The notes under the pieces: generated by a model
Told to the model about the DNA's origin: nothing
Database searches by the model: none
The model's input: only the letters and a program-made list of their open reading frames with translations
Source of the DNA: an uncultured Candidatus Saccharibacteria bacterium
GTDB lineage: Bacteria; Patescibacteriota; Minisyncoccia; Phycocordibacterales; PALSA-1337
Length of the DNA stretch: 64,000 nt
NCBI GenBank assembly: GCA_964492835.1
Contig: CAZBLC010000001.1
Span: 19,596-83,595 of the forward strand
Direction: 5' to 3'
Program-made: the position numbers and the translations under genes
Part shown: piece after piece, positions 1-64,000 of the stretch
Position numbering within the stretch: the stretch's first letter is position 1
How the letters are laid out: each line of letters begins with the position of its first letter

Positions 1-176
1 AGTATATTCCGTATTACTAGATCACTTTCGTTCTTCATAGCCCCCCTAGTTGTTACATTAAGTCTAGTGTATGTTACTGAAAAATATCTCTTTGTTGTTT
101 TTGGTGTTATTTGTCTACTTACTCTGTACCCTATTCTAACTATTAAAGATACAAACTAGTGTGATATAATTTTTGA

Positions 177-626
177 ATGAAATTCTACAAAATCCGCGCT
201 TTTATCCTTATACACATCTCAAGAATCCTTTCGGCCATACTTAATGTAGAACTACCTCCAGTAGTATCTGTAACAGCATTGATTAAGAAGAATCAGGAGT
301 TACTTTTTATTGATTTATCATACCTAAATGGTATTGGCCTTCCAGGTGGTTTGGTTAAAGTAAATGAGGATATAGGTAATGCATTAAAAAGAGAAATAAA
401 GGAGGAAACTGGCTTTGATGTTATTAACTCTAAGTATCTTTTCTCAATACCTTCAAGCTTTAGAGATATACCTACGATATCAATTGTATTTGAAGTAGAA
501 GTAAGTGGTGAATTAAATTCATCAAATGAAGGTAAGCCATTCTGGAGTAGCCCTACAAATGAGGTTATCGAGAAACTTGCTTATGATGGTGCGAAGGTTG
601 TAGTACGAAAATATTTAAATATATAG
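177..626 (+). CDS. Nudix hydrolase
   Basis: Nudix box GX5EX7REUXEEXGU present: GGLVKVNEDIGNALKREIKEETGF. True start may be an internal Met. Confidence 0.6.
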   Translation: MKFYKIRAFILIHISRILSAILNVELPPVVSVTALIKKNQELLFIDLSYLNGIGLPGGLVKVNEDIGNALKREIKEETGFDVINSKYLFSIPSSFRDIPTISIVFEVEVSGELNSSNEGKPFWSSPTNEVIEKLAYDGAKVVVRKYLNI

Positions 627-685
627 TCTTTTGCTTTCCCCTCCCAATTCATATATAATTCCTCTGCTAATTAATAATTAAATAG

Positions 686-1987
<1,302 letters not shown>

Positions 1988-1994
1988 TTACACA

Positions 1995-2022
1995 AAACAG
2001 CTCCTTCGGGAGCTGTTTTGCT
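1995..2022 (+). terminator. Rho-independent terminator after eno
   Basis: Hairpin aaaacagctcc-ttcg-ggagctgtttt followed by T-rich tract, 8 nt past the eno stop. Confidence 0.6.
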
Positions 2023-2060
2023 ATGATAGACAGCGTACATAATTCTGTTAAAATACCCTT

Positions 2061-3575
2061 ATGACAAATACAAATTCAAAACAAGTTACCCTTATCGTCC
2101 TTGATGGATGGGGCTACAGAGAAGATACTACTGCTAATGCCATTAAAGCATCTAAAACTCCTAATTTTGATAGATTATGGTCAACATACCCACATACTCT
2201 ACTAAACGCTTCTGGATTAGCTGTAGGGCTTCCTGAGGGTCAGATGGGTAATAGCGAGATCGGACACCAGACAATTGGTGCTGGTAAGGTTATCGACACT
2301 GAACTAGTTAGAATTGACAAGGCGATTGAAACTGGTGAATTTGCAAAGAACAAAGCACTCATTTCCCTATTCGATCATGTAAAGAAGAATAACTCTACAC
2401 TACATGTTCAGGGTCTTTTGAGTGATGGAGGTGTGCACAGTCATGAAAATCATCTTTTTGCTTTTCTAAGAACTGCTAAGGATGCTGGTATTAAAAATAT
2501 CGCTATTCATATCTTTACAGATGGTAGAGATACTGCCCCACAAAGTGCTTCTAAGTATATTAAAGAACTAGAAGCAGTCCTACTTGAAATCGGTGTTGGA
2601 AAGATTGCATCTATATCTGGAAGATTCTATGCGATGGATAGAGATAATAACTGGGATAGATTGGCTAAGACTGAAAATGCAATCTTTGAATGTAAAGGAA
2701 ATGTATGTAGTATTACTCCTTCTGATTATGTTAGTAACCTATACAAAGAAGGTAAACTAGATGAACACCTGGAACCTATAGTATGTCTAGATTACGAAGG
2801 TAAAGGATGTAGTATCTCTGATAACGATGCTGTCTTTTTCTATAACTTCAGAGCAGATAGAGCACGCATGATTTCAAGTAAGCTTATGGAACGCCAAAAA
2901 GCACAGAATATCTGTTTTGCTACAATGACTGAATATGGAACAGAGTTTAAATGTTTAATTGCATTTCCTCCATCAAAGATTGAGACTACAATTGCTGCAG
3001 AGGTATCTAAGTCTAATCTTTCTCAAGCACATATCGCTGAGACTGAAAAGTTTCCTCATGCTACATATTTCTTAAACGGTGGTGTAGAGAAACCATATCC
3101 TGGAGAGAGACACATAATGCTTGATAGTAGAAAGGATGTACCAACTCATGATCTAGCACCAAAGATGAGAGCTGAGGGTATTGCTGATAAGGCTGTAGAG
3201 GAAATTAATAATGGTACAAACTTTATCTTCATTAACTTTGCAAACCCAGACATGGTTGGACATACAGCAAATGTTCCTGCGATTATAATTGCAATTGAAG
3301 AGACTGATAAGCAACTAGGTAGAGTTATCGAGGCTCTTGAGAAGAAAGGTGGTGTCGCTTTCATAACTGCTGACCATGGTAATGCTGAAGTAAATATTGA
3401 TCCTATAACTGGAAAGAATCATACTTCTCATACGATTAATCCTGTGCCTGCAATAGTTACATCACATGATGTTAAATTAAGAGATGGAGGCGGACTATCT
3501 GATATTGCACCTACAATATTGAAGATGTTTGGTATAGAGAAGCCAGTAGTAATGACTGGACAAAGTCTAGTTTAA
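2061..3575 (+). CDS. gpmI: 2,3-bisphosphoglycerate-independent phosphoglycerate mutase
   Basis: iPGM N-terminus LIVLDGWGYRED, ~504 aa. Follows eno, forming a glycolytic pair. Confidence 0.95.
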   Translation: MTNTNSKQVTLIVLDGWGYREDTTANAIKASKTPNFDRLWSTYPHTLLNASGLAVGLPEGQMGNSEIGHQTIGAGKVIDTELVRIDKAIETGEFAKNKALISLFDHVKKNNSTLHVQGLLSDGGVHSHENHLFAFLRTAKDAGIKNIAIHIFTDGRDTAPQSASKYIKELEAVLLEIGVGKIASISGRFYAMDRDNNWDRLAKTENAIFECKGNVCSITPSDYVSNLYKEGKLDEHLEPIVCLDYEGKGCSISDNDAVFFYNFRADRARMISSKLMERQKAQNICFATMTEYGTEFKCLIAFPPSKIETTIAAEVSKSNLSQAHIAETEKFPHATYFLNGGVEKPYPGERHIMLDSRKDVPTHDLAPKMRAEGIADKAVEEINNGTNFIFINFANPDMVGHTANVPAIIIAIEETDKQLGRVIEALEKKGGVAFITADHGNAEVNIDPITGKNHTSHTINPVPAIVTSHDVKLRDGGGLSDIAPTILKMFGIEKPVVMTGQSLV

Positions 3576-4843
3576 ATTTTTGTAGTTTGGTATCGGATAT
3601 ACAGCATTCTAAAATACTTAACCAAAAGTATTATTAATGTTGTAGTAAACAGACCAAGACCAATACCTGCCATTACATCAGATACCCAGTGCACTCCTAG
3701 ATATATTCTACTAAAGGAGACCGTAAGGAGTAGTAGGGCCACTAGAGAAATTGATATTTCTCTCAATACCATTGAGTTAATTTTAACCAAGAATAGATAT
3801 ACTAGCAGTACAGAGAATGTTGTTATAGCAATTGCATGTCCACTTGGAAAGCTATATCCTGACTCAACAATATATCCGAATTCTGGACGTAATCTCAATA
3901 CCATATTCTTTATGAAGAAAGTAACTAGATATGATCCGCTTAGAGAAAGAAATATTATGATTGAGTCGTAGTATTTCTTTTTATACATAAAGTATGCAAT
4001 ACCAACTAGAGAGTATAGGATGATTGATGATGGACTGAATACATTTGTGATTATATTCATTACAGAAGACAGCATTGGTGTTGAATGAGCGATGAAATAT
4101 GCGTTTGCAAATAGGTCAAATTGTAATAGAAATACCTTATCAGTTAGTGCATCCTGTATTGTTTTGAAGAAAAGGTATAGACCGAATAGGTTAAATATTA
4201 GAGTAATTAATTCATACTTAACAAAGACATGGAAGTGTTTGTTAATAAACCTATATCCCCATATAACTAGAATACCTATAAATATAGCGATAACTATATA
4301 CTTACCAAGTACCGCAGACACAGCATGGTAACCTGCGCCAAATATGTAACCTATACCGATCGAGAATATGGCCCATAGAAATACAGCTATGAAATCATAT
4401 AGCCAAAAACTTTTAATATGTATTCTACTTGCACCTACTATAAACGGAGTAAATGATCTTGTTAGTGGACTGAAGCGACCGAATATAATTGTTTTAGCGG
4501 AATTAGCTTGTATCAAACTCCTAGCCTTGTCTATATACTCTCTTTTGATAAAGAAATATGGACCATACTTATTTACGAAATCAAAACCATACTTATGTCC
4601 AATGTGATATCCCAAAAAGTCTCCAATCATAGAACTTACCAATACAATTCCAAATACTACATACACATTCATCAAATCGATCTTAGATAGAAAACCTGAA
4701 ATAACGACAATGGTATTTCCTGGAACGAACTGTCCCATGATTGGAATACCCTCTAATATACTTGTAATTGATACTAAGATATACCCTCCATGCTCAACAA
4801 TTAACTGTAAATTTTGACCCACGGAGTGTATGAATTGAAACAT
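3572..4843 (-). CDS. DedA-family (SNARE-associated/TVP38) membrane domain fused to a C-terminal PAP2 lipid phosphatase domain
   Basis: N-terminal half carries DedA motifs (ILEGIPIMGQFVPGNTIVVISGF; GRFSPLTRSFTPFIVGASR). C-terminal half carries the three PAP2 motifs (LRLRPEF = KX6RP; SFPSGHA = PSGH; SRIYLGVHWVSDV = SRX5HX3D). Confidence 0.75.
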   Translation of the reverse strand: MFQFIHSVGQNLQLIVEHGGYILVSITSILEGIPIMGQFVPGNTIVVISGFLSKIDLMNVYVVFGIVLVSSMIGDFLGYHIGHKYGFDFVNKYGPYFFIKREYIDKARSLIQANSAKTIIFGRFSPLTRSFTPFIVGASRIHIKSFWLYDFIAVFLWAIFSIGIGYIFGAGYHAVSAVLGKYIVIAIFIGILVIWGYRFINKHFHVFVKYELITLIFNLFGLYLFFKTIQDALTDKVFLLQFDLFANAYFIAHSTPMLSSVMNIITNVFSPSSIILYSLVGIAYFMYKKKYYDSIIIFLSLSGSYLVTFFIKNMVLRLRPEFGYIVESGYSFPSGHAIAITTFSVLLVYLFLVKINSMVLREISISLVALLLLTVSFSRIYLGVHWVSDVMAGIGLGLFTTTLIILLVKYFRMLYIRYQTTKI

Positions 4844-4958
4844 AGAATTATTATGTAAATATTATACCACAAATGCGATAAAATTCTGATAAAATTTTTA
4901 TCACTGATTTCCCCACTAATTGTATGACTTTATCGCTAATCTAGGATATTATCACCTC

Positions 4959-5630
4959 ATGAAAATACTAATCATAGAAGATGATTTGGATATATCTAGC
5001 TATATTAGGAATAACTTTATCGAGGATTCATTTACTGTAGATGTTGCTCGTAATAGCAGTAATGGCTCATATATGGCTCGTACTAACTTCTATGATGTAA
5101 TAGTTATAGATTACGCATTACCTGATAAGGATGGGATATCTTTATGTGTTGAACTTAGAGAGTCTGGAATAGAGACACCTATAATATTTTTAACGAACAA
5201 CAAAGAGATGCGTAAAAGAATCTCTGCCCTTGAGAAAGGAGCTGATGACTATATGACTAAACCCTTCGCACTAGAGGAATTGAGAGCTCGTATACTTGCT
5301 CTAGCTAGGAGACCGAAGCATGTTGAGGATCCAATACTCACAGTCGATGATCTTGTATTGGATACTAACCGAAGAACAGCTCGTAGGGGTAATACTCAGA
5401 TATATTTAACTAGAAAAACGTATAACCTACTTGAATACCTTATGAAAAACAAAGGTACTGTACTATCTAGAGGTGTCATAATGGAGTATGTGTGGAACTC
5501 TGAAGGTGATCCATTCTCAAATACCGTAGAAGCTCATATCCTTTCACTTAGAAAGAAGATTAATGTAGGAGGTAAGAGAAATTTACTTCGTAATATACCT
5601 GGTAGAGGATATATTATTGATACTAACTAG
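4959..5630 (+). CDS. OmpR-family response regulator (receiver + winged-helix); ORF opens at 4920 but MKILIIEDD at 4959 is the likely start
   Basis: Receiver motifs (IIEDD; VIVIDYALPDKDG; KPF) and the C-terminal OmpR/PhoB winged-helix region (LTRKTYNLLEYLMKNKGTVLSR...). No histidine kinase adjacent. Confidence 0.85.
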   Translation: MKILIIEDDLDISSYIRNNFIEDSFTVDVARNSSNGSYMARTNFYDVIVIDYALPDKDGISLCVELRESGIETPIIFLTNNKEMRKRISALEKGADDYMTKPFALEELRARILALARRPKHVEDPILTVDDLVLDTNRRTARRGNTQIYLTRKTYNLLEYLMKNKGTVLSRGVIMEYVWNSEGDPFSNTVEAHILSLRKKINVGGKRNLLRNIPGRGYIIDTN

Positions 5631-7858
5631 TTTAATTTAACTGTACCACTCTGAATATCCTTTATTAACTTATCAACTTGTGTCTTAAGTAGTGGGAATT
5701 TAGTACGAGCAATATTTAGTACTTCTATAGCCTTTGCATTCTGCTTATCAAGAAGATATACATATGCCAATCCTGAATATAGCTCCTGACTATCTGGTGT
5801 ATCCTTTATTAGCTTGTTGTAAATCTCTACAGCTTTAGAATATTTCTTTATACCCACATATGCTCTAATGATATTTGGATCATAGAAGCTCTGATCATTT
5901 GGGAATAGCTTTAGAGCTGTTGCCTCATTACCAGTTGTAATCAATGTTGAAATATAAAATACCTTTGCGTTTATGTTATCCGGAGCTGACTTATATGCAT
6001 TCTCCATTAGGAATATTGCCTCCTTGTCTCTCTTAACATTTAGGTAGTTAGAAGCTAGTTGATACACTATTGTCTGCTTGTTAGGTGATAGTTGATTAGC
6101 TTTTTCAAGTAATGGAGTTCCATTAGCATAATCTGATATTGAATCGTAGAATCCACCTCCAAGGATATATATTCTTGCATCATTTGGTGTTTCCTTTATC
6201 TGATCTTCAATTCCCTTCTTTGCTAGGTTATAGAAATCTATCTTTGTCTTCTCTGGTATTCCATTTTGTCTGATTACTCCTGATGCACAATTAAGTAATT
6301 GTTCTCTAATTTCTTGATTAGATAGACTTAGATCTAGATCTAGTGCTTTAACAAATGAATCTATTGTAACTGTAGGTGGCTTTGTACAAGCTCGTAAACC
6401 ATCAATTAATCTTGTATTTGCTTGTATTGGCTTAATGTTTACAACATATACCATACCAGCAAACAGGATGATGATTATAGGGGTTATTACATAATCTCTT
6501 ATCGTTATATAGTCTTCAGTTGCAATCTGTTCATGCTTTTTGAATAGCTTACAAGGAGTTCCTGGTCTTAGAGTGGATACAAAAGCTAGGAATGTAAAGA
6601 ACATTACATAGCTTGTCTGGTTATCGAATACGAATACATTGTGTATTCCATATCCGACAAGTAATCCGATTAATACTGATTTCTGTGCTACTGTCTGATC
6701 ACTCTTTAAGATATATATTAGAGAAATTACATATAGAGAGAGGTATGCTAGTAGACCTAGTAATCCCCCTGCTACCAACCAATCTAGGAACACACTGTGT
6801 GCTCTATCAAACCATTGTTCATGTGCCCACATCTTAGGATTGTAGTTTGCATTGAAGATATAGTTGAAGTTCTCCTGACCAATTCCGATTATCGCAGTCT
6901 TTACACTTCCAAAAGATTCTTTAACTGCCATTGGCCATATATATCCTCTTGCTTGTGTCTTTGTGTCTGTTATAGATATAGTAGCAATACGTCCTAGTAC
7001 AGAGTTGTTCTGTATCCATTTAGCATCTCTGTTGTAAAAGAATATGATACCCAGAAGGATAATACCTCCGATGATACTTCCTGAAATTATTCTAGACTTA
7101 TTTGTCTGTCCTGTTTCCTTTCTTCCAAGGATCGCATACAGAGCAAGAGTTATTATCACTGCAAGTATCCAACCTAGTATTGTTCCTCTTGTTGCTGTTT
7201 GGAACATTACAAAAGAAAATATAGCTGACAGAATGGTATAGATATAGAAATAGTGATTCTTCTTAGAGTAGTACGCTATTGCCATATACATAGCTATAAA
7301 TGCATTTATTAGCATGTAAATTGCCATATATGCTGAATTACCTAGGGATGCATCTACACGACTTCCTTGATGAGTTTTAGCCCAACCAAAGAACTGGAAT
7401 AGGCCGTATATAGCAGTAATAAAACCAGCTATCAAGATAACATCGAAAAACTTCTTCCAATTCTCTTTTGTAGTAAGTACTGATGAAAGCACCATAATGT
7501 ACATCCATAGATGGACGATTATTATCCAACCCTCCATTCTTTCAAAATTTGACCAGATACTACGTAGAGGATTTAGTCCGAATATGTTTGCTATTAGAGT
7601 TATTACAGTAAATACCGTGACAGCAATAGTTATACCGTTCATCTTAGGTAATATACTTGTATCCTTACCCTTCTCTCTAAAGATTAGTATGACCCACAAT
7701 GCAAACACTATCTCTACCAATATTCTAAATACAAATGCCTTTCCGGAGATGAATGGGAAGAATAGCGGACTGGCTACGTATAAAGGTATAAAAGAAATTG
7801 CTCCAAGACCTATAATAATGGCGTATTTAAAAATACTGTTGTTTGTGGTATTGTTCAT
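5627..7858 (-). CDS. Polytopic membrane protein with a Wzy_C (O-antigen ligase/polymerase-like) core and a C-terminal TPR-repeat domain
   Basis: About 10 predicted TM segments with the FQTATRGTILGW loop typical of O-antigen ligase/Wzy_C. The C-terminal ~250 aa are Tyr/Ala/Leu-rich TPR-like repeats (AYVGIKKYSKAVEIYNKLI...). Confidence 0.6.
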   Translation of the reverse strand: MNNTTNNSIFKYAIIIGLGAISFIPLYVASPLFFPFISGKAFVFRILVEIVFALWVILIFREKGKDTSILPKMNGITIAVTVFTVITLIANIFGLNPLRSIWSNFERMEGWIIIVHLWMYIMVLSSVLTTKENWKKFFDVILIAGFITAIYGLFQFFGWAKTHQGSRVDASLGNSAYMAIYMLINAFIAMYMAIAYYSKKNHYFYIYTILSAIFSFVMFQTATRGTILGWILAVIITLALYAILGRKETGQTNKSRIISGSIIGGIILLGIIFFYNRDAKWIQNNSVLGRIATISITDTKTQARGYIWPMAVKESFGSVKTAIIGIGQENFNYIFNANYNPKMWAHEQWFDRAHSVFLDWLVAGGLLGLLAYLSLYVISLIYILKSDQTVAQKSVLIGLLVGYGIHNVFVFDNQTSYVMFFTFLAFVSTLRPGTPCKLFKKHEQIATEDYITIRDYVITPIIIILFAGMVYVVNIKPIQANTRLIDGLRACTKPPTVTIDSFVKALDLDLSLSNQEIREQLLNCASGVIRQNGIPEKTKIDFYNLAKKGIEDQIKETPNDARIYILGGGFYDSISDYANGTPLLEKANQLSPNKQTIVYQLASNYLNVKRDKEAIFLMENAYKSAPDNINAKVFYISTLITTGNEATALKLFPNDQSFYDPNIIRAYVGIKKYSKAVEIYNKLIKDTPDSQELYSGLAYVYLLDKQNAKAIEVLNIARTKFPLLKTQVDKLIKDIQSGTVKLN

Positions 7859-7867
7859 GATAATAAG

Positions 7868-9151
7868 ATGATATCACACTATAAAAACAAACTCTATTAC
7901 TTACTAAAAGCAAGTGAGAAATATACAAAAACGGACATGATATACCTAATTAGAGGTGGTTTTTGGCTTACTCTAGCTAATGTATTAACATCAGCAATGG
8001 TGTTTATAATGGCTATCGTATTTGCAAATCATATACCAGCTCATGAATATGGGGTATATAAATATTTCCTATCAGTACTTGGAATATTGTCGATCACAAC
8101 ATTGACAGGTATAGGAGGCATGGTCTCACAAGCAGTTGCACGAGGACTCGAAGGATCGTTAATAGAAGGATTAAAGGCAAAAATACGTTGGGGTACTGTT
8201 GGTGGAGTAGTTAGTATTTGTATCGGAATTTATTATTATATGAACGGAAATAATGAATTAGCGACTGTATTTATGTTAGCTTGTCTATTTATTCCTTTTA
8301 TGGACTCTTTTCATATATATCAAAATTATTTACAGGGTAAAAAAATATTCAATGTTTCTTCACGCTACATTACAATTAGTCAATTCTTTGCTACAGCAAT
8401 CATGATAACCATCGTATTGATAACAAGTAATATTTTTATTATCTTACTTACATATCTTATATCATGGACACTTGTTAGGTTATTCTTTTTTGTAAAAACA
8501 ATCAAACTTTACCCACCCAACAAAGAAAGCGATCCCAACACAATAATAATGGGTAAACACTCAAGCTTTATTGATATAATAGCTACCCTAATAGGGTCCC
8601 TTGACTCGATACTGATTTTCCATTATTTAGGTTCAATTGAACTTGCAGTCTATAGTTTTGCCATAGCACCCGTAACACAAATGGTTAGTCTGTTTAGAAA
8701 CATACCGACACTAGCTATGCCTAAAATGGCCAATCGTCATGTAAATGAAATAAAACAATTACTATATAAGAGGATTTTTGTAATATTTATTATATCAATT
8801 ATGGTTGTTATATTATATATGATTTTCGTCCCATATATTTATCAGATATTTTTCCCAAAATATCTGATGTCGATTGAACTATCACGCATATACGCCCTAA
8901 CAATATTAATTTCTATACCATTAACAATGTTGAGTTCAGCAATAAATGCAAAAATAAATATGTTACCAAAAAAAATACTTTATTTATGGAACATTCCAGG
9001 TTTTATATCTACTATTTTTATCTTCGTATCTATTCAAAAAATAGGTGTAGAATCTGTTGTTTATGCTAGGATATTATTACTTCTTGCAACAGCTGCAATA
9101 TCTGCCTATCTTTGGTTTTATATTGTAAAAAAGCAAAATCAACAGCAGTAA
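7868..9151 (+). CDS. Polysaccharide biosynthesis/oligosaccharide flippase-like membrane protein (Wzx/MOP-like)
   Basis: 427 aa, ~12 hydrophobic segments, no soluble domains. Divergent from the Wzy_C gene at the head of the glycan locus. Confidence 0.5.
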   Translation: MISHYKNKLYYLLKASEKYTKTDMIYLIRGGFWLTLANVLTSAMVFIMAIVFANHIPAHEYGVYKYFLSVLGILSITTLTGIGGMVSQAVARGLEGSLIEGLKAKIRWGTVGGVVSICIGIYYYMNGNNELATVFMLACLFIPFMDSFHIYQNYLQGKKIFNVSSRYITISQFFATAIMITIVLITSNIFIILLTYLISWTLVRLFFFVKTIKLYPPNKESDPNTIIMGKHSSFIDIIATLIGSLDSILIFHYLGSIELAVYSFAIAPVTQMVSLFRNIPTLAMPKMANRHVNEIKQLLYKRIFVIFIISIMVVILYMIFVPYIYQIFFPKYLMSIELSRIYALTILISIPLTMLSSAINAKINMLPKKILYLWNIPGFISTIFIFVSIQKIGVESVVYARILLLLATAAISAYLWFYIVKKQNQQQ

Positions 9152-10396
9152 CTATTTGTTATACCAATAGACTGTATCTTTCACATATCTGTCCATATTA
9201 AAAACTTTTTTTACTCTTTCATAACCTGCCTTTCCTAACCTATTTCCATATTCATTATCTGAAAGTATAGAATATATTGCCTCGGCAAACATTTCTATGT
9301 TATTTGGGTTAATAATGAGACCAGTAATCTTATCTAGAATAATTTCTGGAGTACCACCAAAACACGTACCGACAACTGGTTTTGACGCAGCACCTGCCTC
9401 AATATTGAAGAGATTGAATGCGTCAAAATATACAGATGGCGTGATACAGACATCGCATACTGCATATGCTTTTTTCATATCCTCACGAGACAGCCACCCA
9501 GTAAAGACTATGTTATTTATAACACCAATATCTTTTGCATACTTTAATAAATATTTTGAATAGTCATTTGGGGTACCTGCTATTAGTAATGCTATTGATG
9601 TATCTTTTTTAATTAAAAGACTTAGTGCATCAATAGCGATCTTTCCTCCTTTTGCTTCACTCAATCGGCCGCCAAATAAAATTACCTTTGAATTATTTAA
9701 ATTTAATTTATTACTAAATTCTCCATTATCATCATCATTAGCTATGGTACTATCAGTACTTATTCCATAATAAACCGTTTCTACATTTACTATTCTATTT
9801 TGATTTAATGCGTCTTTTAATCTATTCGATATTGCAAATATCTTTTTGGGATATTTATTCAAACAATATCTTATGAATAAATTCCTTAAAGGATTATATC
9901 TTTTCTTTGCTGTCATTAAATTTTTAATAAATCCAACTTTATAAGAAAATTTATTTTGTACCTCAAGATTTCTCTTATCATAGAAATTTATGAGCTTTCC
10001 GTAATTAAACGCCATCGCATCATGTGTTGTTAGGAATAACTTATTTGTAAATCTTCTTGCTAAGATTAGGGTATAGTATGAAAGATAGTGATGAACATTA
10101 TGAGCGTGTATAACTTCAGGTTTTATTTGATTAATAAGTTTCTTTACCTTACCAACTGACCTGTAATTATACAGACTGAAATAACCTGACAATCTTCCGT
10201 CGTAGTCTATATATAGGTTGTAAACTTTCATTCCTTCCACGATCTTCTCACCAGCATCAGATTTATTTTGTACGGTAGTAATTATATGAAGTTCGTGACC
10301 AGCACTAGCCAGCCCACAAGCGAGGTTGTAAGTTATTATACCCGCTCCTCCAAAGCTTTTTGGTGGAAAGTCATCCGATAAAAATAATATTTTCAT
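9152..10396 (-). CDS. Glycosyltransferase family 4 (GT-B)
   Basis: MKILFLSDDFPPKSFGGAGI N-terminus and C-terminal GT4 EX7E-type motif region (FGGTPEIILD). Confidence 0.8.
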   Translation of the reverse strand: MKILFLSDDFPPKSFGGAGIITYNLACGLASAGHELHIITTVQNKSDAGEKIVEGMKVYNLYIDYDGRLSGYFSLYNYRSVGKVKKLINQIKPEVIHAHNVHHYLSYYTLILARRFTNKLFLTTHDAMAFNYGKLINFYDKRNLEVQNKFSYKVGFIKNLMTAKKRYNPLRNLFIRYCLNKYPKKIFAISNRLKDALNQNRIVNVETVYYGISTDSTIANDDDNGEFSNKLNLNNSKVILFGGRLSEAKGGKIAIDALSLLIKKDTSIALLIAGTPNDYSKYLLKYAKDIGVINNIVFTGWLSREDMKKAYAVCDVCITPSVYFDAFNLFNIEAGAASKPVVGTCFGGTPEIILDKITGLIINPNNIEMFAEAIYSILSDNEYGNRLGKAGYERVKKVFNMDRYVKDTVYWYNK

Positions 10397-11040
10397 TATT
10401 TTTCAAAAATAAAACACCAACCTAAGGTATTTTTTCTATTTGCTTCACTTTTATCAAACGTATCGAGCAACATCATAAACTTACCATAAATCAAGATAAA
10501 CTTTCCCAGAACTCTTCCCAGTATTGGTCTCTTATACAATCTTAGTTTATCTATTAAATATCTTATTAAAATCTGTGCTCTTGTGGTAAAAAACCCTCCT
10601 CTCTGCTCATAAACAATAGTTTTAAATCCTATGTTTTCAAACATACTTATTAGACCGAATTTTGTGTATCTAAAGAAATCGTTTGGTTCTTCATGAAGTT
10701 CGTTCATCTGTGGTGCAGTTACCAATATGTGACCGCCGGTCTTTAAAATTCTATAAAACTCTTCTACAGCTTCAAACGGCTTATTTAGATGCTCCATGAC
10801 TTGGGTACAAACTATAGAATCAATGCTATTATCTCGCATGGGTATGCTTTCAGCTCGACCAACGACATCTACTCCAGGAAATTTCTCAACATCCATGGTT
10901 ATATATTTACTACAAGGAAAAATTCCTTTATACCTTCCACCTTCTCCGGCACCAATATCAAGAGTTTCACCAACAATATATTTAGAATATTTTATGACTT
11001 GCTGCCTCAATATTATTCTTTCTGGTTGAAAAATATACAT
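10396..11040 (-). CDS. Class I SAM-dependent methyltransferase
   Basis: Motif I LDIGAGEGG. 214 aa Methyltransf_11-like. Confidence 0.75.
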   Translation of the reverse strand: MYIFQPERIILRQQVIKYSKYIVGETLDIGAGEGGRYKGIFPCSKYITMDVEKFPGVDVVGRAESIPMRDNSIDSIVCTQVMEHLNKPFEAVEEFYRILKTGGHILVTAPQMNELHEEPNDFFRYTKFGLISMFENIGFKTIVYEQRGGFFTTRAQILIRYLIDKLRLYKRPILGRVLGKFILIYGKFMMLLDTFDKSEANRKNTLGWCFIFEK

Positions 11041-11044
11041 AATT

Positions 11045-11893
11045 TTACTTTGTTACAGTACCCAATTTTTCTTTTAATATTTTTCTATATACTCCCTCTT
11101 CCCAATATCTGTAATCCTGTCTCTTTAGACCAACAAAAAATTCAATCATAAGATCATAAAGTGCCCTTAGAGATGCGTATCTGAACCCCTCTCTCTCTTT
11201 CCTCATATTTTTAGAAAAATAAATCTTTTTAAATTTATATTGGAATTTCCACAAACCTCGTAGTAAATGACCAAAGAATGATTTTGTCTTTGGTGTTCTT
11301 TCAATCTCCAAACTCAAATAATAAAAGCGACTGTGCGGCATAAGTAACCAATGTTTCTCCCTCTGGCAATGCCATACTGGATATGGGAAGATGATAGGTT
11401 TAAAACTATGCATCAAATGCTCATGTACTCTGGAATCAGAATCAGTACCGTGAAAAACTTCATTTCCACGCCTAGTAATTCTTTCAATTGATTCTTCAAA
11501 GCTAGTTAGCAAATCATCACACCTTACAATAGTTACCACCTCTGGTCTGTTCTTAATTAAAAATGGTCTGATATTTTCTTTAAAACTTTCACTAAGCCTT
11601 TCGTCAGCATCAAGCACCAAAATATAATCCATGGTACATTTTGACATTACAAAGTTCTTTGCAAGCCCAAAATGAAAATCTCCTGGAGACTTATAATGAT
11701 GAAGTGCTATCTTTGTATTTCCCTTATTTATATAACTTTGAACTATCTGAACAGTGTCATCTAGTGATCCAGTATCTGAAATAATTATTTCATCAGCAAA
11801 TTCTAGAAGTGATGAAATAAATCCGTCAATACGCTTTGCTTCAGTGTTTACAGTTGCACAAACAGAAATAGTCGGTGTTACGATTTTATTCAT
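11045..11893 (-). CDS. Glycosyltransferase family 2 (GT-A)
   Basis: N-terminal GT2 pattern ISVCATVNTE...IIISDTGSLDDT and the DXD-like LDADE. Confidence 0.75.
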   Translation of the reverse strand: MNKIVTPTISVCATVNTEAKRIDGFISSLLEFADEIIISDTGSLDDTVQIVQSYINKGNTKIALHHYKSPGDFHFGLAKNFVMSKCTMDYILVLDADERLSESFKENIRPFLIKNRPEVVTIVRCDDLLTSFEESIERITRRGNEVFHGTDSDSRVHEHLMHSFKPIIFPYPVWHCQREKHWLLMPHSRFYYLSLEIERTPKTKSFFGHLLRGLWKFQYKFKKIYFSKNMRKEREGFRYASLRALYDLMIEFFVGLKRQDYRYWEEGVYRKILKEKLGTVTK

Positions 11894-11937
11894 ATAAATA
11901 TCATATCAAAATAAGGATAATATTCAATCTTTAGCTA

Positions 11938-12438
11938 TTATGGTATGGATTTTAAAATGTAATCTAGATCGATCACATTACTCTCTATCAAAATAGCATT
12001 TTTGCACCCCGCTCTCATTGCAGCTTCTATATCTGTTTTGCTATCCCCTATCATATAACTTGCCTTAATATCTATATTTAATTCTTCCACTGCTAAATGA
12101 AAAAGACCTGGTTCTGGTTTTCTACATATACACTTTTCGTCTTTATGGTGTGCACAAAAATAGAATGATCTGATGGATGTACCTATTCTATCTAAATCCC
12201 TATTAATCTTTGTGTGGAGTCTTTTAACAAACTCCTTAGACATCTTTCCTTTTGCAATCCCTGCTTGGTTACTTATAACCACAACAACATAGCCTGCGGA
12301 ATTGATCTTTTTTACTAGCTTTTTAGCATTTATATTCCACTTAAATTCGCTTATTTTTTTTACGTAATCATGTTCTGCTGGTTTTTTATTTAGGACTCCA
12401 TCTCTATCCAGAAAAACTGCTCTTATTTTATTATTCAT
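11938..12438 (-). CDS. gmhB: D-glycero-D-manno-heptose 1,7-bisphosphate phosphatase (HAD-IIIA)
   Basis: AVFLDRDGVLN HAD motif I, GmhB-type Cys/His zinc cluster (CAHHKDEKCICRKP), ~166 aa. Confidence 0.8.
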   Translation of the reverse strand: MNNKIRAVFLDRDGVLNKKPAEHDYVKKISEFKWNINAKKLVKKINSAGYVVVVISNQAGIAKGKMSKEFVKRLHTKINRDLDRIGTSIRSFYFCAHHKDEKCICRKPEPGLFHLAVEELNIDIKASYMIGDSKTDIEAAMRAGCKNAILIESNVIDLDYILKSIP

Positions 12439-12447
12439 ATTTCGAAT

Positions 12448-13455
12448 TTATGCTTTTTCTTGATCAAAGACAATTTCAACACCTTTATTATCAAAACCTA
12501 CCTCAATTTCAGCAAAATTATTTAGTCTATTTTTGTTTGCGTAGTCTATGACCGACCTTCTAATATCTTTATGTTTATTTTCTGGAGCTAAAAAAAGCAC
12601 ACAGCCTCCACCACCAGCACCAAGTACTTTTCCTCCCCATGCACCATTTTTTATCCCTAACGAATACAGATCATCTATAGTGCTATTTGAAATTTCATCC
12701 GCAAAAGTCTTTTTTAGAGTCCAGCTTTTGTGTAGAATATCTCCAGCTTTTTTAAAATCTCCCTTTTTAATTGCTTCACTGAAATGTGATACGAGAGAAG
12801 CTATTTCCTTGTATCCATCGATCTTTTTATCGATATTTTTAGTTTGATTGGATAATACACTGGAAGCATCCCTAGTTATTCCAGTAAAGAAAAGCAGAAG
12901 GCTTTTTTCAAATTTATCTTTATTCTTTTTAGATATAGCTAATGGTTCAATAGCTACTTTTCCACTTTTTTTAAATTTATAAATATTGAGTCCTCCATAA
13001 GATGCAGCATACTGATCTTGTTTGCCTATTGGTTCCTTTACAAGATCAATTTCTACCGTGCAGGCCTTTTCAGCCAAGCTCTGCTTATTTATTTTTTTAC
13101 CATTGAGCAGATGGAGTCCCTTAAGCAAGGCTACGGTAAAACTAGAAGATGAACCGAGTCCTGTCCTAGCTGGAATCGACGCGAAGGAGCCAATTTCTAT
13201 GTTATTATTTATTCCAAGAGTCAATAAGATTTCACGAACCCTGTTATGTATCAAATCTTTTGGGTGATCGACTGTTTCAGTTGTTGAATATTTAACTATT
13301 ACTTTATTTACCAAGGGTGTGTGCTTAATAGCCAAGTATACATATTGATTTATAGTAGTTGAAACAACACAGCCTCCGTGTTTCTTATAAAAATCTGGAA
13401 GGTCTGTACCCCCGCCAATAAAACTTATTCGAAGTGGTGCTCTTACTAAAATCAT
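12448..13455 (-). CDS. hddA: GHMP-family sugar kinase, D-glycero-alpha-D-manno-heptose 7-phosphate kinase-like
   Basis: HddA-like N-terminus LRISFIGGGTDLPDF, GHMP ATP-binding motif PARTGLGSSSS, 335 aa. Confidence 0.75.
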   Translation of the reverse strand: MILVRAPLRISFIGGGTDLPDFYKKHGGCVVSTTINQYVYLAIKHTPLVNKVIVKYSTTETVDHPKDLIHNRVREILLTLGINNNIEIGSFASIPARTGLGSSSSFTVALLKGLHLLNGKKINKQSLAEKACTVEIDLVKEPIGKQDQYAASYGGLNIYKFKKSGKVAIEPLAISKKNKDKFEKSLLLFFTGITRDASSVLSNQTKNIDKKIDGYKEIASLVSHFSEAIKKGDFKKAGDILHKSWTLKKTFADEISNSTIDDLYSLGIKNGAWGGKVLGAGGGGCVLFLAPENKHKDIRRSVIDYANKNRLNNFAEIEVGFDNKGVEIVFDQEKA

Positions 13456-14132
13456 TATTTATTATTATTTAATCTATTTATATCCTCTGGTGAAGTGAGT
13501 TGTGTATGCATTTCATCTCCTATAACTGCAAAAACTTTATGATCTTTTGCAAATTTTTTCATTAAATCCGTGAAATAGTATTCGTTTTTTACTTCATGTA
13601 ACTCAGGCTCATAATTAAAAATGTCAGAATTCATAATCATAAACCCGTTTGTAGCAAGGTTCGATGTAGGATTTCTAGGCTTTTCAATTACATCGATTAT
13701 CTGGTTTGTACTATCAATAGTCGCAATACCAACATTTTTTGGATCAGGAACGAAGTAGCACAGCCATGAAAATTCATATTTCAAACAATCTTCTATTTCT
13801 TTTTTTGTTAAAACATCATCTGCATATGAAACTGCAAATCTCTCTCCTTCTTTAATTAATTCCCTTGTTTTAATAAATCCTAGAGCGTTTCCGTTTTTTT
13901 CGCCTTCAACATAAGTAATCTTCCTTCCATAAAGTTCGTTACCACAATACTCTTTTATTTTTTCGCCTAAATATTTTACAACTAAAATAACTTCATCAAT
14001 CTCATTTGGCAAAGAAAGAAATAGATGATCTAGTGCAGTCTTACCTCTATAGACTACAAGTGGCTTTGGTGTGGTTAGTGTTATCGGTCTCATTCTCTGT
14101 CCTTCTCCGGCTGCAAGTATTATAAGCTTCAT
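13455..14132 (-). CDS. hddC: Sugar-1-phosphate nucleotidyltransferase (D-glycero-alpha-D-manno-heptose 1-phosphate guanylyltransferase-like)
   Basis: MKLIILAAGEGQRMRP nucleotidyltransferase motif. Contiguous with hddA and gmhB. Confidence 0.75.
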   Translation of the reverse strand: MKLIILAAGEGQRMRPITLTTPKPLVVYRGKTALDHLFLSLPNEIDEVILVVKYLGEKIKEYCGNELYGRKITYVEGEKNGNALGFIKTRELIKEGERFAVSYADDVLTKKEIEDCLKYEFSWLCYFVPDPKNVGIATIDSTNQIIDVIEKPRNPTSNLATNGFMIMNSDIFNYEPELHEVKNEYYFTDLMKKFAKDHKVFAVIGDEMHTQLTSPEDINRLNNNK

Positions 14133-14156
14133 GGTTTGTCTATAGTATACAATTTA

Positions 14157-14966
14157 CTATTCTATGGCAACTCCTTTCCTAATAGCAATAAAATTGGCAT
14201 ACATTATCTTTTCGTATTCTGGACAATATTTAACTTTTTCAAGTGTAATAGGCTTCACTTTGTATATGTCATATTCATTTTGAATAAAAAAATCGTAAAT
14301 ATCCTTGAAGAATACTCTTGAGTATATTGCGGCATTACCAAACTCAAATTGAACCATATCAATTGATTTATCTTTAAATAAGTTCTTTGCTCCCTGAAAA
14401 ACAAACAACTCATGGCCTTCTGTATCGACCTTTAATAGATCAATATGCTTTATATTTTTTCGTTTACAATACTCGTCTAGAGTATCTGTTTTTACAACTT
14501 TTTTTTCAATATTATAATTTTCTTGTTCCATATCATAAAATGAATTTAACTCCGGTGAGTCTTTATTTATATACATCTCTCTATTTCCAATAGTCTCTCC
14601 AAGTGCAATATTTTCTAAGTATATATTCTTACTTGTCGAGACATTTTTCATTAACTTACCAAATGTAGTACTGTCTGGTTCAAAGCAATATACTTTGATA
14701 GTATCTCTATAAGAAAGAATATGCTTAACATAGTCTCCAACATTCGCCCCGACATCGAAAACAATTTTTATATCCTTTTTTTTAAACACCAAATCCAATA
14801 AACGATATTCGCCGTTTGTTATCATATTTGAATTGTGTTCCCCTCTACAAAAATCCACATATCGAGATGCTAATGAATAAATGAATGGTCTATATATCGG
14901 TCTTTTATAATTAAAAAGCCCTCTATTGATAAAATATATTATAATTAATTTAATTTTTTTGATCAT
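14157..14966 (-). CDS. FkbM-family methyltransferase
   Basis: Methyltransf_21 motif FDVGANVGDY, 269 aa. Confidence 0.75.
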   Translation of the reverse strand: MIKKIKLIIIYFINRGLFNYKRPIYRPFIYSLASRYVDFCRGEHNSNMITNGEYRLLDLVFKKKDIKIVFDVGANVGDYVKHILSYRDTIKVYCFEPDSTTFGKLMKNVSTSKNIYLENIALGETIGNREMYINKDSPELNSFYDMEQENYNIEKKVVKTDTLDEYCKRKNIKHIDLLKVDTEGHELFVFQGAKNLFKDKSIDMVQFEFGNAAIYSRVFFKDIYDFFIQNEYDIYKVKPITLEKVKYCPEYEKIMYANFIAIRKGVAIE

Positions 14967-14967
14967 G

Positions 14968-16128
14968 TTACCAAAATATTACTTCCGAATTTATATTTTC
15001 TAATATATCTCTTTTTATTTCTTCATTATAGATACCAGCTTTTATAATAACATTTACCTTACCTTTCCCTTTTAGAATCTTAGGGTGTTCTACCATAAGT
15101 TTTGTTCCATAAAGTCTTTTCTTATTTTTCACCTGACTATTATCGAGCAATCCGACTATTTTATCAACTTTTAATCCAAACTGGATTAGTGTTTGTGAAA
15201 AAATGTGTGCTCCGAAGAGATATACCGGTTCGTTTGAACTACCAATCTTCATGTTTAAATCATCAATCATCTCTTTATGATAATTTATATAATCCATAAA
15301 AAGTTTTTTATATTGAATGTATTTATTTGGCAATGTAGATACATCCTCCACAACGTCCGTCTTCTCTGTTGCATAGAAAATACTATGTGGATCTCCATAA
15401 TACTCTTTTTCTAAGATCTTAAAACCCATACTCTGGAGTATATAATCTGTTATTTCTTCAGTAAGAAAGACAGTATGTTCAAAATTTAAGCAATTTGTAA
15501 ACTTCTTATCCAGCATTGGTATCATATTTGGAAAAGTAAATATATGTTTATCACCCCTTTTAAGAAATGAATTTATTTGCTTTAAAAATTTAAATGGTTC
15601 GTATGTATGTTCAAATACATGTGAATGTACGATAGTATCTATTCCTTCATCTAGTTTAAATTTGTCATCAAACCAACCCTTAATTAATTTAATCTTAGGA
15701 TTTGTGATATATTGTGCATTTGGTTCAACAGTTGTCCATTCTACGTCTGGAATTACCGTCCATAGATTCCTAGCTATATGGTCATGTGCGCCACCTATCT
15801 CCAGAACTCTCTTTGGGTTAAATTTTGAAATAAATTTAGCAAAAGCTACATAATGATCCTGCCAAACCTTTCCAACGCCATCATTATGTTGATCTAAATA
15901 CAATATATCAAGGGGTAGGAGCTTCTGAAGCTGTATAAGACCTGTTTCTGGGCATATATCCCAAATCATATCGGACACTATATCTTCATCTTGTGGTTGC
16001 TCTACACAACCCATGAATACTGGAAAATCCTTGAATTTATGTAGAGTTTCTAGATTTTTCTTATTTGATAATAGGCTTTTATCTCTAATGATATAGTTAG
16101 TATTCCTTTTCATAGATTCATTGTACAC
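14968..16128 (-). CDS. SAM-dependent methyltransferase with a C-methyltransferase-type C-terminal domain (sugar C/O-methyltransferase candidate)
   Basis: Central VLEIGGAHDHIARNL SAM motif. The C-terminal region (VYLFGAHIFSQTLIQFGL...VNVIIKAGIYNEE) resembles the C-terminal domain of NDP-hexose C-methyltransferases. Confidence 0.55.
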   Translation of the reverse strand: MYNESMKRNTNYIIRDKSLLSNKKNLETLHKFKDFPVFMGCVEQPQDEDIVSDMIWDICPETGLIQLQKLLPLDILYLDQHNDGVGKVWQDHYVAFAKFISKFNPKRVLEIGGAHDHIARNLWTVIPDVEWTTVEPNAQYITNPKIKLIKGWFDDKFKLDEGIDTIVHSHVFEHTYEPFKFLKQINSFLKRGDKHIFTFPNMIPMLDKKFTNCLNFEHTVFLTEEITDYILQSMGFKILEKEYYGDPHSIFYATEKTDVVEDVSTLPNKYIQYKKLFMDYINYHKEMIDDLNMKIGSSNEPVYLFGAHIFSQTLIQFGLKVDKIVGLLDNSQVKNKKRLYGTKLMVEHPKILKGKGKVNVIIKAGIYNEEIKRDILENINSEVIFW

Positions 16129-16155
16129 TTCATTATTATTTTATATATATTGACA

Positions 16156-16872
16156 TTAACCCTCTTTTATTACCTTCTCTGTCTCTATTAGTGCTTGAGG
16201 ATTACCAGTATCTAGCCACGTTTCGAAAGGAACCCATTTGAGCTTTGTGCCCTCTAACAAAAGCTTTTCTATAACAGAGACGTCTCCTAGCGCCTGATTA
16301 TTTCGGTCATTTTTATATAGACTTTCAACAGCCCCCCAAAATTTTTTATAATCATGTATTCCAGTCATGCCAATATGTATAGAATCAAAATCTGTAATTC
16401 CTTTATCATTTACTTTTGCTAAATAACCATCTTTAATTTTATGACTTCTGTATTGCCTTACATCCATCTTTGTTGTCTCTGGGTCAATGACATACCCAAT
16501 AACCCAATCTTCACTTGGTTCTGGTATCTTTTCAACTACAATGGTATCGCAAGCATGAAAAATAAATGGGCACTGTAGATTATCCTTTGCACAGAGCATT
16601 GAATATAGTAGACTACTTCCGTCGCCAATATATTTATCCACTATCACGAACTCAAAATTATAATCTTGGTAATTCTTCAAAAGATAATTTTTTACTTGAT
16701 CCCCATGATATCCAAGTGTAATGACAAATATAGAATCCTTTGGGTATGAATTAAAAATATACTCAATAGTTGGCCTACCATTTATTTTAACTAGTGCTTT
16801 ATTCGTTGTTTTTGTAAGTTCTCCCAGACGTGAACCGGTGCCTGATGTTGTGATAAGTATTTTGTATTCCAT
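16156..16872 (-). CDS. LicC/IspD-like sugar-phosphate (or phospho-alcohol) nucleotidyltransferase
   Basis: N-terminal ILITTSGTGSRLGELTKTTNKALVKINGRPTIEY matches the (A)GxGTRL...PKxL nucleotidyltransferase motif. 238 aa. Confidence 0.65.
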   Translation of the reverse strand: MEYKILITTSGTGSRLGELTKTTNKALVKINGRPTIEYIFNSYPKDSIFVITLGYHGDQVKNYLLKNYQDYNFEFVIVDKYIGDGSSLLYSMLCAKDNLQCPFIFHACDTIVVEKIPEPSEDWVIGYVIDPETTKMDVRQYRSHKIKDGYLAKVNDKGITDFDSIHIGMTGIHDYKKFWGAVESLYKNDRNNQALGDVSVIEKLLLEGTKLKWVPFETWLDTGNPQALIETEKVIKEG

Positions 16873-16910
16873 GTATTTAAATGGTATTACTTAATATGAG
16901 TAATTTATAA

Positions 16911-17477
16911 TTATTTCTTACCTCCCCACTCTCCACCTTTTTCTACTTTCAAATTAAGTAAATCTAACTTTTTAAAAAATTTTTCCATTATGTGCAAGCA
17001 TGCTTCTGCAACCGCTCCATGTCCACCCGAAGTCTTTGTCACGTAGTTCGCATATTCTTTTATTGCTGGAAAAGCATTTGCCGGGGCAATGGAGTATCCA
17101 ACCTTATCAAAAACCATTGCATCAAATATTCCATCACCCATATATACAGTTTCCTCTAGTTTGAATTGACTTCTAATCCAATCGATTCTTTCAAATGTAC
17201 TTACCTGAAAAAGCGGTAATTTCATATCTTGTTCAATTCTTTTCTGTGTAATTGGAAATCCTTTTTTATCGCCAGTTACTGCAATGATATTTAAAAATGG
17301 TTTTACAAGCAGCAATGCGTCATGATCATCTGGACCAAAAATCTTTGCTGACTTACCTTCTAAGGTGTAGTGAAACTGGCCGTCAGTAAAAACTCCATCT
17401 ACATCAAGAATAAAATTTTTTATATTTTTTTTCATATTATTTTTCATTAAGTGCTTTATATAGATTATATTTACCAA
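16911..17477 (-). CDS. KdsC-like HAD-IIIA phosphatase
   Basis: FILDVDGVFTDGQFHY is near-identical in pattern to the KdsC motif (LDVDGVLTDG), with a GDGIFD-type motif III. A likely start at MKKNIKNF removes the overlap with the upstream gene. Confidence 0.65.
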   Translation of the reverse strand: MVNIIYIKHLMKNNMKKNIKNFILDVDGVFTDGQFHYTLEGKSAKIFGPDDHDALLLVKPFLNIIAVTGDKKGFPITQKRIEQDMKLPLFQVSTFERIDWIRSQFKLEETVYMGDGIFDAMVFDKVGYSIAPANAFPAIKEYANYVTKTSGGHGAVAEACLHIMEKFFKKLDLLNLKVEKGGEWGGKK

Positions 17478-18678
17478 AATAAAATAGGAAGATGTTAAAC
17501 GGATAATGATGCAATGGTGACATGTTTAACCAAATAATCGCACGTAATATCTTTATTTTATTCAGATCATTTCCTTTTGAAATAATAAATTCATCAAAAG
17601 TCTTTTCGCACTCAACAAGATGTGGTTTTCTATCTATACTACAAGTCACACTATTACCTTTTATCTTGATGGCAAATCTGTTCTGAGTCACAATATCATG
17701 ATTTACAACCAAATTGTGATATAGCTTTGCCAAATCATAATACATGTCTCCTGTTTTAAGCAAACCACCAAAGTCTTGTCTCCAATCAAGTAATGTATAT
17801 TTATTCTTATTTAAAATTACATTTTCCAAAATAAAATCACCATGGAACTGTGTTTGCACACCATTTGAGAGGTTATCGAAATTAACCTTTGATAGTAGAG
17901 TATTAATGTCTGGAACTTTCTTACCATTGATAGTCATTTTTCTATCTACTATTTTATTTACCGACATGAACTTATTTACTCTTTCCTTTGTCTTTTTTTC
18001 GTAGAAATCTAAACAAATTTTCTTAAATTCCTCGACAGGGACTGTCTTTTTTGATTTCCATAATTTAATACTAGCCCAGTTTAAAAAATTTTTAAAGTTT
18101 TTTGGGTTAGCAACGTTTGAATATGTGTCTCCTTTAATATATGAGTATTTATAGAAATTTTTCTTTATTTCTAAAGTTTCTGGAACCAAACCTCCCAGAA
18201 GCTTTCCTCTTTCAACTCTAGCTAAAATCTTCTTCTCATCAGCGAAAAACTTTATCGCAAAATCTTTGAAGAAAAAAAGGGATTCGTCAACCTTATCCAA
18301 ATTATCAAATTTATCATGAATCATTTCACGAACCTGTAATAAAGACTTCATGTCGTTTACCTTAAAAAAAATATTTGGATATCTTTTATCGATAACTAGA
18401 TCACTGTGGTGGTGAATGTGCGGAAATTGTAAAGAATCACTAGTTTGTTCTGAACCAATAAAAGTAAATTTTATATTAGGATAGACAAGAGATACAAAGT
18501 CCTTTAGGTGGTCGACAAAGTAATCTGTTGAAATGATAAACTCTGTTCCAATTGGGTACATTTCAATTATATAGGAAACTATAGGTTTTTTACCAAGACG
18601 TATTAGAACAGGATTAGTATATTTTGCCAGTTCCTTAAAATCGAATCTTTTTTCATCAATAGGTATATATACTTTCAT
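17437..18678 (-). CDS. Choline/aminoglycoside-kinase-family phosphotransferase (small-molecule kinase)
   Basis: Brenner catalytic motif HGDFILENVIL followed by a DWRQDFGG DFG-like motif. 413 aa. Confidence 0.6.
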   Translation of the reverse strand: MKVYIPIDEKRFDFKELAKYTNPVLIRLGKKPIVSYIIEMYPIGTEFIISTDYFVDHLKDFVSLVYPNIKFTFIGSEQTSDSLQFPHIHHHSDLVIDKRYPNIFFKVNDMKSLLQVREMIHDKFDNLDKVDESLFFFKDFAIKFFADEKKILARVERGKLLGGLVPETLEIKKNFYKYSYIKGDTYSNVANPKNFKNFLNWASIKLWKSKKTVPVEEFKKICLDFYEKKTKERVNKFMSVNKIVDRKMTINGKKVPDINTLLSKVNFDNLSNGVQTQFHGDFILENVILNKNKYTLLDWRQDFGGLLKTGDMYYDLAKLYHNLVVNHDIVTQNRFAIKIKGNSVTCSIDRKPHLVECEKTFDEFIISKGNDLNKIKILRAIIWLNMSPLHHYPFNIFLFYFGKYNLYKALNEK

Positions 18679-18702
18679 GTTATCAAACTATACTAAATCA
18701 GA

Positions 18703-19401
18703 TTACTTATCAAGGATTTTCTTTAATTCAATTATTTTGGTATCAACGTCACCTTCAGGCTTAAATATCGTTGAAGTTCCACAAACAAGCATATTGGCTC
18801 CTCTCTTTATCATCTCTGGGGCAGTATCTGGAGTTACTCCACCATCTATTTCTATTAGCATATTTGGATAGTTCTTCAACTTCCTTTTAAGCTCGGTTAT
18901 CTTATCCATCATTTCAGGAATAAGCTTGTGACCTAGAATTCCAGGATTTATAGCCATAAGCATAACTAGATCAATATCATTTAAAACATAGTCCAAAGTA
19001 GAAAGGCTGGTTGCAGGGTTTAGGGCCACTCCCGCCTTTTTACCAGTTGCTTTTATTAACTTAATTATTCTGTGTAGTTGTGGTGTAGATTCTTCATGAA
19101 CGACAATAATATCAGCTCCAGCATCAGCAAATATCCTTATAGAATTTTCCGGGTTATTAACCATTAAATGTACGTCAATGGGTATATTTGTTATTTTTTT
19201 GATTGCTTGAAGGATTTCAGGATGCAGGCCAAAACGAGGAACGAACTGATTATCCATAACATCAAAATGAATATAATCAATCCCGCCCTTCTCTAATTTT
19301 TCTATTTCGCCCTTAATATCTATCATATCTGCACACACAAGAGATGCTGATAATTTATAGTTTTTTTGAGATTTTTTTTTGTTTATTGTTTTCATATGCA
19401 A
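18703..19401 (-). CDS. rpe: Ribulose-phosphate 3-epimerase-like (TIM barrel)
   Basis: LSASLVCADM...IHFDVMDNQFVPRFG matches Rpe motifs (SILSAD / HxDVMDG.FVPN). 232 aa. Confidence 0.75.
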   Translation of the reverse strand: MHMKTINKKKSQKNYKLSASLVCADMIDIKGEIEKLEKGGIDYIHFDVMDNQFVPRFGLHPEILQAIKKITNIPIDVHLMVNNPENSIRIFADAGADIIVVHEESTPQLHRIIKLIKATGKKAGVALNPATSLSTLDYVLNDIDLVMLMAINPGILGHKLIPEMMDKITELKRKLKNYPNMLIEIDGGVTPDTAPEMIKRGANMLVCGTSTIFKPEGDVDTKIIELKKILDK

Positions 19402-19412
19402 TTAAAGTATAA

Positions 19413-20843
19413 CTACTCCAAATTAGAATGTCTTTCCCACATAGTATCATGTGTCTCACCAAGTTCCTCCATAAGCTTTAGAACGATCGCATCAAAGAAT
19501 ATGGCCAGAGACTGTTCATTTAATGTTGTCATTGGCTGAATAGAAATAAAATTGTCTATCTTTTTGGTCTTTGATGGTGCCTTTATTTCAACAACACAGT
19601 CGGCTAATTTTCCAATTCTAGATTCAGGATTACCAGTTACAGCAGCAATCCTTGCTTGATTTCTTTTAGCAATTAAAGTCAATTCGTAAATGGTCTGTGT
19701 CTCACCTGACCCAGAACAAACTAGAAATAAATCTTCTGCCTTTATGGATGGAACGTTAGCATCACCTAGGATATATGCGTCTATTCCCATATGCTTTAAT
19801 CTCATTACAAACCCCCTTACCGCCATTCCAACTCTACCAGCACCGCAAGCCACTATTTTTTTAGCACTTAAAATATGCTCAGTTAGAACACTCGCCTGTT
19901 TTTCATCAATTTTTAATAGGACAGTTTTTATTTCAGTTAAGATATTCTCCACTCTTTCTATGGTTGTCTGATTCAAGTTATTATTTTTATAGAGCCCGCG
20001 TTCTACAAGTGAATAACCTTTTTCGTTGATATTGTCATCTATACATGCAAATAATTCTTGATTTGGGATAGCATATTTGATAGGTAGAATATCAAATCTC
20101 TCAGGGTTTTTTTCCATTTCAAAAGGAGTCTGAATCGGATATTTTTGTATTTTATTCTTAAATATATTCCTATTAATCTTTTCGAACAATTCTTTATGTC
20201 CTGTTGGCTTAATAATTCTAAGTTTTGTAAGTAGACCAAAAGCCTTGAATATATATTTTTTAAAGAAAATAGGTAGTCTTTTTTTATCGTTTATCCACAT
20301 TTTTTCTAAAAACTCCTTTTTAAAAATTCCACACATTGAAATAAGATAATAAGGATATCCGGTATTTCTTATCATCTGCCATTTATTTTTATCTAAATCC
20401 AAATAACTTATAGCCTTTCTTTTATTTAGATTAATTTTATGACTAAGCTTATTAAAAGACTCAACTGATTTACCAAATAGCCACCAAGAATAACTTATAT
20501 AATCCGCGTCTGCCTTTCTCATCTCTCTAATCACCTCATCTAAAACCTCAGGCTTTGCAATATTCAAATGGTCTTCATTCCAAACAAGTATATAGTCATA
20601 TCTTGCTTCCTTTATCATATCCAAAGCATTTGTAATCCAGCCCCTATTGTCATCTAGTAAACTAAATATAACTAACTTATTTCCAAGCTCATTCTTTAAA
20701 AAATCTAATGCTTCCTCACGAAATGTCCCTCTAACATTTATTAGCCAATTGTCACTAATAAATTTAAAAGACTTAAAGGAGCTTTTAAAATGGTCAAGTC
20801 TAGTGAGTGAATTTATTCTTAGATTTCCAAGTATAGTTATCAT
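19413..20843 (-). CDS. Two-domain protein: N-terminal ~300-aa domain of unknown function fused to a C-terminal SIS sugar-phosphate isomerase domain (GmhA/HxlB/KpsF-like)
   Basis: C-terminal VACGAGRVGMAVRGFVMRLKHMGIDAYILGD...LFLVCSGSGETQ is a canonical SIS fold signature. N-terminal domain unassigned. Confidence 0.6.
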   Translation of the reverse strand: MITILGNLRINSLTRLDHFKSSFKSFKFISDNWLINVRGTFREEALDFLKNELGNKLVIFSLLDDNRGWITNALDMIKEARYDYILVWNEDHLNIAKPEVLDEVIREMRKADADYISYSWWLFGKSVESFNKLSHKINLNKRKAISYLDLDKNKWQMIRNTGYPYYLISMCGIFKKEFLEKMWINDKKRLPIFFKKYIFKAFGLLTKLRIIKPTGHKELFEKINRNIFKNKIQKYPIQTPFEMEKNPERFDILPIKYAIPNQELFACIDDNINEKGYSLVERGLYKNNNLNQTTIERVENILTEIKTVLLKIDEKQASVLTEHILSAKKIVACGAGRVGMAVRGFVMRLKHMGIDAYILGDANVPSIKAEDLFLVCSGSGETQTIYELTLIAKRNQARIAAVTGNPESRIGKLADCVVEIKAPSKTKKIDNFISIQPMTTLNEQSLAIFFDAIVLKLMEELGETHDTMWERHSNLE

Positions 20844-20849
20844 ATAGTA

Positions 20850-21938
20850 TTATTTAGAATAATGTCTAAAGTAGGTATCTGCTGTTTTTGTCCAAGAAAA
20901 GTTTTTATAGAATTCTTCGGAATTATTACCAAAACTATCTTTTTTATATCTTAATATCTTTTCAATCTTACTACTAATATCCTTATGATCACCCTGTCTT
21001 GTTAAAAAGCCATTGTAGCAGTTTCTTAATGCGTTTTCAATACCACAATTTTTACTACCTATAACCGGCCTACCGAACTGTGCAGCCTCCAAAAGAACTA
21101 GTCCAAATCCTTCAAAATGGTTTCCATCATTATTTGAATTCAGCATAAAGATATCGCAACTTGCATAAAGTGTGGCTAGGATACTATCATCATACATATT
21201 TGAAATTATGAGTACATTGTCTTCTATACCATTTATTCTTGCAAAAGATTTTATTTGATTGACGTAATACTCATCATCACCATTTCCGATCATGACATAC
21301 TTAAACCTTGGGTATTTATTTTTTAAAAGTGTTATAGCCTTAAGACTATCTAGTTGTCCTTTCCTCTGTTTTATATCTCCTACAGTCAAAAAAATTGGGC
21401 TGTAATTTACTACTCCGAGTGATTTCATATTATTAATCAAAATATCCTTTGAAGGCACAGACATTTCTGTTGTTCCCATAAAAACTGTGATGGCATTGAT
21501 ACTTGGATGTAATTCCAATAATCTATTTTTAATATAGTCGCTTATACAAAATATAGCATGGGCTCTACTATAGGCTAATCTAGTGATGAATGATCGAATA
21601 CCTTTCGTAAGTGGGGCTATGGTATATGTTCCAACACCAGTAATATAAAGTTTTTTTCTTGTAAAAATTACAGCGAAATACGCATATATACCGTATGGCC
21701 AACCGTCGTGAGCATGGACTACGTCCACTTCTTTTGCATATTTTCTTATTCTCAATATATTGATAAATATATTTTTAATTATAGTAAATTTACCTTTTTT
21801 AAAAACTGGTAGCAATATATTCTCCTCTGATGCGACTTTTATTTCAATTGGTAACTTCGAAAGCGCCTTATGAACTTCTTTTGAATATCTCCCCAGTCCC
21901 CCCTTATTTCCTAGGTAGTTTGTTACGATCAGTAATTT
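20850..21938 (-). CDS. Glycosyltransferase family 4; ORF extends to 22016 but MKLLIVTNY at 21938 is the likely start
   Basis: EGFGLVLLEAAQFGRPVIGS GT4 C-terminal motif. Confidence 0.8.
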   Translation of the reverse strand, partial: KLLIVTNYLGNKGGLGRYSKEVHKALSKLPIEIKVASEENILLPVFKKGKFTIIKNIFINILRIRKYAKEVDVVHAHDGWPYGIYAYFAVIFTRKKLYITGVGTYTIAPLTKGIRSFITRLAYSRAHAIFCISDYIKNRLLELHPSINAITVFMGTTEMSVPSKDILINNMKSLGVVNYSPIFLTVGDIKQRKGQLDSLKAITLLKNKYPRFKYVMIGNGDDEYYVNQIKSFARINGIEDNVLIISNMYDDSILATLYASCDIFMLNSNNDGNHFEGFGLVLLEAAQFGRPVIGSKNCGIENALRNCYNGFLTRQGDHKDISSKIEKILRYKKDSFGNNSEEFYKNFSWTKTADTYFRHYSK

Positions 21939-22704
21939 CATGAAGGGTGTTCTTGACTTTAAAAATAGTCTTTTTAAGTAACACTTTGATTCTAACAACT
22001 TTTTCAAAAAAAGCAAAAGGTTTTGACTTATATATATAAGTGTATTCTGGTATTAGATTCTTACCGAAGGACATTTTAAATTTTGCAATACTTTCCGTCT
22101 TTGGGTTATTGATATTTACAGAAGCCATATCTAGTGAAATATATCCATTCTTTTTTCCCCAAAGACATGCCTCCCAAACCACTCTTCTCGTCGAATATGC
22201 AATAATTCTGTATATTTCCCTATCTTCTGTCTTTAATCTTTTAGAAAAAATCGAACGTATCCTCAAGTAGGGATAACTCTTATTTACAAATATTCCAGAA
22301 ATAATCTCATTATTAAAAACAATGCCGAAGAACAACGTATCAATAACTAAATTCATTCGAACAGGTAACCTTCCTTGTGAGTATTCAAAATCACTATATA
22401 CGCGATATGCTTCAGCGTCCGGTGAGTCTTTGTAGATGAATCTTAATTGATCATCCCTCAGTGTTTTTCTTATTTCGTTTCTTGTTGTATCGTTAAAACT
22501 CGAAAATATCTCATCATCACTTCTTCTTAGATCTATTAATAAGGTTGGCTTAGAATATTCTAAGAATTCAGGTAAAGTAAGTTTATTATATGATAATACA
22601 ACAATTGAAGAATACTTGTTAGATTTTAATAGCGGTAATATCTTTTCATCATCCAATATGATGTTTGCTGTTTTAAAAAATAAGTATTTTTTTTCGACTA
22701 TCAT
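21904..22704 (-). CDS. Hypothetical protein (possible acyltransferase/FemAB-GNAT-like fold, unassigned)
   Basis: 266-aa ORF in operon context, ~35 nt overlap with the downstream GT4. No diagnostic motif recognised. Confidence 0.35.
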   Translation of the reverse strand: MIVEKKYLFFKTANIILDDEKILPLLKSNKYSSIVVLSYNKLTLPEFLEYSKPTLLIDLRRSDDEIFSSFNDTTRNEIRKTLRDDQLRFIYKDSPDAEAYRVYSDFEYSQGRLPVRMNLVIDTLFFGIVFNNEIISGIFVNKSYPYLRIRSIFSKRLKTEDREIYRIIAYSTRRVVWEACLWGKKNGYISLDMASVNINNPKTESIAKFKMSFGKNLIPEYTYIYKSKPFAFFEKVVRIKVLLKKTIFKVKNTLHEITDRNKLPRK

Positions 22705-23621
22705 TTAAATATGTTTAATATATTAATTTTATTGACAAAATTAATTATAGAATCACTAGATTTTGGAGAAATATTTTTTAAAAAACTACTTCCATCAATA
22801 TTATTTAAACCGCTACCTGCCGATACAAGATATTTATAGCCATAATTATATATCTGACTCTTAACAGTCTCATTTACTCTACTGTGTGGTAATGAGAAGG
22901 CGCATATAGACATACCTGTTTCTTTTTCTATTCTTTCTTTTGAAAACTTTATGTCATAAATTAATCTATCTTGATCGACCTCATTCAACCTACTGTGCGT
23001 TACACCATGTGAGCCAAATGAAATACCCTTATTCATTAGATTTCTGACGTCATCCCAATTCAAAAAAATATCGAATAAATAAGGTTCATCACCTATACTA
23101 TATTTTTTCATTATTTCAAATCTATAACTCTCATTTTCTGATTTAATTTTTTCTATTAGAGCATTCTGCTCTTTGAGATTAACGTTTTCTTTATTTAATA
23201 TATTTTTGTACTGTATTGTCCAAATCATATTAGTTTTATCAAGTATTCCACTTACTAAAAAAATTGTTGCTGGAACCTTGTATTTTTCCAATATAGGAAG
23301 TGCATTTATCATTACATCTTTAAGTCCATCATCGAAATAAATTATTGTAGGTTTTTTAATATTTTTTGATTTTATGTTTGGTATATCGTCAAAATTTATA
23401 AAAGTATGATCATGTTCTTTTAAGTACTTAATCTGTTTTTCAAATTGTTCTATATCAAGAGAAATGTGGCTGTATAATTTATTTAGTAATGTATCAGAGT
23501 TAACTTTACTACTTATACTATGATACATAACTAAATATAATTTATTGCCATAAAATATACTATAGATATAGTTTATGCCAGAATAATATAGTATTTTGTA
23601 TATAAAAGTTTTTAATTTCAT
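22701..23621 (-). CDS. Polysaccharide deacetylase (NodB-domain, CE4)
   Basis: NodB motifs: IYFDDGLKD (TFDDG-like), FGSHGVTHSRL (HxxxH), ATIFLVSG. Confidence 0.75.
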   Translation of the reverse strand: MKLKTFIYKILYYSGINYIYSIFYGNKLYLVMYHSISSKVNSDTLLNKLYSHISLDIEQFEKQIKYLKEHDHTFINFDDIPNIKSKNIKKPTIIYFDDGLKDVMINALPILEKYKVPATIFLVSGILDKTNMIWTIQYKNILNKENVNLKEQNALIEKIKSENESYRFEIMKKYSIGDEPYLFDIFLNWDDVRNLMNKGISFGSHGVTHSRLNEVDQDRLIYDIKFSKERIEKETGMSICAFSLPHSRVNETVKSQIYNYGYKYLVSAGSGLNNIDGSSFLKNISPKSSDSIINFVNKINILNIFK

Positions 23622-24808
23622 TTTATATTTACCAAAATAAACTCATTTATTCTGTAACCTCTATTTTCCCAGGTAAATTCCTTACTATCTTGTAAAGCTT
23701 GTGAAATCAGTTTACTACGTAAGTCTGTATTATCGCATACTAGATCTATTTTTTCTGACCACTCTTTTGGATTTCTATAATCACTCACCAATAAACAATT
23801 TTTGCTATCAACCAGAACTTCTTCTATCGCAGTTGTTTTAGCAGAAACAATTACTTTGCCGGATGCAAGATATTCAAACATCTTTGTTGGTGAATTACCG
23901 ATCTGTGCACCAGCAGAAGGTAGGAGCAATATATCTGATGATTTCCAGTACTCATAAACCTCCTGTTTACTTACCCAAGGAAGAAACATTACTTTATCCG
24001 AGATACCTAATTTTTTAACTAATTCTTCGTGTTCCGCTGTCTCGTTCCCCTTTTTACCAACACCTATAAAAATAAATTTCGAGCTTAAGTATGGCATTAC
24101 ATTTATTATATCTTCTATACCATACGAATCATAATTTCCTGTTTTATATAAATTACCTGAATACATCAATATTATCCTATTAATTGGAAGATTCAGTCTG
24201 TTACGTAGCTGTTCTATTGACTCCCTTATTATTTCAAATCGTTCTGGTTCTGATGCGGCGCAAAAAGCAACCAAGATATTTTTATTCAACTTCTCATAAT
24301 AATTTTTCAAACCGTAACTAATAACTATCAGACCGTTTGATATTTTTGAAAAATAATTATTAAAGAACTGTCCATGCTTCTTATGTAGGACTGCATGAAT
24401 TTCAATAAAAATAGGTTTTTTTAGAATATATCTTGTGAATAATATAGGTAAGACTAGCGAGCAATCTCTATAGTATAAGGTACTAAAATTATGTCTATTT
24501 AGGTATACGTATTTAAGTATAGAAAAATTTACAGTAGCTGTCTCGAGCCAGTTTATTAAGCGTACACGACTACCTTTTAATCTATTTGAGAATGATGGTA
24601 GAGAAGCAATATCAAATCGATTCTTAATATTGTGTTTCGTAAAAAACTCTTCCCTCTTTTGACCATCAATCAAACTATCATCTGAACTTAAAAGTATTAC
24701 TCTAGTATTATCTTGCATAGCAAGCGCTTCACATGTTTTAGAAGTAGTATAAACATGCGCCTTATTTGATTGGAAGTTCATCCTAGTTATATGCAATATA
24801 GTATTCAT
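23618..24808 (-). CDS. Glycosyltransferase, GT4-like
   Basis: C-terminal FEYLASGKVIVSAKTTAIEEVL GT-B motif region. 396 aa. Confidence 0.6.
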   Translation of the reverse strand: MNTILHITRMNFQSNKAHVYTTSKTCEALAMQDNTRVILLSSDDSLIDGQKREEFFTKHNIKNRFDIASLPSFSNRLKGSRVRLINWLETATVNFSILKYVYLNRHNFSTLYYRDCSLVLPILFTRYILKKPIFIEIHAVLHKKHGQFFNNYFSKISNGLIVISYGLKNYYEKLNKNILVAFCAASEPERFEIIRESIEQLRNRLNLPINRIILMYSGNLYKTGNYDSYGIEDIINVMPYLSSKFIFIGVGKKGNETAEHEELVKKLGISDKVMFLPWVSKQEVYEYWKSSDILLLPSAGAQIGNSPTKMFEYLASGKVIVSAKTTAIEEVLVDSKNCLLVSDYRNPKEWSEKIDLVCDNTDLRSKLISQALQDSKEFTWENRGYRINEFILVNIK

Positions 24809-24811
24809 ATA

Positions 24812-25702
24812 TTATATGATCTGAGAATAGTACAACTCTATTATATTATCAAATTCTTTAATTAAGTCCTCTGCTTTTCTATTTAATAAAATGTAATCTT
24901 TCTTTATACAAAGTTCATGTAAAAAATATACAAAAATTAACTTTTTATCTATCTTATAATCAATTCCAACATTAACAAAATATCTCGAAAGTAATTCATA
25001 AGAATCCTTCATTTTATTTCTTACGGTAATATGGTAAATATCAAAACCTGGAATAGCAATATCGCCAAATGTGTCACAATCTACAATCTTAATTTTTTCA
25101 TTATCAATTAGTATATTATCATTCGTAAAGTCACCATGCTGATATATAGACTTTATATCAACCTTGATGTCTGACCACAAATCCTCGTTGTATTTTTTAA
25201 GTATTTCTATATCACCATTATCTCCAGACAATACGCTCACAAGTTTTTCGCCATATGTCTTGTCTAAGATCTGTTCGTTCAATCCACTTGAAATATACTT
25301 TGAAAAAGAAAAATATTTATCAATGGCTTTTTTAAGATCTGCTTCTCTACTTACTTTTACTCCACCACATACAGTTTCAATCGTATATTTAATTAAATTA
25401 TCTTCATGCATACCAATAGCCTTTGGATACATGGATTCAAACTCGCTTCCTTGTACAAGTTTGTTAAGTAGACTTATATTCTTATATCCATCACTTATTC
25501 TATTTATATCTCTAATATTTCTGACTGTTTTTATTATTGCTATAGGTTTTTTGTTTGAATCAAAAACAAAGAGAATTACCTTACACCCGATTCCTCTACC
25601 TGAAATCGGAGTATTGTATTTCATATAACTCAGATCGCCGCCTTTGTATAAATCAGCTTTTTCTAGTTCAGCTTTTATTTGTAAATCTATATTCTTAATC
25701 AT
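24812..25702 (-). CDS. APH/ChoK-family kinase-like phosphotransferase
   Basis: HGDFTNDNILID...IVDCDTFG, i.e. a Brenner motif plus a DxD metal-binding motif. Confidence 0.6.
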   Translation of the reverse strand: MIKNIDLQIKAELEKADLYKGGDLSYMKYNTPISGRGIGCKVILFVFDSNKKPIAIIKTVRNIRDINRISDGYKNISLLNKLVQGSEFESMYPKAIGMHEDNLIKYTIETVCGGVKVSREADLKKAIDKYFSFSKYISSGLNEQILDKTYGEKLVSVLSGDNGDIEILKKYNEDLWSDIKVDIKSIYQHGDFTNDNILIDNEKIKIVDCDTFGDIAIPGFDIYHITVRNKMKDSYELLSRYFVNVGIDYKIDKKLIFVYFLHELCIKKDYILLNRKAEDLIKEFDNIIELYYSQII

Positions 25703-26637
25703 TTTTTTATTATTATTCCAAAACTAAAAAATACAAAACGGTATATTTTTAATAGAATATTAAAATTTGTAAGATATAGAATAATTCTATTTAATACATT
25801 ATTAGATTTTCTAAAAGAATTTATGGCATATTTTAAAATATGCAAACTATTATAGGGAATAATTATTCTTGGTAGATTATATCCTGGATATAGCAAATAA
25901 AAATTGGCTTTATTTTCAAAACCGGAGCGGTGAATAAGATTTTCATAACCTTTTTTTGAATACGTATAAGTTCTATATTCTCCTCTTCCACGTATTTTAT
26001 AGTAAATATTTGCCAAAAATCTAGGCATATAACTCGTATACATGAGCCCTCCGTGATCTGTGGCTCTCAAATACACTAATGCAAAACGGTTCTCAATACC
26101 TATATAAAGATGTCCACCTTTTTTTAGTAATTTCCTACATATTTCTAAACTTTTTATCTGAGCCTCTATTGGGCTACTATATATTTTTGTTAACCCTACC
26201 CACTCCAACACTCCGTTCATTACTATCAAGTCAAAACTATTTTCTTCAAATGGAAGATTATAAACATCTGCAACCATTACATCTATTTTGTCAGATAGAC
26301 CTTCAGCTTCAGCTCTTTTTTTTAAAAATCTCATTCTGGATAATGAATGATCACAGGATACTACTTTATTAACCACTCTAGCTAGAGGTATTGATATTCT
26401 TCCTAGTCCTGCACCAATATCTAAAACCTTAGAATCTCTATTTAATGGTATATAGAATCTCCAATCTGCTCTATCATCATCATAAGTAAAATCTAGTTTC
26501 TTCTGCATAACCTTATCAAAAGAAGAGAAGCCCTTATCTTCAATAAGCTCTATAATATTTATCAGTTCTCTCTCGGGAATTTTACCCCAATAAATATCTT
26601 CAGTTAGAATTGGAATATTGTATTTATTTTCTCTCAT
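25699..26637 (-). CDS. Class I SAM-dependent methyltransferase
   Basis: VLDIGAGLGRISIPLA motif I and the DLIVMNGVLEW post-II region. Confidence 0.7.
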   Translation of the reverse strand: MRENKYNIPILTEDIYWGKIPERELINIIELIEDKGFSSFDKVMQKKLDFTYDDDRADWRFYIPLNRDSKVLDIGAGLGRISIPLARVVNKVVSCDHSLSRMRFLKKRAEAEGLSDKIDVMVADVYNLPFEENSFDLIVMNGVLEWVGLTKIYSSPIEAQIKSLEICRKLLKKGGHLYIGIENRFALVYLRATDHGGLMYTSYMPRFLANIYYKIRGRGEYRTYTYSKKGYENLIHRSGFENKANFYLLYPGYNLPRIIIPYNSLHILKYAINSFRKSNNVLNRIILYLTNFNILLKIYRFVFFSFGIIIKK

Positions 26638-27679
26638 ATATTATTTTAAATATATCAGCAAAACTTTTTGCCATAACTTTAGTATTGTATATTATATCAA
26701 TTTTTTCTCTTGAGTTCCTTGCTATATTCTCTCTAAAATTTATATCTGTCATTTTCTTTATATTCTCAATAATATTATCAACATTATAAAAATCCACAAT
26801 TAAAGCAGATTTATTATTTTCCACATAATCATTGAGATATTCTTTTCTACTAACGATTATAGGTAATCCAATAGCCATAGCTTCAAGAAGAACTGTTGGG
26901 CCAGAAGTATCTGAACCATCAACATAACTATCATTATGCATAATCAGTAGGAGTAATTTTGCCTTTCTGTACATTCTCTGTAATTCTGACATTGGTATAT
27001 TTATATGTATTTTAACATTTGATGGTATAGACTCAATTCCTTCTATATTCCTCGGTAAACAAACAATATGAAATTGTTCGTCTGGCATTTTTCTTGCCAC
27101 ATCAATAACTGTTTTATAATCTCTACCATTATCTCTTCCTACTGATAATATAAAATTTTCTCTTTCAAAATAAACTGGTTTATAGTAAACAGCATCTACA
27201 CCTAAAGGCACGAAGAATGCTTTACTCCTTAAAAAGGGTAATTTCTCTACTACCCTGTTCATATGAACTCTAGCTGGAAAAATAATCCCATCGACATCCT
27301 TTAGTATCCAAGATAATAGTCCGAACATGAATGTATCTTGCTTATAGACTATAAGCATTCTATTTAAAACTGAATTAAAAATAACAAACTTGGTTCTTGT
27401 TGGTATAAATTTCTTCCAAATCAACAAATATATAACCGATATTCCAAAAACTATATCGTATTTACGCGCTATAAAATACATAAAAAAATGCTTTATTCTA
27501 AAACCCAAGATTTTTGCCAGCGTTTTACCAAAGATACTTTCAAACTCTTTATATTCTGCTTGTATTCCAAAGCACTCAAGATGTTGTAATCCGTAGAATT
27601 GTGTGTCAGGATAATCTACGCTAGATTTACCTTTAAATTTATCATCTCTTGTTCCTGAATATAGATACAAAACTTTCAT
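26624..27679 (-). CDS. Glycosyltransferase family 4
   Basis: SGPTVLLEAMAIGLPIIVS motif. Confidence 0.7.
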   Translation of the reverse strand: MKVLYLYSGTRDDKFKGKSSVDYPDTQFYGLQHLECFGIQAEYKEFESIFGKTLAKILGFRIKHFFMYFIARKYDIVFGISVIYLLIWKKFIPTRTKFVIFNSVLNRMLIVYKQDTFMFGLLSWILKDVDGIIFPARVHMNRVVEKLPFLRSKAFFVPLGVDAVYYKPVYFERENFILSVGRDNGRDYKTVIDVARKMPDEQFHIVCLPRNIEGIESIPSNVKIHINIPMSELQRMYRKAKLLLLIMHNDSYVDGSDTSGPTVLLEAMAIGLPIIVSRKEYLNDYVENNKSALIVDFYNVDNIIENIKKMTDINFRENIARNSREKIDIIYNTKVMAKSFADIFKIIYERK

Positions 27680-27683
27680 ACAA

Positions 27684-29498
27684 TTACTTTATATTAATCT
27701 TATAAGTCCTAGCCCAAATCTGAAAAGTTATTATAGCCCAAAGCATAGTAAAATGATATGAATCCTTTGATAGATGCTTATCATATATATCATTTATCTC
27801 ACCCCAGTTGAATATCTCTGCTGTAGGTTGATAGTATTTGTCACTGAATATATTTCTTACATATTTTGAAATTTCTGGATCTCTAAGCCATTTTGCGCCA
27901 GGAGAAAACCACCCTCGTTTTGGTTGTTTGAACAAATACTTAGGTAAAAGAAGCTTCATAGATTCCTTTAATAAGACTTTGGTATTAAATAAATTTATCT
28001 TTTTATTTAGAGGTATTTTCCTTGAATATTCAAATAATTCCAGATCTAGTAGTGGTACACGTAATTCTAATCCTGACGCCATTGAAGTCTTATCGCTTCT
28101 CATTAAAGATTCATCTACCAACCAACTCTTTTGGTCGGTTTCCATTAGTAATTCTGGACCACTTTTATTTAGATTGTCAAAATATTTTTTTTCAAAAAAC
28201 TTCTTTGACGGTTCCAATTTAAAATCTCTCGAAATAACCCTGAATAATTCTTTATCCTTTTGGAACATAAACAATTCAAATTGGTCTATCCCCTTTTTGG
28301 TATTTAATTTTAGTAATTTACTACTATTAATATATTCTCTAATAAATTTAGGAATAGTCTGATAATAGACTGATAATAGACTTATTTTATACCTCTCATA
28401 TCCACCAAACAATTCATCTCCTCCATCTCCACCAAGAACCACAGCAACTCTTTGCTTTGCAAAACGTGCAAGCTTAATCATTGGTATTATTGTCGGGTTA
28501 GATATTGGTTCGTCCAAATGATAAATAGCCTCTTCTAGCAATGGAATTATTTCATTTTTTTTAACAAAAATCTCGTTATGTTGTGTTTTATATATCTGAG
28601 CTGTGGTACGAGCAAGCAACATATCCATATTAAATTTATCCGCTTGCTCATCTTTATCTAACTCAAAACCAACACTAAAGGTGATTATATCCTTTCTAAA
28701 GGTAGATACTGCTTGTAATACAGTGGTTGAATCTATGCCACCAGAAAGATATATACCTAGTGGTCTGTCAGAAATCAGTTGTCTCTTAACTGATTCATAT
28801 ATCACCTCTCTTAGTTCTTTAGAATTTATAGAATTATTTTCTATATTTTTGTATGGATTATATTTATTAATAGTCATTTTTTTATCTTTAAGATAAAGAT
28901 AATTACTGGGTGGTAGCTTATTTATATTATTAAAAAGCGTAAACGGCTCTGGCACATATAGAATTCTCATATAGTGAGCAAATGCTTCTTTATTTAGAGT
29001 CCTGTCAATAGGGTGCTCAAGAATTGCTTTGATTTCAGATGAAAAAATGAATTTATCACCATCCCAATAATAGTACAATGGCTTTATTCCTATTGGATCC
29101 CTAGCAATAAATAAACTCATTTCGAGATTATCCCAGATAGCAAAAGCAAACATACCGTTAAAGCGACTAACGCATTCCTTACCCCATTTTTTATATGCCG
29201 CAAGAATGACTTCGGTATCGCCAGTAGTTACGAAATCATACTCACTTTTCATCTCATCTTTGATTTCATTAAAATTATATATTTCCCCATTGAAAACAAT
29301 GATAAATCGACCGTCGTCGCTTTTCATCGGCTGGTTTGCTATTGATCTTGTATCAAGAATACTCAGACGATTATGACCTAAAGATATATCGCTATTAAGA
29401 AAAACTCCGGTACCATCTGGTCCTCGGTGTTTTAAACATTGGTTCATTTTCTCAATGTATTCTTTGTTTTCCCAGTTAAATCCATTTATAGCACACAT
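27684..29498 (-). CDS. asnB: Asparagine synthase (glutamine-hydrolysing)-family amidotransferase (WbpS/AsnB-like)
   Basis: N-terminal Ntn Cys MCAINGF...HRGPDGTG and the central PP-loop SGGIDS. Confidence 0.9.
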   Translation of the reverse strand: MCAINGFNWENKEYIEKMNQCLKHRGPDGTGVFLNSDISLGHNRLSILDTRSIANQPMKSDDGRFIIVFNGEIYNFNEIKDEMKSEYDFVTTGDTEVILAAYKKWGKECVSRFNGMFAFAIWDNLEMSLFIARDPIGIKPLYYYWDGDKFIFSSEIKAILEHPIDRTLNKEAFAHYMRILYVPEPFTLFNNINKLPPSNYLYLKDKKMTINKYNPYKNIENNSINSKELREVIYESVKRQLISDRPLGIYLSGGIDSTTVLQAVSTFRKDIITFSVGFELDKDEQADKFNMDMLLARTTAQIYKTQHNEIFVKKNEIIPLLEEAIYHLDEPISNPTIIPMIKLARFAKQRVAVVLGGDGGDELFGGYERYKISLLSVYYQTIPKFIREYINSSKLLKLNTKKGIDQFELFMFQKDKELFRVISRDFKLEPSKKFFEKKYFDNLNKSGPELLMETDQKSWLVDESLMRSDKTSMASGLELRVPLLDLELFEYSRKIPLNKKINLFNTKVLLKESMKLLLPKYLFKQPKRGWFSPGAKWLRDPEISKYVRNIFSDKYYQPTAEIFNWGEINDIYDKHLSKDSYHFTMLWAIITFQIWARTYKINIK

Positions 29499-29523
29499 TA
29501 TTAAAAGTATACTTTAACTATTA

Positions 29524-30744
29524 TTAATTGTCACATATTATATTCAATTCCCTAGATAGATTCGAATCTATTATATTCATGTCGAATAACTGCTTAGACT
29601 TGTTTCTAGCTGCCTTTCCTAATCTGATACGTAAATCATAATCATTTACCAATTTATCAATATTATTTATGTATTCCTGCGCAGTTTTTGACTCTAAATA
29701 GTCTGCGTTTTTAACAAAAGGATAATCAGCAATTCCTCTATCCGATGTGATTACCGGGAAACCCCTCATCAATGGTTCAAAAATCTTTTGTTGCATACCT
29801 GCCCCAAAGAGTGAAGGAACGATAGCAATATCCATATCTTTTAGAAAAGTATTCAAATCAACAATAAACCCTCTATATATAACATTCCTTGGAAAAACAT
29901 TAAGTATACTTTCTGGTAGTTTTGTTCCTGTTATATTTATAATTACTCTATTGCCATATTTTTCTAATAATGCTGGGGCTATATTTTTAATAATAAAAAG
30001 TAGTGCTTGCTTATTATGAGATACATTATATGTAGATCCCATAAAGAATATATTTATATTTTTACTCTCCTTATTTGGTATATACTCAGGTAAATAATGT
30101 AAACCTCTCAGTGGTAGATTTATTGTCTTTCTTGCTCCAATTCTCTTGTAAATCTTTTCTTCCTGTGGTGTTATTGAGCATATTAGATCACTAGCTCTTG
30201 CTACTTTTTTTTCTGACAAAAATTTTGGTATTGATTTCAAATAATTTAAAATAGATCTACCATCTTCATCTAAAAAATGTACTGCTTCGTAGTTTAAAGA
30301 TCTGGTAACAATAGGTATTTTATTTTTTTGGGCGACTTGATAAAGTGGCCATAAATATGAGTATTCAAACCACACAATGTCTGGCTTCCAAATATCTATG
30401 GTATTACACATAAGATTGATCATTTCTGGATCAGTATATTCAAATGCAGCACCATCTAAATATGAAAAATGTTTTAGTCTCTTCATGATTATTTTTATTT
30501 TTTGAAGTAAAGTCTTATCAGATAAATTATATTTATATGACACAGTTTGAACATCAATATTTCCAACTGATTTTGAAAAATTACTGATATCTGAATTGCT
30601 TTGATTTTTCTTTCTCTTGGCGATAACTCTCACCTCGTATCCTAAACGTACAAGCTGGCGTATTCCATTAGCGCGATCAGATTGTTCTGCTCCATTTTCT
30701 GGATAAGGTACAACTGGGCAAATAATCAATATCTTATTTTTCAT
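29524..30744 (-). CDS. Glycosyltransferase family 4
   Basis: GT-B architecture, C-terminal FEPLMRGFPVITS motif. Confidence 0.7.
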   Translation of the reverse strand: MKNKILIICPVVPYPENGAEQSDRANGIRQLVRLGYEVRVIAKRKKNQSNSDISNFSKSVGNIDVQTVSYKYNLSDKTLLQKIKIIMKRLKHFSYLDGAAFEYTDPEMINLMCNTIDIWKPDIVWFEYSYLWPLYQVAQKNKIPIVTRSLNYEAVHFLDEDGRSILNYLKSIPKFLSEKKVARASDLICSITPQEEKIYKRIGARKTINLPLRGLHYLPEYIPNKESKNINIFFMGSTYNVSHNKQALLFIIKNIAPALLEKYGNRVIINITGTKLPESILNVFPRNVIYRGFIVDLNTFLKDMDIAIVPSLFGAGMQQKIFEPLMRGFPVITSDRGIADYPFVKNADYLESKTAQEYINNIDKLVNDYDLRIRLGKAARNKSKQLFDMNIIDSNLSRELNIICDN

Positions 30745-31778
30745 TTATTTAAATTAGTAATAATTCTAGGGATTAATAATTTTAATGAGTGATTTTCATT
30801 TACGTATTTTACATAATAATCATTTATCGATTTATTTTTACTATCAAGCATTAACACCTTGTTTATTGATTTTGCTAAATCATCTGCGTTTCTATTTGTA
30901 AAGAGAAAAGGGTGGTTAGAAAATATCTTTTCGAAGGCTGGATTTGAAGTAATAACAATAGTACCTGAAGCCATAGCTTCCAGTATTGCCTTATCGAGAC
31001 TTCCTGTATCGCTCATATTCAAAAAAAGATCTGCAGAATTTAAAATATCACAAAGTTTATCTTGTGAAACTTTACCCTTCATTTCAAATGTGTTGTTTGG
31101 TGATGTTTCAATCTTTTTATTTAATTTTTCTACATATTCGACATCTCTATACATAACTGCCTCACCCCAGAACTCACATGTAATTTTTCTATTACTTTTT
31201 ATTGTATTAACGGCATCAATCATAAATTCGTAGCCTTTCGATTGTGTAAATCTACCTACTGAAACAATCTTAAATTCATTACCGTTTTTATTGAAATTTA
31301 GTGGTTTAAAAATATCAACATCGATACCATGTCCCATTACGTTTATCTTATTACTTTTAAGTCTGAAACTTTCTTTTGAGGCAGTAAATATTTTATCGAC
31401 TATTAAAGTTGCAATTCTTAATGACTTTGTAACACTTCTATGTGTATACCATAGAGAAATATTTTTATTATATAACTTCCAAAAAACGCCACCGAGGATT
31501 ACATATATTTGATTCATATGCACAAAGACACTATCGTAATTTTTACGTTCTATCCAAATATATTTATAAAAATTAATAATATATCTAATCCTAGATTCCC
31601 TAATTTCTTTACCAAGCGATAGGACTTTTACATTATTAGGTAACTCATTTTTACCTTTATACAAGCAAATAACTACAATTGATTCACAATTTTTAGAAAA
31701 AACATCTATCCATCTATAGAAAAATCCCAGTATTGGATCGTCTTTGTCTACTTTTTGTGTAATGATCAATAATTTCAT
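30741..31778 (-). CDS. Glycosyltransferase family 4
   Basis: GSLDKAILEAMASGTIVITSN motif. Confidence 0.7.
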   Translation of the reverse strand: MKLLIITQKVDKDDPILGFFYRWIDVFSKNCESIVVICLYKGKNELPNNVKVLSLGKEIRESRIRYIINFYKYIWIERKNYDSVFVHMNQIYVILGGVFWKLYNKNISLWYTHRSVTKSLRIATLIVDKIFTASKESFRLKSNKINVMGHGIDVDIFKPLNFNKNGNEFKIVSVGRFTQSKGYEFMIDAVNTIKSNRKITCEFWGEAVMYRDVEYVEKLNKKIETSPNNTFEMKGKVSQDKLCDILNSADLFLNMSDTGSLDKAILEAMASGTIVITSNPAFEKIFSNHPFLFTNRNADDLAKSINKVLMLDSKNKSINDYYVKYVNENHSLKLLIPRIITNLNK

Positions 31779-32635
31779 TTTCCGATTCTTTCTAAAAACT
31801 TCTTACTATATACTCCTCTCACTAAATCCATATCTTTTCCAGAATTGACCAGTAGTTTTACATTTATATTTCGTATTGTCTCGAGCATTTTTACATGTTC
31901 ATCTAAAACCTTGCTTTTTTTAGTTATTTCAATAAATGCCTCGAAATCTTTTATAAAACAATCTCCGCCGGCACCCCTACCTTTACCATCAAGTGGGTTT
32001 AAATATCGATGTGCCATGAGAGGGTCTGCCATAAAAGCAGATTTTAGATTGTCCCATTTCATATTATTATTTTTAGCTAAATCCAATAATAGATTGGAAT
32101 AAACTACCTGTATATATCCATTCACATTATGGCCATACTTAATAAACTCTGCTTCATTTGAGGAGCAAATAAGTTCATACGGGGCCTTTGCCAATACACT
32201 CATTATCATTTTAGCTTTAGTTCTGTATAAAGTAGTATTTTTTGGCATACCAATAATATTGCGTTCTGGATTTTCAGCATCGTATGCAGCAGTTTTTCTA
32301 CTTAAAAATTCAGGAGAATGGAAAATAAATAGATCTTTATATTTTTCCTGCAACTCAATGGTTTTACCAAAAATAAGAGTAGATTTTATAACTACAATTT
32401 TACCCTTACTAATAGTAGACAGTGCGCTACGCAAAAAACTATCATCAAAAATGCGATCTACGGTAGGAGTTGGTACAGCTACAAAAATAATATCAGCTGA
32501 GTTTATTATTTCCCTATTGTTGATATATTTTTTATCAAGGGAATATCGAATAACATCATAACCTCTCTTCTCAAAGTCATTCGCATAATTATAACCAACC
32601 CATCCTTGTCCGATAAATCCGATTTTCATTTTCAT
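31775..32635 (-). CDS. UDP-glucose/GDP-mannose dehydrogenase-family protein, short form lacking the C-terminal UDP-binding domain
   Basis: N-terminal Rossmann KIGFIGQGWVG, IFVAVPTPT, SPEFLSRKTAAYD (NPEFLREGxA-like) and the catalytic-Cys motif GGDCFIKDF (GGSCFPKD-like). Only 286 aa. Confidence 0.65.
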   Translation of the reverse strand: MKMKIGFIGQGWVGYNYANDFEKRGYDVIRYSLDKKYINNREIINSADIIFVAVPTPTVDRIFDDSFLRSALSTISKGKIVVIKSTLIFGKTIELQEKYKDLFIFHSPEFLSRKTAAYDAENPERNIIGMPKNTTLYRTKAKMIMSVLAKAPYELICSSNEAEFIKYGHNVNGYIQVVYSNLLLDLAKNNNMKWDNLKSAFMADPLMAHRYLNPLDGKGRGAGGDCFIKDFEAFIEITKKSKVLDEHVKMLETIRNINVKLLVNSGKDMDLVRGVYSKKFLERIGK

Positions 32636-33591
32636 TTTGTTATATATGACTTTACCGTTTTTTCCAATCCTTCATCAAAGGATATCTCTGGATTATAACC
32701 AAGAATTATACGCGCCTTGTCTATATTAGCAAAGCTATTCTTTACATCACCCTTTCTTTCAGGCAAATACTTTATATGAATAGATTTGCCAAATATTTTA
32801 TTAATTTTACTTACCATATCGTTTAGAGAAACAAAACTTCCATACGAAGCATTGAATACCTCCCCAAAACCTTCTTCTACTTTAAGTGCACAAATATTTG
32901 CATCAACAACGTTTTTAATAAAGGTGAAATCTCTAAAATTTTCACCGTCACCGTATATTTCTGGAGATTTGTCCTCATTAATTAATTTAATAAACTTAGG
33001 AATTACAGCTGAATATGTTGAGTTTGGATTTTGTCTAGGACCAAAAACATTGAAATAGCGAAGTCCGATGGTTTTCAATCCATACAATGAGGTAAATATC
33101 TTAGCATAATATTCCATTGATAATTTCTGTAACGCGTATGGGGAAAGTGGATCTGGTATCATAGCTTCTGTTTTGGGGAGTGTTTTGGTGTTGCCATATA
33201 CAGAACTAGACGAAGCATATATTACTCTATCTACTTTTGCATGATGTGCAGCAATAAAAACACTTAGCGATCCGGTTGAGTTTGCCATATGGGTTTCCAT
33301 AGGCATTTCTATACTTCTCGGGACCACATTTAATGCTGCTTCATGTAATACAGCGTACGCTCCTTCAAAAATCTTTTTCAAAGCGTCTGTATCAATTATA
33401 TCAGTCTTATGAAATTCAATCTTATCTCTAACACCATCAAGATTTTTTACATTTCCATTTGAAAGATTATCTACCACAACCACGTTCGCGCCGTCACTTA
33501 CAAGTTCATCGACTATATGTGAACCAATGAATCCGGCACCGCCTGTTACAACTATTTTTTTATCTTTTAAAAATTCTCTATTTTTTATCAT
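32632..33591 (-). CDS. NAD-dependent nucleotide-sugar epimerase/dehydratase (SDR; UDP-GlcA/UDP-GlcNAc 4-epimerase-like)
   Basis: VTGGAGFIGSH Rossmann motif and the catalytic YxxxK (YALQK). 319 aa. Confidence 0.85.
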   Translation of the reverse strand: MIKNREFLKDKKIVVTGGAGFIGSHIVDELVSDGANVVVVDNLSNGNVKNLDGVRDKIEFHKTDIIDTDALKKIFEGAYAVLHEAALNVVPRSIEMPMETHMANSTGSLSVFIAAHHAKVDRVIYASSSSVYGNTKTLPKTEAMIPDPLSPYALQKLSMEYYAKIFTSLYGLKTIGLRYFNVFGPRQNPNSTYSAVIPKFIKLINEDKSPEIYGDGENFRDFTFIKNVVDANICALKVEEGFGEVFNASYGSFVSLNDMVSKINKIFGKSIHIKYLPERKGDVKNSFANIDKARIILGYNPEISFDEGLEKTVKSYITK

Positions 33592-34640
33592 ATATTTTTT
33601 AAAATTTCATTAGCTACACTTTTTACTGAAAAATCAGCAATACTTGCTCCTGCTTCCCTTGCGATACCAACATCGGTTGAAACGATTTTACACCCTGCTG
33701 CTTGTGCTTCTTTAAACACCATTCCATACCCTTCATAGAAAGAAGTATTTAAAAACACATCACATCCTTTATAGTATGGAACTAGATCTGTTTGCCAGCC
33801 CTCAAATACCATTATATCCTCCAATTTTAGCTTATACGACAGTCTTTTTAGACTTTCTAGTCTTTTGCCGGAACCTACTATAACTAACCCTATATCACTG
33901 ATTTGTGCCTTTACGATCTCCATGGCTTTTATACCTAACTCTATATTCTTTTCATCCTCTATACGTGAAGCCATTAGGATGATCTTTTTGAATTGTGGGT
34001 ATTTTTGTTTAAGGTCGAAACTTGGTGTTGTTGTCTTTATATATTCAACATTTACATCAATTGGTTTAACAATTATCCTATCCTTATCTATCTTTCTTGA
34101 TACCAATGAATCCGCAATTCTATTAGACACCACTCGTATTACTTGCGCATGAGGGATTGTAAATCGAGAGATGAAAAGTCTAATTCTATTAATCAATGCA
34201 TTGATATATCCAATTTTAGGACTAATGAAATATGGACTATATAGATCTGTATGTATTTGTAGTAGCAATTCGGAATACTTTTTTAGATTAGCTAAGCATT
34301 TACCAACCAGAGCTGTCTCAAATACATCCTGACAACTAACTAAAACTAGTTCATCTTTATCCACCTTCTTTAATATCTTTTTGCCAATCTTACAAGCATC
34401 ACTTACGTAGTTTAGTCTTACAATAGAGTTTGTAGAGTATATTGTACAGTTATCAGCTATACTTATTGGCTCATAGTTTTTTGTTGAAAAAACTATTATA
34501 TGTAGTTCCTTGTACAACTTTGAGTATTCAAGCATTCTCGCTCTTACTGAACTCTTTTCATTTAGGACAAGTCTATCTGTAGACACCATTACAGCAATAT
34601 AATTTATATATGTTTTATATTCAGTATTATATCTTTCCAT
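33588..34640 (-). CDS. Glycosyltransferase family 4
   Basis: EGYGMVFKEAQAAGCKIVSTDVG motif. Confidence 0.7.
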   Translation of the reverse strand: MERYNTEYKTYINYIAVMVSTDRLVLNEKSSVRARMLEYSKLYKELHIIVFSTKNYEPISIADNCTIYSTNSIVRLNYVSDACKIGKKILKKVDKDELVLVSCQDVFETALVGKCLANLKKYSELLLQIHTDLYSPYFISPKIGYINALINRIRLFISRFTIPHAQVIRVVSNRIADSLVSRKIDKDRIIVKPIDVNVEYIKTTTPSFDLKQKYPQFKKIILMASRIEDEKNIELGIKAMEIVKAQISDIGLVIVGSGKRLESLKRLSYKLKLEDIMVFEGWQTDLVPYYKGCDVFLNTSFYEGYGMVFKEAQAAGCKIVSTDVGIAREAGASIADFSVKSVANEILKNI

Positions 34641-35634
34641 AAATAGAAATTATTTCTTTTCCAATATCACTCCATGTATGTGTCCAAGTAAATCTCTTTA
34701 TCTTCTCTGCTTGCATGTCTCTGTTCTTTCTGTCAGACATCCATACTATCTTTTCTACTATATCTTTTTCATTCATCGGGTCTACAAAAATTGCACAATC
34801 CTTAACTCTCTCTGATATTCCAGTTTCTTTAGTTAGGATGAATGGAGTACCTACTCTTATTGCATCAAATATCATATTTGGACTTATATCTCCTATTGAG
34901 GTAAGGATAACGGCATATGATCTACGCATTCTCTCTTGGAAGTTATCATATACTGCTTTTGTTGTATCGAATTCTATAGGTTCTGTAACTTTAGTTTGAG
35001 CAATTTTAAATGTTTTTTTTAGCATATCTATATTCTTCCACACCAGCTCTCTTGTTCCAGCAACAAATACTCTGTTCTCTGGTTGTATCTGTTCTTCTCT
35101 TGCACCACAGAAGTTCTCTACTATCTTACTCTTTCTTGAATCAAGCTTATACGCTTTCTCGAAAATATTCTTTTGCCATTCTGTGCTGTATATTACAGTA
35201 CTAGCATTTCGGAGTGCATCTCCACCAAGTTTGTATACTAGTTTCTCCTTTCTGCTTAGTTTGTTTAGAGAGGTGTAATAGAAATCTTTGAACAGGACTA
35301 GCTCTCCTGTTCTTTCAGTATATGACTCCCATAGAAAATCTCCTCCAGTTCGTACGATATACTTCTTCCTCATTATCTTACATGCATACATTGTAGGCAC
35401 TGCAGCACTCCATGTATCAAGTACTAGTATCATATCTGCATTCCATCCTTTTCTAAATATCTTAAGGAAAAATAGGATGTGTCTTATGAAAGTAGGAAAA
35501 GCTCTTTCCCAACGGTAGGCTGCAACCTTAACATCATGTCCTTCTCCCTTCCATGTCTCGTATAGGTTACGAGCATATTGAGCCGGTCCTCCTATATCTG
35601 GAGGATATATACCTGTTGAAATTAAGATCTTCAT
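34627..35634 (-). CDS. Glycosyltransferase (GT-B, GT4-like)
   Basis: MKILISTGIYPPDIGGPAQYARNL N-terminus typical of GT4 N-domains. Confidence 0.6.
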   Translation of the reverse strand: MKILISTGIYPPDIGGPAQYARNLYETWKGEGHDVKVAAYRWERAFPTFIRHILFFLKIFRKGWNADMILVLDTWSAAVPTMYACKIMRKKYIVRTGGDFLWESYTERTGELVLFKDFYYTSLNKLSRKEKLVYKLGGDALRNASTVIYSTEWQKNIFEKAYKLDSRKSKIVENFCGAREEQIQPENRVFVAGTRELVWKNIDMLKKTFKIAQTKVTEPIEFDTTKAVYDNFQERMRRSYAVILTSIGDISPNMIFDAIRVGTPFILTKETGISERVKDCAIFVDPMNEKDIVEKIVWMSDRKNRDMQAEKIKRFTWTHTWSDIGKEIISIYGKI

Positions 35635-36812
35635 ATTACCTTTAAGAATACCTCATTTTTCATATCATTTGCAATGATATTCCATTCATACTTCTCTTTG
35701 ACCATTTCCATAGCATTCTTAACGATATAGTCTCTAGATTCACTATCCTTTATTAACTTCTCTACTTTCTGAGCAATACTGCTAGGGTTTTGTACTTCAC
35801 ATAATAGTCCTGTCTCTCCATCCTTAAGGAAATCTAATATTCCCCCAACTGGAGTAGCTATAACTGGTATACCAGCTGCCATAGCTTCGATGTATGAATT
35901 ACCAAATCCTTCAGAAAGTGATGGTCTTATAAATATATCTGAAACATGTAGATATTGTGGCATATCCTTATGTGGTACGTATCCTAGAAATATCACTCGA
36001 TTCTCTAGACCAAGAGTTTTTACTTTCTCTTTTAGCTCCACTTCCTGATACCCAGTACCTAGTATTAAAAATTTAACATTTGAAGGTAGGTATTGCATGC
36101 TTGATATGATATCTCCGACAGCATTCTTAACTACTAGTCTTGAGGTTGTGATTAGGAATATATCATCTATCTTTTTTCCAAGTTTCTGTTTCAATATTTC
36201 TAGTTCTGTATGTGGTTTTCTTGTAGAGAAGAGATTAAAATCTACTGCATTTGGTATTACTGTTACAGGACACTTCGCTTTCATGTCGAGTGCCCAATCT
36301 GCTAGATATTTAGATATTGTTTGTATGTGATCTGCTTTTGTAAATATTTTTTTAAATAGCGGATATACAAACATAGCTCTTCTCTTGATGTATGGTATTG
36401 GATCACCTTCTTGTAGAGTCAGGATGAATGGTATTTTGGGATTTAGCATTTTAAATATAACAGCAGCAAATGAGTTATATGTAGCCATCATTGACCATAT
36501 AGCGTCATACTTGTTCTGCTTATGTAATTTAATTGCCTTTACTAATGCAGTAATTGGCATTAGATATTTGTTTAGGTGTAAATACCAAGGTAGAGAATCT
36601 GATGAATTCTTTTGTGTTCCTGTATATCCAACTCTATATACATTTATGTTCCCTATCCTCTCGTAACTAGGTAATTTAGAATCTAAATGCAGAGTCACCA
36701 TATCAAACTGTATTTCCTCATTTGGAATCCTGTCAGTTATCTCCTTTATAGCAACCTCTGCTCCCCCTATAAATTTTGGATAGTATACTAAAGAAAATAT
36801 TAGTATTTTCAT
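35631..36812 (-). CDS. Glycosyltransferase family 4
   Basis: MKILIFSLVYYPKFIGGAEV N-terminus and SEGFGNSYIEAMAAGIPVIATPVGG motif. Confidence 0.8.
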   Translation of the reverse strand: MKILIFSLVYYPKFIGGAEVAIKEITDRIPNEEIQFDMVTLHLDSKLPSYERIGNINVYRVGYTGTQKNSSDSLPWYLHLNKYLMPITALVKAIKLHKQNKYDAIWSMMATYNSFAAVIFKMLNPKIPFILTLQEGDPIPYIKRRAMFVYPLFKKIFTKADHIQTISKYLADWALDMKAKCPVTVIPNAVDFNLFSTRKPHTELEILKQKLGKKIDDIFLITTSRLVVKNAVGDIISSMQYLPSNVKFLILGTGYQEVELKEKVKTLGLENRVIFLGYVPHKDMPQYLHVSDIFIRPSLSEGFGNSYIEAMAAGIPVIATPVGGILDFLKDGETGLLCEVQNPSSIAQKVEKLIKDSESRDYIVKNAMEMVKEKYEWNIIANDMKNEVFLKVI

Positions 36813-36816
36813 GTAT

Positions 36817-38499
36817 TTACTCTACCTTAAGTACGTTCCTAAGTACATCTTCTGAAACCTCCTTTTTTGTGTCGGTATTTGGAGTTGTAGTCTGCGTTTT
36901 GCCAGCATTCTGAGTGTTTCCTAGTATAGATGCTAATGCATTTTTTAATTCATTTACACGCTCTGGTTGTGCATCCTTCTTATGATTATTCTTTGGTGTA
37001 TTTGAGAGTGAATTCAGTGATACTGAATTAAGTTTAGGCATTGGACTTACAAATGTCTTTGTAGGCTCTGCTACTTTTACAACAGGCTTTTCTACTACAA
37101 CTTGAGGTGCAGGTGGTGCTATTGGCTTTGGTTCTGGAGTAACTGGCTTTGGTACCTCTACAGGTTTAGGTGCTGGAGCAATATCTTTTGGTTTGTCCTT
37201 CATTACTGGCTTTATCGGCATCATCCAGTCATCAATTGCTTTTTCAACATCAACTCTCTTGCTTGCAAACTGTGATCTTGAACTCTCTATAACCCGTTCC
37301 ATACTTGAACTCTCAGGTTTTGCAATTGGAGGCAGGGTAGTTGCAGAGAATGGCGCTGAACTTACTCCGTCTATCATGAGTTTTAAGTATATTTGATATA
37401 TACCCAAGTTAACTATATCTTCTGCTGTAAATTGTGGTGAGAATTCTTTCTCGAGTACTTCAGCATCAAATGCTCCTACACGGAATACAATCATTGTTCC
37501 AACGTTACCGAATACAGCATTACGTACTTCTTCTTCCATTTGTTCGATGTACTGGTGAGCAATTGTAAGATTAAGTTTGTATTTTCTAGCCTCTGAAAGA
37601 ATATCTGCAAATGATTCATTGGCGAATGACTGGAACTCGTCTACAAAGAGATAGAAGTTAGGGAGTGTCTTAAGCACACGATCTGGTACGTCTGCGCGAG
37701 ATAGCGCAGCTAGATATATTTTTGTAATTATCATTCCTCCTAATAGGTTTGCATTTGATTCTCCAATTCTTCCTTTTGATAGGTTAACGATAAAAATCTT
37801 ACCTTCATCCATCATCTTACGAATATTGAATGATGATTTTGGCTGCCCTATCATGTTTCGTATTAGCGCATTGGCTGTGAACTGTCCGATCTTGTTTTGT
37901 ATCGCTGGCACTGCTTCTGCAGCCATTCTTTCTGTATAGTTTGCAAACTCTTGTACCCAGAATGCTTTAACTGATGAATCTGTGACATGAGAGATCACAA
38001 GCTTTCTATATTCTTTGTCTGAAAGCATACGATTTACTCCAAGTAGAGTTGCATCTGGATATTCAAGTAGAGCAAGTAGGGTGTTTGTAAGGATATATTC
38101 CATACGAGCTGACCAAGCATCTTGCCAGATCTTCTTGAATGTACTCATTAGTCCAGATACTACTAGATGTCTTTTGTCTGGGTCTACGTTCTCAAGTACG
38201 TTAAAGGATATTGGATAGTCCATATCGAATGGAGCAAAATATACTACATCCTTCTGTCTATGTTCTGGTACATATTCTAGCAGTAGCTCTGCAGTCTTTC
38301 CGTGAGGATCAATGAATGCCATTCCTTCCCCATTCTTAATATCCTGAACAGCCATGTTCTCAAGTACAGTTGATTTTCCCATACCTGTCTTTCCGATAAC
38401 GTACACATGCTTAGTCCTATCTTTTGCTTTAATACCAAAAGTTACCTTTTTGTTTCTAGAGTCTGTCTGTCCAAAATATGTTATTTTTTCGTCGTTCAT
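36817..38499 (-). CDS. Soluble P-loop NTPase of the TraG/VirD4/HerA-FtsK (DUF87-like) superfamily with a Pro/Lys/Val-rich C-terminal tail
   Basis: Walker A VIGKTGMGKST and Walker B LFVDEF. TraG-D_C-like IAHQYIEQ region. No N-terminal TM helices. C-terminal low-complexity PAPKPVEVPKPVTPEPKPIAPPAPQVVVEKPVVKV. Confidence 0.6.
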   Translation of the reverse strand: MNDEKITYFGQTDSRNKKVTFGIKAKDRTKHVYVIGKTGMGKSTVLENMAVQDIKNGEGMAFIDPHGKTAELLLEYVPEHRQKDVVYFAPFDMDYPISFNVLENVDPDKRHLVVSGLMSTFKKIWQDAWSARMEYILTNTLLALLEYPDATLLGVNRMLSDKEYRKLVISHVTDSSVKAFWVQEFANYTERMAAEAVPAIQNKIGQFTANALIRNMIGQPKSSFNIRKMMDEGKIFIVNLSKGRIGESNANLLGGMIITKIYLAALSRADVPDRVLKTLPNFYLFVDEFQSFANESFADILSEARKYKLNLTIAHQYIEQMEEEVRNAVFGNVGTMIVFRVGAFDAEVLEKEFSPQFTAEDIVNLGIYQIYLKLMIDGVSSAPFSATTLPPIAKPESSSMERVIESSRSQFASKRVDVEKAIDDWMMPIKPVMKDKPKDIAPAPKPVEVPKPVTPEPKPIAPPAPQVVVEKPVVKVAEPTKTFVSPMPKLNSVSLNSLSNTPKNNHKKDAQPERVNELKNALASILGNTQNAGKTQTTTPNTDTKKEVSEDVLRNVLKVE

Positions 38500-38560
38500 A
38501 TGGAGCTTTAATATGTTTATATTCTAGCATGAAATACTTATGGTAAGTATTTAATTTTCC

Positions 38561-38594
38561 CCATAAACAAAACTCCCGCTTGGAAGCGGGAGAG
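38561..38594 (-). terminator. Rho-independent terminator downstream of the pilin gene
   Basis: ctcccgctt-cc-aagcgggag hairpin followed on the minus strand by TTTTGTTTAT. Confidence 0.6.
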
Positions 38595-38616
38595 ATGTTT
38601 AAAAAGAATTTTATAA

Positions 38617-39081
38617 CTAGCAAGTAACGTCTGGTGCAGTACCTCCTAGCATAGTTGCTGCTCCTTCCTTAGTGTTACCTGTACTATCAACACAGTAGAA
38701 GTTACCTGATCCACCTCCTAGTCTAGCCTCAACTGCCCAAGCAGATCCACTTGTATAACATGTCAAAGTTGTTCCAGATGGATAACTGTCTGTATCTGAA
38801 AGATTTACGATTCCACTTGTTGAATCAGTCCAAGGTGTTGATGAAGGTGTTGCTGAACATCCGTTTGTATTCGCAGATGCTCCGTAGTTTCCTGGAGTAA
38901 CATAATATGTCTCCATAGCTCCTCTTATACTAGCCAATTGACCCTTGATCTTAGCATCATTACCCTTTGTTCTAGCTGTGTTCAATGAAGCTAATACCAC
39001 TGATGATAGAATACCGATGATAGCGATAACTACAAGCAACTCAATCAATGTAAAACCTTTTTCTAAATATGATTTCTTCAT
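38617..39081 (-). CDS. Type IV pilin (class III signal peptide prepilin)
   Basis: MKKSYLEKG|FTLIELLVVIAIIGIL, the canonical prepilin peptidase site with Glu+5. 154 aa, C-terminal Cys pair. Confidence 0.9.
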   Translation of the reverse strand: MKKSYLEKGFTLIELLVVIAIIGILSSVVLASLNTARTKGNDAKIKGQLASIRGAMETYYVTPGNYGASANTNGCSATPSSTPWTDSTSGIVNLSDTDSYPSGTTLTCYTSGSAWAVEARLGGGSGNFYCVDSTGNTKEGAATMLGGTAPDVTC

Positions 39082-39221
39082 AACGAAATTAATTAACCTA
39101 AATAAACTTTAATAATAATTACTTATGGCATAAGTATATCAAACTATAGATAAAGATAGCAACGCTATGTGGATAACCTTGTTGTATTCAACAAGAGCTG
39201 TCCTGCATAGGATAACTCTAG

Positions 39222-40430
39222 CTACTGTGAACTCGCCACGTTGTATATAGGAATAAGAACTGATGCAAGAAGTGTAGCCACTCCAAGTCCAAGTAGCACA
39301 ATCATTGCCGGCTCAATAAGATCAACCAGAGCATCTACAGCTGTAGTAACCTCTCTAGCATAGAATCGAGCTAGAGTTTTTAGAATATTACCAAGCTCTC
39401 CTGTCTCTTCTCCCACCTTCATCATTTGAATCATAATACCAGGAATCTCACCATTAACTGAAAGGGATTCTGATACTGTCTTACCAGCCTTAACTGACTC
39501 TACAGCATCAGCAAGTAGCTTATGATATATACTGTTGTTAATAACGGAAGAAGTAAGTTCTAGAGCGCGGATCATAGGAATACCAGATACTAGCATTGTA
39601 TTCATGTTGTCTGATAGTCTTGCCCAATACAGTTTTCTAAATAGGTTACTTAGATATGGGATACTAAGTTTTACTTGGTCAAATATAACTGCACCTGAAG
39701 GAGTACGTATATATCTAACAAGTAGAAAACCTAGAACTATAACTACCCCGAGCATTACGAATCCATATGCAACAAAGAAATTACTAATACCCAATACTAT
39801 TTTAGTATACACAGGTATCTCCTGTCCTGATTCAACCAAGATTGCACTAATCTTTGGAATAACCATAGTGAACATAAGGATCATAACTGTAATGAAGGTA
39901 GACATAACGAATGCTGGGTATATAAGGGCACTTTTTGCCTTTGATACTAGCTCGTATGTACGATCCAAATAGTCAGCTAGGTAACTAAATGTCTCATTTA
40001 GCTTTCCTGACTCCTCTCCAGCCTTCACCATACTTACATAAAACTCTGAGAATACCTTAGGATGTTTTTCAAGTGCAGCTGAAATAGCACTACCAGCCTG
40101 TAGATCATCTGCAATTACTAGAAGCTTTGCACCCAACACCTTGTTCTCTGCTTCAGATCCAAGAAGTCTAAATACACGGAGTGCAGAAACCTGAGCTTCA
40201 AAGAGTGTAGCTAGTTGTCTTGAGAGAATAACTACATCCTTGTTAGATACTCTGTCGAAGAATGATAGATTCATTGAAAGCACTCCTCCCTTTTTACTAG
40301 CTTCTACAATTGAAGTAATTACCAAACCTCTTCTTTGCAGTGAAGCGATAGCAATATCCACATTTGCAGCATCTATTGATCCTGTTTTTGGTGCACCTGT
40401 TTGATCTACTGATTGATAATTAAAAAGCAT
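39222..40430 (-). CDS. pilC: Type IV pilus assembly platform protein (GspF family)
   Basis: 402 aa with duplicated GspF domains and 3 TM segments. Position in the pilus operon. Confidence 0.9.
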   Translation of the reverse strand: MLFNYQSVDQTGAPKTGSIDAANVDIAIASLQRRGLVITSIVEASKKGGVLSMNLSFFDRVSNKDVVILSRQLATLFEAQVSALRVFRLLGSEAENKVLGAKLLVIADDLQAGSAISAALEKHPKVFSEFYVSMVKAGEESGKLNETFSYLADYLDRTYELVSKAKSALIYPAFVMSTFITVMILMFTMVIPKISAILVESGQEIPVYTKIVLGISNFFVAYGFVMLGVVIVLGFLLVRYIRTPSGAVIFDQVKLSIPYLSNLFRKLYWARLSDNMNTMLVSGIPMIRALELTSSVINNSIYHKLLADAVESVKAGKTVSESLSVNGEIPGIMIQMMKVGEETGELGNILKTLARFYAREVTTAVDALVDLIEPAMIVLLGLGVATLLASVLIPIYNVASSQ

Positions 40431-40437
40431 ATAAAAA

Positions 40438-41496
40438 TTATATCATTCTTTCCAAATTTTTGGGATTGTTAGAGTTAAGATATGCGTTCTCAACTGTAAT
40501 CTCTCCTTTTCTAACAAGTTCAGCTAAACATCTATTCATATCAATCATACCTTCTTGTGAACTTGTCTCAATAACTGTATTAATTTCATGTATTCTCTTC
40601 TCTCGTATTAGGTTTGCAACAGCAGAGTTGTTAATCAATAGCTCATATGCAGGAATCAATCCTCCTGAAATACGTGGAATCAATCTCTGTGAGAATATAG
40701 CTGTCATACTACCAGCTAGCTGAATACGAATTTGATCCTGCTGATTTGCTGGGAATGAGTCAATAATACGGTTTAGTGTCTGTGCAGCGTTATTTGTATG
40801 TAATGTAGAGAATACTAAGTGTCCTGTCTCAGCTGCAGTTACGGCTGTCTGTATTGTCTCTGGATCACGCATCTCACCCACCAAAGCAACATCGATATCC
40901 TGTCTAAACATTGCAACTAGTGCGTCTTTGAAATCAGGGGTATCTATCTTAACCTCTCTCTGATCAATTATTGATTTCTTTGATTCATATAGATACTCAA
41001 CTGGATCCTCAATAGTCATTATGTGCTCATTTCTAGTCTGGTTAATTATCTCAATCAAAGCAGCTAGTGTTGTAGACTTACCCTGACCAATTGGTCCTAC
41101 ACAAAGAAAGAATCCTTGTGGCTTTCTGGTAAATGATTCAAGTATTGGAGGAAGATTAAGATCAGCTATTGTCTTAATTTGTTTTGGTATCAAACGTAGT
41201 GCAACAGAAAGTACACCTTGATGATAGTATGCATTTCCACGGAAACGAATGTTAGTAAGGCTGTATGAAAAATCTACATCTTTATCTTTTAAAAGTAGCA
41301 CCTTATTCTCCTCACTAAGAAATTCATTAATATACCCCTTCATATCCTCATTTGATATTACAGATTTCTTAACTAGGGGTATTAGACTTCCAGAAACACG
41401 AATGAATGGAGTACGTCCTTCAGCCAAATGAAGATCTGATGCTCCTTCATTTATAACTGTACTTACTAATAGCTCAATTTCTTTTTTATAATCCAT
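40438..41496 (-). CDS. pilT: Type IV pilus retraction ATPase; ORF extends to 41544 but MDYKKEIELL is the likely start
   Basis: PilT-type motifs LVGEMRDPETI, GHLVFSTLHTNNAAQT, Walker A GPIGQGKST. ~350 aa. Confidence 0.9.
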   Translation of the reverse strand: MDYKKEIELLVSTVINEGASDLHLAEGRTPFIRVSGSLIPLVKKSVISNEDMKGYINEFLSEENKVLLLKDKDVDFSYSLTNIRFRGNAYYHQGVLSVALRLIPKQIKTIADLNLPPILESFTRKPQGFFLCVGPIGQGKSTTLAALIEIINQTRNEHIMTIEDPVEYLYESKKSIIDQREVKIDTPDFKDALVAMFRQDIDVALVGEMRDPETIQTAVTAAETGHLVFSTLHTNNAAQTLNRIIDSFPANQQDQIRIQLAGSMTAIFSQRLIPRISGGLIPAYELLINNSAVANLIREKRIHEINTVIETSSQEGMIDMNRCLAELVRKGEITVENAYLNSNNPKNLERMI

Positions 41497-41500
41497 AATA

Positions 41501-41890
41501 TTATTGTTTCTTAGAATGCGAATAAATTTTCTCGACTTCAGCAAGAAGTTCAGAAGGTATAGTCGTAGCCTTTATTATATACCCATCTACGTTTAATTTC
41601 TTTGCTCGAGCTATATCATCAGGGAGACCTTGGTTTGTAAGCATGATTACAACTGTCTTTTTAATTAAATTCTCTTTCCTTAGAGCAGTAAGTAATTCAA
41701 TTCCATCCATTCCAGGCATGATCAAATCTAGTATTAGTACGTCTGGTTCCATTCCTCCCTTCAACACTTTCAATGCTTCTTCTGTGGTTGAACATGTATG
41801 CACAGAATGTTTAGCATTAGTAAACTTAGTGATGTACATATCAAGAAGAAACTTATCATCATCTACAAAAAGTACATTTAATGGTTTCAT
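41501..41890 (-). CDS. Single-domain CheY-like response regulator receiver (PilH-like)
   Basis: VLFVDDD...DVLILDLIMPGMDG...KPF receiver motifs. 129 aa, no output domain. Confidence 0.8.
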   Translation of the reverse strand: MKPLNVLFVDDDKFLLDMYITKFTNAKHSVHTCSTTEEALKVLKGGMEPDVLILDLIMPGMDGIELLTALRKENLIKKTVVIMLTNQGLPDDIARAKKLNVDGYIIKATTIPSELLAEVEKIYSHSKKQ

Positions 41891-41891
41891 A

Positions 41892-43613
41892 TTATAGTTT
41901 ATTTACTTCTTCAAATGGTATCTTTCTCTCGAATGCTTTAATCATCGCATCCTCCTTAATTGAGAGCATTCCCTTTTGTCTAAGCAGTCTACTTATCTCA
42001 AGTTCAGTAGGACTCTTTAGAATTACACTCTCTATCTCCTTGTCCATTCTAAATGCCTCAAACACAGCCATACGTCCTCTTGTTCCCTTAGGACAATCTG
42101 GAGTTGGATCAATACCATATACAGTATCCTTAAATGGAATATCTCCTTTGTACTGTTCTGGTAGATCTGAGAATTGCTTATCAATTATCATTTTTATACT
42201 TCCATCAACTGGTATTGGTTTACCTGAATTTGGAGGTAGCATAGATACAAGTCTCTGAGCGATAGCTAGAACAAGAGTTGGTGCGATAAGGTAAGGATCC
42301 ACACCCATGTCGATAAGACGAGGGATGACACCAGCTGAGTTGTTGGTGTGGAGTGTAGAGAATACCAAGTGTCCTGTTAGAGCAGCTTGTACAGCTAGCT
42401 GAGCAGTCTCCTTGTCTCGGATCTCTCCGATCATGATCACATCAGGGTCCTGGCGTAGTGTTGTTCTAAGTCCAGATGCAAATGTATACCCAATCTCAGC
42501 ATGCACCTGAGACTGACTTACCCCATCCATGTTGTACTCGATAGGGTCTTCGAGAGAAAGTACGTTCATTCCCTCCTTATCAACTTCATTCAACATAGAG
42601 TACAGAGTTGTAGACTTTCCAGATCCCGTAGGTCCAGTAATTAGGATTAGTCCGTATGGTCTAGCTATCGCCTCTTTAACCAATTCTAGATTCTTTGGTG
42701 TAAGTCCGATCTCATCGATCTTCTTTACTCCCTTTTCTTGATCCAAGATACGCATCACGACTTTCTCTCCATAATATGCTGGGAATGTAGATACACGGAA
42801 GTCTATCTTTCTTCCATCGATACGTGCAGAGAATCTACCGTCTTGAGGCTTTCTCTTTTCATCAAGCTTCATGTTACAAAGCACTTTGATACGAGCAACA
42901 ACCGCATTGTGTACTTGCGGTGGTAGTACTAGACTTGTATTAAGTGTTCCATCAACACGGAAACGCACTCTAATCTTGTCACGCATATGCTCAATGTGCA
43001 CATCGGATGCATTTCCCTCAGTTGCATAACGAACGATAGTTGCCACAATCTTAACAACCGGAGCATCTTCTATAATTACAGTATTCTGCTTCTTGTCATT
43101 CGTAGTCTTTGCATTCTTTAGATCTACAGTACTGTCCTTATCAACAGACAATACAGACTCTAGTTCTGTAAGAGCCTTAGATACTTCTCCTCCAATTCCT
43201 TTATATGACTCTAAAACTTTTTGGTAGTCATCAATAGTTATTAAAAATACTTTGTATGGAACATTACCCTTTGAAGCAATGAAGTTTAGAGCATCTCGAG
43301 CTTCTATATTATCTGGGTTAACTATACCCACTTCAAGTACTCCTTCACTTAGACCTATCGGTACGAACTTATAGTGTGCAGCTGATTCTTCTGGTATATA
43401 GTCTAGAGCTTCAAATGGTACTGTAGTCTCACCTAAACTTCTTGTAGGTATGTTAAGTAGCTCTCCACGTGCAGCAAGTATATCTTCAGGATGTACTCCC
43501 TTTTCAATCAATACTTGATCAAGATTCTCACCGTCTGCAGTAAGTTTCTTTATCTCAGTTATATCATCTTTTGTTAAAAGATTTTTGTTTAAAAGAATAT
43601 CTGTAACACTCAT
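41892..43613 (-). CDS. pilB: Type IV pilus assembly/extension ATPase (GspE family) with N-terminal T2SSE_N domain
   Basis: Walker A GPTGSGKST, Asp box, His box GHLVFSTLHTN. 573 aa. Confidence 0.92.
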   Translation of the reverse strand: MSVTDILLNKNLLTKDDITEIKKLTADGENLDQVLIEKGVHPEDILAARGELLNIPTRSLGETTVPFEALDYIPEESAAHYKFVPIGLSEGVLEVGIVNPDNIEARDALNFIASKGNVPYKVFLITIDDYQKVLESYKGIGGEVSKALTELESVLSVDKDSTVDLKNAKTTNDKKQNTVIIEDAPVVKIVATIVRYATEGNASDVHIEHMRDKIRVRFRVDGTLNTSLVLPPQVHNAVVARIKVLCNMKLDEKRKPQDGRFSARIDGRKIDFRVSTFPAYYGEKVVMRILDQEKGVKKIDEIGLTPKNLELVKEAIARPYGLILITGPTGSGKSTTLYSMLNEVDKEGMNVLSLEDPIEYNMDGVSQSQVHAEIGYTFASGLRTTLRQDPDVIMIGEIRDKETAQLAVQAALTGHLVFSTLHTNNSAGVIPRLIDMGVDPYLIAPTLVLAIAQRLVSMLPPNSGKPIPVDGSIKMIIDKQFSDLPEQYKGDIPFKDTVYGIDPTPDCPKGTRGRMAVFEAFRMDKEIESVILKSPTELEISRLLRQKGMLSIKEDAMIKAFERKIPFEEVNKL

Positions 43614-43617
43614 AAAA

Positions 43618-43935
43618 TTAATTTACTGGTACGAACGGATTAGCACGACCAACATTCTGCTCTGGTATTGCAATTGTATAGTCTACAAGCGACTGGTATA
43701 CCGCACTCTTAAAGATTGAATCATCAATCTTTAATGAACTTATCTGATTAAGTAGGTTAACAATTCTCTGGCTTGATGCTTGTGCATCACCAGCCTCAAC
43801 TGATCCTTCAGTTGCAAGTGATGAGATTGATACATCACTTGGATTACCTTTGAAATAGAAGAAGAGACCTAGAGCTACTACTACGATAGCTATTAGTGCG
43901 AAGAATGTTCCTTTTGATGGTGTTTTTTGTTGCAT
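43618..43935 (-). CDS. Small single-TM protein in the pilus operon (PilP-like position), hypothetical
   Basis: N-terminal TM FFALIAIVVVALGLFFYF. 105 aa. Sits between pilO-like and pilB. Confidence 0.35.
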   Translation of the reverse strand: MQQKTPSKGTFFALIAIVVVALGLFFYFKGNPSDVSISSLATEGSVEAGDAQASSQRIVNLLNQISSLKIDDSIFKSAVYQSLVDYTIAIPEQNVGRANPFVPVN

Positions 43936-43936
43936 A

Positions 43937-44488
43937 TTATTGTTTTAGCCAAAATGTCTTAACCTCTACTCCATAATCGAAGTTTCCATTCTCACCTGCT
44001 TTCAAACTAATCTTAGATACCTGCATTATTCTAAGACTCACTTCCAAATCTCTTAGGAAGTTTTGGAATGTTTGATAGTCAGTACTTAGATCAAATGACA
44101 TTGTAACTGTATTGTATTCACCGCTCGACACAAAACTTGTATCCTCACTCTTTGATGCTTCTTTATTAGCTGTACTTGTCTTTACGTTCTTTATTGAAAT
44201 ATTGTGTCTAGCAGCTATACCGTTTAGGTCTATTATTAATCTAACGTTATCAACGTTATCAGGAACAATCTTATCAAGTCTCTCCTGATCTTCAGGATCA
44301 ATCTTGTTATATGCAGCTAGTACTTGATCTCTCTTCTTGATCAACTCTTCAGAATTCTTTAATGCTGTCTTATATTCACTGTTAACAGCCATAACAGCAC
44401 GCACCTTATCAATCTCCACACGGGTAAAAGTAAAATATATACCTATTGATAGAATTATTAGTATTAAAGGTGTAGCATTCTTATTCAT
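43937..44488 (-). CDS. pilO: PilO-like pilus inner-membrane alignment protein
   Basis: N-terminal TM, coiled-coil, then a periplasmic domain. Operon position. Confidence 0.5.
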   Translation of the reverse strand: MNKNATPLILIILSIGIYFTFTRVEIDKVRAVMAVNSEYKTALKNSEELIKKRDQVLAAYNKIDPEDQERLDKIVPDNVDNVRLIIDLNGIAARHNISIKNVKTSTANKEASKSEDTSFVSSGEYNTVTMSFDLSTDYQTFQNFLRDLEVSLRIMQVSKISLKAGENGNFDYGVEVKTFWLKQ

Positions 44489-44492
44489 ATAT

Positions 44493-45125
44493 TTATTGTG
44501 TATTACCTAACTCGCTATTCAATACCTTTTCATACAACACATCTGCAGCACTTATACTCGCTGTGAATGTAAATCCTACATTCCCTTTTGCATCAAGTGA
44601 TAGGTCTGAAAGTATTGGGTTCTTTAGAACCCGGTTCTTTCCAAAGCTTGATGATTTTCCAAATACATCACTCTGCCAAGCGATAGAACTGAAGCTATTA
44701 CCAAATCCTTTCATAGTAATCTTTAGATCTCCTGTTTCTATATCAGGAGCTACGAAATCAAAGCTACTGAATGTGATACCATCAGCTGTTAGAGCGTTGA
44801 TTATAGAGAACATCTCAACAACATCTATTTGTTTCTTAAGTAATTTGTTTCCTAGATCTATCTTTGTATTAGCCTTCTTTAATTTTTCAATTAAGGCTGA
44901 ATCGAATCTTTCTTCTGCTTTCTTTAATTCAACTCTATATTTCTCTTGATTCTTTGTTTGTAAATCTTTCCAAACAAATGTTCCTGCTGCAGCTACGATT
45001 GAGAGTATAAATATGATTACAGAGATAAACATAAATACACTAGTACCACCAGTATGATTGACTGATTTTTGATCCATCAATATTGGCTTCTTTGGAATGA
45101 ACGATGTTTGAAACTTAGTATCCAT
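44493..45125 (-). CDS. pilN: PilN-like pilus inner-membrane alignment protein
   Basis: Single TM after a short cytoplasmic N-terminus. Follows pilM. Confidence 0.5.
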   Translation of the reverse strand: MDTKFQTSFIPKKPILMDQKSVNHTGGTSVFMFISVIIFILSIVAAAGTFVWKDLQTKNQEKYRVELKKAEERFDSALIEKLKKANTKIDLGNKLLKKQIDVVEMFSIINALTADGITFSSFDFVAPDIETGDLKITMKGFGNSFSSIAWQSDVFGKSSSFGKNRVLKNPILSDLSLDAKGNVGFTFTASISAADVLYEKVLNSELGNTQ

Positions 45126-45143
45126 TGAGATAATTATAGTTGA

Positions 45144-46277
45144 TTAATCTATTTCAGACAATCGACGTAATGCACACCCTATCGCTACTGCAAATTCTGG
45201 ACCTGCTTGCTTGAATTGTTCTGATAGGAATGCTGGAGTTTCTAGTTTATTAAATGGATTTGCATATACTATTTCTGTTTGAAAACTTACTTTAGCTAAT
45301 TCTGTAAATCCTTTTAGCAGAACTCCTCCTCCTGTAAGGATTACCTTACTTATATTCTTGTTGTACTTCTTCTGATAGCTTAGCAGTGTTGCGTTTGCTT
45401 CATAGAATATATAGTCTAGGTTTACTGTTATTACTTCTGTTAACTCTTTGTACTCTGGTCCTCCCTTCATTCCATATACTCTCTTTAGATTCTCTGCTTC
45501 GTTTACTGTAAGACTCAGTGACTTTGATATTGCTAGAGTTATATCCTGTGATCCTCTATTAATGATGTGTGATGCTCTAAGTAATCCTCTCTCTAATATG
45601 TATAGCTTTGTTGCTTGTGCACCCATGTCTACAACCATTACAGCTTGTATACCCTGTTCTACCACTGCTCTTATAGAGCTAAACAACTCTATCTCATAGA
45701 ATGATGGTTGCAGTCCTGATCCTACAGCTATCGCTTGATAGTTATTAATATATTCATTATGTATTGCTACAACTAGTACATCTTGTGTTTGTCTTGGTGG
45801 TAGTTTTTCATCAGGCTTGTTTACAGGTGTTACATCATCAGGACCTAGGTTATCTTCTTTAGGTATTATTGAGTAATCCAACATAATCTCACTCATAGGT
45901 ACTGGTATATACTTACGTGCTTCTATGTTTATAACCTCCTGTATTTGTTTTTCTGGTACTGCAGGAATTGTTATGAACGTAATTAGACTTGATGATAGAG
46001 GTAAGGCTATACCACAAGAGTTTGTAGTAGTTTTAGCTTCTCTTAGAATATCTTTTAAAGCTTCAATTATCTTCTCCTTTGGTAAATTAGTTGATCTTCC
46101 AACTTCAATTTGTGCATATGGACCTAGAGCTAGTTCTCCATAAGTCTCGAGTACTGCTCTTCCTCTTTTCTTCCTTAATTGCACTACCTTTATAGCAGAT
46201 GAACCAATATCAATACCTAAAACACTTTGTCCTTTCTTTGAGAAGAGTGATGAAAATAGGTTATTAAGAAAATCCAT
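45144..46277 (-). CDS. pilM: Type IV pilus assembly protein PilM (actin-like ATPase fold)
   Basis: LGIDIGSSAIKVVQL phosphate-1-type motif. 377 aa. Confidence 0.8.
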   Translation of the reverse strand: MDFLNNLFSSLFSKKGQSVLGIDIGSSAIKVVQLRKKRGRAVLETYGELALGPYAQIEVGRSTNLPKEKIIEALKDILREAKTTTNSCGIALPLSSSLITFITIPAVPEKQIQEVINIEARKYIPVPMSEIMLDYSIIPKEDNLGPDDVTPVNKPDEKLPPRQTQDVLVVAIHNEYINNYQAIAVGSGLQPSFYEIELFSSIRAVVEQGIQAVMVVDMGAQATKLYILERGLLRASHIINRGSQDITLAISKSLSLTVNEAENLKRVYGMKGGPEYKELTEVITVNLDYIFYEANATLLSYQKKYNKNISKVILTGGGVLLKGFTELAKVSFQTEIVYANPFNKLETPAFLSEQFKQAGPEFAVAIGCALRRLSEID

Positions 46278-46323
46278 ACAAATATTATATCATACGACCA
46301 ATATTATAGTGTAGAATATGTGA

Positions 46324-46923
46324 ATGATTCGTAATATCCTCCAATATCTCATTGATTTCATCTTTCCTCCTCGAGAGGAAGAGGTTGTATTACGTATTAT
46401 ATCTATTACTCAATTTGAGTCTCAGGTGCCTAAGGCACTTAATGGTATATCTATATTCTCCTACAAACACTCTCTAGTTAAAGAGCTGGTTTGGCAGATT
46501 AAATACAGAAGGAATATGAGGGCTACTCACATGGCTGCGTATTTTCTTCATCGAGAACTAGTTAAATATGGAAATGTTACTCTAGTTCCTATACCCATAT
46601 CTAAATCTAGAAGAAAAGAAAGAGGTTTTAATCAATGTGAATTGATTATTGATTCTATACTTAAGTATGATACTAATAATATTCTCTCTAAAGACTATTC
46701 CCTACTTGTTCGTGACAAGGATATTGAGAAGCAGACTTTTAAGAATCGAGGTGAGAGACTAGAGAATATTAAAGGTATATTTAGAGTTACTAAATCTAGT
46801 AGTGATATATCTATAGTTATCATCGATGATGTAACTACAACTGGAGGTACGCTTGAAGAAGCAAAGAATTCTCTTCTACAAGCTGGGTTTAAAGATGTTA
46901 AGGTTTTGACTCTGGCACACTAA
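46324..46923 (+). CDS. comFC: ComF-family phosphoribosyltransferase-domain protein (competence ComFC-like)
   Basis: PRTase PRPP motif IVIIDDVTTTGGTLEEA. 199 aa. Lacks the N-terminal Cys zinc-finger seen in many ComFC. Confidence 0.7.
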   Translation: MIRNILQYLIDFIFPPREEEVVLRIISITQFESQVPKALNGISIFSYKHSLVKELVWQIKYRRNMRATHMAAYFLHRELVKYGNVTLVPIPISKSRRKERGFNQCELIIDSILKYDTNNILSKDYSLLVRDKDIEKQTFKNRGERLENIKGIFRVTKSSSDISIVIIDDVTTTGGTLEEAKNSLLQAGFKDVKVLTLAH

Positions 46924-47179
46924 CTGCCTTCTTCTTCCATAGACCAACTACAGAGTATAGATATACAAGTTCTAGTATACCTATTGTGTTGATTAGGAGT
47001 ATTGCGACAAACCATCCCTTTTCATCTCTCTTTGCTGCATGCCATAGTGCATAACCTTTCAAAGTTATTACTGCTAGCATTAAGACTAGTAGTACTAGTG
47101 AACTTAGGGCGAATAGCCCAAAACCTAGACCAAAGAATGCATTTGAATTAACTACACTTGCGAAATTATTTATCATCAT
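46898..47179 (-). CDS. Small two-TM membrane protein, hypothetical
   Basis: 93 aa with two hydrophobic helices. Confidence 0.4.
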   Translation of the reverse strand: MMINNFASVVNSNAFFGLGFGLFALSSLVLLVLMLAVITLKGYALWHAAKRDEKGWFVAILLINTIGILELVYLYSVVGLWKKKAVSVPESKP

Positions 47180-47202
47180 GGGTCTATTATAACACCAATC
47201 CT

Positions 47203-47760
47203 TTATTCTTTGTCAGAAATAATACAACCTAATGGCAAAGAAAATGAGTCGCCATTATTTAAAATACCCCAGTCGATTTCACCTGACACATCGAGCTCCA
47301 TTCTCATCTTTGTAATTAAATTACTTCTTAGAGGCACAGGACCAGGTGTTGTTGTTGAAAATACTATGCTCAAGTAGAGCTGTGGGATATTCTTATCATC
47401 GGATAACAGAGCAAGCTTACCAAGCGAACGATTTATATCTAGATCTGTTGGAGGCTCCGTCTTGCAAAACTGTCCAACATAGGTCTTGTTATCAAAACCT
47501 AAATTCATGGTCAAAATTTTTGAATCTACAATCTCTAAGGCTTGCATAAAAGTTTCCAGTTTGAGACTGTATAATTCCTTAGATTTATATTCTTCAAACC
47601 CCCACAATATACCAATAATAGGTATTAGTATCTTAAGTACGTCCACTACACCACTATTAATAGTCTCACTTATATTGTCACATCCAAAATTAATCATCCT
47701 GTACAAAGAAGCAATATAAATTAAGGCTATGGCAGAAGTTAGGACAAGGAAAAAAATCAT
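47203..47760 (-). CDS. Hypothetical membrane protein
   Basis: The ORF opens at 47856 but its first ~32 codons overlap the same-strand tRNA. The MMIFFLVLTS start near 47760 is more plausible. Confidence 0.35.
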   Translation of the reverse strand: MIFFLVLTSAIALIYIASLYRMINFGCDNISETINSGVVDVLKILIPIIGILWGFEEYKSKELYSLKLETFMQALEIVDSKILTMNLGFDNKTYVGQFCKTEPPTDLDINRSLGKLALLSDDKNIPQLYLSIVFSTTTPGPVPLRSNLITKMRMELDVSGEIDWGILNNGDSFSLPLGCIISDKE

Positions 47761-47767
47761 CATTCTG

Positions 47768-47854
47768 CGGAAAGAGCGAGATTCGAACTCGCGGTTCCAA
47801 TTAAGGAACGGCGGTTTAGTAAACCGCTGGTTTAAACCACTCACCCATCTTTCC
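47768..47854 (-). tRNA. Ser-type (class II, long variable arm, G73) tRNA; anticodon loop reads UUACUAA, apparent anticodon ACU
   Basis: Manual fold: acceptor GGAAAGA/TCTTTCC, 3-bp D-stem, anticodon stem GCGGT/ACCGC, variable stem-loop GTTCC-TTAATT-GGAAC, T-arm GCGAG-TTCGAAT-CTCGC. CCA not encoded. Confidence 0.7.
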
Positions 47855-47916
47855 ATACTTTCCCATATACTATACGGAAATTATGATACTTTTACAAATA
47901 TTGATAGTATATATGG

Positions 47917-49563
47917 ATGAATAACATATACGATTCTCTAAAGGATAGTTTTAAAGGTGATATAGATATATCAGAGCAAACTCTTACCAAATACTCTAAA
48001 GATGCTAGTCTTTTTGAGATTAAACCTAGTGCAGTTATGTTCCCTAAAGACAGTGAGGATATCAAGACTCTAGTTAAGTGGGTAAATGCAAACAAAGAAG
48101 CCAATCCTGAGCTATCCATCACCGTACGCTCTGCAGGAACAGATATGACTGGTGCTGCTATCGGTAGTTCCATCATACTTGATGTTACTCGATACATGAA
48201 CAAGATAATTGAAGTCACACCTGATCATGCAATTGCAATGCCTGGTTGCTATTACCGAGATTTCGACAAAGAGACAAAGAAATTAGACCGATATATGCCT
48301 GCATATACCGCTTCAAGAGAGATCAATGCAGTTGGTGGTATGGTTGGTAACAACAGTGGTGGAGAAAAGAGTATTAAGTATGGTAAGACGGAGAGATATA
48401 TTAACTCACTTAAGATAGTTTTGTCTGATGGTAATGAATATGTTGTTAAACCACTCACAAAACAGGAATTGGAAGTTAAGATAAATCAGAATGATTTTGA
48501 AGGAAATCTATACAAAGAGATATTTAAATTAATTAATGATAACTATGAGGTTATATCTGGAGCAAAGCCTAAGGTATCCAAGAATTCTTCTGGTTACTAT
48601 CTCTGGAATGTATATGACAAAGAAAGTGGAAAGTTTGATCTATGTAGGTTGATTGTAGGATCACAAGGAACATTGGGTATAGTTACGGAAATAGATTTTA
48701 AAATCATTCCTTTTGAAACTTGTTCAAATATTCTAGCCGTATTCCTTCCCTCTCTGGATGATGTGAGTAAGTTAGTGAATGAAGTATTGCCTTTTAAGCC
48801 AGACAGTCTAGAGACCTACGATGACAAGAGTATGATACTTGCAGTTAAGTTCTTCTTCGATTTCTTTAAGGAACTAGGATTTGTTAGAGCTATCAAGCTT
48901 GGTATGCAATTTGTTCCAGAGACATTTATGCTACTTACAGGTGGTGTGCCTAAGATGATATTAATGATTGAGTTTACTGGTATTAGTGAAGAAGAGGTTA
49001 AGGCTAAGTTGATTGCAGTACGTGATCATATTAAGCATTTTGGATTCCATATGCATTTAGCTCATTCTACAGCTGAGGCTGATAAGTACAGACAGATTAG
49101 ACATGAAAGTTTCAATCTACTTAGAAAGCATTCTAAAGGAAAGCGTACAGCCCCCTTTATAGACGACATAATAGTTAAGCCTGAGTATTTACCCGAATTT
49201 CTTCCTAAAGTTAAAGCACTACTTGATGAATACAAGTTAAGCTATACCGTACAAGGACACTTGGGTAATGGTAACTTCCATATCATTCCTCTTATGGATC
49301 TTAAATCTCCCTTCTCTGCTGATGTCATACTAGAATTGTCTGGAAAGATATATAGTTTGGTAGCACAATACCATGGTTCAAATTCTGCAGAACACAATGA
49401 TGGAATTATACGAACTCCATACCTGACACAACAGTTTGGTGAAGAAGTTGTAAGTATATTTAAGAAGACTAAATATATATTTGATCCATTAAATATTTTA
49501 AATCCTGGGAAGAAAGTAGGTGGTAGTTTTGATGATATTAGAAATGCGATAAAGAGTGTGTAA
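47917..49563 (+). CDS. FAD-linked oxidase (GlcD/D-lactate dehydrogenase family)
   Basis: FAD_binding_4 region VRSAGTDMTGAAIGSSIILD. 548 aa. Confidence 0.85.
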   Translation: MNNIYDSLKDSFKGDIDISEQTLTKYSKDASLFEIKPSAVMFPKDSEDIKTLVKWVNANKEANPELSITVRSAGTDMTGAAIGSSIILDVTRYMNKIIEVTPDHAIAMPGCYYRDFDKETKKLDRYMPAYTASREINAVGGMVGNNSGGEKSIKYGKTERYINSLKIVLSDGNEYVVKPLTKQELEVKINQNDFEGNLYKEIFKLINDNYEVISGAKPKVSKNSSGYYLWNVYDKESGKFDLCRLIVGSQGTLGIVTEIDFKIIPFETCSNILAVFLPSLDDVSKLVNEVLPFKPDSLETYDDKSMILAVKFFFDFFKELGFVRAIKLGMQFVPETFMLLTGGVPKMILMIEFTGISEEEVKAKLIAVRDHIKHFGFHMHLAHSTAEADKYRQIRHESFNLLRKHSKGKRTAPFIDDIIVKPEYLPEFLPKVKALLDEYKLSYTVQGHLGNGNFHIIPLMDLKSPFSADVILELSGKIYSLVAQYHGSNSAEHNDGIIRTPYLTQQFGEEVVSIFKKTKYIFDPLNILNPGKKVGGSFDDIRNAIKSV

Positions 49564-50644
49564 TATGAAAACATTAAAGAAATATAGATTGATAATTCCA
49601 CTGACAATAGTTGTAATAGCTATTTTTACGTACGGTAAGTTTAATGCTCCGAAACCAGAACCCGTACCTGCTCCAGTTATAGTTACTGTTCCATATACTG
49701 GAAAGATATATCATATATTCTTCCATAGTCTCATTGTATATCCAGAACTAGCATTTGATGGCACACCTCATGCTCAAGGATATCAGGACTATATGATTAC
49801 TCGAGATGAGTTCTACAAGATACTTCCTAAGTTGTATTCAGATAACTTTGTTTTGATTAATCCAAATATATTAATCTCTACAACTACAACTGGTATATCT
49901 AGAAATACCCTTCTACTTCCAGAAGGTAAAAAGCCATTAATACTTTCTCTTGATGATTTAAACTATTACAAAGATCAAGATGGTCATGGTTTTGCCAACA
50001 AACTGGTATTAGACAAACAAGGTAGAGTTGCTACGGAGATAACTACTCCTGAAGGAAAAACTATTGTTACTCGTGATGGTGATATTGTCCCAATACTAGA
50101 TGACTTTATAGACCTACATCCTGATTTCTCTTGGAATGGAGCTAGAGGTGTTATAGCGGTTACAGGACATGAAGGAGTGTTCGGGTACAGAACGAACAAG
50201 GTTAATTCTGGTACGTACAAAAAGGATGTTGAGTCAGTAAAGAATATTGTAACCAGACTAAAACAAACTGGTTGGTCATTTGCTAGCCATAGTTTCTCTC
50301 ACCAACTACCATTCAGAGATAACAGTATTACACTCGATATGGTTAAGTGGGATACAGAGAAATGGGACAAGGAAGTTAGACCTCTTGTTGGTGACACTAA
50401 CATGTTCATTGGTCCATTCGGTCAGGTGTTTTCTGCAAATGATGAAAGAAGAAACTACTTAATCTCAAAAGGTTTCAATATGCTATTTGGAGTTGGTATG
50501 GATCTATATCAAGAATACTTCCCTACATACTTTGTAATGAACAGAGCTGATATAGATGGTATACGACTATTACAAACTCCCTGGCATCTAAAAGAGTACT
50601 TTAATGTTGAGGAAGTGGTGGACCAGAAGAGGTTTGTTAGGTAG
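49556..50644 (+). CDS. Membrane-anchored NodB/polysaccharide-deacetylase-like protein
   Basis: N-terminal TM LIIPLTIVVIAIFTY; LSLDDLNY (TFDD-like) and FASHSFSHQ (HSxxH-like). Overlaps the upstream oxidase by 8 nt. Confidence 0.5.
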   Translation: MCNMKTLKKYRLIIPLTIVVIAIFTYGKFNAPKPEPVPAPVIVTVPYTGKIYHIFFHSLIVYPELAFDGTPHAQGYQDYMITRDEFYKILPKLYSDNFVLINPNILISTTTTGISRNTLLLPEGKKPLILSLDDLNYYKDQDGHGFANKLVLDKQGRVATEITTPEGKTIVTRDGDIVPILDDFIDLHPDFSWNGARGVIAVTGHEGVFGYRTNKVNSGTYKKDVESVKNIVTRLKQTGWSFASHSFSHQLPFRDNSITLDMVKWDTEKWDKEVRPLVGDTNMFIGPFGQVFSANDERRNYLISKGFNMLFGVGMDLYQEYFPTYFVMNRADIDGIRLLQTPWHLKEYFNVEEVVDQKRFVR

Positions 50645-50694
50645 TCTATTATTTTAGATCACAATTAAACAAAGTTCTGTTCGCTTACTTTAAT

Positions 50695-51045
50695 CTATTG
50701 TCTATTTTTTAACCAGTGTTTAAGTCCTATTCCCCGAATATCATCCTTTTTTGCATACTTTTCTATTATATTCAATGATTTTTCTTTTATTTCTTGGCTG
50801 GGATTAAGCTTTTCTAAAAGATGTATGGCAGCATAGAGTTTAGTATCGTAATTTTCATAATTAAGAAGGCCAGCAAATTCTTCTGTACCACTACTACCAA
50901 AATTAGTACTAATTATATTTACAATTTCAATCAATCTTTTAGATTTATTGTTATGTAATTGTACTGATTGCTTGTCAGAGTAATTTGTATTAAAAAGTAA
51001 TTCAACTTGATCTTTGTATTCCTTTATAAGTTCTTGAATAGTCAT
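50695..51045 (-). CDS. Hypothetical small helical protein
   Basis: 116-aa ORF, no recognised motif. Lies between the deacetylase-like gene and the duplicated copy of that gene's 3' end. Confidence 0.4.
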   Translation of the reverse strand: MTIQELIKEYKDQVELLFNTNYSDKQSVQLHNNKSKRLIEIVNIISTNFGSSGTEEFAGLLNYENYDTKLYAAIHLLEKLNPSQEIKEKSLNIIEKYAKKDDIRGIGLKHWLKNRQ

Positions 51046-51067
51046 TTTATAAAATCATAACATATCA

Positions 51068-51129
51068 ATAGCGGAACCAGAAGGATTCAGATCCTCAAAG
51101 CTCTTAAGGGGCCTGCCTCATTAGCAAAA
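51068..51129 (-). pseudogene. Degenerate fragment of tRNA-Ser(GCU), 3' portion (~75% identity to 54690-54752)
   Basis: agcggaaccagaaggattcagatcctcaaagctcttaaggggcctgcctcattagcaaaaatg aligns with agcggaaacggagggattcgaaccctcggagcctttaaggggctcacatctttagcaaagatg of the intact tRNA. Confidence 0.6.
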
Positions 51130-51238
51130 ATGAACAGAGCAGATATAGATGGTATACGACTATTACAAACTCCTTGGCATTTGAAGGAATACTTTAACGT
51201 TGAGGAGGTAATCGATCAGAAGAGGTTTGGTAAATAGC
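51130..51238 (+). repeat. Direct duplicate (~85% identity) of the last ~106 nt of the 49556-50644 CDS, including its stop codon
   Basis: aacagagcagatatagatggtatacgactattacaaactccttggcatttgaaggaatactttaacgttgaggaggtaatcgatcagaagaggtttggtaaatag matches 50539-50644. Confidence 0.7.
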
Positions 51239-52162
51239 TTAATCATTCAATATGCACTTGTCATCAGAATCTATTTCTGACAGTGTGATCATAAAGTGAC
51301 TTGTGGTCTCTTTTGCACTAACATCTCGCATCAAATTAGCCGAATTAGTATGTATACCTATCGAAGGATTCCAGAAATCTAATTGTTTTGCTGTCTGTTC
51401 AAGTATCCACAAACATAGTGGACAATCACTTTGACTAGGGTTTTTTAGATTAAGTATTTCATCACTATTACCTGTACAAAATGACTTTGATGTTAGCTCA
51501 TCCATCACATTAGACTCATCCAGAGGCAGATAGTGCGAAAAGTCACTACTTATTACCAAAGCTACATTGTCTTGAACAATGATTGGTTTTAATATTCTAA
51601 GTATCTCCTCCCTTTGATAGCTACTTCCTCTTCCTTTCTGTGATACTACAATTGGTACCACCTCGGCATCAGGAATATAGTATTTAATGAATGGAATAAT
51701 TGTAAATATTCCATGTTCTAGAGAGAATAACTTAGATGAACCCATTATATCTTTTGAATTTAATATCTTTTCTACAACCTCGTTAGATATTAATGAATTG
51801 CCAAAATACGTTTCAAACTGCCCTTTTGATGTACAGAACATTTTAGAACAGTATTTGAAATGATCTGGTGATATTACTACAACCAGTTTAGGGTTAGATT
51901 TTGCAATAGACTTTATACCCAAAGCTATAGACTTAGATGCGACAAGGTGATGAGGCACAACCACTGCCTTTATCTCATCTTTTATCACCACATCTTTTGC
52001 TTGTACTATTCCATCTATAACAGCAAGATTAAGAGATTCATCATTTGCAATATATGATATATCTTTCTGATATATATCCCTAAACAAGATAATACAAGCG
52101 ACTATAGCAAGTATTACTGCTAGATATTTAGCTATTTGTCTCCAAGTAAATCTCTGAACCAT
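51239..52162 (-). CDS. Memo/AmmeMemoRadiSam-B-like (LigB-superfamily) protein with N-terminal TM anchor
   Basis: AVVVPHHLVA...VVVISPDHF...ISSDFSHY His-rich motifs resemble the Memo family. 307 aa. Confidence 0.4.
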   Translation of the reverse strand: MVQRFTWRQIAKYLAVILAIVACIILFRDIYQKDISYIANDESLNLAVIDGIVQAKDVVIKDEIKAVVVPHHLVASKSIALGIKSIAKSNPKLVVVISPDHFKYCSKMFCTSKGQFETYFGNSLISNEVVEKILNSKDIMGSSKLFSLEHGIFTIIPFIKYYIPDAEVVPIVVSQKGRGSSYQREEILRILKPIIVQDNVALVISSDFSHYLPLDESNVMDELTSKSFCTGNSDEILNLKNPSQSDCPLCLWILEQTAKQLDFWNPSIGIHTNSANLMRDVSAKETTSHFMITLSEIDSDDKCILND

Positions 52163-54669
52163 TTGTTATTAGTTGGCCATTCCTTCTTAGGCTTGTAAGT
52201 TATACTACTATCTCCTCCTTCGTCGGTATAGAAATTACTTTGCCAATCTTCATCTGTTAGTCTTTCATCAGTTATTGATTCATATTGAGAATATGTAAAC
52301 CCAACTGTTAATCTAGGACCGTTGATATCCTTAACTGCAACAAAGATTATTCTTGGAACTCCTGTTCCTTCTTCTAGAATTCCTCCATTCATATCTGTAT
52401 GTATATCAGCAACTACTGCAGTTCTCTTGTCTTTGATTGGAAGTATTGGACCTTCTACCGACTCAGGTAGTGATGATTTCATCTGTTCTACAAGATCAAC
52501 TCTAATTTCTTCCCATCGACTTATTGGATTTACAACACCACCTCTCTTAACCTCTGAATCAGGTGAGATAAATGATTCAGTACATTCTTTTGCTTGAGAT
52601 TCAGAATATCTCTTCTTTGTTATAACAGATTCGTTGAATGATGTATTCTCTAATTGAAGTTTTGTGTATTCTCTAATTTTGTTTAGGAGGTCTATATAGT
52701 TCTCAAGCTTTACTGAGTTTTTCAACTTAAGTCCTCTAGCATCATATTCAGCAAGTAGTCTTTTTGCTGTGTAGTACAAACGATCATATGCCTCAGCTTG
52801 TGGTTCAATATATCCCTTTGCTGGATTTGGAACAGGTATTAAATCACACTCATCATCTCCTCCACCACCCTTCTCTGCAAAAGATTGTTTAGCGTATAGG
52901 ATTGATGTATGACGTAATTCAGTCCAGAATCCTGAAGCGGTTAACAATGTTTTTGCATTCCATAATGGTGCCTGCATGAATTGAGGTAGACTTGATCTAT
53001 TTGTGTCTAGCCAGTTAAACAATCCAGACACAGTCCATAGTGAACTTGTATATAGATTACTCTTCCAATATTCTTCACTCCATCCGTCTGCTTCTTTCTT
53101 TAGTGCATCGTGAGTATTATCTATTGCCTGCTTGTAGTCGGAATAGAATGGTAGATCAGTAAATCTAGATTTAGCATAGTTTGATCCAAGGATTGACATT
53201 ATCTGCAATGAAGAAGCTTTATCTGATAATTTAACTCCACTCTCGTCCCCCTTAGTTAATCTACTTGTCCAATATGAATCTGGAATAAATTTTTGACTCA
53301 AGAAACGCATACCGGCTAGTGCATTTATCTCATCCTCTACTGTAACGTTGACCAGTGGATCTATGTTAACTGGCATTGCCTTTATCTTTGCTCCTGGCTT
53401 TCTCTTATTTAGATATTCAGTTAGAGCTTTTAAATCATTAGCCTTTGCATTTCCTAACTCCTTGTTTGCTGCAATATAGTCACTTACGTCTAGATCATCA
53501 CTTTCACCCACTACAAAAGAAATTAGTGATGAGAGTGATTCATAGTTTTTCTTAGACTTATCATTACTATCCAAAAGTCCTGCAATACCTACTGCGTAAC
53601 TAGTTAAATCATTACTTGCTAGCAGAAACGGTATTTGTTGATACCACTGTACTGCTCTAAAGTATTGTCTACGTATTGAGCTACTTGTATATGTTCCTCT
53701 TGGTTTAAAGAGAGTGAATGGTATTACCACTTCAACATCAGAAACTATTCTTTCGAATTCTTTCTCAAATATCTTTGGCTTTCCTCTTCCCTCTGATGCA
53801 CCATATACCTGCTTAAGATCTGCTAGTACAACGTCTAGACTTTCCTTATCTAGTTTTAGTGCTTCAACAAACTTACTAGCATTCTCATAGCTATCGATAT
53901 CCTTGTCCTTAGCAATAAATTCTTCTTGTAGGGTCTCAAGCGGAGTGCCATTTTTAGCACTCTCTGAATTCCAATAGCTATCTGCATCTATTGGCTTTGC
54001 TGAAGTTGATAGCAGAGTGTATGGTATTGCAAGATAGTTTCTAACCTTCTTCCACTTATTGATATCTGATTCTGTATTTGATTTCTTAAGGTTATTTGAT
54101 GCCTGATCATACATATCTTTTGTCATTGATTGGACACTGTCAAAAAGATACTTATTCTCTGTCTCCTTTAGTAGCTCAGCAGAGAGAGTTGAGAACAAAT
54201 ACATAGATATATCTGAAGATATAAATACGGAATTAGCCTGTGTTCTGTCTTTATAGTCATGTTTGCCAGAGATACCGCTATATAGTGATACGAATTCTCT
54301 ATTGTTGTCATAAACAGGAAGTCCGTCCTTTGCTAGGTTTGTATCTAGTATGTTTTTTACTACAAACTTATTACTCTCCAGGCTATCTATCTCTTCTTTT
54401 GAGAATTTAAAACCGTATGCCTTCTCTATATCAGGTATGTTCTTTATTTCAGATAATTTAAAAGGTTTAGAGATATCAGCATTAATCTTAATATCTTGCT
54501 TCACAAAATCTACTTTTGCTAATGGTGATTTAAAGATAACGGGGGCGCTAGAGTCTGGTGTAGTATTAGAAACATCACTAACTATAGTAGTATCTTTCTT
54601 TAAAGACATTACAATCGCCAATGCGATCAAAAGCACAACCAACATGTAAATTTTAAATTTTGTTTTCAT
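52132..54669 (-). CDS. Large (845 aa) signal-anchored extracytoplasmic protein of unknown function
   Basis: N-terminal MKTKFKIYMLVVLLIALAIVMSL. No catalytic motif recognised. 31-nt overlap with the downstream Memo-like gene. Confidence 0.5.
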   Translation of the reverse strand: MKTKFKIYMLVVLLIALAIVMSLKKDTTIVSDVSNTTPDSSAPVIFKSPLAKVDFVKQDIKINADISKPFKLSEIKNIPDIEKAYGFKFSKEEIDSLESNKFVVKNILDTNLAKDGLPVYDNNREFVSLYSGISGKHDYKDRTQANSVFISSDISMYLFSTLSAELLKETENKYLFDSVQSMTKDMYDQASNNLKKSNTESDINKWKKVRNYLAIPYTLLSTSAKPIDADSYWNSESAKNGTPLETLQEEFIAKDKDIDSYENASKFVEALKLDKESLDVVLADLKQVYGASEGRGKPKIFEKEFERIVSDVEVVIPFTLFKPRGTYTSSSIRRQYFRAVQWYQQIPFLLASNDLTSYAVGIAGLLDSNDKSKKNYESLSSLISFVVGESDDLDVSDYIAANKELGNAKANDLKALTEYLNKRKPGAKIKAMPVNIDPLVNVTVEDEINALAGMRFLSQKFIPDSYWTSRLTKGDESGVKLSDKASSLQIMSILGSNYAKSRFTDLPFYSDYKQAIDNTHDALKKEADGWSEEYWKSNLYTSSLWTVSGLFNWLDTNRSSLPQFMQAPLWNAKTLLTASGFWTELRHTSILYAKQSFAEKGGGGDDECDLIPVPNPAKGYIEPQAEAYDRLYYTAKRLLAEYDARGLKLKNSVKLENYIDLLNKIREYTKLQLENTSFNESVITKKRYSESQAKECTESFISPDSEVKRGGVVNPISRWEEIRVDLVEQMKSSLPESVEGPILPIKDKRTAVVADIHTDMNGGILEEGTGVPRIIFVAVKDINGPRLTVGFTYSQYESITDERLTDEDWQSNFYTDEGGDSSITYKPKKEWPTNNKWFRDLLGDK

Positions 54670-54689
54670 ATATTATTAATTATTCTAAG

Positions 54690-54777
54690 CGGAAACGGAG
54701 GGATTCGAACCCTCGGAGCCTTTAAGGGGCTCACATCTTTAGCAAAGATGGTCGTTAAACCACTCCGACACGTTTCC
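54690..54777 (-). tRNA. tRNA-Ser (anticodon GCU)
   Basis: Manual fold: acceptor GGAAACG/CGTTTCC, anticodon stem CATCT/AGATG, loop TTGCTAA, long variable arm GAGCC-CCTTAAA-GGCTC, T-arm GAGGG-TTCGAAT-CCCTC, G73. CCA not encoded. Confidence 0.85.
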
Positions 54778-54778
54778 A

Positions 54779-55840
54779 TTAAATCAACTTCTTTAAGAAC
54801 TTATTATTACCTGTACCAATTATTTTGAGGTATTTTGACACATCACTTTTGTTCTCTATTCTCACATCATTACCATCTTTTGTTATTCTTACACAAAACC
54901 CTAGTTTTATCAAAATATCCGCAACCGACATTAGGACTAATTTACTTTTACTTGTAAATGCAATCTTGTTATATACATACACCTTTTTACCAACTCTATA
55001 TGAATGCTTGAATACACAACCATCAGTATCCACCAGCCCTCTTACACAAGCTATCGATAGCTTGCTATCCTTCTTTATCCATTCTGGTATATCGATATTA
55101 TTCTTTATTTTGTTACCTGATTTAAGACCAATACTTTTACAGTAATCGACTAGATTCCTTCTATGTATAACTAAATCTACAGCTCTAAACTTCTTATGCT
55201 TATACACAATAGAATCAATACCGAATAAATCTTTAATTATTTTCTTTACATAAGTGACATATTCTTTATCAGCAACAGAATCTAGAGTTATTCTAACTGA
55301 ATAATTACTGATACTTCCATCTCCAATTATAATTCCAACGAATTCAGCAAGCTTCTCTGATTTAACAGGTATTAATATTTCTTTTCTATCGTAGATAGGG
55401 TTAATAGCATGTATACCCTTTTCATTCCACCATTTATACCAAGCGTCCTTTCTTTTTTCTTCATTACAAATACCGCCATACTTTTTAAATCTTACAGTTC
55501 CACCCTTTTTTCCTGCTACACTTAAATGATCTATCCATTTAATTACTTTGATATCCTTAGGTACAGAAATACCACTTCTCGTAGATAGTTCCAGTAGGGC
55601 GTTATGTGAAATTTTTCTTTTCTCCTTAGCCCAGAGATATATAGTTTTGTGACTGACACCAAATAGCTTCGACATTGATGAATACGACAATTTTAGCTTA
55701 TTCTTGCAAGCTAAAATGTATTTAGACTGTTGTCCTTTCTTGAATATCACCCTGTCTAATACATACGCTTCTGACATGGTTCTATTATACCATTTAAAAC
55801 AAAACACCTGATCAATCGACGCAGGTGTTCTAGACTTCAT
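54779..55840 (-). CDS. Free-standing LAGLIDADG homing-endonuclease-like protein (double-motif) with N-terminal helix-turn-helix
   Basis: Two LAGLIDADG motifs (GIIIGDGSIS and GLVDTDGCVF), N-terminal HTH (SYSSMSKLFGVSHKTIYLWAKEK). Stop codon 1 nt from the tRNA-Ser 5' end. Confidence 0.8.
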   Translation of the reverse strand: MKSRTPASIDQVFCFKWYNRTMSEAYVLDRVIFKKGQQSKYILACKNKLKLSYSSMSKLFGVSHKTIYLWAKEKRKISHNALLELSTRSGISVPKDIKVIKWIDHLSVAGKKGGTVRFKKYGGICNEEKRKDAWYKWWNEKGIHAINPIYDRKEILIPVKSEKLAEFVGIIIGDGSISNYSVRITLDSVADKEYVTYVKKIIKDLFGIDSIVYKHKKFRAVDLVIHRRNLVDYCKSIGLKSGNKIKNNIDIPEWIKKDSKLSIACVRGLVDTDGCVFKHSYRVGKKVYVYNKIAFTSKSKLVLMSVADILIKLGFCVRITKDGNDVRIENKSDVSKYLKIIGTGNNKFLKKLI

Positions 55841-56286
55841 TTCACAGGCATCATTACCTGTCCTATGAACTTTGGAAAAAATTTTTCATCCACAACAGAG
55901 CGGACTATTGGTATCACGAAGATGAGAATCGCCACAAGGGAGATTCCGACAAAAATGATGAATCCGAAGGGTGACAACCACAAAAGAAAAATTGTCATGG
56001 ATTTTATGTCACCATCAAAGGTAATAAACCTCAAGACAATTGCCGCCACAACAGCAAATGCGCTTCCCATTGCATATGCAGGCATAAATCGAGTCATTTC
56101 ATGAAGTGGGATTTCAGCAACCACAGCAAATATCGTTAAAAACATACCGAATAAATCAATCAGTATGCCGAGTATTACTACACAGGCTCCAATACCCATA
56201 ATTGCGGTATGGAGTAGGTTTTTGAATGCATTCATAAGAAGACCTAAAACTAACGAAATGGTACAAGTAAACATAGCTAGAGTCAA
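55837..56286 (-). CDS. Hypothetical polytopic membrane protein
   Basis: 149 aa, four hydrophobic helices. Confidence 0.4.
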   Translation of the reverse strand: MTLAMFTCTISLVLGLLMNAFKNLLHTAIMGIGACVVILGILIDLFGMFLTIFAVVAEIPLHEMTRFMPAYAMGSAFAVVAAIVLRFITFDGDIKSMTIFLLWLSPFGFIIFVGISLVAILIFVIPIVRSVVDEKFFPKFIGQVMMPVK

Positions 56287-56291
56287 TCGTA

Positions 56292-58496
56292 TTGGAGTGT
56301 CTGGTATCGTATAATATGCGAATGGATATACACTCTTTAATCACAGAACACTCTAGACTAAGTACACCTCAAAAGGATGCATTGAAGAAACTTGGTATAC
56401 ACACCATCCTCGATCTGCTATATCACTTCCCTGCACGCTACGGCGACTCTAGTCAGACACAGAATATATCTTCACTTAAGAAAGGAGATACTGCCGTTAT
56501 CTTTGGAAGAATATCTAAACTTAAGACAAGTAAGGGATACAAAAGTAAGATAGCGATGGCTGATGCATGGGTTGAAGACGAGAGTGGAAAAATACATTGT
56601 GTATGGTTCAATCAACCATACTTAGCAAAAATGACTCCAGAGGGAGTACTGGTAAGAATTGAGGGTAAGGTAAGTCAGAGAAAAACTGGAGAGATATATT
56701 TCTCAAATCCTAAGCTTGAGATTATAAACAAAATACCAATAGGTGTTGGTGATTCGCTATTCGGAAGTGATGGTGAAGCTCATACTCTCTACCCCATATA
56801 CCCTGAATCTAAAGGTATTAGTTCAAACTGGATATACCATAAGGTGATAGAGATATTAAAAAGTGATGTATTGGATAGCATTATTGATCCAATTCCAAAA
56901 GAAATACTTGAGAGATATAGTTTGCCTGGTATAAAGACAGCATTAATATGGATGCATACACCAATGAAGCTATCTGATGCACAGACTGCAAGAAAAAGAT
57001 TTGCCTTTGAAGAGATCTTCTATATCCAACTAGAGAAACAGATAGCAAGAAAGCAGTACCAACAAAACGAAGCGTATGCCATAGAGCCAAGTCAAAAGAA
57101 TATGGATGAGTTCATTAAACGATTCCCCTTTGAAGCTACAGAAGCTCAACATAAATCTATATCGACAATTGTATCCGATTTTAAAAGTGGGCATGCTATG
57201 TCTCGACTACTTGAAGGAGATGTTGGTTCTGGTAAGACAGCTGTTGCTGCTAGTACTGCATATGCTGTAGTTACCACAACCCCCAAGGGTCGTAAATTTG
57301 GTAATCTACAAGTTGCATATATGTGCCCTACCGAGATACTTGCAACACAACACTTTGAATCATTCATACAATACTTCTCATATCTAGGAATACAAGTTGG
57401 ACTCATAACTGGTAGTGGATGCAGGAAGTTTCCTTCAAAGATTAATCCTAAAGGGTGGACTGATATATCTAGAGCTCAACTTCTTAAATGGGTGGCGAAT
57501 GGTGAGATACCTATATTGATTGGTACTCATGCTCTGATACAGAAAACAGTTAAGTTTAGAGACTTGGCATATGTGATAATTGATGAACAACATAGATTTG
57601 GATTGAAGCAGAGAGCATCACTAGTTCAAAAGGATATTTTAGGTAAGATGCGTGCTCCTCACCTGCTATCAATGACAGCAACTCCAATACCTCGTACTCT
57701 TGCCCTTACAATATACGGAGATCTAGATCTAACCCTACTAGATCAAATGCCACACGGAAGAAAACCTGTAATTACTGAGATCATTACACCTGATCAGAGA
57801 GATGCAATATATGAGAAGGTGCGTAGTGAACTGCAATCTGGTAGACAAGCCTATGTTATATGTCCTCGTATTGATGAACCAGATCCAGACAAAGAGATGG
57901 CAATCAATGCTAAATCAGTTATAGAGGAATCTAAGAGACTTAAAGAAAAAGTTTTCAAGGAATATAGCATTGGCATATTACACAGCAAGATGAAGCCAGC
58001 TGAGAAAGACAAAGTTATGCTTGATTTCAAAGCGCATAAAATAGATATACTTTGTGCTACATCTGTAGTTGAAGTTGGAGTTAATGTACCTAATGCTACT
58101 GTCATCATCATAGAGGGTGCTGAGAGATTTGGTCTTGCACAACTACATCAATTAAGAGGAAGAGTTATACGATCTAACAATCAAGCATATTGTTATGTAT
58201 TTGCTGAGACTAAGAGTGAAAAGACTGTTAGTAGATTGAATGCACTTAAGACTGCAAAGAATGGATTCGAACTAGCCGAATATGACCTTAAGTTCCGTGG
58301 TGCTGGCGAACTATCTGGAGGCAAGCAATGGGGAGTGTCTGATATTGCCATGGAAGCATTACAGAATATTAAGATGGTAGAAGCTGCTAGAACTGAAGCT
58401 AAGAATATTGTGGATATTGATATTGAGATTAATAGCTATCCTCAGGTTAAAAAGGAATTAAAGGAGAGGAAGAAGAATATTACGCATTGGGAGTAG
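56292..58496 (+). CDS. recG: ATP-dependent DNA helicase RecG
   Basis: Wedge/OB N-terminal domain, helicase motifs GDVGSGKTAVA, IIDEQHRFG, TATPIPRT, and the C-terminal RecG region. The true start may be MRMD a few codons in. Confidence 0.9.
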   Translation: MECLVSYNMRMDIHSLITEHSRLSTPQKDALKKLGIHTILDLLYHFPARYGDSSQTQNISSLKKGDTAVIFGRISKLKTSKGYKSKIAMADAWVEDESGKIHCVWFNQPYLAKMTPEGVLVRIEGKVSQRKTGEIYFSNPKLEIINKIPIGVGDSLFGSDGEAHTLYPIYPESKGISSNWIYHKVIEILKSDVLDSIIDPIPKEILERYSLPGIKTALIWMHTPMKLSDAQTARKRFAFEEIFYIQLEKQIARKQYQQNEAYAIEPSQKNMDEFIKRFPFEATEAQHKSISTIVSDFKSGHAMSRLLEGDVGSGKTAVAASTAYAVVTTTPKGRKFGNLQVAYMCPTEILATQHFESFIQYFSYLGIQVGLITGSGCRKFPSKINPKGWTDISRAQLLKWVANGEIPILIGTHALIQKTVKFRDLAYVIIDEQHRFGLKQRASLVQKDILGKMRAPHLLSMTATPIPRTLALTIYGDLDLTLLDQMPHGRKPVITEIITPDQRDAIYEKVRSELQSGRQAYVICPRIDEPDPDKEMAINAKSVIEESKRLKEKVFKEYSIGILHSKMKPAEKDKVMLDFKAHKIDILCATSVVEVGVNVPNATVIIIEGAERFGLAQLHQLRGRVIRSNNQAYCYVFAETKSEKTVSRLNALKTAKNGFELAEYDLKFRGAGELSGGKQWGVSDIAMEALQNIKMVEAARTEAKNIVDIDIEINSYPQVKKELKERKKNITHWE

Positions 58497-58512
58497 AGTA
58501 ATATTCTTTATT

Positions 58513-58588
58513 TGGTGCGCGCGCCAGGGGTCGAACCTGGGACCGCTCGAGTATAAGTCGAATGCTCTACCAACTGAGCTACGCGCGC
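58513..58588 (-). tRNA. tRNA with anticodon UAU (Ile-decoding AUA by anticodon), CCA encoded
   Basis: Manual fold: acceptor GCGCGCG/CGCGCGC, D-arm GCTC-AGTTGGTA-GAGC, anticodon stem TTCGA/TCGAG, loop CTTATAC, T-arm CCAGG-TTCGACC-CCTGG, A73, CCA. Confidence 0.75.
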
Positions 58589-58621
58589 TTACCAACATAA
58601 TAGACTATTATACGTTTTTTC

Positions 58622-59281
58622 TCAACATAATGAGTCTTTAATGTATTTGATACTTGAAATGATTCTATTATATAGATTTACATCCCCAACCATGAGTGAA
58701 CATGTGCCATGACCAAATCCTGTTTTATATGTAATATCAGTTATATTTGATTTCTTAATATAGCACCTCTTAAAATTTATCTCTTTTACTCCGAGAGTGT
58801 TAGACCAGAATCTTATCTCCCTACCCTGATCCATATCTCTATATAGTTGTAATCTAACGAATATCTTTTCCTTGGGAATATCGTTTAAGAGTAGGAACTT
58901 GAAGAAAAACTTAATCATACTTGGATCAGTATTTGATATGACGACTGGTCCACCTCTTGATTTTGTACCCTCGGCCCAATATAGAAACAAACCACAAAGC
59001 TTTATCTCTCTTTCTGATAATCTATCAATATCTCCACCTACTGATTGATATATAGCCTCTAATCTTTTCTTCCTATTAGCTTCTTTTGTATTTCGACAAT
59101 GTTCAATCCTAACTTGATTGTTATCTCTCAAGGCTCTAATTCTTTCTTCGGATAGAGGAAAGTTTCTAAGCCAGAGACTTAATGTACTCTTACTTACCTT
59201 TATCTTTTCTTTTATCTGACTGTAGCTATATCCTTTTTTACGTAATGATATAGCTTTGTTTTTATCTATATTTCTTGCCAT
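58622..59281 (-). CDS. HTH + single-motif LAGLIDADG-like (LAGLIDADG_3-type) homing-endonuclease-like protein
   Basis: N-terminal HTH (GYSYSQIKEKIKVSKSTLSLWLRN) and a LYWAEGTK motif in LAGLIDADG position. 219 aa. Lies 34 nt upstream of the tRNA(UAU). Confidence 0.6.
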   Translation of the reverse strand: MARNIDKNKAISLRKKGYSYSQIKEKIKVSKSTLSLWLRNFPLSEERIRALRDNNQVRIEHCRNTKEANRKKRLEAIYQSVGGDIDRLSEREIKLCGLFLYWAEGTKSRGGPVVISNTDPSMIKFFFKFLLLNDIPKEKIFVRLQLYRDMDQGREIRFWSNTLGVKEINFKRCYIKKSNITDITYKTGFGHGTCSLMVGDVNLYNRIISSIKYIKDSLC

Positions 59282-59347
59282 CCATCCAGCATATCAAACC
59301 GAGATGAAATCCGTATAAAATTTTGATAAAATCTGGATAAAATTTAC

Positions 59348-61243
59348 CTAGTTCGAATGCTCTATATCCAACTTCTTCTTAAGTTCGATACCATGAGCTA
59401 CTATAATAGTCTCATATTCATCTCTTTCGATATTCTCCACCTCTATCAATCTCTTAGCTATAGCATCTAATGCTGGCTTATGTGTCTTTACTACATGCTC
59501 TGCTTTTTTATATGCTTCATCCATTATGCGAGCAACTTCTCCATCAACTTCACTACTTAACTTCTCTGAGAATACATTCTCTTCTACTCCTTTTCCAAAC
59601 ATAGCTCTTCCTCCAGAACTCTCAAGTGCTAGTACCCCTATCTTCTCTGACATACCATACTTTGTAACCATATCTCGAGCTAGAGCTGTAGAAACTTGTA
59701 GATCATTAGATGGTCCTGTTGTAACATCGTTAAACATCATTTTTTCTACAACATATCCCCCAAGTGATACTGCTATATCATCCAAGAATTCTTTCTTGCT
59801 CTGCATCTTCCTGTCATCAAGTGGCAAGTGAAGTGTATATCCTGCAGCTCTACCGCGTGAGATTATAGATATCTTATGTACTGGATCTGCAAATGGAAGC
59901 ACTGAAGATACTAGAGCATGTCCTGCTTCATGATATGCAGTTATCTCCTTCTCTTTCTTTGATAGGATATGACTCTTTCTCTCTGGTCCAAGCATTACTT
60001 TCTCAATTGCTCTGATTAGATCATACTGTGCCACCTTTGATCTGTTCTCTCTTGCTGCAAGTATAGCCCCTTCATTCATTAGAGAATATAGGTCTGCGCC
60101 AGAAAATCCTGGAGTTCTTTCAGCAATAACTTTAAGAGCTACATCTTCAGCAAATGGTTTCTTAGCTGAATGTATTTTTAATATCTCCTCTCTGTCATTT
60201 CTGTCAGGTAAATCAATTGTAACTCTCCTATCAAATCTTCCTGGTCTAAGTAGGGCTGGATCAAGTACATCTGGTCTGTTAGTTGCAGCCATTACAATCA
60301 CCTTTTCATTAGGCTCAAATCCATCCATCTCAACTAGTATCTGGTTTAGTGTCTGTTCTCTCTCATCATTACCTCCTCCAGTTCCTGTACCACGTGCGCG
60401 TCCTACAGCATCGATTTCATCTACGAATATAATTGCTGGTGCTGCTTGCTTTGCCATCTTGAACAAATCACGAACACGACTAGCTCCAACTCCGACAAAC
60501 ATTTCAACGAACTCTGATCCTGATATTGAGAAGAATGCTACTCCAGCTTCTCCTGCAACAGCACGAGCTAGAAGTGTCTTACCTGTTCCTGGTGCACCCA
60601 TAAGTAGTATTCCTTTTGGTATTACTGCTCCGATTTCCAAAAACTTTTTAGGATTCTTTAGAAAATCTACAATCTCTGCAAGTTCTTGCTTTGCTTCTTT
60701 TGCTCCAGCAACATCCTTGAAAGTAACTTTCTGTTTAGTGTCATCTGGAAGAATGATACGAGCCTTAGATTGACCGAATGAGAATGCTTGCATTCCTGAA
60801 CCCTTAACTTGTCTTGTAAAGAACCATACGATGAGTATTAGGAAAAGTATTGGTACTATAAATGGAGCGAGTTGGATAATCCAATATGCAAATCCACCAG
60901 GTCCTTCTATATCAATCTTCAATGCATTGAGCTTCTCTGCTGTTATACCATATCTTGCAAATGTCTCAGTAACTGCAGAGTCTGTCTCCTTCTTTGCTGT
61001 CTTTGTAGTTTTGTCAGTATATAGAGCAATTACATCATCTCCTCTTACAGTTATCTCACTTACCTTTGAAGCATTAATATCCTTAACTAATTCTGATATG
61101 GCGATACTTGTAGATTTACCACCCTGTTCAGCGATATATGCAAAGGTATTTGTGATTATAAACAAGACCAATATAGCTAGAGCTATTGAATTTACTAACC
61201 CAAAACGACTAGGTTTCTTTTGATTTTCAGTTTTTTTAGACAT
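59348..61243 (-). CDS. ftsH: ATP-dependent zinc metalloprotease FtsH
   Basis: N-terminal TM pair, AAA+ Walker [19 protein letters not shown] zinc motif. Confidence 0.95.
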
Positions 61244-61290
61244 GTGTTGATTATACTTAAAATGTAGAAAAATGCTATGATAATTCTGTT

Positions 61291-61740
61291 ATGTCAGACA
61301 GGTTAATATACAACAAGAAAATATCAGTAGATTATGAAATTCTCGAGAAATTCGAAGCTGGTATTGAGTTGCTTGGACTTGAGGTTAAAAGCCTTAGAAA
61401 CAACCAAGGTTCCCTATTGGGATCTCATATTACTGTGCGTGGTGGTGAGGTATTCATAATCGCCCTTAATATTCCTCCGTATCAGGTAAAGAATACGCCT
61501 AAGGAGTATAATCCTGAGAGAAACAGGAAGATACTACTTAAGAAAAGTGAGATACAAACTCTAGCTAGTTTGGAGGCAAAGAAGGGTTTGACAATAGTGC
61601 CAGTTTCAATGTATAGTAAGGACAAGAAAATCAAGGTTGAAATCGCCGTTGTTCGCGGTAAGAAGAAGTTTGATAAGCGCGAGGACATTAAGAAGCGAGA
61701 GGTAAATCGTGATATTCGAAGAGAGTTTAAGGATCGTTGA
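61291..61740 (+). CDS. smpB: SsrA-binding protein SmpB
   Basis: 149 aa SmpB fold sequence with a basic C-terminal tail. Immediately followed by the tmRNA gene. Confidence 0.92.
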   Translation: MSDRLIYNKKISVDYEILEKFEAGIELLGLEVKSLRNNQGSLLGSHITVRGGEVFIIALNIPPYQVKNTPKEYNPERNRKILLKKSEIQTLASLEAKKGLTIVPVSMYSKDKKIKVEIAVVRGKKKFDKREDIKKREVNRDIRREFKDR

Positions 61741-61752
61741 AAATTAATACAT

Positions 61753-62171
61753 GGGGATGAAAGGCCTCGACAGTTGAGGTACTCAATATTGTGCATTGTA
61801 GAGCTCCGTCACCTCTTTAAAATGACGGAAATGTTAGATGCTAAATCAGCTATAACAAAGGCGAAGTCTACTGTGTCTCCATATTTTGGAGCTAATAGCT
61901 TTGCTTTCGCTTACGCAACAGTTTAATACTGTTCCCTAAACGACGTTCTACACTAGGTTTCGAAACTAGTGTTAGAGTGATATAACCTTCGAATTGGATT
62001 GTATTCACTTCCCTGCTTACAATCTGAAACTCTGGGAATCGCTTACATATATTTTGTTTACTTTATAGTATGTAAGTTAAAAGAGGGCGACCTCGCTAAA
62101 GTTTTCTATACAATGTAGATCCAATATTAGATTTCATCTGCACCCGAGTTCGATTCTCGGCATCTCCACCA
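61753..62171 (+). ncRNA. ssrA: Transfer-messenger RNA (tmRNA, ssrA)
   Basis: 5' GGGGATG pairs with 3' CATCTCC-ACCA. tRNA-like T-arm GAGTTCGATTCTC. Internal ORF ending in a TAA within hairpin ACAGT-TTAAT-ACTGT. Confidence 0.85.
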
Positions 62172-62258
62172 CATTTGACACAGGTACTATTTAATGATAG
62201 TGTGTTTTTAGCTTGAACGTGCTGGTTTGCAACCAAAATAACAATCCAAGGTAATTCA

Positions 62259-62642
62259 ATGAATCTCACAACGGAACTTCTGACGCCATTTATTGGTGGT
62301 CAAATTGAAATCCAAAACGAAGGTCAAGGCTATCTCTATCGCGGTCAAATAAAGTCTGGACGCGTCACCAGTGGCGAACTTGTCATCGAACTGGACTGGA
62401 TGGGCAAATGCGAGGGTTTTCCCTCTAGCCCCAGCAAGTGGGTAAAGGACGACACAGAAGATTGGGCGATTAGCCTCCAGATCAGCGGTGTCAGCAACAT
62501 CGGTCCTAGTCGTCCTGAAATCGGAGGCGGCGATCGCATCTGCATCAACTGTCCCAGTATTGGAGAGCTCATTGTTCTTTATCCTGCTGATGGGAGTAAG
62601 CTCGACCCTGCAAGGATCGAAGGACTTCAGTTGGCGGCATAA
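62259..62642 (+). CDS. Hypothetical protein encoded in a GC-rich (~50%) segment
   Basis: 127-aa ORF. Composition departs strongly from the ~33% GC background. No recognised domain. Confidence 0.4.
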   Translation: MNLTTELLTPFIGGQIEIQNEGQGYLYRGQIKSGRVTSGELVIELDWMGKCEGFPSSPSKWVKDDTEDWAISLQISGVSNIGPSRPEIGGGDRICINCPSIGELIVLYPADGSKLDPARIEGLQLAA

Positions 62643-62770
62643 ACCAACTTTTACAATACAATCTGAATCTCTGACCTCCTCAAGAAAACCTTCGTTAGGT
62701 TCTCTCGAGGAGGTCTTTTCTTTTACATGTTAAATAACCATACTCTACCCATCTACACATTTTCTTAAAA

Positions 62771-63265
62771 ATGCTATCATTATCCCCGGAGAACACCATG
62801 CACTCAATCAAACTTGTTCTTGTAATGTTAATGTCTACACTGACATTAATGCGAGTTTCAGGACAGAGTGATATCTGGACTGAAGCGTTCAAACTTGGTC
62901 ACATCCACACCAATGACTGTAGGATCAATTGCTTTGAAGAAGCAGATCATGAAAATCATGATTCAGTTATTGAGTCCAGATATCAAGGAAACAATGTCTG
63001 GTCAGTGAGACTCATCAATACCTTCATGCCGAAGGTTGATCCAGCACATGTTGAATACAAAGAAAGGAATGGATTCAAACTGATGCAGTATGAAGGTGGT
63101 AGTTTCTACTCCACACAAAATGGTAGTAGGACCAAAGACATTTTGGCATATCACCTGAGATTGAATACCAATACCCTTCTGGAGGTTGTGAGGATTGAAT
63201 TCAATCAACCAGCAGTCCAGAACATGGATACGATGGTAGGCATTGCGATAAGGACATCAAGATGA
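62771..63265 (+). CDS. Hypothetical secreted protein (signal-peptide-like N-terminus)
   Basis: MHSIKLVLVMLMSTLTLMRVSGQ signal-like N-terminus. Part of the same atypical-composition segment. Followed by a strong terminator. Confidence 0.4.
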   Translation: MLSLSPENTMHSIKLVLVMLMSTLTLMRVSGQSDIWTEAFKLGHIHTNDCRINCFEEADHENHDSVIESRYQGNNVWSVRLINTFMPKVDPAHVEYKERNGFKLMQYEGGSFYSTQNGSRTKDILAYHLRLNTNTLLEVVRIEFNQPAVQNMDTMVGIAIRTSR

Positions 63266-63270
63266 AAACG

Positions 63271-63296
63271 AAATCCCACCGAACTCGGTGGGATTT
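63271..63296. terminator. Bidirectional rho-independent terminator
   Basis: aaatcccaccg-aact-cggtgggattt perfect 11-bp stem flanked by A-run and T-run. Serves the + ORF ending 63265 and the minus-strand micro-ORF ending 63302. Confidence 0.65.
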
Positions 63297-63301
63297 GTTA
63301 T

Positions 63302-63388
63302 TTATTTTCTTCTCTTAGTTGTCTTCTTTGTAGTTTTTTTAGATTTCTTTGAAGACTTCTTAGTTACTTTCTTTTTTGCTTTTGCCAT
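63302..63388 (-). CDS. Candidate 28-aa lysine-rich microprotein (MAKAKKKVTKKSSKKSKKTTKKTTKRRK)
   Basis: ATG...TAA micro-ORF read on the minus strand, flanked by a terminator. Composition-only evidence, no SD-like sequence seen. Confidence 0.25.
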   Translation of the reverse strand: MAKAKKKVTKKSSKKSKKTTKKTTKRRK

Positions 63389-63550
63389 TAGAGTGTAAAT
63401 ATTTTTTTGATTAAAATTATTTTATCGACCACTGTTAATATATTAACATTAAAATATAAATATTAATTAAAAAAATAAATAAAAGTGTGCATAACTTTTA
63501 TTTTTAAAATACTTCTTGCTATATTAATTTTCAAACTGTACACTTATTGA

Positions 63551-64000
63551 ATGAATAAAAAAAATATTATCTTATCTTGTTGGATTATTTTGGTTGTAAT
63601 AATATTGGGATTCTTTCTGAATTCGTATTGTGAATATAAAAAAGAAGTTGTGGCTGTAACTATTGATACATCGACAGATCAAGAGATAGCAGTATCTACT
63701 CCAGTTAAAAAAGATAATTTGTTAGCAGATACAGGTAGGGAAAAAATGTATAAAGGAATAAAATTGCAAACTGGTTATAATAACTATTGGAATACTATTT
63801 ATGGTGACCTAGAGTATAGTCCAATCTTGATTGATGGTGACCATTTTATAGTTGGCTCGAATGGTTATGGGCCGAGGGCTCAGGTGTTTGCTTTTAATCT
63901 TAAGACTGGTAAGGAATTATTACTATACAATGAATATACTGACAGGCTCTATATAAATCAGATTATAAAAATTGGAAATACCATGTTCTTTTCAACTGGT
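63551..64000 (+). CDS. Partial CDS (5' portion) of a signal-anchored protein, runs off the window end
   Basis: Open frame from ATG 63551 to the window end. N-terminal hydrophobic segment ILSCWIILVVIILGFFL. Confidence 0.4.
   Translation, partial: MNKKNIILSCWIILVVIILGFFLNSYCEYKKEVVAVTIDTSTDQEIAVSTPVKKDNLLADTGREKMYKGIKLQTGYNNYWNTIYGDLEYSPILIDGDHFIVGSNGYGPRAQVFAFNLKTGKELLLYNEYTDRLYINQIIKIGNTMFFSTG

What the first reader, a model, noticed from the sequence alone, without database searches (positions are those of the whole stretch)
3572..4843. DedA::PAP2 domain fusion - a possible Rosetta-stone for undecaprenyl-phosphate recycling
One polypeptide carries a DedA-family domain and a PAP2 phosphatase domain with all three catalytic motifs. 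DedA members were recently implicated as Und-P flippases. The PAP2 family contains the BcrC/PgpB-type Und-PP phosphatases. A fusion would couple dephosphorylation of the lipid carrier to its re-flipping. It sits next to a very large Wzx/Wzy-type glycan locus that consumes lipid carrier.
Basis: partly seen in the sequence, partly recalled or inferred. Interest (0 to 1): 0.55.

Follow-up and report, generated by a model that had tools for sequence, protein, structure and literature searches.

The report
Known DedA–PAP2 lipid-carrier recycling fusion
This is a real, intact gene that joins a probable lipid-carrier flippase domain (DedA) to a lipid phosphatase domain (PAP2), but the fusion and the reasoning drawn from it were already published in 2022-2023 and the family is already named in public annotation, so it is an ordinary member of a known family.

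Summary

Roney & Rudner, Sit et al. and Todor et al. (2022-23) used exactly this DedA-PAP2 fusion as evidence for Und-P flipping. NCBI names relatives "bifunctional DedA family/phosphatase PAP2 family protein". At least 163 clusters at 50% identity exist.

Three cautions apply:
- The only fused member tested genetically, P. aeruginosa PA4011, did not behave as a C55-P flippase.
- The second acidic residue of DedA (YqjA D51) is N43 here and non-acidic in 94% of fused relatives.
- Adjacency to the glycan locus holds only in the closest relatives.

The most conserved neighbour is a divergent OmpR-type response regulator, with conserved 11-bp-period repeats over the fusion gene's promoter.

Verdict: new member of a known kind, low interest.

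The parts
3572..4843 (-). CDS of the 423-aa DedA-PAP2 fusion protein (stop codon 3572-3574). It overlaps the stop of the convergent gpmI gene by 4 bp.
   Evidence: full-length homologs
4229..4843 (-). DedA (VTT/SNARE-assoc, COG0586-like) domain, residues 1-205. It has two helical hairpins (residues 12-54 and 115-138) and three long helices (60-85, 143-170, 181-204).
   Evidence: Pfam PF09335; NCBIfam DedA/UptA sub-threshold hits; AF2 secondary structure
4751..4753 (-). E31, equivalent to YqjA E39 and UptA E32; invariant in the family.
4715..4717 (-). N43, at the position of YqjA D51 in the PG-D motif. It is not acidic here; in the family it is H, Q or N.
4457..4477 (-). R123...R129 (GRFSPLTR), equivalent to YqjA R130/R136 and UptA R112/R118, the phosphate-binding arginines of the second hairpin.
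3575..4219 (-). PAP2 membrane lipid phosphatase domain, residues 209-423, six TM helices, PgpB/YodM-like.
3884..3910 (-). PAP2 motif C1, K312-x6-R319-P320.
3836..3847 (-). PAP2 motif C2, P333-S-G-H336.
   Evidence: read directly from the DNA
3677..3712 (-). PAP2 motif C3, S378-R-x5-H385-x3-D389 (H385 is the nucleophile position).
4861..4871 (-). Extended -10 element TGTGGTATAAT, 17 nt upstream of the ATG; probable promoter of the fusion gene.
   Evidence: read from sequence; same element in L001, L002 and L006. The generic promoter scan did not list it because there is no -35 match.
4877..4895 (-). Two direct repeats ATTTTATC with 11-bp period, overlapping the -35 position; candidate OmpR/PhoB-type response-regulator site.
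   Evidence: 0 mismatches; 5 sites in the window vs 0.53 expected; in 80 loci the motif occurs only upstream of the fusion gene, in L001, L002 and L006
4960..5630 (+). Divergent OmpR-family response regulator (receiver + winged-helix). The listed ORF starts at TTG 4920, but the likely start is ATG 4960 (MKILIIEDD). It is the most conserved neighbour of the fusion gene and its putative regulator.
   Evidence: Pfam; synteny in L001, L002, L003, L006 and L008

Best explanation
The gene encodes a bifunctional inner-membrane protein of a Patescibacteria-type bacterium that carries out two consecutive steps of polyprenyl-phosphate carrier recycling.

Shown here:
- It is one polypeptide with an intact DedA (COG0586-like) domain followed by an intact PgpB/BcrC-like PAP2 domain.
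- All PAP2 catalytic residues are present.
- The DedA residues E31, R123, R129 and W157 match those needed for C55-P binding or function in UptA and YqjA.

Inferred from charge distribution and from the known topologies of UptA (N-out) and PAP2 enzymes (active site outside):
- The chain starts outside, and the K/R-rich segment 84-144 with the arginine hairpin faces the cytoplasm.
- The DedA domain ends inside, the PAP2 domain starts inside, and the PAP2 domain displays C1/C2/C3 on the outer face.

Inferred mechanism:
- Und-PP released outside by peptidoglycan or glycan polymerisation is hydrolysed to Und-P by H385/H336/K312/R319/R379.
- The neighbouring DedA domain then returns the phosphate head group to the inner leaflet.
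- Position 43 is Asn rather than the second proton-binding Asp. Transport may therefore rely on E31 alone, or be equilibrative and pulled by product supply outside and consumption inside.

Inferred regulation: the gene is probably transcribed from an extended -10 promoter activated by the divergent OmpR-type response regulator through tandem 11-bp-period repeats.
For: - Single ORF and both domains above cutoff.
- Canonical motifs with invariant catalytic residues.
- YodM and E. coli PgpB both have UndPP phosphatase activity: PMC11804483.
- AF2 model with pLDDT 87 and pTM 0.78.
- K/R counts for loops predicted inside: residues 84-144 have 11, 198-209 have 3, 288-290 have 3, 351-361 have 2, 409-423 have 4. 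Outside loops have 0-2 apart from the catalytic K/R.
- UptA N-out topology and the E32/R112/R118/W146 binding network: PMC11474028.
- E39/R130/R136 equivalents conserved.
- NCBIfam best DedA-side hits are E. coli DedA and UptA.
- Published synteny/fusion argument.
- The fusion is conserved over at least 163 clusters at 50% identity and occurs in several phyla.
- No second PAP2, UppP or DedA gene among the window ORFs scanned with Pfam (those of at least 150 aa beyond position 9000).
- Conserved regulator and operator.
Against: - PA4011, the only DedA-PAP2 fusion tested genetically, neither rescued a PA4029 (C55-P flippase) mutant nor aggravated it (PMC12893004).
- The YqjA D51 equivalent is N43. 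It is non-acidic in 197 of 210 fused relatives, although D51 is reported as essential in E. coli DedAs (PMC9881974).
- Scores against the NCBIfam UptA equivalogs are far below cutoff (51 vs 250 bits).
- The closest solved PAP2, YodM, prefers PGP.
- Some relatives keep the fusion but have lost the PAP2 catalytic residues, so the association does not always need phosphatase activity.
- No biochemical data exist for this clade.
- The topology is a prediction only; model coordinates could not be inspected.
Confidence: 0.55

Rival explanations
1. It is a phospholipid-handling module rather than a carrier-lipid module. The PAP2 domain dephosphorylates phosphatidylglycerol-phosphate, phosphatidic acid or a scavenged host lipid at the outer leaflet. 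The DedA domain scrambles or transports the glycerophospholipid, as PetA and the eukaryotic VMP1/TMEM41B do.
For: - The closest solved relative of the PAP2 half is the PGP phosphatase YodM/PgpB (PMC11804483).
- Some DedA family members act on phospholipids (PetA, cited).
- UptA also binds anionic phospholipids.
- The PA4011 authors propose 'membrane lipid remodeling'.
- The loss of D51 sets this DedA domain apart from canonical COG0586 members.
Against: - The best DedA-side family hits are E. coli DedA and UptA (COG0586), the subfamily tied to Und-P.
- The arginine pair and the E/W network used for C55-P binding are conserved.
- PGP is made on the cytoplasmic leaflet, whereas this active site is predicted to face outside.
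- YodM and PgpB also hydrolyse UndPP.
Confidence: 0.2
2. It is an UndPP (or other lipid-PP) phosphatase whose DedA domain no longer transports. Having lost the second proton-coupling acid, the DedA domain serves as a lipid-binding, substrate-delivery or dimerisation module for the PAP2 domain. If so, the fusion says nothing about flipping.
For: - The D51 equivalent is non-acidic in 94% of fused relatives across phyla.
- PA4011 cannot substitute for a bona fide flippase.
- UptA binds C55-PP as well as C55-P, with Kd 15 vs 6 uM.
Against: - E31, R123/R129 and W157 remain under strong constraint, being invariant or at least 90% conserved in 55 sequences.
- Pseudo-phosphatase relatives keep the DedA signature residues, which suggests the DedA half has a function of its own.
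- His, the commonest replacement for D51, can still be protonated.
Confidence: 0.2
3. Artefact: two separate genes have been joined by a sequencing or assembly frameshift, or the PAP2 domain is degenerate.
For: None found.
Against: - The frame is uninterrupted.
- More than 100 independent full-length collinear homologs come from different assemblies and sources.
- In 40 of 41 loci checked, one ORF covers essentially the whole match; the exception is L015.
- The catalytic residues are invariant.
Confidence: 0.01

Closest known systems
NCBI-annotated 'bifunctional DedA family/phosphatase PAP2 family protein' of Patescibacteria MAGs (e.g. P0039, P0054, P0063, P0112, P0113)
   Same: Same length (about 420-430 aa), same domain order and collinear over 94-100% of the query, at 37-53% identity. 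JGI names some relatives 'undecaprenyl-diphosphatase'.
   Different: Nothing architectural differs. This exact sequence (P0001, NCBI source, 108.5-kb contig) carries no name in the collection.
Pseudomonas aeruginosa PA4011 (437 aa, PF09335 + PF01569)
   Same: Same N-terminal DedA plus C-terminal PAP2 architecture and similar size. It is the only member studied genetically (PMC12893004).
   Different: It is a distant proteobacterial member; related proteobacterial fusions are about 22-25% identical to the query. The proteobacterial fusions examined have S/T/V/A at the D51 position, against N/H/Q here. PA4011 coexists with five other DedAs, whereas no other DedA is seen in this window.
B. subtilis UptA (YngC) / E. 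coli DedA, YqjA, YghB (COG0586 Und-P flippases)
   Same: PF09335 domain, with E39/R130/R136 equivalents conserved and the Trp of the E32-W146 network present. The predicted N-out, C-in topology also matches.
   Different: Those proteins are stand-alone, about 200-220 aa. They carry an acidic D51, whereas this protein has N43. The match to the NCBIfam UptA equivalogs is 42-51 bits against cutoffs of 250-300.
B. subtilis PgpB/YodM (PDB 5JKI, 6FMX); also E. coli PgpB, BcrC, YbjG, SepP, LpxE
   Different: Those are stand-alone enzymes. Identity is only 23-29%. All NCBIfam equivalog scores are far below cutoff (PgpB 34/261, SepP 31/250, PRK11837 28/229, LpxE 18/177), so no substrate assignment can be transferred.
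DUF368(PopT)-PAP2 fusions and dedA-uppP / dedA-pap2 gene pairs
   Same: They follow the same logic, linking a carrier-lipid phosphatase to a candidate Und-P translocase (Sit et al. preprint; Roney & Rudner preprint).
   Different: They use a different translocase family or separate genes. None was seen in this window.

Membership tests
PAP2 superfamily (PF01569), membrane lipid phosphate phosphatases | Profile match above the curated cutoff | tested here: met
   61.5 bits vs 27.2, residues 296-411
PAP2 superfamily (PF01569), membrane lipid phosphate phosphatases | Three catalytic motifs: KX6RP, PSGH, SRX5HX3D | tested here: met
   K312..RP320, PSGH333-336 and SR..H385..D389 are exact. K312, R319, P320, P333, S334, H336, R379, H385 and D389 are invariant in 55 homologs.
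PAP2 superfamily (PF01569), membrane lipid phosphate phosphatases | Six-TM helical fold superposable on solved PgpB-type enzymes | tested here: met
PAP2 superfamily (PF01569), membrane lipid phosphate phosphatases | Active site on the extracytoplasmic face | tested here: inconclusive
   The positive-inside count strongly favours it: the KKK288-290 loop, the 351-361 loop and the C-terminal tail fall inside, while the C1/C2/C3 loops fall outside. This is a prediction only. No dedicated topology predictor or model coordinates were available.
Und-PP phosphatases of the PAP2 type (BcrC / PgpB / YbjG / SepP equivalogs) | Score above an NCBIfam equivalog cutoff | tested here: not met
   PgpB 34.4/261, SepP 30.7/250, PRK11837 28.1/229. 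The protein is a PAP2 enzyme but is not assignable to any characterised orthologous group.
Und-PP phosphatases of the PAP2 type (BcrC / PgpB / YbjG / SepP equivalogs) | C55-PP hydrolysis in vitro or complementation in vivo | not testable with these tools
   Needs biochemistry or genetics.
DedA family, COG0586 / UptA-type Und-P translocases | PF09335 match above the cutoff | tested here: met
   57.5 bits vs 33.9, residues 40-166. The best NCBIfam hits are E. coli DedA (PRK10847, 71.7 bits) and UptA.
DedA family, COG0586 / UptA-type Und-P translocases | NCBIfam UptA equivalog cutoff | tested here: not met
   51.1/250 and 42.5/300 bits
DedA family, COG0586 / UptA-type Und-P translocases | Conserved Arg pair at the tip of the second re-entrant helix (YqjA R130/R136; UptA R112/R118) | tested here: met
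   R123 (R in 50, K in 5 of 55) and R129 (55/55).
DedA family, COG0586 / UptA-type Und-P translocases | Two membrane-embedded acidic residues of the first re-entrant helix (YqjA/YghB E39 and D51) | tested here: not met
   E31 is present and invariant, but the D51 position is N43. In the family it is H 46, Q 5, N 3, Y 1 of 55. It is non-acidic in 197 of 210 fused relatives.
DedA family, COG0586 / UptA-type Und-P translocases | Two re-entrant hairpins plus three TM helices | tested here: inconclusive
   The AF2 secondary structure shows broken-helix hairpins at 12-54 and 115-138 and long helices at 60-85, 143-170 and 181-204, which is consistent. Membrane embedding could not be checked without coordinates, and no solved DedA structure was found.
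DedA family, COG0586 / UptA-type Und-P translocases | Und-P translocation activity | not testable with these tools
   Needs MX2401/amphomycin assays or reconstitution.
'Bifunctional DedA family/phosphatase PAP2 family protein' (NCBI product name; the architecture described by Roney & Rudner, Sit et al. and Todor et al.) | N-terminal DedA and C-terminal PAP2 in one polypeptide, collinear with named members | tested here: met
   (named members P0039, P0054, P0063, P0112 and P0113 at 37-53% identity, 94-100% coverage)

The most novel reading that the evidence does not exclude
In DedA-PAP2 fusions generally, and in this Patescibacteria clade in particular, the DedA domain may have lost the second proton-binding acid. 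Position D51 becomes H/Q/N here and S/T/V/A in Pseudomonadota, and stays E only in Actinomycetota. The domain would then no longer be a PMF-driven Und-P flippase. It would instead act as a proton-independent hand-off or lipid-binding partner of the phosphatase, and some relatives even keep it next to a catalytically dead PAP2 domain. That would explain why PA4011 cannot replace PA4029. It would also mean the widely cited 'Rosetta-stone' fusion reports on a mechanistically different DedA subtype. In genome-reduced Patescibacteria this single, response-regulator-controlled protein could be the only carrier-lipid recycling device.
Probability: 0.2. Interest if true: 0.5.

Novelty: new member of a known kind. 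Interest (0 to 1): 0.2.

Why it matters
As stated, the finding adds little. The DedA-PAP2 fusion was part of the original published evidence that DedA proteins flip undecaprenyl phosphate, and the architecture is routinely annotated.

Some modest value remains.
- The Patescibacteria clade is large, with at least 163 clusters at 50% identity, and compact at about 423 aa. It could be a convenient minimal system for asking biochemically whether dephosphorylation and flipping are physically coupled.
- The near-universal loss of the D51 acid in fused DedA domains is a testable clue to why the one fusion tested genetically (PA4011) did not act as a flippase.
- The conserved response-regulator operator suggests the gene is under signal-dependent control in these reduced genomes.

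Tried and rejected
1. Frameshift or two separate ORFs was rejected. The frame is uninterrupted, and in 40 of 41 related loci a single ORF covers essentially the whole match.
2. Non-canonical PAP2 motifs was rejected.
3. Functional linkage to the Wzx/Wzy glycan locus was weakened. The Wzy_C-TPR neighbour is shared only by L001 and L002. Deeper relatives share only the response regulator and/or the housekeeping eno/gpmI genes. No priming phosphoglycosyltransferase was found in the window.
4. I looked for a partner histidine kinase and for a second UppP, PAP2, DedA or DUF368 gene in the window. None was found among the ORFs scanned (those of at least 150 aa beyond position 9000). The window is only 64 kb of the genome, so absence from the genome is not shown.
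5. The Foldseek search against afdb50, meant to retrieve UniProt fusions such as PA4011, could not be run because the library was unavailable.
6. The search for a solved DedA structure found none by sequence or by fold.
E. coli YqjA from MG1655 served as the DedA reference instead.
8. The literature search for this fusion in Patescibacteria/CPR returned nothing specific.
9. The inter-domain geometry of the AF2 model could not be examined, because coordinates and PAE are not exposed. Only pTM 0.78 and a pLDDT dip (67) at the 201-210 linker are known.
Full report
**1. The observation**

Window 3572-4843 on the minus strand is a single 423-aa ORF that starts with ATG and has no internal stop. Its stop overlaps the stop of the convergent phosphoglycerate mutase gene (2061-3575) by 4 bp. 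Pfam places a DedA/VTT domain (PF09335) at residues 40-166, scoring 57.5 bits against a cutoff of 33.9. It places a PAP2 domain (PF01569) at residues 296-411, scoring 61.5 bits against a cutoff of 27.2.

The three PAP2 signature motifs are exact: K312-x6-R319-P320, P333-S-G-H336 and S378-R-x5-H385-x3-D389. In a 55-sequence alignment of full-length homologs at 35-82% identity, K312, R319, P320, P333, S334, H336, R379, H385 and D389 are invariant.

**2. The PAP2 half**

By sequence, the closest solved protein is B. subtilis YodM/PgpB (5JKI). The match has E = 4e-19 and covers query residues 219-409. An AlphaFold2 model built on the 55-sequence alignment is confident, with mean pLDDT 87 and pTM 0.78.

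- Foldseek against the PDB gives 5JKI as the only hit with E <= 0.001, with a target-normalised TM-score of 0.76.

YodM and E. coli PgpB hydrolyse both phosphatidylglycerol-phosphate and undecaprenyl-diphosphate (PMC11804483). No NCBIfam equivalog (PgpB, SepP, PRK11837, LpxE) comes near its cutoff. The domain is therefore a bona fide membrane PAP2 lipid phosphatase whose substrate cannot be fixed by homology.

**3. The DedA half**

The best NCBIfam hits are E. coli DedA (PRK10847, 71.7 bits) and the two UptA models (51 and 42 bits). All are far below the equivalog cutoffs. I aligned the family to E. coli YqjA, taken from MG1655. Three of the four residues described as essential for COG0586 DedAs (PMC9881974) are conserved: E39 corresponds to E31 (55/55), R130 to R123 (R 50, K 5) and R136 to R129 (55/55).

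W157 is also invariant. It aligns with the YqjA Trp. It probably corresponds to UptA W146, which with E32, R112 and R118 forms the network implicated in C55-P binding by native mass spectrometry (PMC11474028).

The fourth residue, D51 of the PG-D motif, is N43 here. In the 55 homologs it is H (46), Q (5), N (3) or Y (1).

- Across loci from other phyla the position is E in Actinomycetota fusions and S/T/V/A in Pseudomonadota fusions.
- Over all 210 fused relatives retrieved, 197 are non-acidic.

I did not find this recurrent loss of the second putative proton-binding acid mentioned in the papers I read. I could not test how common it is in unfused DedAs.

**4. Topology**

The AF2 helices combined with K/R positions give loops rich in positive charge at five places:

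- residues 84-144: 11 K/R, containing the arginine hairpin
- residues 198-209: 3 K/R, at the domain junction
- residues 288-290: KKK
- residues 351-361: 2 K/R
- residues 409-423: 4 K/R

The N-terminus and loops 55-59, 171-181 and 227-270 are poor in K/R, as are the C1/C2 and C3 loops apart from their catalytic K/R.

This yields an N-out, C-in DedA domain, which matches the N-out topology reported for UptA. That domain feeds directly into an N-in PAP2 domain whose active site faces outside, as in PgpB and BcrC. The two halves are therefore topologically compatible with sequential outside dephosphorylation and inward flipping. This remains a prediction, since coordinates, PAE and a dedicated topology predictor were not available.

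**5. How common the fusion is and what is already known**

The 120 best proteins in the 5.8-billion-protein search are almost all about 420-450 aa, and all but one carry both Pfam domains. Several are named by NCBI as 'bifunctional DedA family/phosphatase PAP2 family protein' and by JGI as 'undecaprenyl-diphosphatase'. Against 1.84 billion representatives at 50% identity, 163 score E <= 1e-30, and most are full-length single-stretch matches.

In GTDB species genomes, full-length fusions occur in several groups:

- Patescibacteria
- contigs labelled as archaeal
- Actinomycetota
- Desulfuromonadales
- Pseudomonadota
- Chloroflexota

[quoted passage not shown] - Todor et al. list PF01569 fusions within COG0586 (PMC9881974).
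- P. aeruginosa PA4011 is a member that has been deleted and overexpressed. It did not rescue, and did not aggravate, loss of the flippase PA4029, and the authors conclude it is likely not involved in C55-P flip-back (PMC12893004).

No paper in the library treats the Patescibacteria clade specifically.

**6. Genomic context**

The window has 34% GC. Downstream of the fusion gene lie a Wzy_C-TPR protein (5627-7858), a Wzx-like Polysacc_synt protein (7868-9151) and a cluster of about 31 kb that extends to about 36812. The cluster holds glycosyltransferases, methyltransferases, sugar-nucleotide enzymes, an asparagine synthase and a deacetylase. A type IV pilus cluster and housekeeping genes follow.

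However, tblastn of the window's neighbours against 80 related loci shows the Wzy-like gene next to the fusion only in the two closest loci, L001 and L002. The divergent OmpR-type response regulator is adjacent in L001, L002, L003, L006 and L008, where fusion identity falls as low as 38-40%. The eno and gpmI genes are nearby in seven loci. The glycan-locus adjacency is thus shallow and gives little functional evidence. No priming phosphoglycosyltransferase, histidine kinase or second PAP2, UppP or DedA gene was found among the window ORFs scanned with Pfam, which beyond position 9000 were those of at least 150 aa.

**7. Regulation (a side result)**

Upstream of the fusion gene, on its sense strand, lies an extended -10 box, TGTGGTATAAT (4861-4871). 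There is no -35 match. In its place are two direct repeats, ATTTTATC-N3-ATTTTATC (4877-4895), with an 11-bp period. The same arrangement precedes the fusion gene in L001, L002 and L006, the last with three repeats.

In 1.74 Mb of sequence (80 loci, both strands), a degenerate version of the motif occurs four times. All four lie 40-90 bp upstream of the fusion gene. Tandem repeats at one helical turn that replace the -35 element are typical of OmpR/PhoB-type activators. This is established knowledge and was not tested here. The adjacent regulator is the obvious candidate.

Within the window the motif recurs as four tandem units at 59303-59343 (-), upstream of an unannotated 219-aa ORF that has only a weak HTH signature. 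The window holds 5 matches against 0.53 expected from shuffles.

**8. Verdict**

The feature is real and intact. The best-supported function is a bifunctional Und-PP phosphatase / Und-P translocase (confidence about 0.55). Two live rivals remain: phospholipid handling, and a non-transporting DedA module. They are kept alive by the PA4011 genetics, the missing D51 acid, the YodM-like phosphatase half, and relatives whose PAP2 domain is catalytically dead.

The architecture, its name and the Rosetta-stone argument are already known, so this is a new member of a known kind and of low interest. The D51 pattern and the conserved response-regulator operator are minor additions that would be worth a line in a study of this family.

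Noticed in passing
window 59303-59343 (-), upstream of ORF 58622-59281 (-): Four tandem 11-bp-period units (AATTTTATCC AGATTTTATCA AAATTTTATAC GGATTTCATCT) carry the same motif as the fusion-gene operator. They lie between the ftsH stop and an unannotated 219-aa ORF that has only weak N-terminal HTH hits. The window holds 5 motif matches against 0.53 expected. This may be a second target of the OmpR-type regulator at 4960-5630.
   Followed up: partly
proteins P0130, P0148, P0206, P0227, P0253 (relatives): These relatives of about 415-437 aa keep the DedA-PAP2 fused architecture and the DedA E and R signature residues, but have lost the PAP2 catalytic residues (K312, H336 and H385 equivalents). 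They look like pseudo-phosphatase fusions.
   Followed up: partly
loci L018, L019, L029-L032, L034, L036, L042, L043, L046, L047, L056, L057, L068: Most Pseudomonadota (and Desulfuromonadales) DedA-PAP2 ORFs are about 670-900 aa by first-possible start, roughly 250 aa or more longer than the Patescibacteria form. This points to an additional domain, not identified; for those matched near the ORF start it lies C-terminal. Some representative proteins of 680-711 aa agree.
   Followed up: no
L007 (Archaeon BMS3Abin17) and L013 (Candidatus Nanoarchaeia archaeon): Full-length fusions at 36-42% identity sit on contigs labelled as archaeal. Either Patescibacteria contigs were mis-binned or the gene was transferred to DPANN-type archaea.
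   Followed up: no
window 4920-5630 (+): The OmpR-family response regulator has no histidine kinase among the window ORFs scanned (at least 150 aa), so it appears orphan here. The ORF as listed starts at TTG 4920, but the conserved receiver start MKILIIEDD begins at ATG 4960.
   Followed up: partly
window 5627-36812: The large glycan cluster has a Wzy_C-TPR protein, a Wzx-like flippase, about 12 glycosyltransferases, several methyltransferases, two APH-like kinase-fold ORFs, AsnB and a deacetylase. No recognisable priming polyprenyl-phosphate glycosyl- or phosphoglycosyl-transferase (PF00953/PF02397) was found among ORFs of at least 150 aa.
   Followed up: partly
window 36817-46277: A VirD4/TrwB-like coupling ATPase (36817-38499) is followed by a type IV pilus cluster: a pilin with an N_methyl motif, PilC-like T2SSF, two T2SSE ATPases and PilM. 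This is typical of Patescibacteria.
   Followed up: no
window 54779-55840 (-): A 353-aa ORF carries a LAGLIDADG_3 homing-endonuclease domain and lies next to a large DUF3160 protein (52132-54669).
   Followed up: no

Follow-up and report, generated by a model that had tools for sequence, protein, structure and literature searches.

An uncultured Candidatus Saccharibacteria bacterium carries, at the edge of a large glycan gene island, a gene for a Wzy_C protein with a TPR domain. The locus raises the question of whether this protein polymerizes glycan repeat units or transfers finished glycans to an acceptor and, in the latter case, to which one. An earlier note on this DNA had suggested an O-oligosaccharyltransferase (O-OTase) for the nearby type IV pilin. 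To address these questions, we compared the window, meaning the whole 64,000-nucleotide stretch analyzed, with related genomes. The orthologous family is strongly conserved, being confirmed in at least 549 species-level genomes, and our neighborhood counts cover the best 80 of these, whose proteins are 39 to 88% identical over the full length. The 743-aa protein is probably a donor-promiscuous terminal transferase of a Patescibacteria surface-glycoconjugate pathway, belonging to the WaaL/PglL class, and not a polymerase.

Both open reading frames described in the earlier note, the candidate terminal glycan ligase/OTase (positions 5627 to 7858, minus strand) and a Wzx-type (MOP/Polysacc_synt) lipid-linked glycan flippase of 427 aa (7868 to 9151, plus strand), were recovered exactly, and Pfam agrees with its domain calls of Wzy_C plus TPR and a Wzx-like flippase. 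Wzy_C (PF04932) matches residues 210 to 373 of the ligase (E = 2e-13; 50.7 bits versus a cutoff of 31.7), three distant family members score 63 to 73 bits against this profile, and several TPR families match residues ~540 to 735, TPR_19 with an E value of 1e-12. The flippase has a Polysacc_synt match (E = 7.5e-12) and at least 10 hydrophobic segments by hydropathy. Alignments and hhalign delimit a 12-TM, WaaL-fold catalytic domain in the ligase (residues 1 to 447; 6518 to 7858, minus strand). It is followed by a 13th TM helix that continues as a stalk, residues 448 to 491 forming one long helix in the AF2 model (6386 to 6517, minus strand), and by an all-helical TPR domain of ~7 repeats (residues 492 to 743; 5630 to 6385, minus strand). 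Invariant residues of the catalytic domain in our two alignments, A1 and A2, are R224, R290, R304, R352, H354, E106/R107, D169, QENFNY at 328 to 333, and D412/N413, with R224, R304, and H354 kept without exception in 24 and 26 aligned sequences.

The distribution of these residues bears on topology. Invariant positions make up 56 of 145 residues in the loops assigned to the outer side and 2 of 57 in those assigned to the inner side, where Lys and Arg are commoner, following the positive-inside rule. The loop preceding TM13 (residues 431 to 447) is predicted to be cytoplasmic because it has four Lys/Arg and no invariant residue, and TM13 would place the C-terminal domain on the outer side. The 13 TM helices, the positive-inside rule, the invariant residues of the outward loops, and an invariant Cys pair after TM13 (C491 and C524) together predict that the TPR domain lies outside the membrane. 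The earlier note had asked for this topology and called the domain periplasmic; the external side is in keeping with our prediction, but because this CPR bacterium is a monoderm, extracytoplasmic is the appropriate term.

The best structural match of the ligase is WaaL, with which it shares the 12-TM fold. Sequence similarity is marginal: identity to Cupriavidus metallidurans WaaL (7TPJ) and E. coli K-12 WaaL is only 14%, and a sequence search of the PDB with the ligase returned no match. An Arg/Arg/His set on external loops is important in WaaL (R215, R288, and H338 in E. coli) and conserved in PglL (R224, R298, and H349) (PMC3643930). The window protein has R224, R304, and H354 on loops predicted to be external; hhalign pairs R224 with E. 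coli R215 and R304 with R288, in a weak alignment (probability, 7.6%), and the Arg-to-His spacing is 50 in both proteins (R304 to H354 and R288 to H338). Unlike WaaL, the window protein has the additional TM13 and a 250-residue TPR domain predicted to be external. WaaL acts in diderms with a lipid A-core, whereas the host of the ligase is a CPR monoderm expected to lack one, so the acceptor should differ. CPR/Patescibacteria are not known to make lipid A or lipopolysaccharide, and no lpx or waa genes were found within the 64-kb window; the ligase is therefore unlikely to be a WaaL in the strict sense.

Comparison with relatives shows that the glycan island is hypervariable and that the ligase gene stays fixed at its edge. 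From 9152 to 36812, the island is wholly on the minus strand and encodes about ten GT4 and one GT2 glycosyltransferases, methyltransferases, sugar-nucleotide enzymes, and AsnB. All of these gene kinds, together with a deacetylase, occur in its variable part (9152 to 33587, minus strand; Pfam/NCBIfam), in which the AsnB-type amidotransferase occupies 27684 to 29498 and a hydropathy scan found no further polytopic membrane protein. At the far end, synteny and Pfam identify a conserved GT4c-GT4b-GT4a block (33588 to 36812, minus strand), and a VirD4/TraD-like ATPase, soluble in that hydropathy finds no TM segment, marks the far boundary (36817 to 38499, minus strand; NCBIfam/Pfam and synteny). 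This macro-synteny of VirD4-like gene, GT4abc block, variable island, exporter, ligase, and housekeeping genes is fixed among relatives: GT4abc orthologs come after the VirD4-like gene in 44 of 49 metagenome loci, MurB lies downstream in 51 loci and SecA in 43, and in one locus (L130) the VirD4-like gene directly abuts the ligase gene. In blastn against the closest relative (L004), window positions 7883 to 3461 match L004 positions 9976 to 14403 as a single collinear block of 79.7% identity, with no match beyond; homology stops at a breakpoint ~25 bp upstream of the ligase start codon (7859 to 7883), and the variable part (9152 to 33587) has no blastn homology to the L004 island. The flippase is the first gene of the variable island. 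The ligase and flippase genes, described earlier as heading the locus, do mark the end of the island, but they are divergent, 9 bp apart, and not operonic with it. On the other side of the ligase gene lies a VTT(DedA)-PAP2 fusion (3572 to 4843, minus strand; Pfam), a candidate undecaprenyl-PP phosphatase that, judging from what DedA and PAP2 proteins are known to do, we take to be a partner in Und-P recycling; of 80 genomes, 15 have such a fusion no more than 8 kb from the ligase gene.

The exporter next to the ligase gene bears on ligase versus polymerase function. In 61 typed loci it is Wzx (26), Wzm/Wzt (24), or a fused ABC_membrane plus ABC_tran protein (11), and these types are interleaved on the ligase protein tree, switching at least 21 times across the 61 taxa. 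The closest ortholog, the 88%-identical protein of L004, has ABC2_membrane and ABC_tran/Wzt_C (Wzm/Wzt) neighbors. ABC-dependent pathways need no Wzy, and Wzy proteins co-vary with their repeat unit. Exporter swapping therefore argues for a donor-promiscuous ligase or OTase and not a Wzy, and it is the genomic context that points to donors arriving by different export routes irrespective of repeat unit. That the protein is a classical Wzy, joining Wzx-flipped repeat units on the outer face, is very improbable. Pfam Wzy_C does include polymerases, and the O-antigen and ECA polymerases, some of which carry Wzy_C, work at the outer face on glycans linked to Und-PP and, like the window gene, are partnered by Wzx. 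There is no other candidate polymerase in the island, and most Wzx-type islands likewise have no separate Wzy-sized membrane protein within 10 kb; with none within reach, only the orthology argument excludes a polymerase role in the Wzx-type genomes. Wzy polymerases, however, are hypervariable, repeat-unit specific, and absent from ABC-dependent pathways, whereas here one ortholog pairs with Wzm/Wzt or the fused ABC exporter in 35 of the 61 typed loci, L004 among them, and stays 39 to 88% identical while whole islands are exchanged beside it. In addition, hhalign favors WaaL over E. coli WzyE and Wzy (against WzyE and WbbH, TM segments alone align), and the WaaL-type His is invariant. The single ortholog beside ABC exporters or Wzx, the WaaL fold, and the Arg/Arg/His set thus bear out the earlier reading insofar as the protein is of the ligase/OTase type and not a polymerase.

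If the protein is a terminal transferase, its most likely acceptor is a surface protein, as for WsfB or PglL, although no candidate acceptor gene is conserved beside the ligase gene among the neighbors examined. TPR domains are fused to, or encoded beside, membrane enzymes that glycosylate proteins: WsfB, WsaA/WsaB, and PglL (PMC2943079) and TfpW (bioRxiv 10.1101/2020.04.19.049825). Characterized ligases with lipid acceptors, namely, E. coli WaaL (419 aa), 7tpj_B (403 aa), and TacL (397 aa; PMC5727136), have no C-terminal extension of sufficient length for a TPR domain of this kind. TPR domains elsewhere also bind polysaccharides or scaffold export machines. The earlier note put the locus beside a type IV pilus operon. 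The operon is real, comprising the major pilin (38617 to 39081, minus strand; prepilin signal), PilC, PilT, PilB, and PilM up to 46277, but the pilin lies 30.7 kb from the Wzy_C gene, past the island and the VirD4-like ATPase gene. The pilin sequence was given correctly, and its Ser/Thr-rich region holds up, with 21 Ser/Thr among the 51 residues from 65 to 115 (41%) against a background of 11.8%, the top density among 60 window ORFs. Ser/Thr-rich globular domains are frequent in type IV pilins.

This pilin is one possible acceptor, but an O-OTase specific to it, with Ser/Thr glycosylated as by PglL, PilO/TfpO, or TfpW and the TPR domain recognizing the pilin, is unlikely. The window protein shares superfamily, conserved Arg/Arg/His, and donor promiscuity with PglL, PilO, and PglS; in the window, the pilus operon and the ligase gene flank the island, and all three run in the same direction; and TfpW of Pseudomonas aeruginosa, a pilin arabinosyltransferase, is likewise a polytopic enzyme that acts on a protein and has a large external (periplasmic) C-terminal TPR domain (bioRxiv 10.1101/2020.04.19.049825). 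In two genomes, pilin genes adjoin the 3' end of the ligase gene: L010 has there, as the only such locus, an ortholog of the window pilin (46% identity), with two further pilins, a prepilin peptidase, and minor pilins, and L028 has one prepilin gene. These are, however, the only 2 of 80 genomes with prepilin genes within 10 kb, which is not significant given our estimate of ~0.6 direct adjacencies by chance, and PilB/C/T/M genes lie within 10 kb in 0 of 80. Of the 42 loci whose upstream sequence is long enough, just 4, all members of the closest clade, have the pilus operon abutting the far island end. PglL homologs, in contrast, adjoin a pilin gene in 21 of 31 cases (PMC3643930), and pilO always adjoins the gene of its pilin substrate, as tfpW does pilA. 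PglL_A (PF15864), which flanks Wzy_C in the PglL family, has no match in the window protein at E ≤ 0.01 or in four members at E ≤ 10, and Wzy_C_2 has none at E ≤ 10. The Gram-negative enzymes also differ from the window family, whose TPR domain is much larger and whose host is a monoderm, and TfpW belongs to the ArnT/Emb-like GT-C superfamily, with a DDX motif and a polyprenyl-monophosphate sugar donor. Pilin glycosylation in Patescibacteria has been predicted only and never shown (PMC11623550). The specific pilin link is thus not supported, and nothing in the evidence singles out the pilin over other acceptors.

By described architecture, the closest analogue is the S-layer O-OTase WsfB of Paenibacillus alvei, which comes from a monoderm and combines Wzy_C with a C-terminal TPR domain, as the window protein does beside its glycan cluster; WsaB of Geobacillus stearothermophilus has a neighboring TPR protein, WsaA (PMC2943079). 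A WsfB-like O-OTase, placing the island glycan on an abundant surface protein or on many proteins, is possible but doubtful. The S-layer glycan clusters of these two organisms use ABC transporters, an asparagine-synthase homolog (AsnB-like), and glycerophosphotransferases (PMC2943079), and the same gene kinds occur here, with AsnB in the window, Wzm/Wzt in relatives, and Glyphos_transf in one locus (P0035); methyltransferases beside Wzt in 25 loci are consistent with chain-terminating caps. Against this, we identified an S-layer or other acceptor gene neither in the window nor in the conserved neighborhood, the likeness is one of shared domain architecture taken from a review's description, and the Patescibacteria gene differs in that it belongs to the fixed core and borders an island that is swapped. 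Somewhat unlikely, too, is a glycolipid ligase that would move polymer from the carrier lipid to a membrane glycolipid, giving a single-membrane lipoglycan, in the manner of TacL with pneumococcal lipoteichoic acid or of WaaL with lipid A-core. WaaL is the best structural match, and TacL of Streptococcus pneumoniae is a monoderm Wzy_C ligase that takes Und-PP-linked polymer to its final anchor (PMC5727136); one island has teichoic-acid-type genes (three Glyphos_transf and CTP_transf_3), and a lipid acceptor would account for the lack of a linked acceptor gene. The VTT-PAP2 fusion suits carrier recycling, but it does so under every ligase model. A strict WaaL would be impossible without lipid A, however, and WaaL and TacL are ~400 aa without TPR, so that TM13 and the conserved external TPR domain, with its invariant residues, would have to be explained.

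A terminal transferase would act at the end of the following pathway. The GT4a-c block and strain-specific island enzymes would assemble, on the cytoplasmic side, a glycan attached to a polyprenyl-diphosphate carrier, and the lipid-linked glycan would reach the outer face through the neighboring Wzx here and through Wzm/Wzt or the fused ABC exporter in relatives. There, the 12-TM domain would employ R224, R304, and H354, which face outward, in moving the glycan en bloc onto a conserved acceptor, and the carrier diphosphate would be released. The ~250-residue TPR domain, placed outside the membrane by TM13, may dock the acceptor or a partner.

Almost no studies address the cell surface of CPR/Patescibacteria, and these organisms live attached to other microbes, with pili and surface glycans thought to mediate contact; a study of Saccharibacteria pili terms these glycosylation processes unexplored (PMC11623550). 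The ligase is a concrete and widely conserved candidate for the last step in surface-glycoconjugate assembly, and donor-promiscuous ligases are of interest for making glycoconjugates. The ligase gene and, opposite it, the VirD4-like gene with the GT4abc block form a landmark that brackets a hypervariable glycan island and can be likened to the borders of an O-antigen locus, which makes it possible to survey metagenomes directly for the diversity of glycan types. If the acceptor is a pilin or S-layer protein, protein O-glycosylation in CPR would be established. We tentatively suggest that Patescibacteria may have a general protein O-glycosylation system, in which a WaaL-fold OTase with an external TPR domain selects surface proteins, pilins and/or S-layer proteins, for glycans supplied by an exchangeable island. 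If so, the OTase would be the first enzyme of glycosylation to be assigned in CPR, and it would probably help to determine both attachment to the host and escape from phages.

The Wzy_C-TPR gene, hereafter the ligase gene, occupies 5627-7858(-) and encodes a protein of 743 aa whose residues 210-373 match Pfam Wzy_C (E 2e-13; 50.7 bits, cutoff 31.7), which places it in the Wzy_C superfamily, and whose residues ~540-735 match several TPR families. It is paired with a divergent gene for a Polysacc_synt (Wzx/MOP) protein at 7868-9151(+), of 427 aa and with at least 10 hydrophobic segments by hydropathy, and both ORFs have exactly the coordinates and the domains that the earlier note gave them. The two start codons are only 9 bp apart (7859-7867; the spacer is 102 bp in the related locus L010), so the promoters must lie inside neighboring coding sequence or one start is misplaced. 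At its other end the ligase gene converges on a response-regulator gene (4920-5630(+)). Next to Wzx is a 27-kb glycan island (9152-36812(-)) with ~10 GT4 genes, one GT2 gene, methyltransferases, a deacetylase, an AsnB-type amidotransferase, and sugar-nucleotide enzymes. Beyond the island are a gene for a soluble VirD4-like ATPase with no TM segment (36817-38499(-)) and, adjoining it, a pilin gene (38617-39081(-)) followed by PilC, PilT, PilB, and PilM.

A protein search with the Wzy_C-TPR sequence returned more than 2000 matches, the top 120 of which are all ~720-810 aa long, with full-length coverage and 46-88% identity, in hosts that, where named, are Patescibacteria, Paceibacterota, or Parcubacteria. 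Scanning one genome per species confirmed at least 549 relatives, and the 80 best (39-88% identity) all come from CPR MAGs; a complete genome with a member is OY969557.1. The motifs LRSIWSNFERMEGW, HQGxRVDASLGN, QTATRGT, TQARGYIWPMA, GxGQENFNYxFNxNYxPxMxxxEQWFDRAH, and FVFDN are nearly fixed in alignments. Wzy_C-TPR proteins are a conserved family, not a serotype-specific gene. Plasmid sequences gave no match to the query by tblastn, and NCBIfam gave TPR-family matches only, far below cutoffs, with none to the TM part.

The AF2 model of the protein (pLDDT 84.3, pTM 0.78) has twelve TM helices, a long helix at 448-491, and an all-helical domain at 500-737. PDB searches by sequence, with the full protein or a TM-part profile, reached no solved structure, yielding TPR or chance matches only. 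Invariant residues are concentrated in the predicted outward loops (56 of 145, versus 2 of 57 in inward loops, for an internal N-terminus), and K/R clusters lie in the inward loops; on this evidence the 13th helix is predicted to place the TPR domain outside the membrane, as the earlier note supposed in calling it periplasmic. The invariant C491 and C524, just after the 13th helix, fit such a location. With mean pairwise identities of 39-49% against 55-69%, the TPR domain is less conserved than the catalytic part, yet still constrained. Profile comparison with E. coli WaaL by hhalign is weak (score 29.8, probability 7.6%), pairing R224 with WaaL R215 and R304 with R288; H354 follows R304 by 50 residues, as H338 follows R288 in WaaL, and R224, R304, and H354 are invariant in the aligned family members. 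Scores are lower for E. coli WzyE (16.0) and the O16 polymerase WbbH (17.5), where the same profile aligns TM segments only. The Arg/Arg/His residues of WaaL (R215, R288, H338) are reported to be functionally important and conserved in PglL (PMC3643930).

Across the 80 best relatives, glycan genes lie on the 5' side of the ligase gene only. Its 3' side is occupied by housekeeping genes, most often MurB (51 loci) and SecA (43), followed by Obg (27), an AI-2E transporter (21), GatB (18), a VTT-PAP2 fusion (15), and a response regulator (12). The fusion, a VTT/DedA domain joined to a PAP2 phosphatase domain, is encoded at 3572-4843(-) in the window; in 15 of the 80 genomes its gene is no more than 8 kb from that of the ligase. 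It could act on the polyprenyl-diphosphate that the ligase sets free, dephosphorylating it so that the carrier is recycled. The first 5' gene is usually divergent, directly adjoins the ligase gene, and encodes one of three kinds of lipid-linked-glycan exporter, typed in 61 loci as Wzx/Polysacc_synt (26), Wzm (ABC2_membrane) plus Wzt (ABC_tran with Wzt_C) (24), or a fused ABC_membrane+ABC_tran half-transporter (11). Exporter type changes at least 21 times on a neighbor-joining tree of the Wzy_C-TPR proteins. The closest relative, whose protein is 88% identical, has Wzm/Wzt in place of the Wzx of the window; at the DNA level the two share a single block (79.7% identity), which stops ~25 bp before the start codon of the Wzy_C-TPR gene (window ~7883), and past this point the islands have only scattered protein matches of 30-45% in common.

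A single conserved orthologue that serves three export routes and has survived wholesale island replacement behaves like a terminal ligase or oligosaccharyltransferase. In ABC-transporter pathways the polymer is finished in the cytoplasm and Wzy is not needed, and Wzy proteins co-vary with their repeat unit. A classical Wzy polymerase, one alternative raised in the earlier note, is therefore rejected as highly improbable, since the same orthologue accompanies Wzx, Wzm/Wzt, or fused ABC exporters and is conserved across island replacement. Its fold, catalytic residues, and context put the protein in the WaaL/PglL ligase class. It could not be WaaL sensu stricto if the organism lacks lipid A, as CPR bacteria are described to do.

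The far end of the island was examined with a second anchor, the VirD4-like ATPase, in metagenome contigs (L084-L163), among them close relatives from Hainich groundwater (L086-L088). Of the 49 loci whose contigs extend 3 kb or more downstream of the VirD4-like gene, 44 have orthologues of the three GT4 genes at 33588-36812 directly after it, and in three metagenome loci the ligase gene comes within 10 kb after it. One of these, L130 (853-13535), contains no island: the ligase gene starts 23 bp after the VirD4-like gene and is followed by MurB and SecA, with a WecA/MraY-family transferase 4 kb upstream of the VirD4-like gene. Such a minimal arrangement reveals the backbone that receives the islands. 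The backbone order is therefore VirD4-like gene, conserved GT4 trio, variable island, exporter, ligase, and core genes, and the description of the ligase-exporter pair as heading the locus is apt in that it marks one fixed island end. The ATPase associated with this glycan locus is coupling-protein-like (VirD4/TraD/HerA-like). In locus L123, the VirD4-like gene is separated from the first GT4 gene by an inserted gene (12107-13537) for a surface protein that has Lamin-Tail and PKD domains.

As for the acceptor, TPR domains are fused to, or encoded beside, membrane enzymes that glycosylate proteins: the S-layer O-OTase WsfB of P. alvei is described as combining Wzy_C with a C-terminal TPR, WsaB of G. 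stearothermophilus has the TPR protein WsaA encoded next door (PMC2943079), and in TfpW, a pilin arabinosyltransferase, the TPR domain is periplasmic (bioRxiv 10.1101/2020.04.19.049825). In contrast, the lipid-acceptor ligases WaaL and TacL are of ~400 aa and lack a TPR domain (TacL: PMC5727136). S-layer glycan clusters also contain ABC transporters and AsnB-like and glycerophosphotransferase genes (PMC2943079), as do the Patescibacteria islands. On these grounds a protein acceptor is favored, at about even confidence overall. Within it, an S-layer or general protein O-oligosaccharyltransferase is a tentative reading; the protein is likened to WsfB by described architecture. A TacL-like glycolipid ligase is a serious rival, if a somewhat doubtful one, given the TPR domain.

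The earlier note had proposed pilin as a possible acceptor, which we consider unlikely. The pilin sequence that it quotes is correct: the window pilin, which includes the peptide SATPSSTPWTDSTSG, has 21 Ser/Thr in residues 65-115 (51 residues; background 11.8%), the highest density among 60 ORFs. The type IV pilus operon is likewise real, but rather than standing beside the gene pair it lies 30.7 kb away, across the island. Only 2 of 80 genomes have pilin genes, detected by prepilin signal, at a distance of up to 10 kb from the ligase gene. In both they lie directly 3' of it: in L010 (12394-17292) an orthologue of the window major pilin (46% identity) is accompanied by two further pilins, four minor pilins, and a prepilin peptidase, and in L028 a single prepilin gene overlaps the stop codon of the ligase gene. 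The two adjacencies are not significant against ~0.6 estimated by chance. PilB/C/T/M genes are within 10 kb in none of the 80 loci, and just 4 of 42 loci, each belonging to the clade nearest the window, have the pilus operon ahead of the VirD4-like gene. The family also differs from PglL, whose homologues are pilin adjacent in 21 of 31 cases (PMC3643930), and none of four members compared matches the PglL_A model even at E<=10. Among the neighbors of the ligase gene in the relatives, where a conserved acceptor gene was sought, only housekeeping genes are conserved (MurB, SecA, Obg, GatB, and the AI-2E transporter). Pilin glycosylation in Patescibacteria has so far been predicted in silico only (PMC11623550).

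Several other features of the window deserve mention. Island segments 11938-14132 and 18703-20843(-) encode a HAD phosphatase, a GHMP kinase, a nucleotidyltransferase, a ribulose-phosphate 3-epimerase, and an SIS/HxlB-like isomerase fused to an uncharacterized 290-aa N-terminal part, a set pointing to an unusual nucleotide sugar that is derived from pentose-phosphate/RuMP intermediates. The glutamine-dependent, asparagine-synthase-type amidotransferase (27684-29498(-)), whose counterpart in the P. alvei S-layer glycan cluster is wsfA, possibly amidates a uronic acid. Farther along, the 845-aa product of 52132-54669(-) is a large exported protein that has a hydrophobic N-terminal segment and matches DUF3160 over the full length (E 1e-103), and a homing-endonuclease-like ORF with two LAGLIDADG_3 domains (54779-55840(-)) adjoins recG and the gene for a small polytopic membrane protein (55837-56286).

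Members of the family are publicly annotated as 'O-antigen ligase family protein' or 'TPR protein', and literature searches found no description of the family in Patescibacteria or of its island. The exclusion of a polymerase role is one of the useful new points, together with the predicted external topology of the TPR domain and a hypervariable glycan island bracketed by fixed genes, defined across Patescibacteria.

Follow-up and report, generated by a model that had tools for sequence, protein, structure and literature searches.

The described systems closest to the locus reported here are the S-layer glycan (slg) clusters of Paenibacillus alvei (wsf), Geobacillus stearothermophilus (wsa) and Aneurinibacillus thermoaerophilus. 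In P. alvei an asparagine-synthase homologue, wsfA, lies beside wsfB, the gene for an O-oligosaccharyltransferase with the Wzy_C+TPR architecture that it shares with PglL (PMC2943079). O-methylated S-layer glycans are described in the same review, a passage of which cites a heptose-containing S-layer glycan. Taken singly, heptose, O-methylation and AsnB homologues all have precedents in the S-layer glycan loci of Gram-positive bacteria. No characterised locus matching the present cluster of 28 genes was found in the literature, and in that respect the preliminary description of this DNA, which had its combination of features matching no characterised O-antigen or capsule locus, is supported; it was too strong in that the features are individually known in S-layer loci.

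Positions 9152-36812 of the window (the whole 64-kb stretch of DNA that was analysed) are, judged from the sequence, likely to be a composite locus for a cell-surface glycan in an ultra-small member of the Saccharibacteria (TM7, Patescibacteria), making a lipid-linked glycan that would be flipped by Wzx and handed to a Wzy_C+TPR enzyme; the target molecule of the glycan is one that we infer. The earlier view that the locus is dedicated to glycan biosynthesis and that its host is a small bacterium of low GC holds, the closest loci being in Saccharibacteria MAGs (65-70% identity on a marker protein). A bacterial tmRNA is present in the window.

Layout of the run and the genes at its 3' end

The interval is filled by 28 abutting minus-strand ORFs in a row, as the preliminary description had it, with spacings of -113 to +44 nt, 44 nt being the widest gap; ORF lengths total 27,657 nt, overlaps counted twice, against an interval of 27,661 nt. 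From 38499 down to 9152 no intergenic terminator was found, and the only strong minus-strand terminator nearby (38592-38573) lies 3' of a pilin gene. The GC content of the locus is 0.28-0.34, against 0.35-0.40 in the flanks.

None of the 28 enzymes has convincing transmembrane (TM) segments. Ten or eleven soluble glycosyltransferases (GTs) are back-to-back with three precursor modules (11938-14132, heptose-like; 16156-20843, the cassette described below; 31775-33591, Ugd-like plus SDR epimerase), where two nucleotide-sugar supply modules had been counted. The HMM annotation proposed at the outset was run with Pfam, and the GT calls hold. Of the roughly nine GT4 proteins first listed, eight exceed the gathering cut-offs (9152, 20850, 23618, 26624, 29524, 30741, 33588, 35631; genes are named by their lower coordinate) and the ninth, 34627, is below threshold in all models (27.0, 24.4 and 23.3 bits against 28.5, 27 and 26.4). 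There is the one GT2 expected (11045), with an additional GT-A-fold domain within the 19413 protein. The tailoring genes are four SAM methyltransferases (10396, 14157 (FkbM), 14968, 25699), within the four or five predicted, a NodB deacetylase (22701) and an AsnB-type amidotransferase (27684), both as called, and three kinases rather than two. The heptose, uronic-acid and several of the kinase assignments have scores under curated cut-offs.

Three polytopic proteins are encoded beyond the last gene (Pfam scores in brackets):

7868-9151, plus strand: Wzx-type flippase (MOP/Polysacc_synt), about 10 TM segments (Polysacc_synt 45.7 bits, cut-off 28.2)
5627-7858, minus strand: Wzy_C membrane protein with C-terminal TPR (Wzy_C 50.7 bits, cut-off 31.7; TPR_19 48.4 bits)
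3572-4843, minus strand: DedA (VTT) and PAP2 fusion (VTT_dom 57.5 bits, PAP2 61.5 bits)

The Wzx and Wzy_C genes, which had been placed at the head of the locus, are genuine, but their place is at the 3' end of the operon and beyond the interval; that of Wzx is not co-directional, being convergent with the operon and abutting its last gene. Wzx homologues adjoin the locus or cassette in the related loci L005, L007, L009, L028 and L046, followed in L005 by a Wzy_C+TPR homologue. The predicted topology of the Wzy_C+TPR protein has some 10-12 TM segments, a 79-aa loop (276-354), a last TM segment at 457-475 and a 268-aa TPR tail. The DedA-PAP2 fusion, with NCBIfam matches all under cut-off (UptA-like, 51 bits; undecaprenyl-diphosphatase-like, 28-31 bits), probably recycles the polyprenyl-phosphate carrier through flipping and pyrophosphatase activities.

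On the cytoplasmic side of the membrane an oligosaccharide would be assembled on such a carrier and modified by methylation (O- and/or C-), N-deacetylation, uronic-acid amidation and possibly phosphorylation, after which Wzx would flip it to the other side. Neither the carrier nor the initiating enzyme is encoded in the window; no initiating phosphoglycosyltransferase and no acceptor protein were identified within its 64 kb. The Wzy_C+TPR protein is a candidate O-oligosaccharyltransferase, ligase or polymerase, classes that its sequence does not sort. The preferred reading, put forward tentatively, is that it transfers the oligosaccharide to a surface protein as an O-oligosaccharyltransferase like WsfB or PglL, with polymerisation or ligation into a wall-associated polysaccharide only slightly less likely.

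The latter would make the whole a Wzx/Wzy-dependent polysaccharide locus (capsule, EPS or secondary cell-wall polymer), with the enzyme as polymerase or peptidoglycan/lipid ligase and no protein glycosylated. Wzy-dependent pathways are indeed characterised by the pair of Wzx and Wzy_C; O-antigen and capsule loci share the low GC and the exchange of modules; and scaffolds for polysaccharide export, according to a reference cited in PMC2943079, can likewise contain TPR domains. However, no Wzz/PCP chain-length regulator, LCP-type ligase or export component was found in the window, at least 10 GTs would mean an unusually long repeat unit, and a C-terminal TPR on Wzy_C is the architecture reported for the O-oligosaccharyltransferases, so that this explanation too is possible rather than probable.

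Conserved core and variable distal genes

The 5' end of the run is conserved across Saccharibacteria (minus strand throughout; Pfam, with NCBIfam for the epimerase and dehydrogenase):

36817-38499, minus strand: VirD4/TraD/HerA-like P-loop ATPase, soluble, with Pro/Lys-rich C-terminal tail
35631-36812, minus strand: GT4, core
34627-35634, minus strand: GT4, core, sub-threshold
33588-34640, minus strand: GT4, core
32632-33591, minus strand: SDR epimerase, inserted among the core genes in this window
31775-32635, minus strand: short Ugd-like dehydrogenase, likewise inserted
30741-31778, minus strand: GT4, core

The ATPase (TrwB_AAD_bind 38.5 bits, T4SS-DNA_transf 35 bits, DUF87 31 bits), in which no TM segment is predicted, heads the co-directional run, its stop codon 4 nt ahead of the first GT gene. 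Synteny, the other comparison proposed at the outset, was followed in 48 related contigs, each 9 kb or longer, and the order from the ATPase through homologues of 35631, 34627, 33588 and 30741 is retained in about 36 of them. The best NCBIfam model for the inserted epimerase is TviC (226 bits), and the Ugd-like protein, which retains the catalytic-Cys motif GGDCFIKD and is missing its C-terminal domain, scores 107 bits on TIGR03026, both under cut-off.

The distal 20 kb is found in only a few relatives, among which modules have been gained and lost, as would be expected of an exposed, diversifying surface structure. The locus is thus a composite of two evolutionary layers, the ATPase with its four-GT4 core and a variable distal part. 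Apart from the cassette, the latter contains (Pfam, with TIGR01536 for AsnB and NCBIfam for the heptose-like trio):

29524-30744, minus strand: GT4
27684-29498, minus strand: AsnB-type glutamine amidotransferase
20850-27679, minus strand: seven-gene block conserved in five Saccharibacteria loci, namely
26624, minus strand: GT4
25699, minus strand: methyltransferase
24812, minus strand: APH-fold kinase
23618, minus strand: GT4
22701, minus strand: NodB deacetylase
21904, minus strand: 266-aa protein, unassigned
20850, minus strand: GT4
14157-14966, minus strand: FkbM methyltransferase
13455-14132, minus strand: nucleotidyltransferase, heptose-like trio
12448-13455, minus strand: GHMP kinase, heptose-like trio
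11938-12438, minus strand: HAD-IIIA phosphatase, heptose-like trio
11045-11893, minus strand: GT2, terminal block
10396-11040, minus strand: methyltransferase, terminal block
9152-10396, minus strand: GT4, terminal block

Genes from 29524 down to 9152, with Wzx, are colinear in L001, L005, L006, L007 and L037 (35-85% amino-acid identity), the same five loci that carry the seven-gene block colinearly. Orthologues of 27684-30744 are present in L001 and L007 (58-67% identity), with more distant homologues (47-50%) in L084, L134 and L157, and the terminal block 9152-11893 is colinear with Wzx in L005 and L007. The amidotransferase is well above its cut-off (TIGR01536 446.9 bits, cut-off 267; Pfam Asn_synthase 247.8 bits, plus GATase_7), and the kinase 24812 has invariant HGDxxxDN and DxD motifs. 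The 21904 protein has no Pfam match, its sole other match being to an aminoacyl-tRNA-dependent peptide synthase (E 0.44).

The heptose earlier assigned to this glycan has only sub-threshold matches behind it. The trio resembles the GDP-D-glycero-alpha-D-manno-heptose pathway (GmhA, HddA, GmhB, HddC) in its adjacent GHMP kinase, HAD-IIIA phosphatase and nucleotidyltransferase, and its best NCBIfam matches are HddA and GmhB, with HddC further down the list. In contrast to that pathway, all three are under the equivalog cut-offs (HddA 160.7 of 600 bits, GmhB 154.6 of 178, HddC 58.9 of 300), no GmhA was found in the window, and the trio is dispensable, being present in L001, L006 and L037 and missing from L005 and L007.

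Nor does the 48-contig comparison bear out a single glycan, as first proposed, since with a conserved core and a variable distal part two products are possible. The core could belong to a housekeeping glycolipid or wall glycopolymer and the distal, Wzx-linked part to a separate strain-variable glycan: the distal genes are in a handful of contigs against some 36 for the core, the recurrence of the distal block alongside Wzx does not depend on the core, and in the distant relative L094 the ATPase is followed by other GT genes (six GT4, GtrA, a GT47-like and a GT2). That these are two unrelated neighbours is nevertheless rather unlikely, as neither a terminator nor a gap wider than 44 nt separates them in this window, both parts encode soluble GT4 enzymes, and there is no second flippase or initiating enzyme.

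A widespread cassette, probably for sugar activation

The second supply module of the preliminary description is no standard nucleotide-sugar module. It is an uncharacterised cassette of wide distribution, and in a locus otherwise mostly of ordinary type it forms the genuinely novel part:

19413-20843, minus strand: GT-A domain fused to PHI-like SIS isomerase
18703-19401, minus strand: Rpe
17437-18678, minus strand: LicA-like kinase with degenerate nucleotidyltransferase remnant
16911-17477, minus strand: KdsC-like HAD phosphatase
16156-16872, minus strand: LicC-like nucleotidyltransferase
14968-16128, minus strand: TcaB9/TylC3-like sugar C-methyltransferase (family profile)

The cassette (PHI-like SIS, Rpe, LicC/LicA-like nucleotidyltransferase-kinase and KdsC-like phosphatase, often with the C-methyltransferase and GT-A domain added) is present in at least 46 of 79 species-representative loci, and its four-gene order is tight in many phyla. 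Nucleotidyltransferase-kinase fusions exist, as does a triple fusion with the phosphatase. No characterised member was found in the literature; the nearest likenesses are to LicA and LicC for the kinase and nucleotidyltransferase and to PHI for the SIS domain. A GatZ/KbaZ-like protein occurs instead in precisely those eight loci that are without SIS and Rpe, among them L037 with its same locus context. The matches are weak: the only member scored in full reaches 24.8 bits, its gathering cut-off being 26.7, and the best E among the eight is 1.2e-7. GatZ and KbaZ are fructose-6-P/tagatose-6-P C4-epimerases (PMC11907403), and the replacement suggests an activated tagatose-type sugar.

The cassette probably makes an unusual nucleotide-activated sugar, possibly, as we infer its identity, a tagatose-derived one. 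A ketose phosphate would be converted to the free sugar and re-activated as an NDP/CDP-sugar, with the PHI-like isomerase and Rpe-like epimerase followed by phosphatase, kinase and nucleotidyltransferase, then optional C-methylation and the dedicated GT-A transferase. The likeliest opening conversion would be fructose-6-P to tagatose-6-P, the SIS and Rpe pair perhaps serving as a two-enzyme 4-epimerase.

Activation of a non-sugar head group or a pentose is a rather unlikely alternative to the tagatose-type hexose. The former would be a phospho-alcohol substituent of LicA/LicC type, but the LicA/LicC-like pair is always linked to the sugar-phosphate isomerase, epimerase and phosphatase, and the substrate is therefore probably a sugar, not choline; unlike phosphocholine activation in Streptococcus pneumoniae, the identity is about 15-17% and there is no LicD-type transferase. 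The pentose would be NDP-D-arabinose (Ru5P to arabinose-5-P to free arabinose), a route made possible by the score of the cassette Rpe, which is that of a genuine ribulose-5-P epimerase.

The tagatose-type reading has its parallel in the phosphorylation-epimerisation-dephosphorylation route to D-tagatose (PMC11907403), given the sugar-phosphate phosphatase and the GatZ/KbaZ-like proteins of the eight variants. The window differs in using PHI-like SIS plus Rpe in place of GatZ. For the re-activation to a nucleotide sugar downstream we know of no counterpart.

Of 56 cassette loci, 28 also have the C-methyltransferase. Its family profile matches the NDP-sugar C-3-methyltransferases TcaB9, TylC3 and KijD1 over residues 53-366, a stretch that runs from where the N-terminal region ends and takes in both the SAM and the C-terminal domains (E 2.8e-10 to D-mycarose 3-C-methyltransferase 4rv9; 1e-7 to TcaB9 3ndi), and the invariant E217-H218 and H174 align to the TcaB9 'DEH' and 'LCH' motifs. 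The E-values, however, are no better than 1e-7 to 3e-10, a Cys4 zinc site like that at their N terminus is not clearly retained, and the cassette is without the 4,6-dehydratase that yields the dTDP-4-keto-6-deoxy sugars they need.

Upstream pilus genes and known glycan loci

Pilin glycosylation in Pseudomonas and Neisseria is the work of Wzy_C enzymes. A type IV pilus (T4P) cluster lies directly upstream of the locus on the same strand (Pfam; context only):

38617-46277, minus strand: T4P cluster, namely
45144, minus strand: PilM
41892, minus strand: PilB
40438, minus strand: PilT-like
39222, minus strand: PilC
38617-39081, minus strand: Ser/Thr-rich pilin, 154 aa

For TM7x, pilin glycosylation has been predicted but not shown (PMC11623550). 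That the glycan of this locus is made for the pilin and transferred by a TfpO/PglL-like Wzy_C enzyme is improbable, given the strong terminator closing the pilin gene and the 30 kb between it and the Wzy_C gene. Moreover, of some 40-48 contigs, only those of the four closest relatives have T4P or pilin genes ahead of the ATPase, whereas the linkage of ATPase and GT genes outlasts their loss.

What Wzx/Wzy-dependent O-antigen and capsule loci have in common with this one is Wzx together with a Wzy_C-family enzyme, modules for nucleotide sugars, a large number of GTs, low GC and a modular make-up that varies between relatives. Here, unlike in those loci, Wzz/PCP, export machinery and an initiating transferase are absent, Wzy_C has a TPR domain fused to it, the operon begins with an ATPase gene, and the host is without outer membrane or lipid A.

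The slg clusters differ in that they export through a Wzm/Wzt ABC transporter where this locus has Wzx, and in encoding the initiating WsaP/WsfP and adjoining an S-layer gene, neither of which is seen here. Apart from membership of common domain families, no orthology can be detected in the sequences, and this locus adds the cassette, NodB and APH-fold kinases. It is like them in its monoderm host, long run of soluble GTs, methyltransferase activity and lipid-linked glycan, in its asparagine-synthase homologue (wsfA in P. alvei), and in a Wzy_C enzyme, the O-oligosaccharyltransferase in slg clusters, with a C-terminal TPR as in WsfB.

Organisation and conservation of the gene run

As first described, the run consists of co-directional minus-strand genes. 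The ORF listing of the window has 28 of them in an unbroken series at 9152-36812, with spacings of -113 to +44 nt and ORF lengths that sum to 27,657 nt within the 27,661 nt interval. GC content is 0.28-0.34 inside the run, against 0.35-0.40 on both sides. Most of the gene calls in the preliminary description are borne out by Pfam, but the ninth GT4-type gene (34627) is sub-threshold and both APH-fold kinases fall below the cut-off. That description is solid in its finding and sound in its general interpretation, although several details were overstated.

Features of the run and its 5' head (single numbers are ORF start coordinates in the window)
36817-38499, minus strand: VirD4/TraD-like ATPase, soluble, with a Pro/Lys-rich tail, at the 5' head of the run
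9152, 20850, 23618, 26624, 29524, 30741, 33588, 35631, minus strand: eight GT4-type glycosyltransferases above Pfam gathering cut-offs
34627, minus strand: one GT4-type glycosyltransferase, sub-threshold in Pfam
11045, minus strand: GT2 glycosyltransferase (Pfam)
10396, 14157 (FkbM), 14968, 25699, minus strand: four methyltransferases (Pfam)
22701, minus strand: NodB (Pfam)
27684, minus strand: AsnB-type amidotransferase (Pfam; TIGR01536 also passed)
12448, minus strand: GHMP kinase (Pfam)
17437, 24812, minus strand: two APH-fold kinases, below the Pfam cut-off, motifs kept
11938-14132, minus strand: HAD-IIIA phosphatase, GHMP kinase and nucleotidyltransferase (NCBIfam, below cut-offs)
31775-33591, minus strand: SDR epimerase (best model TviC) and Ugd-like protein

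In both APH-fold kinases the HGDxxxxN catalytic loop is invariant and is followed downstream by an Asp-rich metal-binding motif. None of the 28 enzymes has a convincing transmembrane segment. The pilin gene upstream of the ATPase is followed by the region's one strong minus-strand terminator; matches in a promoter scan were rarer than in shuffled sequence, and that scan is hence uninformative. A 266 aa protein (21904-22704, minus strand) adjoins NodB in 9 loci and is conserved. Its motif WEACxWGKxNG...FKMSFG is reminiscent of FemAB/aminoacyl-tRNA transferases, the sole support being a match to 9wqw at E 0.44; there is no Pfam match, and the FemAB-like assignment, unconfirmed, is kept as a lead only.

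A tmRNA identifies the window as bacterial DNA. The nearest species-representative relatives of the marker protein 19413-20843 share 65-70% identity and all are "uncultured Candidatus Saccharibacteria" metagenome-assembled genomes (MAGs); they were detected by a genome scan with an alignment, an earlier scan with the single protein having given none. The host of the locus is accordingly a Saccharibacterium (TM7, Patescibacteria). When the window proteins were compared with the related loci by tblastn, the genes from 29524 down to 9152, together with Wzx, were colinear in five Saccharibacteria loci (L001, L005, L006, L007, L037) at 35-85% identity. In L005 a Wzy_C homologue follows Wzx.

The ATPase stop codon lies 4 nt ahead of the first glycosyltransferase gene. 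A metagenome scan with the ATPase gave 80 loci, and gene order was scored in 48 of them, those of 9 kb or more. In about 36 of these the ATPase is followed by homologues of 35631, 34627, 33588, and 30741 in the same order, while only a few of the loci have the distal genes. In L094, a distant relative, the ATPase is followed by another glycosyltransferase-rich set, made up of six GT4, GtrA, a GT47-like protein, and GT2. Three relatives have the heptose-like trio at 11938-14132 and two lack it. The locus therefore has two parts, a core that is conserved and, joined to it, a distal part that is modular and variable; variation of this kind between strains is what one would expect of a structure that meets hosts, phages, and immunity. 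No functional rationale is at hand for the pairing of the ATPase with glycosyltransferases seen in these loci (L084-L163).

A type IV pilus operon and pilin gene lie upstream of the ATPase in the window. Among 40-48 related contigs, pilus or pilin genes occupy this position in the four closest relatives only, so the adjacency is clade-specific and the reading of the locus as a pilin-glycosylation island has been downgraded.

A heptose had been ascribed to the locus. HddA (160.7 bits, cut-off 600) and GmhB (154.6 bits, cut-off 178) are the NCBIfam models that rank first for the kinase and the phosphatase of the trio, but both score below cut-off, as does the nucleotidyltransferase, for which HddC is merely the seventh-best model (58.9 bits, cut-off 300), and no GmhA sedoheptulose-7-P isomerase was found in the window. 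A heptose product, as judged from these models, is plausible rather than established. The SIS domain was considered as the GmhA of the trio and rejected, the trio being present without SIS in L037 and SIS without the trio in L005 and L007.

The Ugd-like protein (31775-32635, minus strand; 286 aa) still has the N-terminal domain, the central domain, and the GGDCFIKD catalytic-Cys motif. It lacks the C-terminal UDP-binding domain of UDP-glucose 6-dehydrogenase and scores 107.5 bits with TIGR03026, where the cut-off is 189.8. The SDR epimerase, the Ugd-like protein, and AsnB together suggest, with low confidence, a uronamide. Homologues of the Ugd-like protein with 46-49% identity are present in five related contigs (L115, L125, L137, L149, L153).

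Further along the window, there is a tRNA-Ile with anticodon UAU at 58513-58588 (minus strand; ARAGORN; Rfam tRNA 70 bits), an uncommon bacterial way of reading AUA without lysidine. A LAGLIDADG_3 homing-endonuclease-like ORF (54779-55840, minus strand) is directly upstream of tRNA-Ser(GCU) (54689-54777), which is called by ARAGORN and unlisted by Rfam at the gathering score. ARAGORN also calls a tRNA-Ser with the odd anticodon ACT (A at position 34) at 47767-47854 (minus strand), overlapped by the mechanical ORF 47203-47856.

The cassette and the sugar it may supply

16156-20843, minus strand: cassette, with 14968 as associated gene

Within the distal part are a protein with a GT-A domain and a PHI-like SIS domain (19413), an Rpe paralogue (18703), a LicA-like kinase (17437), a KdsC-like HAD phosphatase (16911), and a LicC-like nucleotidyltransferase (16156). 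The PHI-like domain scores 189 bits with TIGR03127, above the cut-off of 160, and 18703 is above the Rpe equivalog cut-off. The features of a LicA/LicC-type pair are present, these being an APH/choline-kinase fold with the HGDxxxxN loop and a nucleotidyltransferase with a GxGxR loop. Most other genomes have the nucleotidyltransferase and kinase fused into a single protein of about 525 aa, the profile of which has LicC as its best PDB match (E 5e-10), and in one homologue (P0190) the phosphatase is included in a triple fusion. The kinase in the window (17437-18678, minus strand) carries about 100 N-terminal residues of a nucleotidyltransferase domain from which the GxGxR loop has been lost, and downstream of it is an intact separate nucleotidyltransferase gene (16156-16872). 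It looks like a nucleotidyltransferase-kinase fusion in decay, in the lineage of the window as in L007.

The profile of the 14968 family matches D-mycarose 3-C-methyltransferase (E 2.8e-10 over residues 53-366) and TcaB9 (E 1e-7). The alignment to the TcaB9/TylC3 type begins where the N-terminal region ends and covers the SAM and C-terminal domains, with conservation of a His and a Glu-His pair that are presumably catalytic. Single-sequence PDB searches with 14968 and 17437 gave no useful match, and profile searches were needed.

Using an alignment of the marker, 79 species-representative loci were found. In at least 46 of them SIS, Rpe, nucleotidyltransferase, and HAD lie within a few kb, nearly always with the kinase as well, the usual form being a tight four-gene unit. 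The taxa represented include many Patescibacteria classes, Bdellovibrionales, Bacteroidota, MAGs of Gamma- and Alphaproteobacteria, Ignavibacteriota, Verrucomicrobiota, Chlamydiae, and Acidimicrobiaceae, and a contig-truncated Nanoarchaeota locus (L045) has SIS, Rpe, and a fused nucleotidyltransferase-kinase. The cassette was not seen in the canonical Firmicute HxlB loci (L071-L083; 38-45% identity). None of the 1,421 kinase homologues at E <= 1e-10 has a characterised name.

Unsupervised clustering of the neighbours of 56 cassette loci, with ten gene clusters annotated, identified as recurrent partners a C-methyltransferase (28 loci), SDR/Gmd-like enzymes (26), and a GT-A domain (22), as well as further glycosyltransferases, TylF-like O-methyltransferases, Wzx, and PMT-like GT-C enzymes. 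Given these glycan-enzyme partners, the cassette is a glycan-precursor module. On a 690 kb MAG contig (L003; GCA_041485065.1, JBGPIV010000001.1 479133-500542) its neighbour is a Wzm/Wzt ABC transporter that has a Wzt_C domain, in place of Wzx, and therefore the cassette serves both export routes.

The plasmid collection held no homologue of the nucleotidyltransferase-kinase. Two, tangential to the present locus, were found in phage or viral records. That of Marine virus AG-345-E15 (MH319741.1 16025-17566; L164) has 45.6% identity, and the rest of the cassette is absent. The homologue of the fusion in Enterococcus phage 9183 (MT939241.1 29756-31731; L165) has 22% identity and lies in a thymidylate synthase/dUTPase/dTMP kinase cluster with a HAD hydrolase next to it, a context in which it may have a role in DNA modification.

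SIS and Rpe are both missing from eight loci, and these same eight, and no others, carry a GatZ/KbaZ-like protein of about 335 aa. All eight members match the GatZ/KbaZ-like family (best E 1.2e-7), and their profile matches E. coli GatZ (2fiq) at E 5.6e-5. One of the eight is a Saccharibacteria locus with flanking genes as in the window (L037). The displacement is in place and non-orthologous. The reaction catalysed by GatZ and KbaZ turns fructose-6-P into tagatose-6-P (PMC11907403).

In the proposed route, the PHI-like domain would shift the carbonyl of fructose-6-P to C3, giving 3-hexulose-6-P, the Rpe paralogue would invert C4, and PHI would return the carbonyl to C2, giving tagatose-6-P. 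Rpe could act on C4 of the PHI product because C2-C6 of 3-hexulose-6-P correspond to the C1-C5 atoms of ribulose-5-P. PHI and Rpe together would be a two-enzyme fructose-6-P 4-epimerase, a step for which the GatZ/KbaZ-like 4-epimerase homologue is the predicted replacement in the eight variant cassettes. The KdsC-like phosphatase would then remove the phosphate, the LicA-like kinase would re-phosphorylate, and the LicC-like enzyme would nucleotidylate, yielding an NDP/CDP-tagatose-type donor. Optional C-methylation of this donor by the TcaB9-like 14968 may follow, with transfer by a dedicated GT-A enzyme, which in Saccharibacteria is fused to the isomerase. It is thus proposed, tentatively and as something still on the unlikely side, that the cassette with its methyltransferase (14968-20843) is an undescribed, widespread route to a nucleotide-activated ketohexose-derived (tagatose-type) sugar. 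The substrate of the same enzymes may instead be a pentose, with Ru5P converted to arabinose-5-P, or some other alcohol. That PHI and Rpe indicate the RuMP pathway, which pairs PHI with hexulose-phosphate synthase (HPS), is rejected because no gene of the HPS/OMPdecase family was found by Pfam among the scanned window ORFs and no HPS among the recurrent gene clusters of the 56 cassette loci (ten annotated).

The cassette is the part of the locus that could be truly new. It is compact and widespread: its kinase has more than 1,400 homologues (E <= 1e-10), and the cassette is in at least 46 genomes at species level across many phyla; no characterised member was found, and its chemistry is directly testable with four or five recombinant enzymes. 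Were the tagatose or branched-sugar reading true, there would be a new nucleotide sugar and a new means of C4 epimerisation, and a tagatose-type, possibly branched-chain, surface sugar on CPR bacteria, DPANN archaea, Bdellovibrionales, Bacteroidota, and others. No mention of CDP-tagatose or UDP-tagatose was found in the open-access literature searched, nor any account of the locus, the cassette, or nucleotide-activated tagatose, an absence that is weak evidence.

Membrane proteins and glycan assembly

7868-9151, plus strand: Wzx-type flippase of the MOP family (Polysacc_synt 45.7 bits, cut-off 28.2), about 10 TM segments
5627-7858, minus strand: Wzy_C+TPR protein (Wzy_C 50.7 bits, cut-off 31.7), 10-12 TM segments
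3572-4843, minus strand: fusion of DedA/VTT (UptA-like undecaprenyl-phosphate transporter family) and PAP2 phosphatase, polytopic

The locus had been said to be headed by the Wzy_C+TPR protein and Wzx. Both genes are real by Pfam, but they are outside 9152-36812 at its 3' end, with Wzx convergent to the operon, and it is the ATPase that stands at the 5' head. Two genes from Wzy_C is the DedA+PAP2 fusion, which suggests lipid-carrier flipping and dephosphorylation within a single protein. From what is known of these families, a lipid-linked oligosaccharide would be assembled in the cytoplasm by soluble enzymes, flipped by Wzx, and then used by the Wzy_C enzyme, with the carrier recycled by DedA+PAP2. 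The scheme fits a set of 28 enzymes without convincing TM segments accompanied by three polytopic proteins. Among about 60 scanned window ORFs, Pfam found no initiating polyprenyl-phosphate glycosyl-1-phosphate transferase (WbaP/Bac_transf or WecA/MraY type), the gene for which may be elsewhere in the genome, and no chain-length regulator (Wzz/PCP). No acceptor protein for the glycan was found within the window.

Attachment to host bacteria is the way of life of Saccharibacteria and other Patescibacteria. Saccharibacteria genomes are about 1 Mb, against which this locus is about 28 kb. A concrete gene set, comprising the ATPase and four-GT4 core and the strain-variable distal part, can now be sought and tested in cultivable relatives. 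A recent study of the TM7x pilus called glycosylation processes in Saccharibacteria "unexplored" (PMC11623550).

Comparison with known glycan loci

As a type, the locus is a cluster for a surface glycan or for protein glycosylation, with Wzx and Wzy_C, from a phylum in which glycobiology has yet to be described (PMC11623550). The Wzy_C+TPR protein has a large loop of 79 aa and then a TPR tail of 268 aa; polymerase, ligase, and oligosaccharyltransferase roles are indistinguishable here. A single-sequence PDB search with Wzy_C gave no useful match. In Gram-positive S-layer glycosylation, Wzy_C is part of WsaB and WsfB, which are predicted O-oligosaccharyltransferases, and a C-terminal TPR motif is present in WsfB and PglL (PMC2943079). 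The protein at 5627-7858 shares this architecture, and by that likeness it may be an O-oligosaccharyltransferase of the PglL/TfpO/WsfB type; that it is a polymerase or ligase is a slightly less favoured possibility.

The preliminary description knew of no match for the combination of features in the locus. The P. alvei locus encodes an asparagine-synthase homologue, wsfA, and O-methylated S-layer glycans are described and a heptose-containing one cited in the same review (PMC2943079). The combination therefore has precedents in Gram-positive S-layer glycosylation, and the original claim was too strong. By this comparison, the closest known analogue is the monoderm protein O-glycosylation (slg-type) cluster, from which the locus differs in that export here would be through Wzx, whereas the slg-type clusters use an ABC transporter.

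Follow-up and report, generated by a model that had tools for sequence, protein, structure and literature searches.

Do the three genes at positions 11938-14132 of this stretch activate a heptose for a surface glycan and, if so, by which route, with which nucleotide and from which source of heptose 7-phosphate? The question was addressed in the whole 64-kb stretch of DNA analysed here (hereafter, the window), whose host, judged by its homologues, is probably a member of the CPR/Patescibacteria, uncultured bacteria with reduced genomes and an almost unknown surface chemistry. According to the ORF listing, 11938-14132 is filled by exactly three co-directional ORFs, laid out as follows:

13455-14132, minus strand: sugar-1-phosphate nucleotidyltransferase of 225 aa, 'NT_A' type (Pfam NTP_transferase)
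12448-13455, minus strand: GHMP kinase of 335 aa, HddA/WcbL-type (Pfam GHMP_kinases_N and GHMP_kinases_C; NCBIfam HddA)
12439-12447, minus strand: spacer of 9 nt from the kinase stop to the phosphatase start (read in the sequence)
11938-12438, minus strand: HAD-IIIA phosphatase of 166 aa, GmhB-type (GmhB being the best NCBIfam family)

The start of the kinase gene overlaps the stop of the upstream transferase gene by 1 nt. None of the three ORFs is disrupted; they lie close together and have kept their catalytic motifs. Their Pfam and NCBIfam scores lie far above chance level, and under the NCBIfam equivalog cut-offs for all three proteins. The contiguous transferase-kinase-phosphatase module reported by the first-pass annotation was therefore recovered by both the ORF listing and the Pfam/NCBIfam searches. 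Its surroundings constitute a Wzx/Wzy_C-type surface-glycan locus, which type IV pilus genes adjoin. Also, a second sugar-phosphate-making module (SIS/Rpe) is located directly upstream of the triad, and is a more unusual feature than the heptose triad itself.

Concerning the kinase, both GHMP domains are present (GHMP_kinases_N, PF00288, E 6.6e-13; GHMP_kinases_C, PF08544, E 3.9e-11). HddA is its best NCBIfam family (E 6.2e-47), the next one reaching 108 bits, and its 160.7 bits against the curated HddA equivalog NF049969 are under a cut-off of 600 bits which, for a model of 338 positions, passes only very close kin of the seed sequences. Among PDB entries, the heptokinases score 158 bits (WcbL, 3.2e-45), 129 bits (B. 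thetaiotaomicron, 3k85) and 125 bits (C. jejuni, 4n3o) vs. 62-66 bits for fucokinase and up to 50 bits for mevalonate kinase and galactokinase. The protein announced as a GHMP heptose-7-phosphate kinase thus groups with the heptokinases, and not with the galactokinase or mevalonate kinase clades. WcbL residues R13, D22, S118-S120, Q162 and D163 are present in the alignment as R9, D18, S102-S104, Q146 and D147; mutating these residues in WcbL abolishes activity or capsule, and Q162 has been tied to heptose accommodation (PMC4691232). As a whole, 88 of the 91 family columns conserved to at least 95% are kept, the three deviations being all conservative or surface-type. The predicted activity of this HddA/WcbL-type enzyme is that of a 1-kinase for the 7-phosphate of D-glycero-D-manno-heptose, yielding the alpha-anomer.

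For the phosphatase, GmhB is the best NCBIfam family (E 1.9e-45), with 154.6 bits against PRK08942 (cut-off 178), 120.8 against TIGR00213 (cut-off 149.6) and 103.8 against NF050049 (cut-off 250), vs. 76-84 bits for the HisB models. The broader models TIGR01656 (136.3 bits, cut-off 84.15) and TIGR01662 (110.7 bits, cut-off 44.6) are both cleared, and the HADs of canonical CPR cassettes are likewise under the curated cut-offs, with 144-146 bits on the GmhB model. At the PDB level, E. coli GmhB (3l8e) is matched at 9.5e-24 and HisB-N at 2.6e-13, the GmhB entries scoring 87.3, 86.8, 85.6 and 82.7 bits vs. 53.4 for HisB-N. The translation shows the motifs DRDG (DxDG), SNQ, CRKP (K) and GDSKTD (GDxxxD), together with a zinc loop C-A-H-x6-C-I-C (CxHx6CxC). 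The earlier GmhB assignment is confirmed in this respect, and the protein is predicted to be a GmhB-type heptose-1,7-bisphosphate 7-phosphatase. It may nevertheless be a replacement, since its identity to the HADs in the cassettes of three related loci (L009, L010 and L026) is no higher than 33-36%.

As for the transferase (Pfam NTP_transferase, E 1.7e-21), its description as an HddC-like guanylyltransferase was not supported. Its best NCBIfam family is Arch_glmU (TIGR03992, 130 bits), and HddC (NF049965, cut-off 300) ranks seventh with 58.9 bits, six families scoring higher. In the PDB, the best match is ST0452 (2ggo, 6.4e-18), HddC (6jq8) reaching only 2.4e-6. The protein groups with archaeal GlmU-N/ST0452, AglF and RmlA, resembles enzymes that use UTP/dTTP more than it does HddC in both NCBIfam and PDB, and lacks an acetyltransferase domain. 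By these comparisons, it is no orthologue of HddC but a member of a subclade, found in CPR, of archaeal-GlmU-N/RmlA-like enzymes, and in relatives this subclade is linked to HddA, GmhA and GmhB genes. Homologues with 43-71% identity were found beside HddA-like kinases (L001, L009, L010, L011, L026, L027, L028, L030, L031 and L039), the kinase adjoining wherever the flanking sequence of such a locus was long enough. For more distant homologues (30-43% identical), the flanks contain no heptose kinase; the four that were inspected are lone, paired or tandem-fused NTases, and three of these neighbour housekeeping genes. Because of this gene context, the putative role of heptose-1-phosphate nucleotidylyltransferase was kept, though neither the name 'hddC' nor 'GDP' as the nucleotide: the enzyme would be a functional analogue of HddC, recruited from a clade other than HddC's. 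Two different transferase clades are plugged into the same cassette type.

Two indicators of the activating nucleotide were considered and rejected. At the HddC motif E-x-E-P-L-G-T-G-G-A, the first Glu of which (Glu80) reads guanine, the transferase has EGEKNGNALG (E76-G-E-K-N-G81-N-A-L-G). Glu76 stands five residues ahead of the invariant Gly, but elsewhere the motif is different; the position was set aside because no more than 59 of the 120 family members (49%) have a Glu there. The other indicator, an SDR gene accompanying the cassettes of the relatives, is uninformative because it is GalE/UDP-sugar-epimerase-like rather than GDP-mannose-dehydratase-like, and does not occur in the window. 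In the transferase, V-E-G stands in place of V-Q, so that the canonical Gln that reads the base is replaced. By analogy with the known pathway, the nucleotide may be GDP. Of the GDP-heptose pathway initially proposed, heptose activation is upheld by the kinase, the phosphatase and their context, whereas 'GDP' and the HddC identity are not, the transferase coming from another clade. A more unusual system is a tentative and rather doubtful possibility, in which the NT_A subclade would derive from UTP/dTTP-type enzymes with loss of the base-reading Gln, and/or heptose 7-phosphate would be made without GmhA via the PHI-type SIS/Rpe module. To our knowledge, the GHMP route is not described as yielding a nucleotide sugar of the kind suggested by a UTP/dTTP-type descent.

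The gene order was then compared among relatives. Besides the window, 11 distinct loci have a kinase of 50-63% identity, and in eight of them a GmhA-type gene comes directly after the kinase (L004, L006, L007, L009, L010, L011, L013 and L014; kinases 50-57% identical, SIS_2 adjoining). NTases are also present in the gmhA-adjoining loci, as are GmhB-type HADs, except in L004/L005, L011, L013 and L014. The two SIS_2 genes scanned, those of L010 and L026, have gmhA (TIGR00441) as best family. L009 and L010 carry NTase-kinase-GmhA-GmhB cassettes led by NT_A homologues (57-59% identity), with a gmhA of ~196 aa between kinase and phosphatase, where the window has its 9-nt spacer. The kinase-gmhA linkage was also found in L026 and L027, but neither in the window nor in L001-L003. 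L026 displays the NTase-kinase-HAD-GT2-MT-GT4-flippase order of the window with a divergent gmhA just upstream, from which it appears that the isomerase gene moves around. A metagenome scan with the kinase gave 13 loci, none above 51% identity. The conserved GT2 gene downstream of the triad (11045-11893) was considered as a dedicated heptosyltransferase and rejected as unproven: in L011, the GT2-MT-GT4-flippase block follows the SIS/Rpe module and not the heptose genes.

No GmhA-type gene was detected in the 64-kb window (tblastn with five GmhA-type proteins, E ≤ 0.01), at up to 10 kb from the L001/L002 cassettes, or in the 21 kb read of the closest syntenic relative. These searches agree with the first-pass annotation, which had placed no isomerase gene next to the triad and had located the only SIS domain of the locus at the C-terminus of a fusion protein. 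Pfam detected no other SIS or SIS_2-dominated protein among the scanned ORFs of the window, i.e. all but five small ones at 47203-47856 and 58622-63265. Most likely, gmhA lies elsewhere in the genome.

Gene identities, residue conservation and linkage in relatives were observed; what the enzymes act on, which nucleotide is used and where gmhA lies are inferred. On this basis, the triad is probably a cassette for nucleotide-sugar activation via the GHMP ('alpha') heptose route, with gmhA located elsewhere. A GmhA encoded outside the locus would convert sedoheptulose 7-phosphate to heptose 7-phosphate, which the GHMP kinase would phosphorylate to the 1,7-bisphosphate as the alpha-anomer. The GmhB-type HAD phosphatase would then take off the 7-phosphate, the transferase would turn heptose 1-phosphate into a nucleotide-activated heptose, and the glycosyltransferases of the surrounding Wzx/Wzy_C-type locus would consume it.

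The missing isomerase gene leaves room for other readings, one of which concerns the following protein:

19413-20843: fusion protein of 476 aa with a C-terminal SIS domain (Pfam/NCBIfam)

It had been hinted that this SIS domain might replace GmhA. In such a reading the domain, of HxlB type and possibly assisted by the adjacent Rpe-like epimerase, would make aldoheptose 7-phosphate from sedoheptulose 7-phosphate. It is the sole SIS domain found in the window, the fusion lies a few kb upstream of the triad in both lineages without gmhA beside it (the window and L001-L003), and L011, where no GmhB-type HAD accompanies the heptose genes and the module next to them does have a HAD, hints at enzyme sharing between modules. 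Such a replacement is nevertheless very unlikely, as the domain scores 189.1 bits against 6-phospho-3-hexuloisomerase (TIGR03127, cut-off 160) and matches B. subtilis YckF/HxlB (1m3s) at 1.3e-39, with no GmhA matched in the PDB at E ≤ 1. The AF2 model (pLDDT 85) superposes on PHI structures (TM 0.84-0.93), and GmhA was absent among the 50 Foldseek matches listed, all of which concern the SIS domain and none the N-terminal one. The SIS residues are invariant in 25 of 25 family members, without lineage-specific change. The fusion module accompanies gmhA in L011, and in L012 it occurs where heptose genes are lacking altogether. By sequence and model, the domain is a PHI/HxlB orthologue, part of a conserved module of its own. 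It is scarcely credible that the triad is a relic without function, decaying after the loss of gmhA: the first pathway gene is indeed missing from the locus, but the three ORFs are intact, with a 1-nt overlap, a 9-nt spacer and their catalytic motifs. Moreover, the gmhA-less triad persists with intact ORFs in L001-L003 although the proteins are 54-65% identical, which argues for selection.

An unlikely, though less remote, alternative is that the triad of the window and L001 activates another omega-phosphorylated aldose via its 1,omega-bisphosphate, be it a hexose 6-phosphate or the product of the SIS/Rpe module. This would parallel LmbP/LmbK/LmbO, which act on an octose, and it would suit the lack of gmhA in the window and in the 21 kb of the closest syntenic relative, the divergence of the lineage's HAD from those of L009, L010 and L026, and the sugar-phosphate-making module directly upstream. 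Mannose was also found bound in the sugar pocket of WcbL crystals (PMC4691232). Against such a switch of substrate stand the near-invariant columns of the kinase and all the tested WcbL residues, including Q146 (WcbL Q162), the GmhB score of the window HAD, which exceeds those of the canonical cassette HADs, and L026, where the same triad order has gmhA next door. Heptose activation with a gmhA elsewhere in the genome is the preferred reading.

For CPR glycan loci, this means that heptose cassettes of the GHMP route occur in the window and its relatives. The kind of pathway is already known, the variation residing in a non-standard transferase and in the lack of an isomerase gene nearby, and knowledge of how heptoses get activated is unchanged. 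The heptose reading is supported by the kinase, the phosphatase and the linkage in relatives. In line with the glycan initially implied, heptose is predicted to occur on the CPR surface, in a glycan or a glycoprotein; given the type IV pilus genes next to the locus, the protein may be a pilin. The result also delimits a small group of enzymes suited to reconstitution in vitro.

Among the closest known systems is the GDP-heptose (GHMP) pathway of the Aneurinibacillus thermoaerophilus S-layer glycan and of Yersinia pseudotuberculosis, also found in the Campylobacter jejuni capsule (Cj1424, Cj1425, Cj1152, Cj1423) and in Burkholderia pseudomallei (WcbL, WcbN, WcbM). It shares with the window a GHMP anomeric kinase, a GmhB-type HAD-IIIA phosphatase and a small sugar-1-phosphate nucleotidyltransferase, clustered inside a surface-glycan locus. 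As in the window, one pathway gene of C. jejuni stands apart, its gmhB lying outside the glycan cluster, which provides a precedent (PMC10680097). The window differs from this pathway by its transferase, not an HddC orthologue, by a gmhA that is not in the locus, and by its probable host, CPR/Patescibacteria having no outer membrane.

The ADP-heptose route of LPS has in common with the window the heptose-7-phosphate precursor, the 1,7-bisphosphate intermediate and the GmhB phosphatase. However, it uses a ribokinase-type kinase (beta-anomer) and a cytidylyltransferase-type adenylyltransferase, neither fold being present in the triad; the alpha-anomer GHMP route, rather than HldE/ADP, is the right analogy, as had been proposed. 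In a KEGG-module survey, only ADP-heptose biosynthesis was reported, and only for Paceibacteria (PMC9166423), whereas the genes found here and in the relatives examined are those of the GHMP route.

The closest sequence relatives of the transferase are Sulfolobus tokodaii ST0452, archaeal GlmU-N, RmlA-long and AglF. Compared with ST0452 and the archaeal GlmU type, it has neither the acetyltransferase domain nor the base-reading Gln, and its subclade is linked to heptose genes. Finally, lincomycin biosynthesis employs LmbP/LmbK/LmbO on octose 8-phosphate: a kinase of the GHMP type, a phosphatase resembling GmhB, and an NTase. In that system, the sugar is another one, with a dedicated transaldolase and isomerase upstream, and the sequence of steps predicted for the triad is the same: from an omega-phosphorylated aldose to its 1,omega-bisphosphate and on to an NDP-sugar.

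The interval 11938-14132, described in the first-pass annotation as a three-gene heptose unit, is indeed filled by three minus-strand ORFs according to the ORF listing and Pfam:

13455-14132, minus strand: nucleotidyltransferase (NTase) of 225 aa, Pfam NTP_transferase
12448-13455, minus strand: GHMP kinase of 335 aa, Pfam GHMP_kinases_N and GHMP_kinases_C
11938-12438, minus strand: phosphatase of 166 aa, Pfam HAD-type domains

The kinase ATG shares one base with the stop of the upstream NTase ORF, and 9 nt separate the kinase ORF from that of the phosphatase. This triad is embedded in a minus-strand run of about 27 genes (9152-36812), containing GT4 and GT2 glycosyltransferases, methyltransferases, an AsnB-type amidotransferase, an SDR epimerase, a UDP-glucose-dehydrogenase-like protein and a polysaccharide deacetylase, and flanked on one side by plus-strand genes for a Wzx-like flippase and a Wzy_C/TPR protein. 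Named kinase homologues belong to CPR/Patescibacteria only (Liptonbacteria, Kaiserbacteria, Jorgensenbacteria, Parcubacteria, Minisyncoccia), and those of the transferase mostly to CPR (e.g. Giovannonibacteria, Magasanikiibacteriota, Harrisonbacteria, Yanofskybacteria), with archaea appearing below ca. 35% identity. Elsewhere the window carries enolase, iPGM, type IV pilus and tmRNA genes at a G+C of 28-40%, in keeping with a CPR/Patescibacteria genome. It also holds a free-standing LAGLIDADG-domain ORF of 353 aa directly beside a tRNA-Ser(GCT) gene, a tRNA-Ile with a TAT anticodon, and a tmRNA whose tag peptide is AKSAITKAKSTVSPYFGANSFAFAYATV; these tRNA, LAGLIDADG and tmRNA features lie at 54689-55840, 58513-58588 and 61753-62171.

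The kinase is of the heptose-kinase type, as had been proposed, and does not group with galactokinases or mevalonate kinases. Its NCBIfam ranking is HddA (160.7 bits), a fucokinase domain (108) and mevalonate kinase (79), while its best PDB match is B. pseudomallei WcbL (3.2e-45), followed by the heptose kinases of B. thetaiotaomicron (3k85, 1.8e-36) and C. jejuni (4n3o, 3e-35), then fucokinase (about 1e-16 to 4e-17) and mevalonate kinase and galactokinase (about 1e-12). In WcbL, R13 and D163 are catalytic, mutation of R13, D22, S118-120, Q162 or D163 abolishes function, and Q162 is tied to the accommodation of the seventh carbon (PMC4691232). Aligned to WcbL, the window kinase keeps all of them, as R9, D18, S102-104, Q146 and D147. 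Of the 91 columns conserved at 95% or more across 119 homologues, the window kinase deviates at three (I for L, F for L, E for P).

For the phosphatase, the top NCBIfam family is GmhB PRK08942, whose cut-off of 178 bits is just missed (154.6 bits); the HADs of canonical CPR heptose cassettes score lower still (144-146 bits). Four GmhB entries (83-87 bits) precede HisB-N (53 bits) in the PDB, and the HAD motifs are present along with a shortened Cys/His zinc loop. The short loop and a length of 165-166 aa characterise the lineage of the window and its syntenic relative L001, whose HAD (window 11938-12438) is only 33-36% identical to the 184-187 aa HADs of L009, L010 and L026; those of L010 (12314-12868) and L026 (11002-11565) share about 51% identity. 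Unlike the HADs, the kinases stay at 52-59%. When gmhA was lost, recombination may have exchanged the stretch between the kinase and GT2 genes.

The label "HddC" given earlier to the transferase does not hold. Its NCBIfam HddC score is 58.9 bits for a cut-off of 300, below archaeal GlmU (130 bits), a Thermoproteota bifunctional enzyme, AglF, RmlA-long, MurU and Man-1-P guanylyltransferase; in the PDB, ST0452 (6.4e-18) and RmlA (3.3e-13) outrank Y. pseudotuberculosis HddC (2.4e-6). Despite this non-HddC sequence, gene context ties the enzyme to heptose. In L009 and L010, homologues with 57-59% identity come first in the order NTase, HddA-like kinase, GmhA-type SIS_2, GmhB-type HAD, GT2; L011 has an NTase, kinase, GmhA and SDR; and a kinase lies closely downstream of the transferase in L027, L028, L030, L031 and L039. 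In L081, a kinase, on the opposite strand, and a GmhA-type gene are found 3.5-6.5 kb upstream. No kinase was found in the flanks (8 kb at most) of relatives only 30-43% identical. In four such loci inspected, the NTases are single, paired or tandem-fused, three of the four lying beside housekeeping genes (efp, mnmA, sua5). Relatives of about 40% identity include tandem-duplicated two-NTase fusions (461-467 aa) or two adjacent NTase genes, and the distant loci comprise:

L037 8001-9404: NTase relative, beside efp and mnmA
L044 8001-9386: NTase relative
L053 7281-8684: NTase relative

The window enzyme thus belongs to a subclade that heptose cassettes have recruited out of a general CPR/archaeal family of NTases. 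In L004, L006 and L007 the cassettes carry an unrelated NTase of a second type (24% identity), matching Man-1-P guanylyltransferase best.

As for the nucleotide, Glu80 of the HddC motif ExEPLGTGGA reads guanine (PMC6981941). The counterpart in the window transferase is EGEKNGNALG, a Glu at the Glu80-like position occurs in only 59 of 120 relatives, and most family members carry Gly in place of the base-reading Gln found in uridylyl- and thymidylyltransferases. The odds of GDP against all other nucleotides combined seem roughly even. HldE-type enzymes make CDP- and UDP-beta-heptoses (PMC11461863, PMC11573728), so a nucleotide other than GDP would have precedent in principle.

The absence of gmhA near the triad was borne out: by tblastn, five GmhA-type proteins were unmatched anywhere in the window, and the Pfam-scanned window ORFs hold no SIS domain beyond that of the fusion at 19413-20843. 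All loci with a 50-57% identical kinase carry a SIS_2 gene directly 3' of it, and the two scanned, from L010 and L026, have gmhA as top NCBIfam family. No such gene follows the kinase in the window or in L001-L003, the closest syntenic relatives (kinase 63%). L026 (kinase 59%, transferase 64%) is the informative intermediate, matching the window order exactly (NTase, kinase, HAD, GT2(282), MT, GT4(414), flippase), with a divergently transcribed gmhA just upstream of the triad. The position of gmhA is thus labile. C. jejuni offers a precedent in gmhB, which is encoded apart from its capsule genes (PMC10680097); taken together, these observations point most simply to a gmhA located elsewhere in this genome.

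The alternative, hinted at by the first-pass annotation, is that the SIS domain of the fusion stands in for GmhA. The fusion belongs to a second module (16156-20843) beside the triad:

19413-20843, minus strand: fusion of a 290-aa GT-A-like N-domain and a PHI/HxlB-type SIS domain
18703-19401, minus strand: Rpe, above the curated cut-off
17437-18678, minus strand: APH-like kinase
16911-17477, minus strand: KdsC-like HAD
16156-16872, minus strand: NTase of the second module
14157-16128, minus strand: methyltransferases after the module

The SIS domain scores 189.1 bits on 6-phospho-3-hexuloisomerase (curated cut-off 160). It matches YckF/HxlB of B. subtilis (1.3e-39, about 41% identity); GmhA proteins give nothing at a threshold as loose as E<=1. 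The AlphaFold model of the fusion (pLDDT 85) superposes on PHI structures with TM 0.84-0.93, followed by KpsF/KdsD-type domains; the 50 structure matches listed include no GmhA. The module, composed of the SIS fusion, Rpe, APH-like kinase, KdsC-like HAD, NTase and a 380-aa methyltransferase, is kept as a unit in L001 (NTase fused to the kinase), in L011 alongside gmhA, and in L012, which has no heptose genes. The PHI-type match and this distribution make a replacement of GmhA by the fusion very unlikely.

The candidate second module probably makes another NDP-sugar, and is a more unusual feature of the locus than the heptose triad. The SIS-fusion family numbers only 79 proteins in 5.8 billion, and literature searches found no matching description. 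For the N-domain (19974-20843), only a weak GT2 Pfam match was obtained, Foldseek giving SIS matches only. This domain also exists as a stand-alone protein (about 280-300 aa) or joined to a cupin in place of SIS (about 400 aa), as in the 396-aa version of L026 (460-1650, 49% identical); in all cases it seems to have a sugar isomerase-type domain as partner. The L011 heptose genes (6512-9999: NTase, kinase, GmhA, SDR) are without a GmhB-type HAD, as those of the window are without GmhA, and in both the adjacent second module has a HAD phosphatase and a SIS isomerase. These complementary gaps could be coincidence or enzyme sharing between modules.

Many CPR heptose cassettes carry an SDR gene, absent from the window, with Pfam GDP_Man_Dehyd matches:

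L006 9636-10760: cassette SDR
L007 6886-7992: cassette SDR
L011 8860-9999: cassette SDR

An insertion divides the match in two. The closest relatives are UDP-sugar 4-epimerases and CDP-tyvelose 2-epimerase, with ADP-heptose 6-epimerase also matched for L011, and not GDP-mannose/GDP-heptose 4,6-dehydratases; the SDR is likely an NDP-heptose epimerase.

At one end of the glycan locus (5627-9151) lie the Wzx-like flippase and the Wzy_C protein ("O-antigen ligase" family), whose C-terminus carries TPR repeats; the other end adjoins type IV pilus genes (36817-46277: a pilin with an N-methylation motif, PilC, two PilB/PilT ATPases, PilM and a TraG/VirD4-like ATPase). In a bacterium that lacks LPS, this Wzy_C protein might act as a PglL/PilO-like protein O-glycosyltransferase, and pilin might then carry the heptose glycan.

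From homology and context, an unlinked GmhA would supply heptose-7-P, which the kinase would convert to alpha-heptose-1,7-bisphosphate and the phosphatase to alpha-heptose-1-P. The glycosyltransferases of the locus would consume the activated product, and the Wzx-like protein would flip the glycan, to be handed on by the Wzy_C/TPR protein. Heptose genes of Paceibacteria were noted earlier and assigned to the ADP route via KEGG modules (PMC9166423). The window triad is the GHMP ("alpha") heptose route of Aneurinibacillus, Campylobacter, Yersinia and Burkholderia, from which it departs in a transferase of another clade and in a locus without an isomerase gene.
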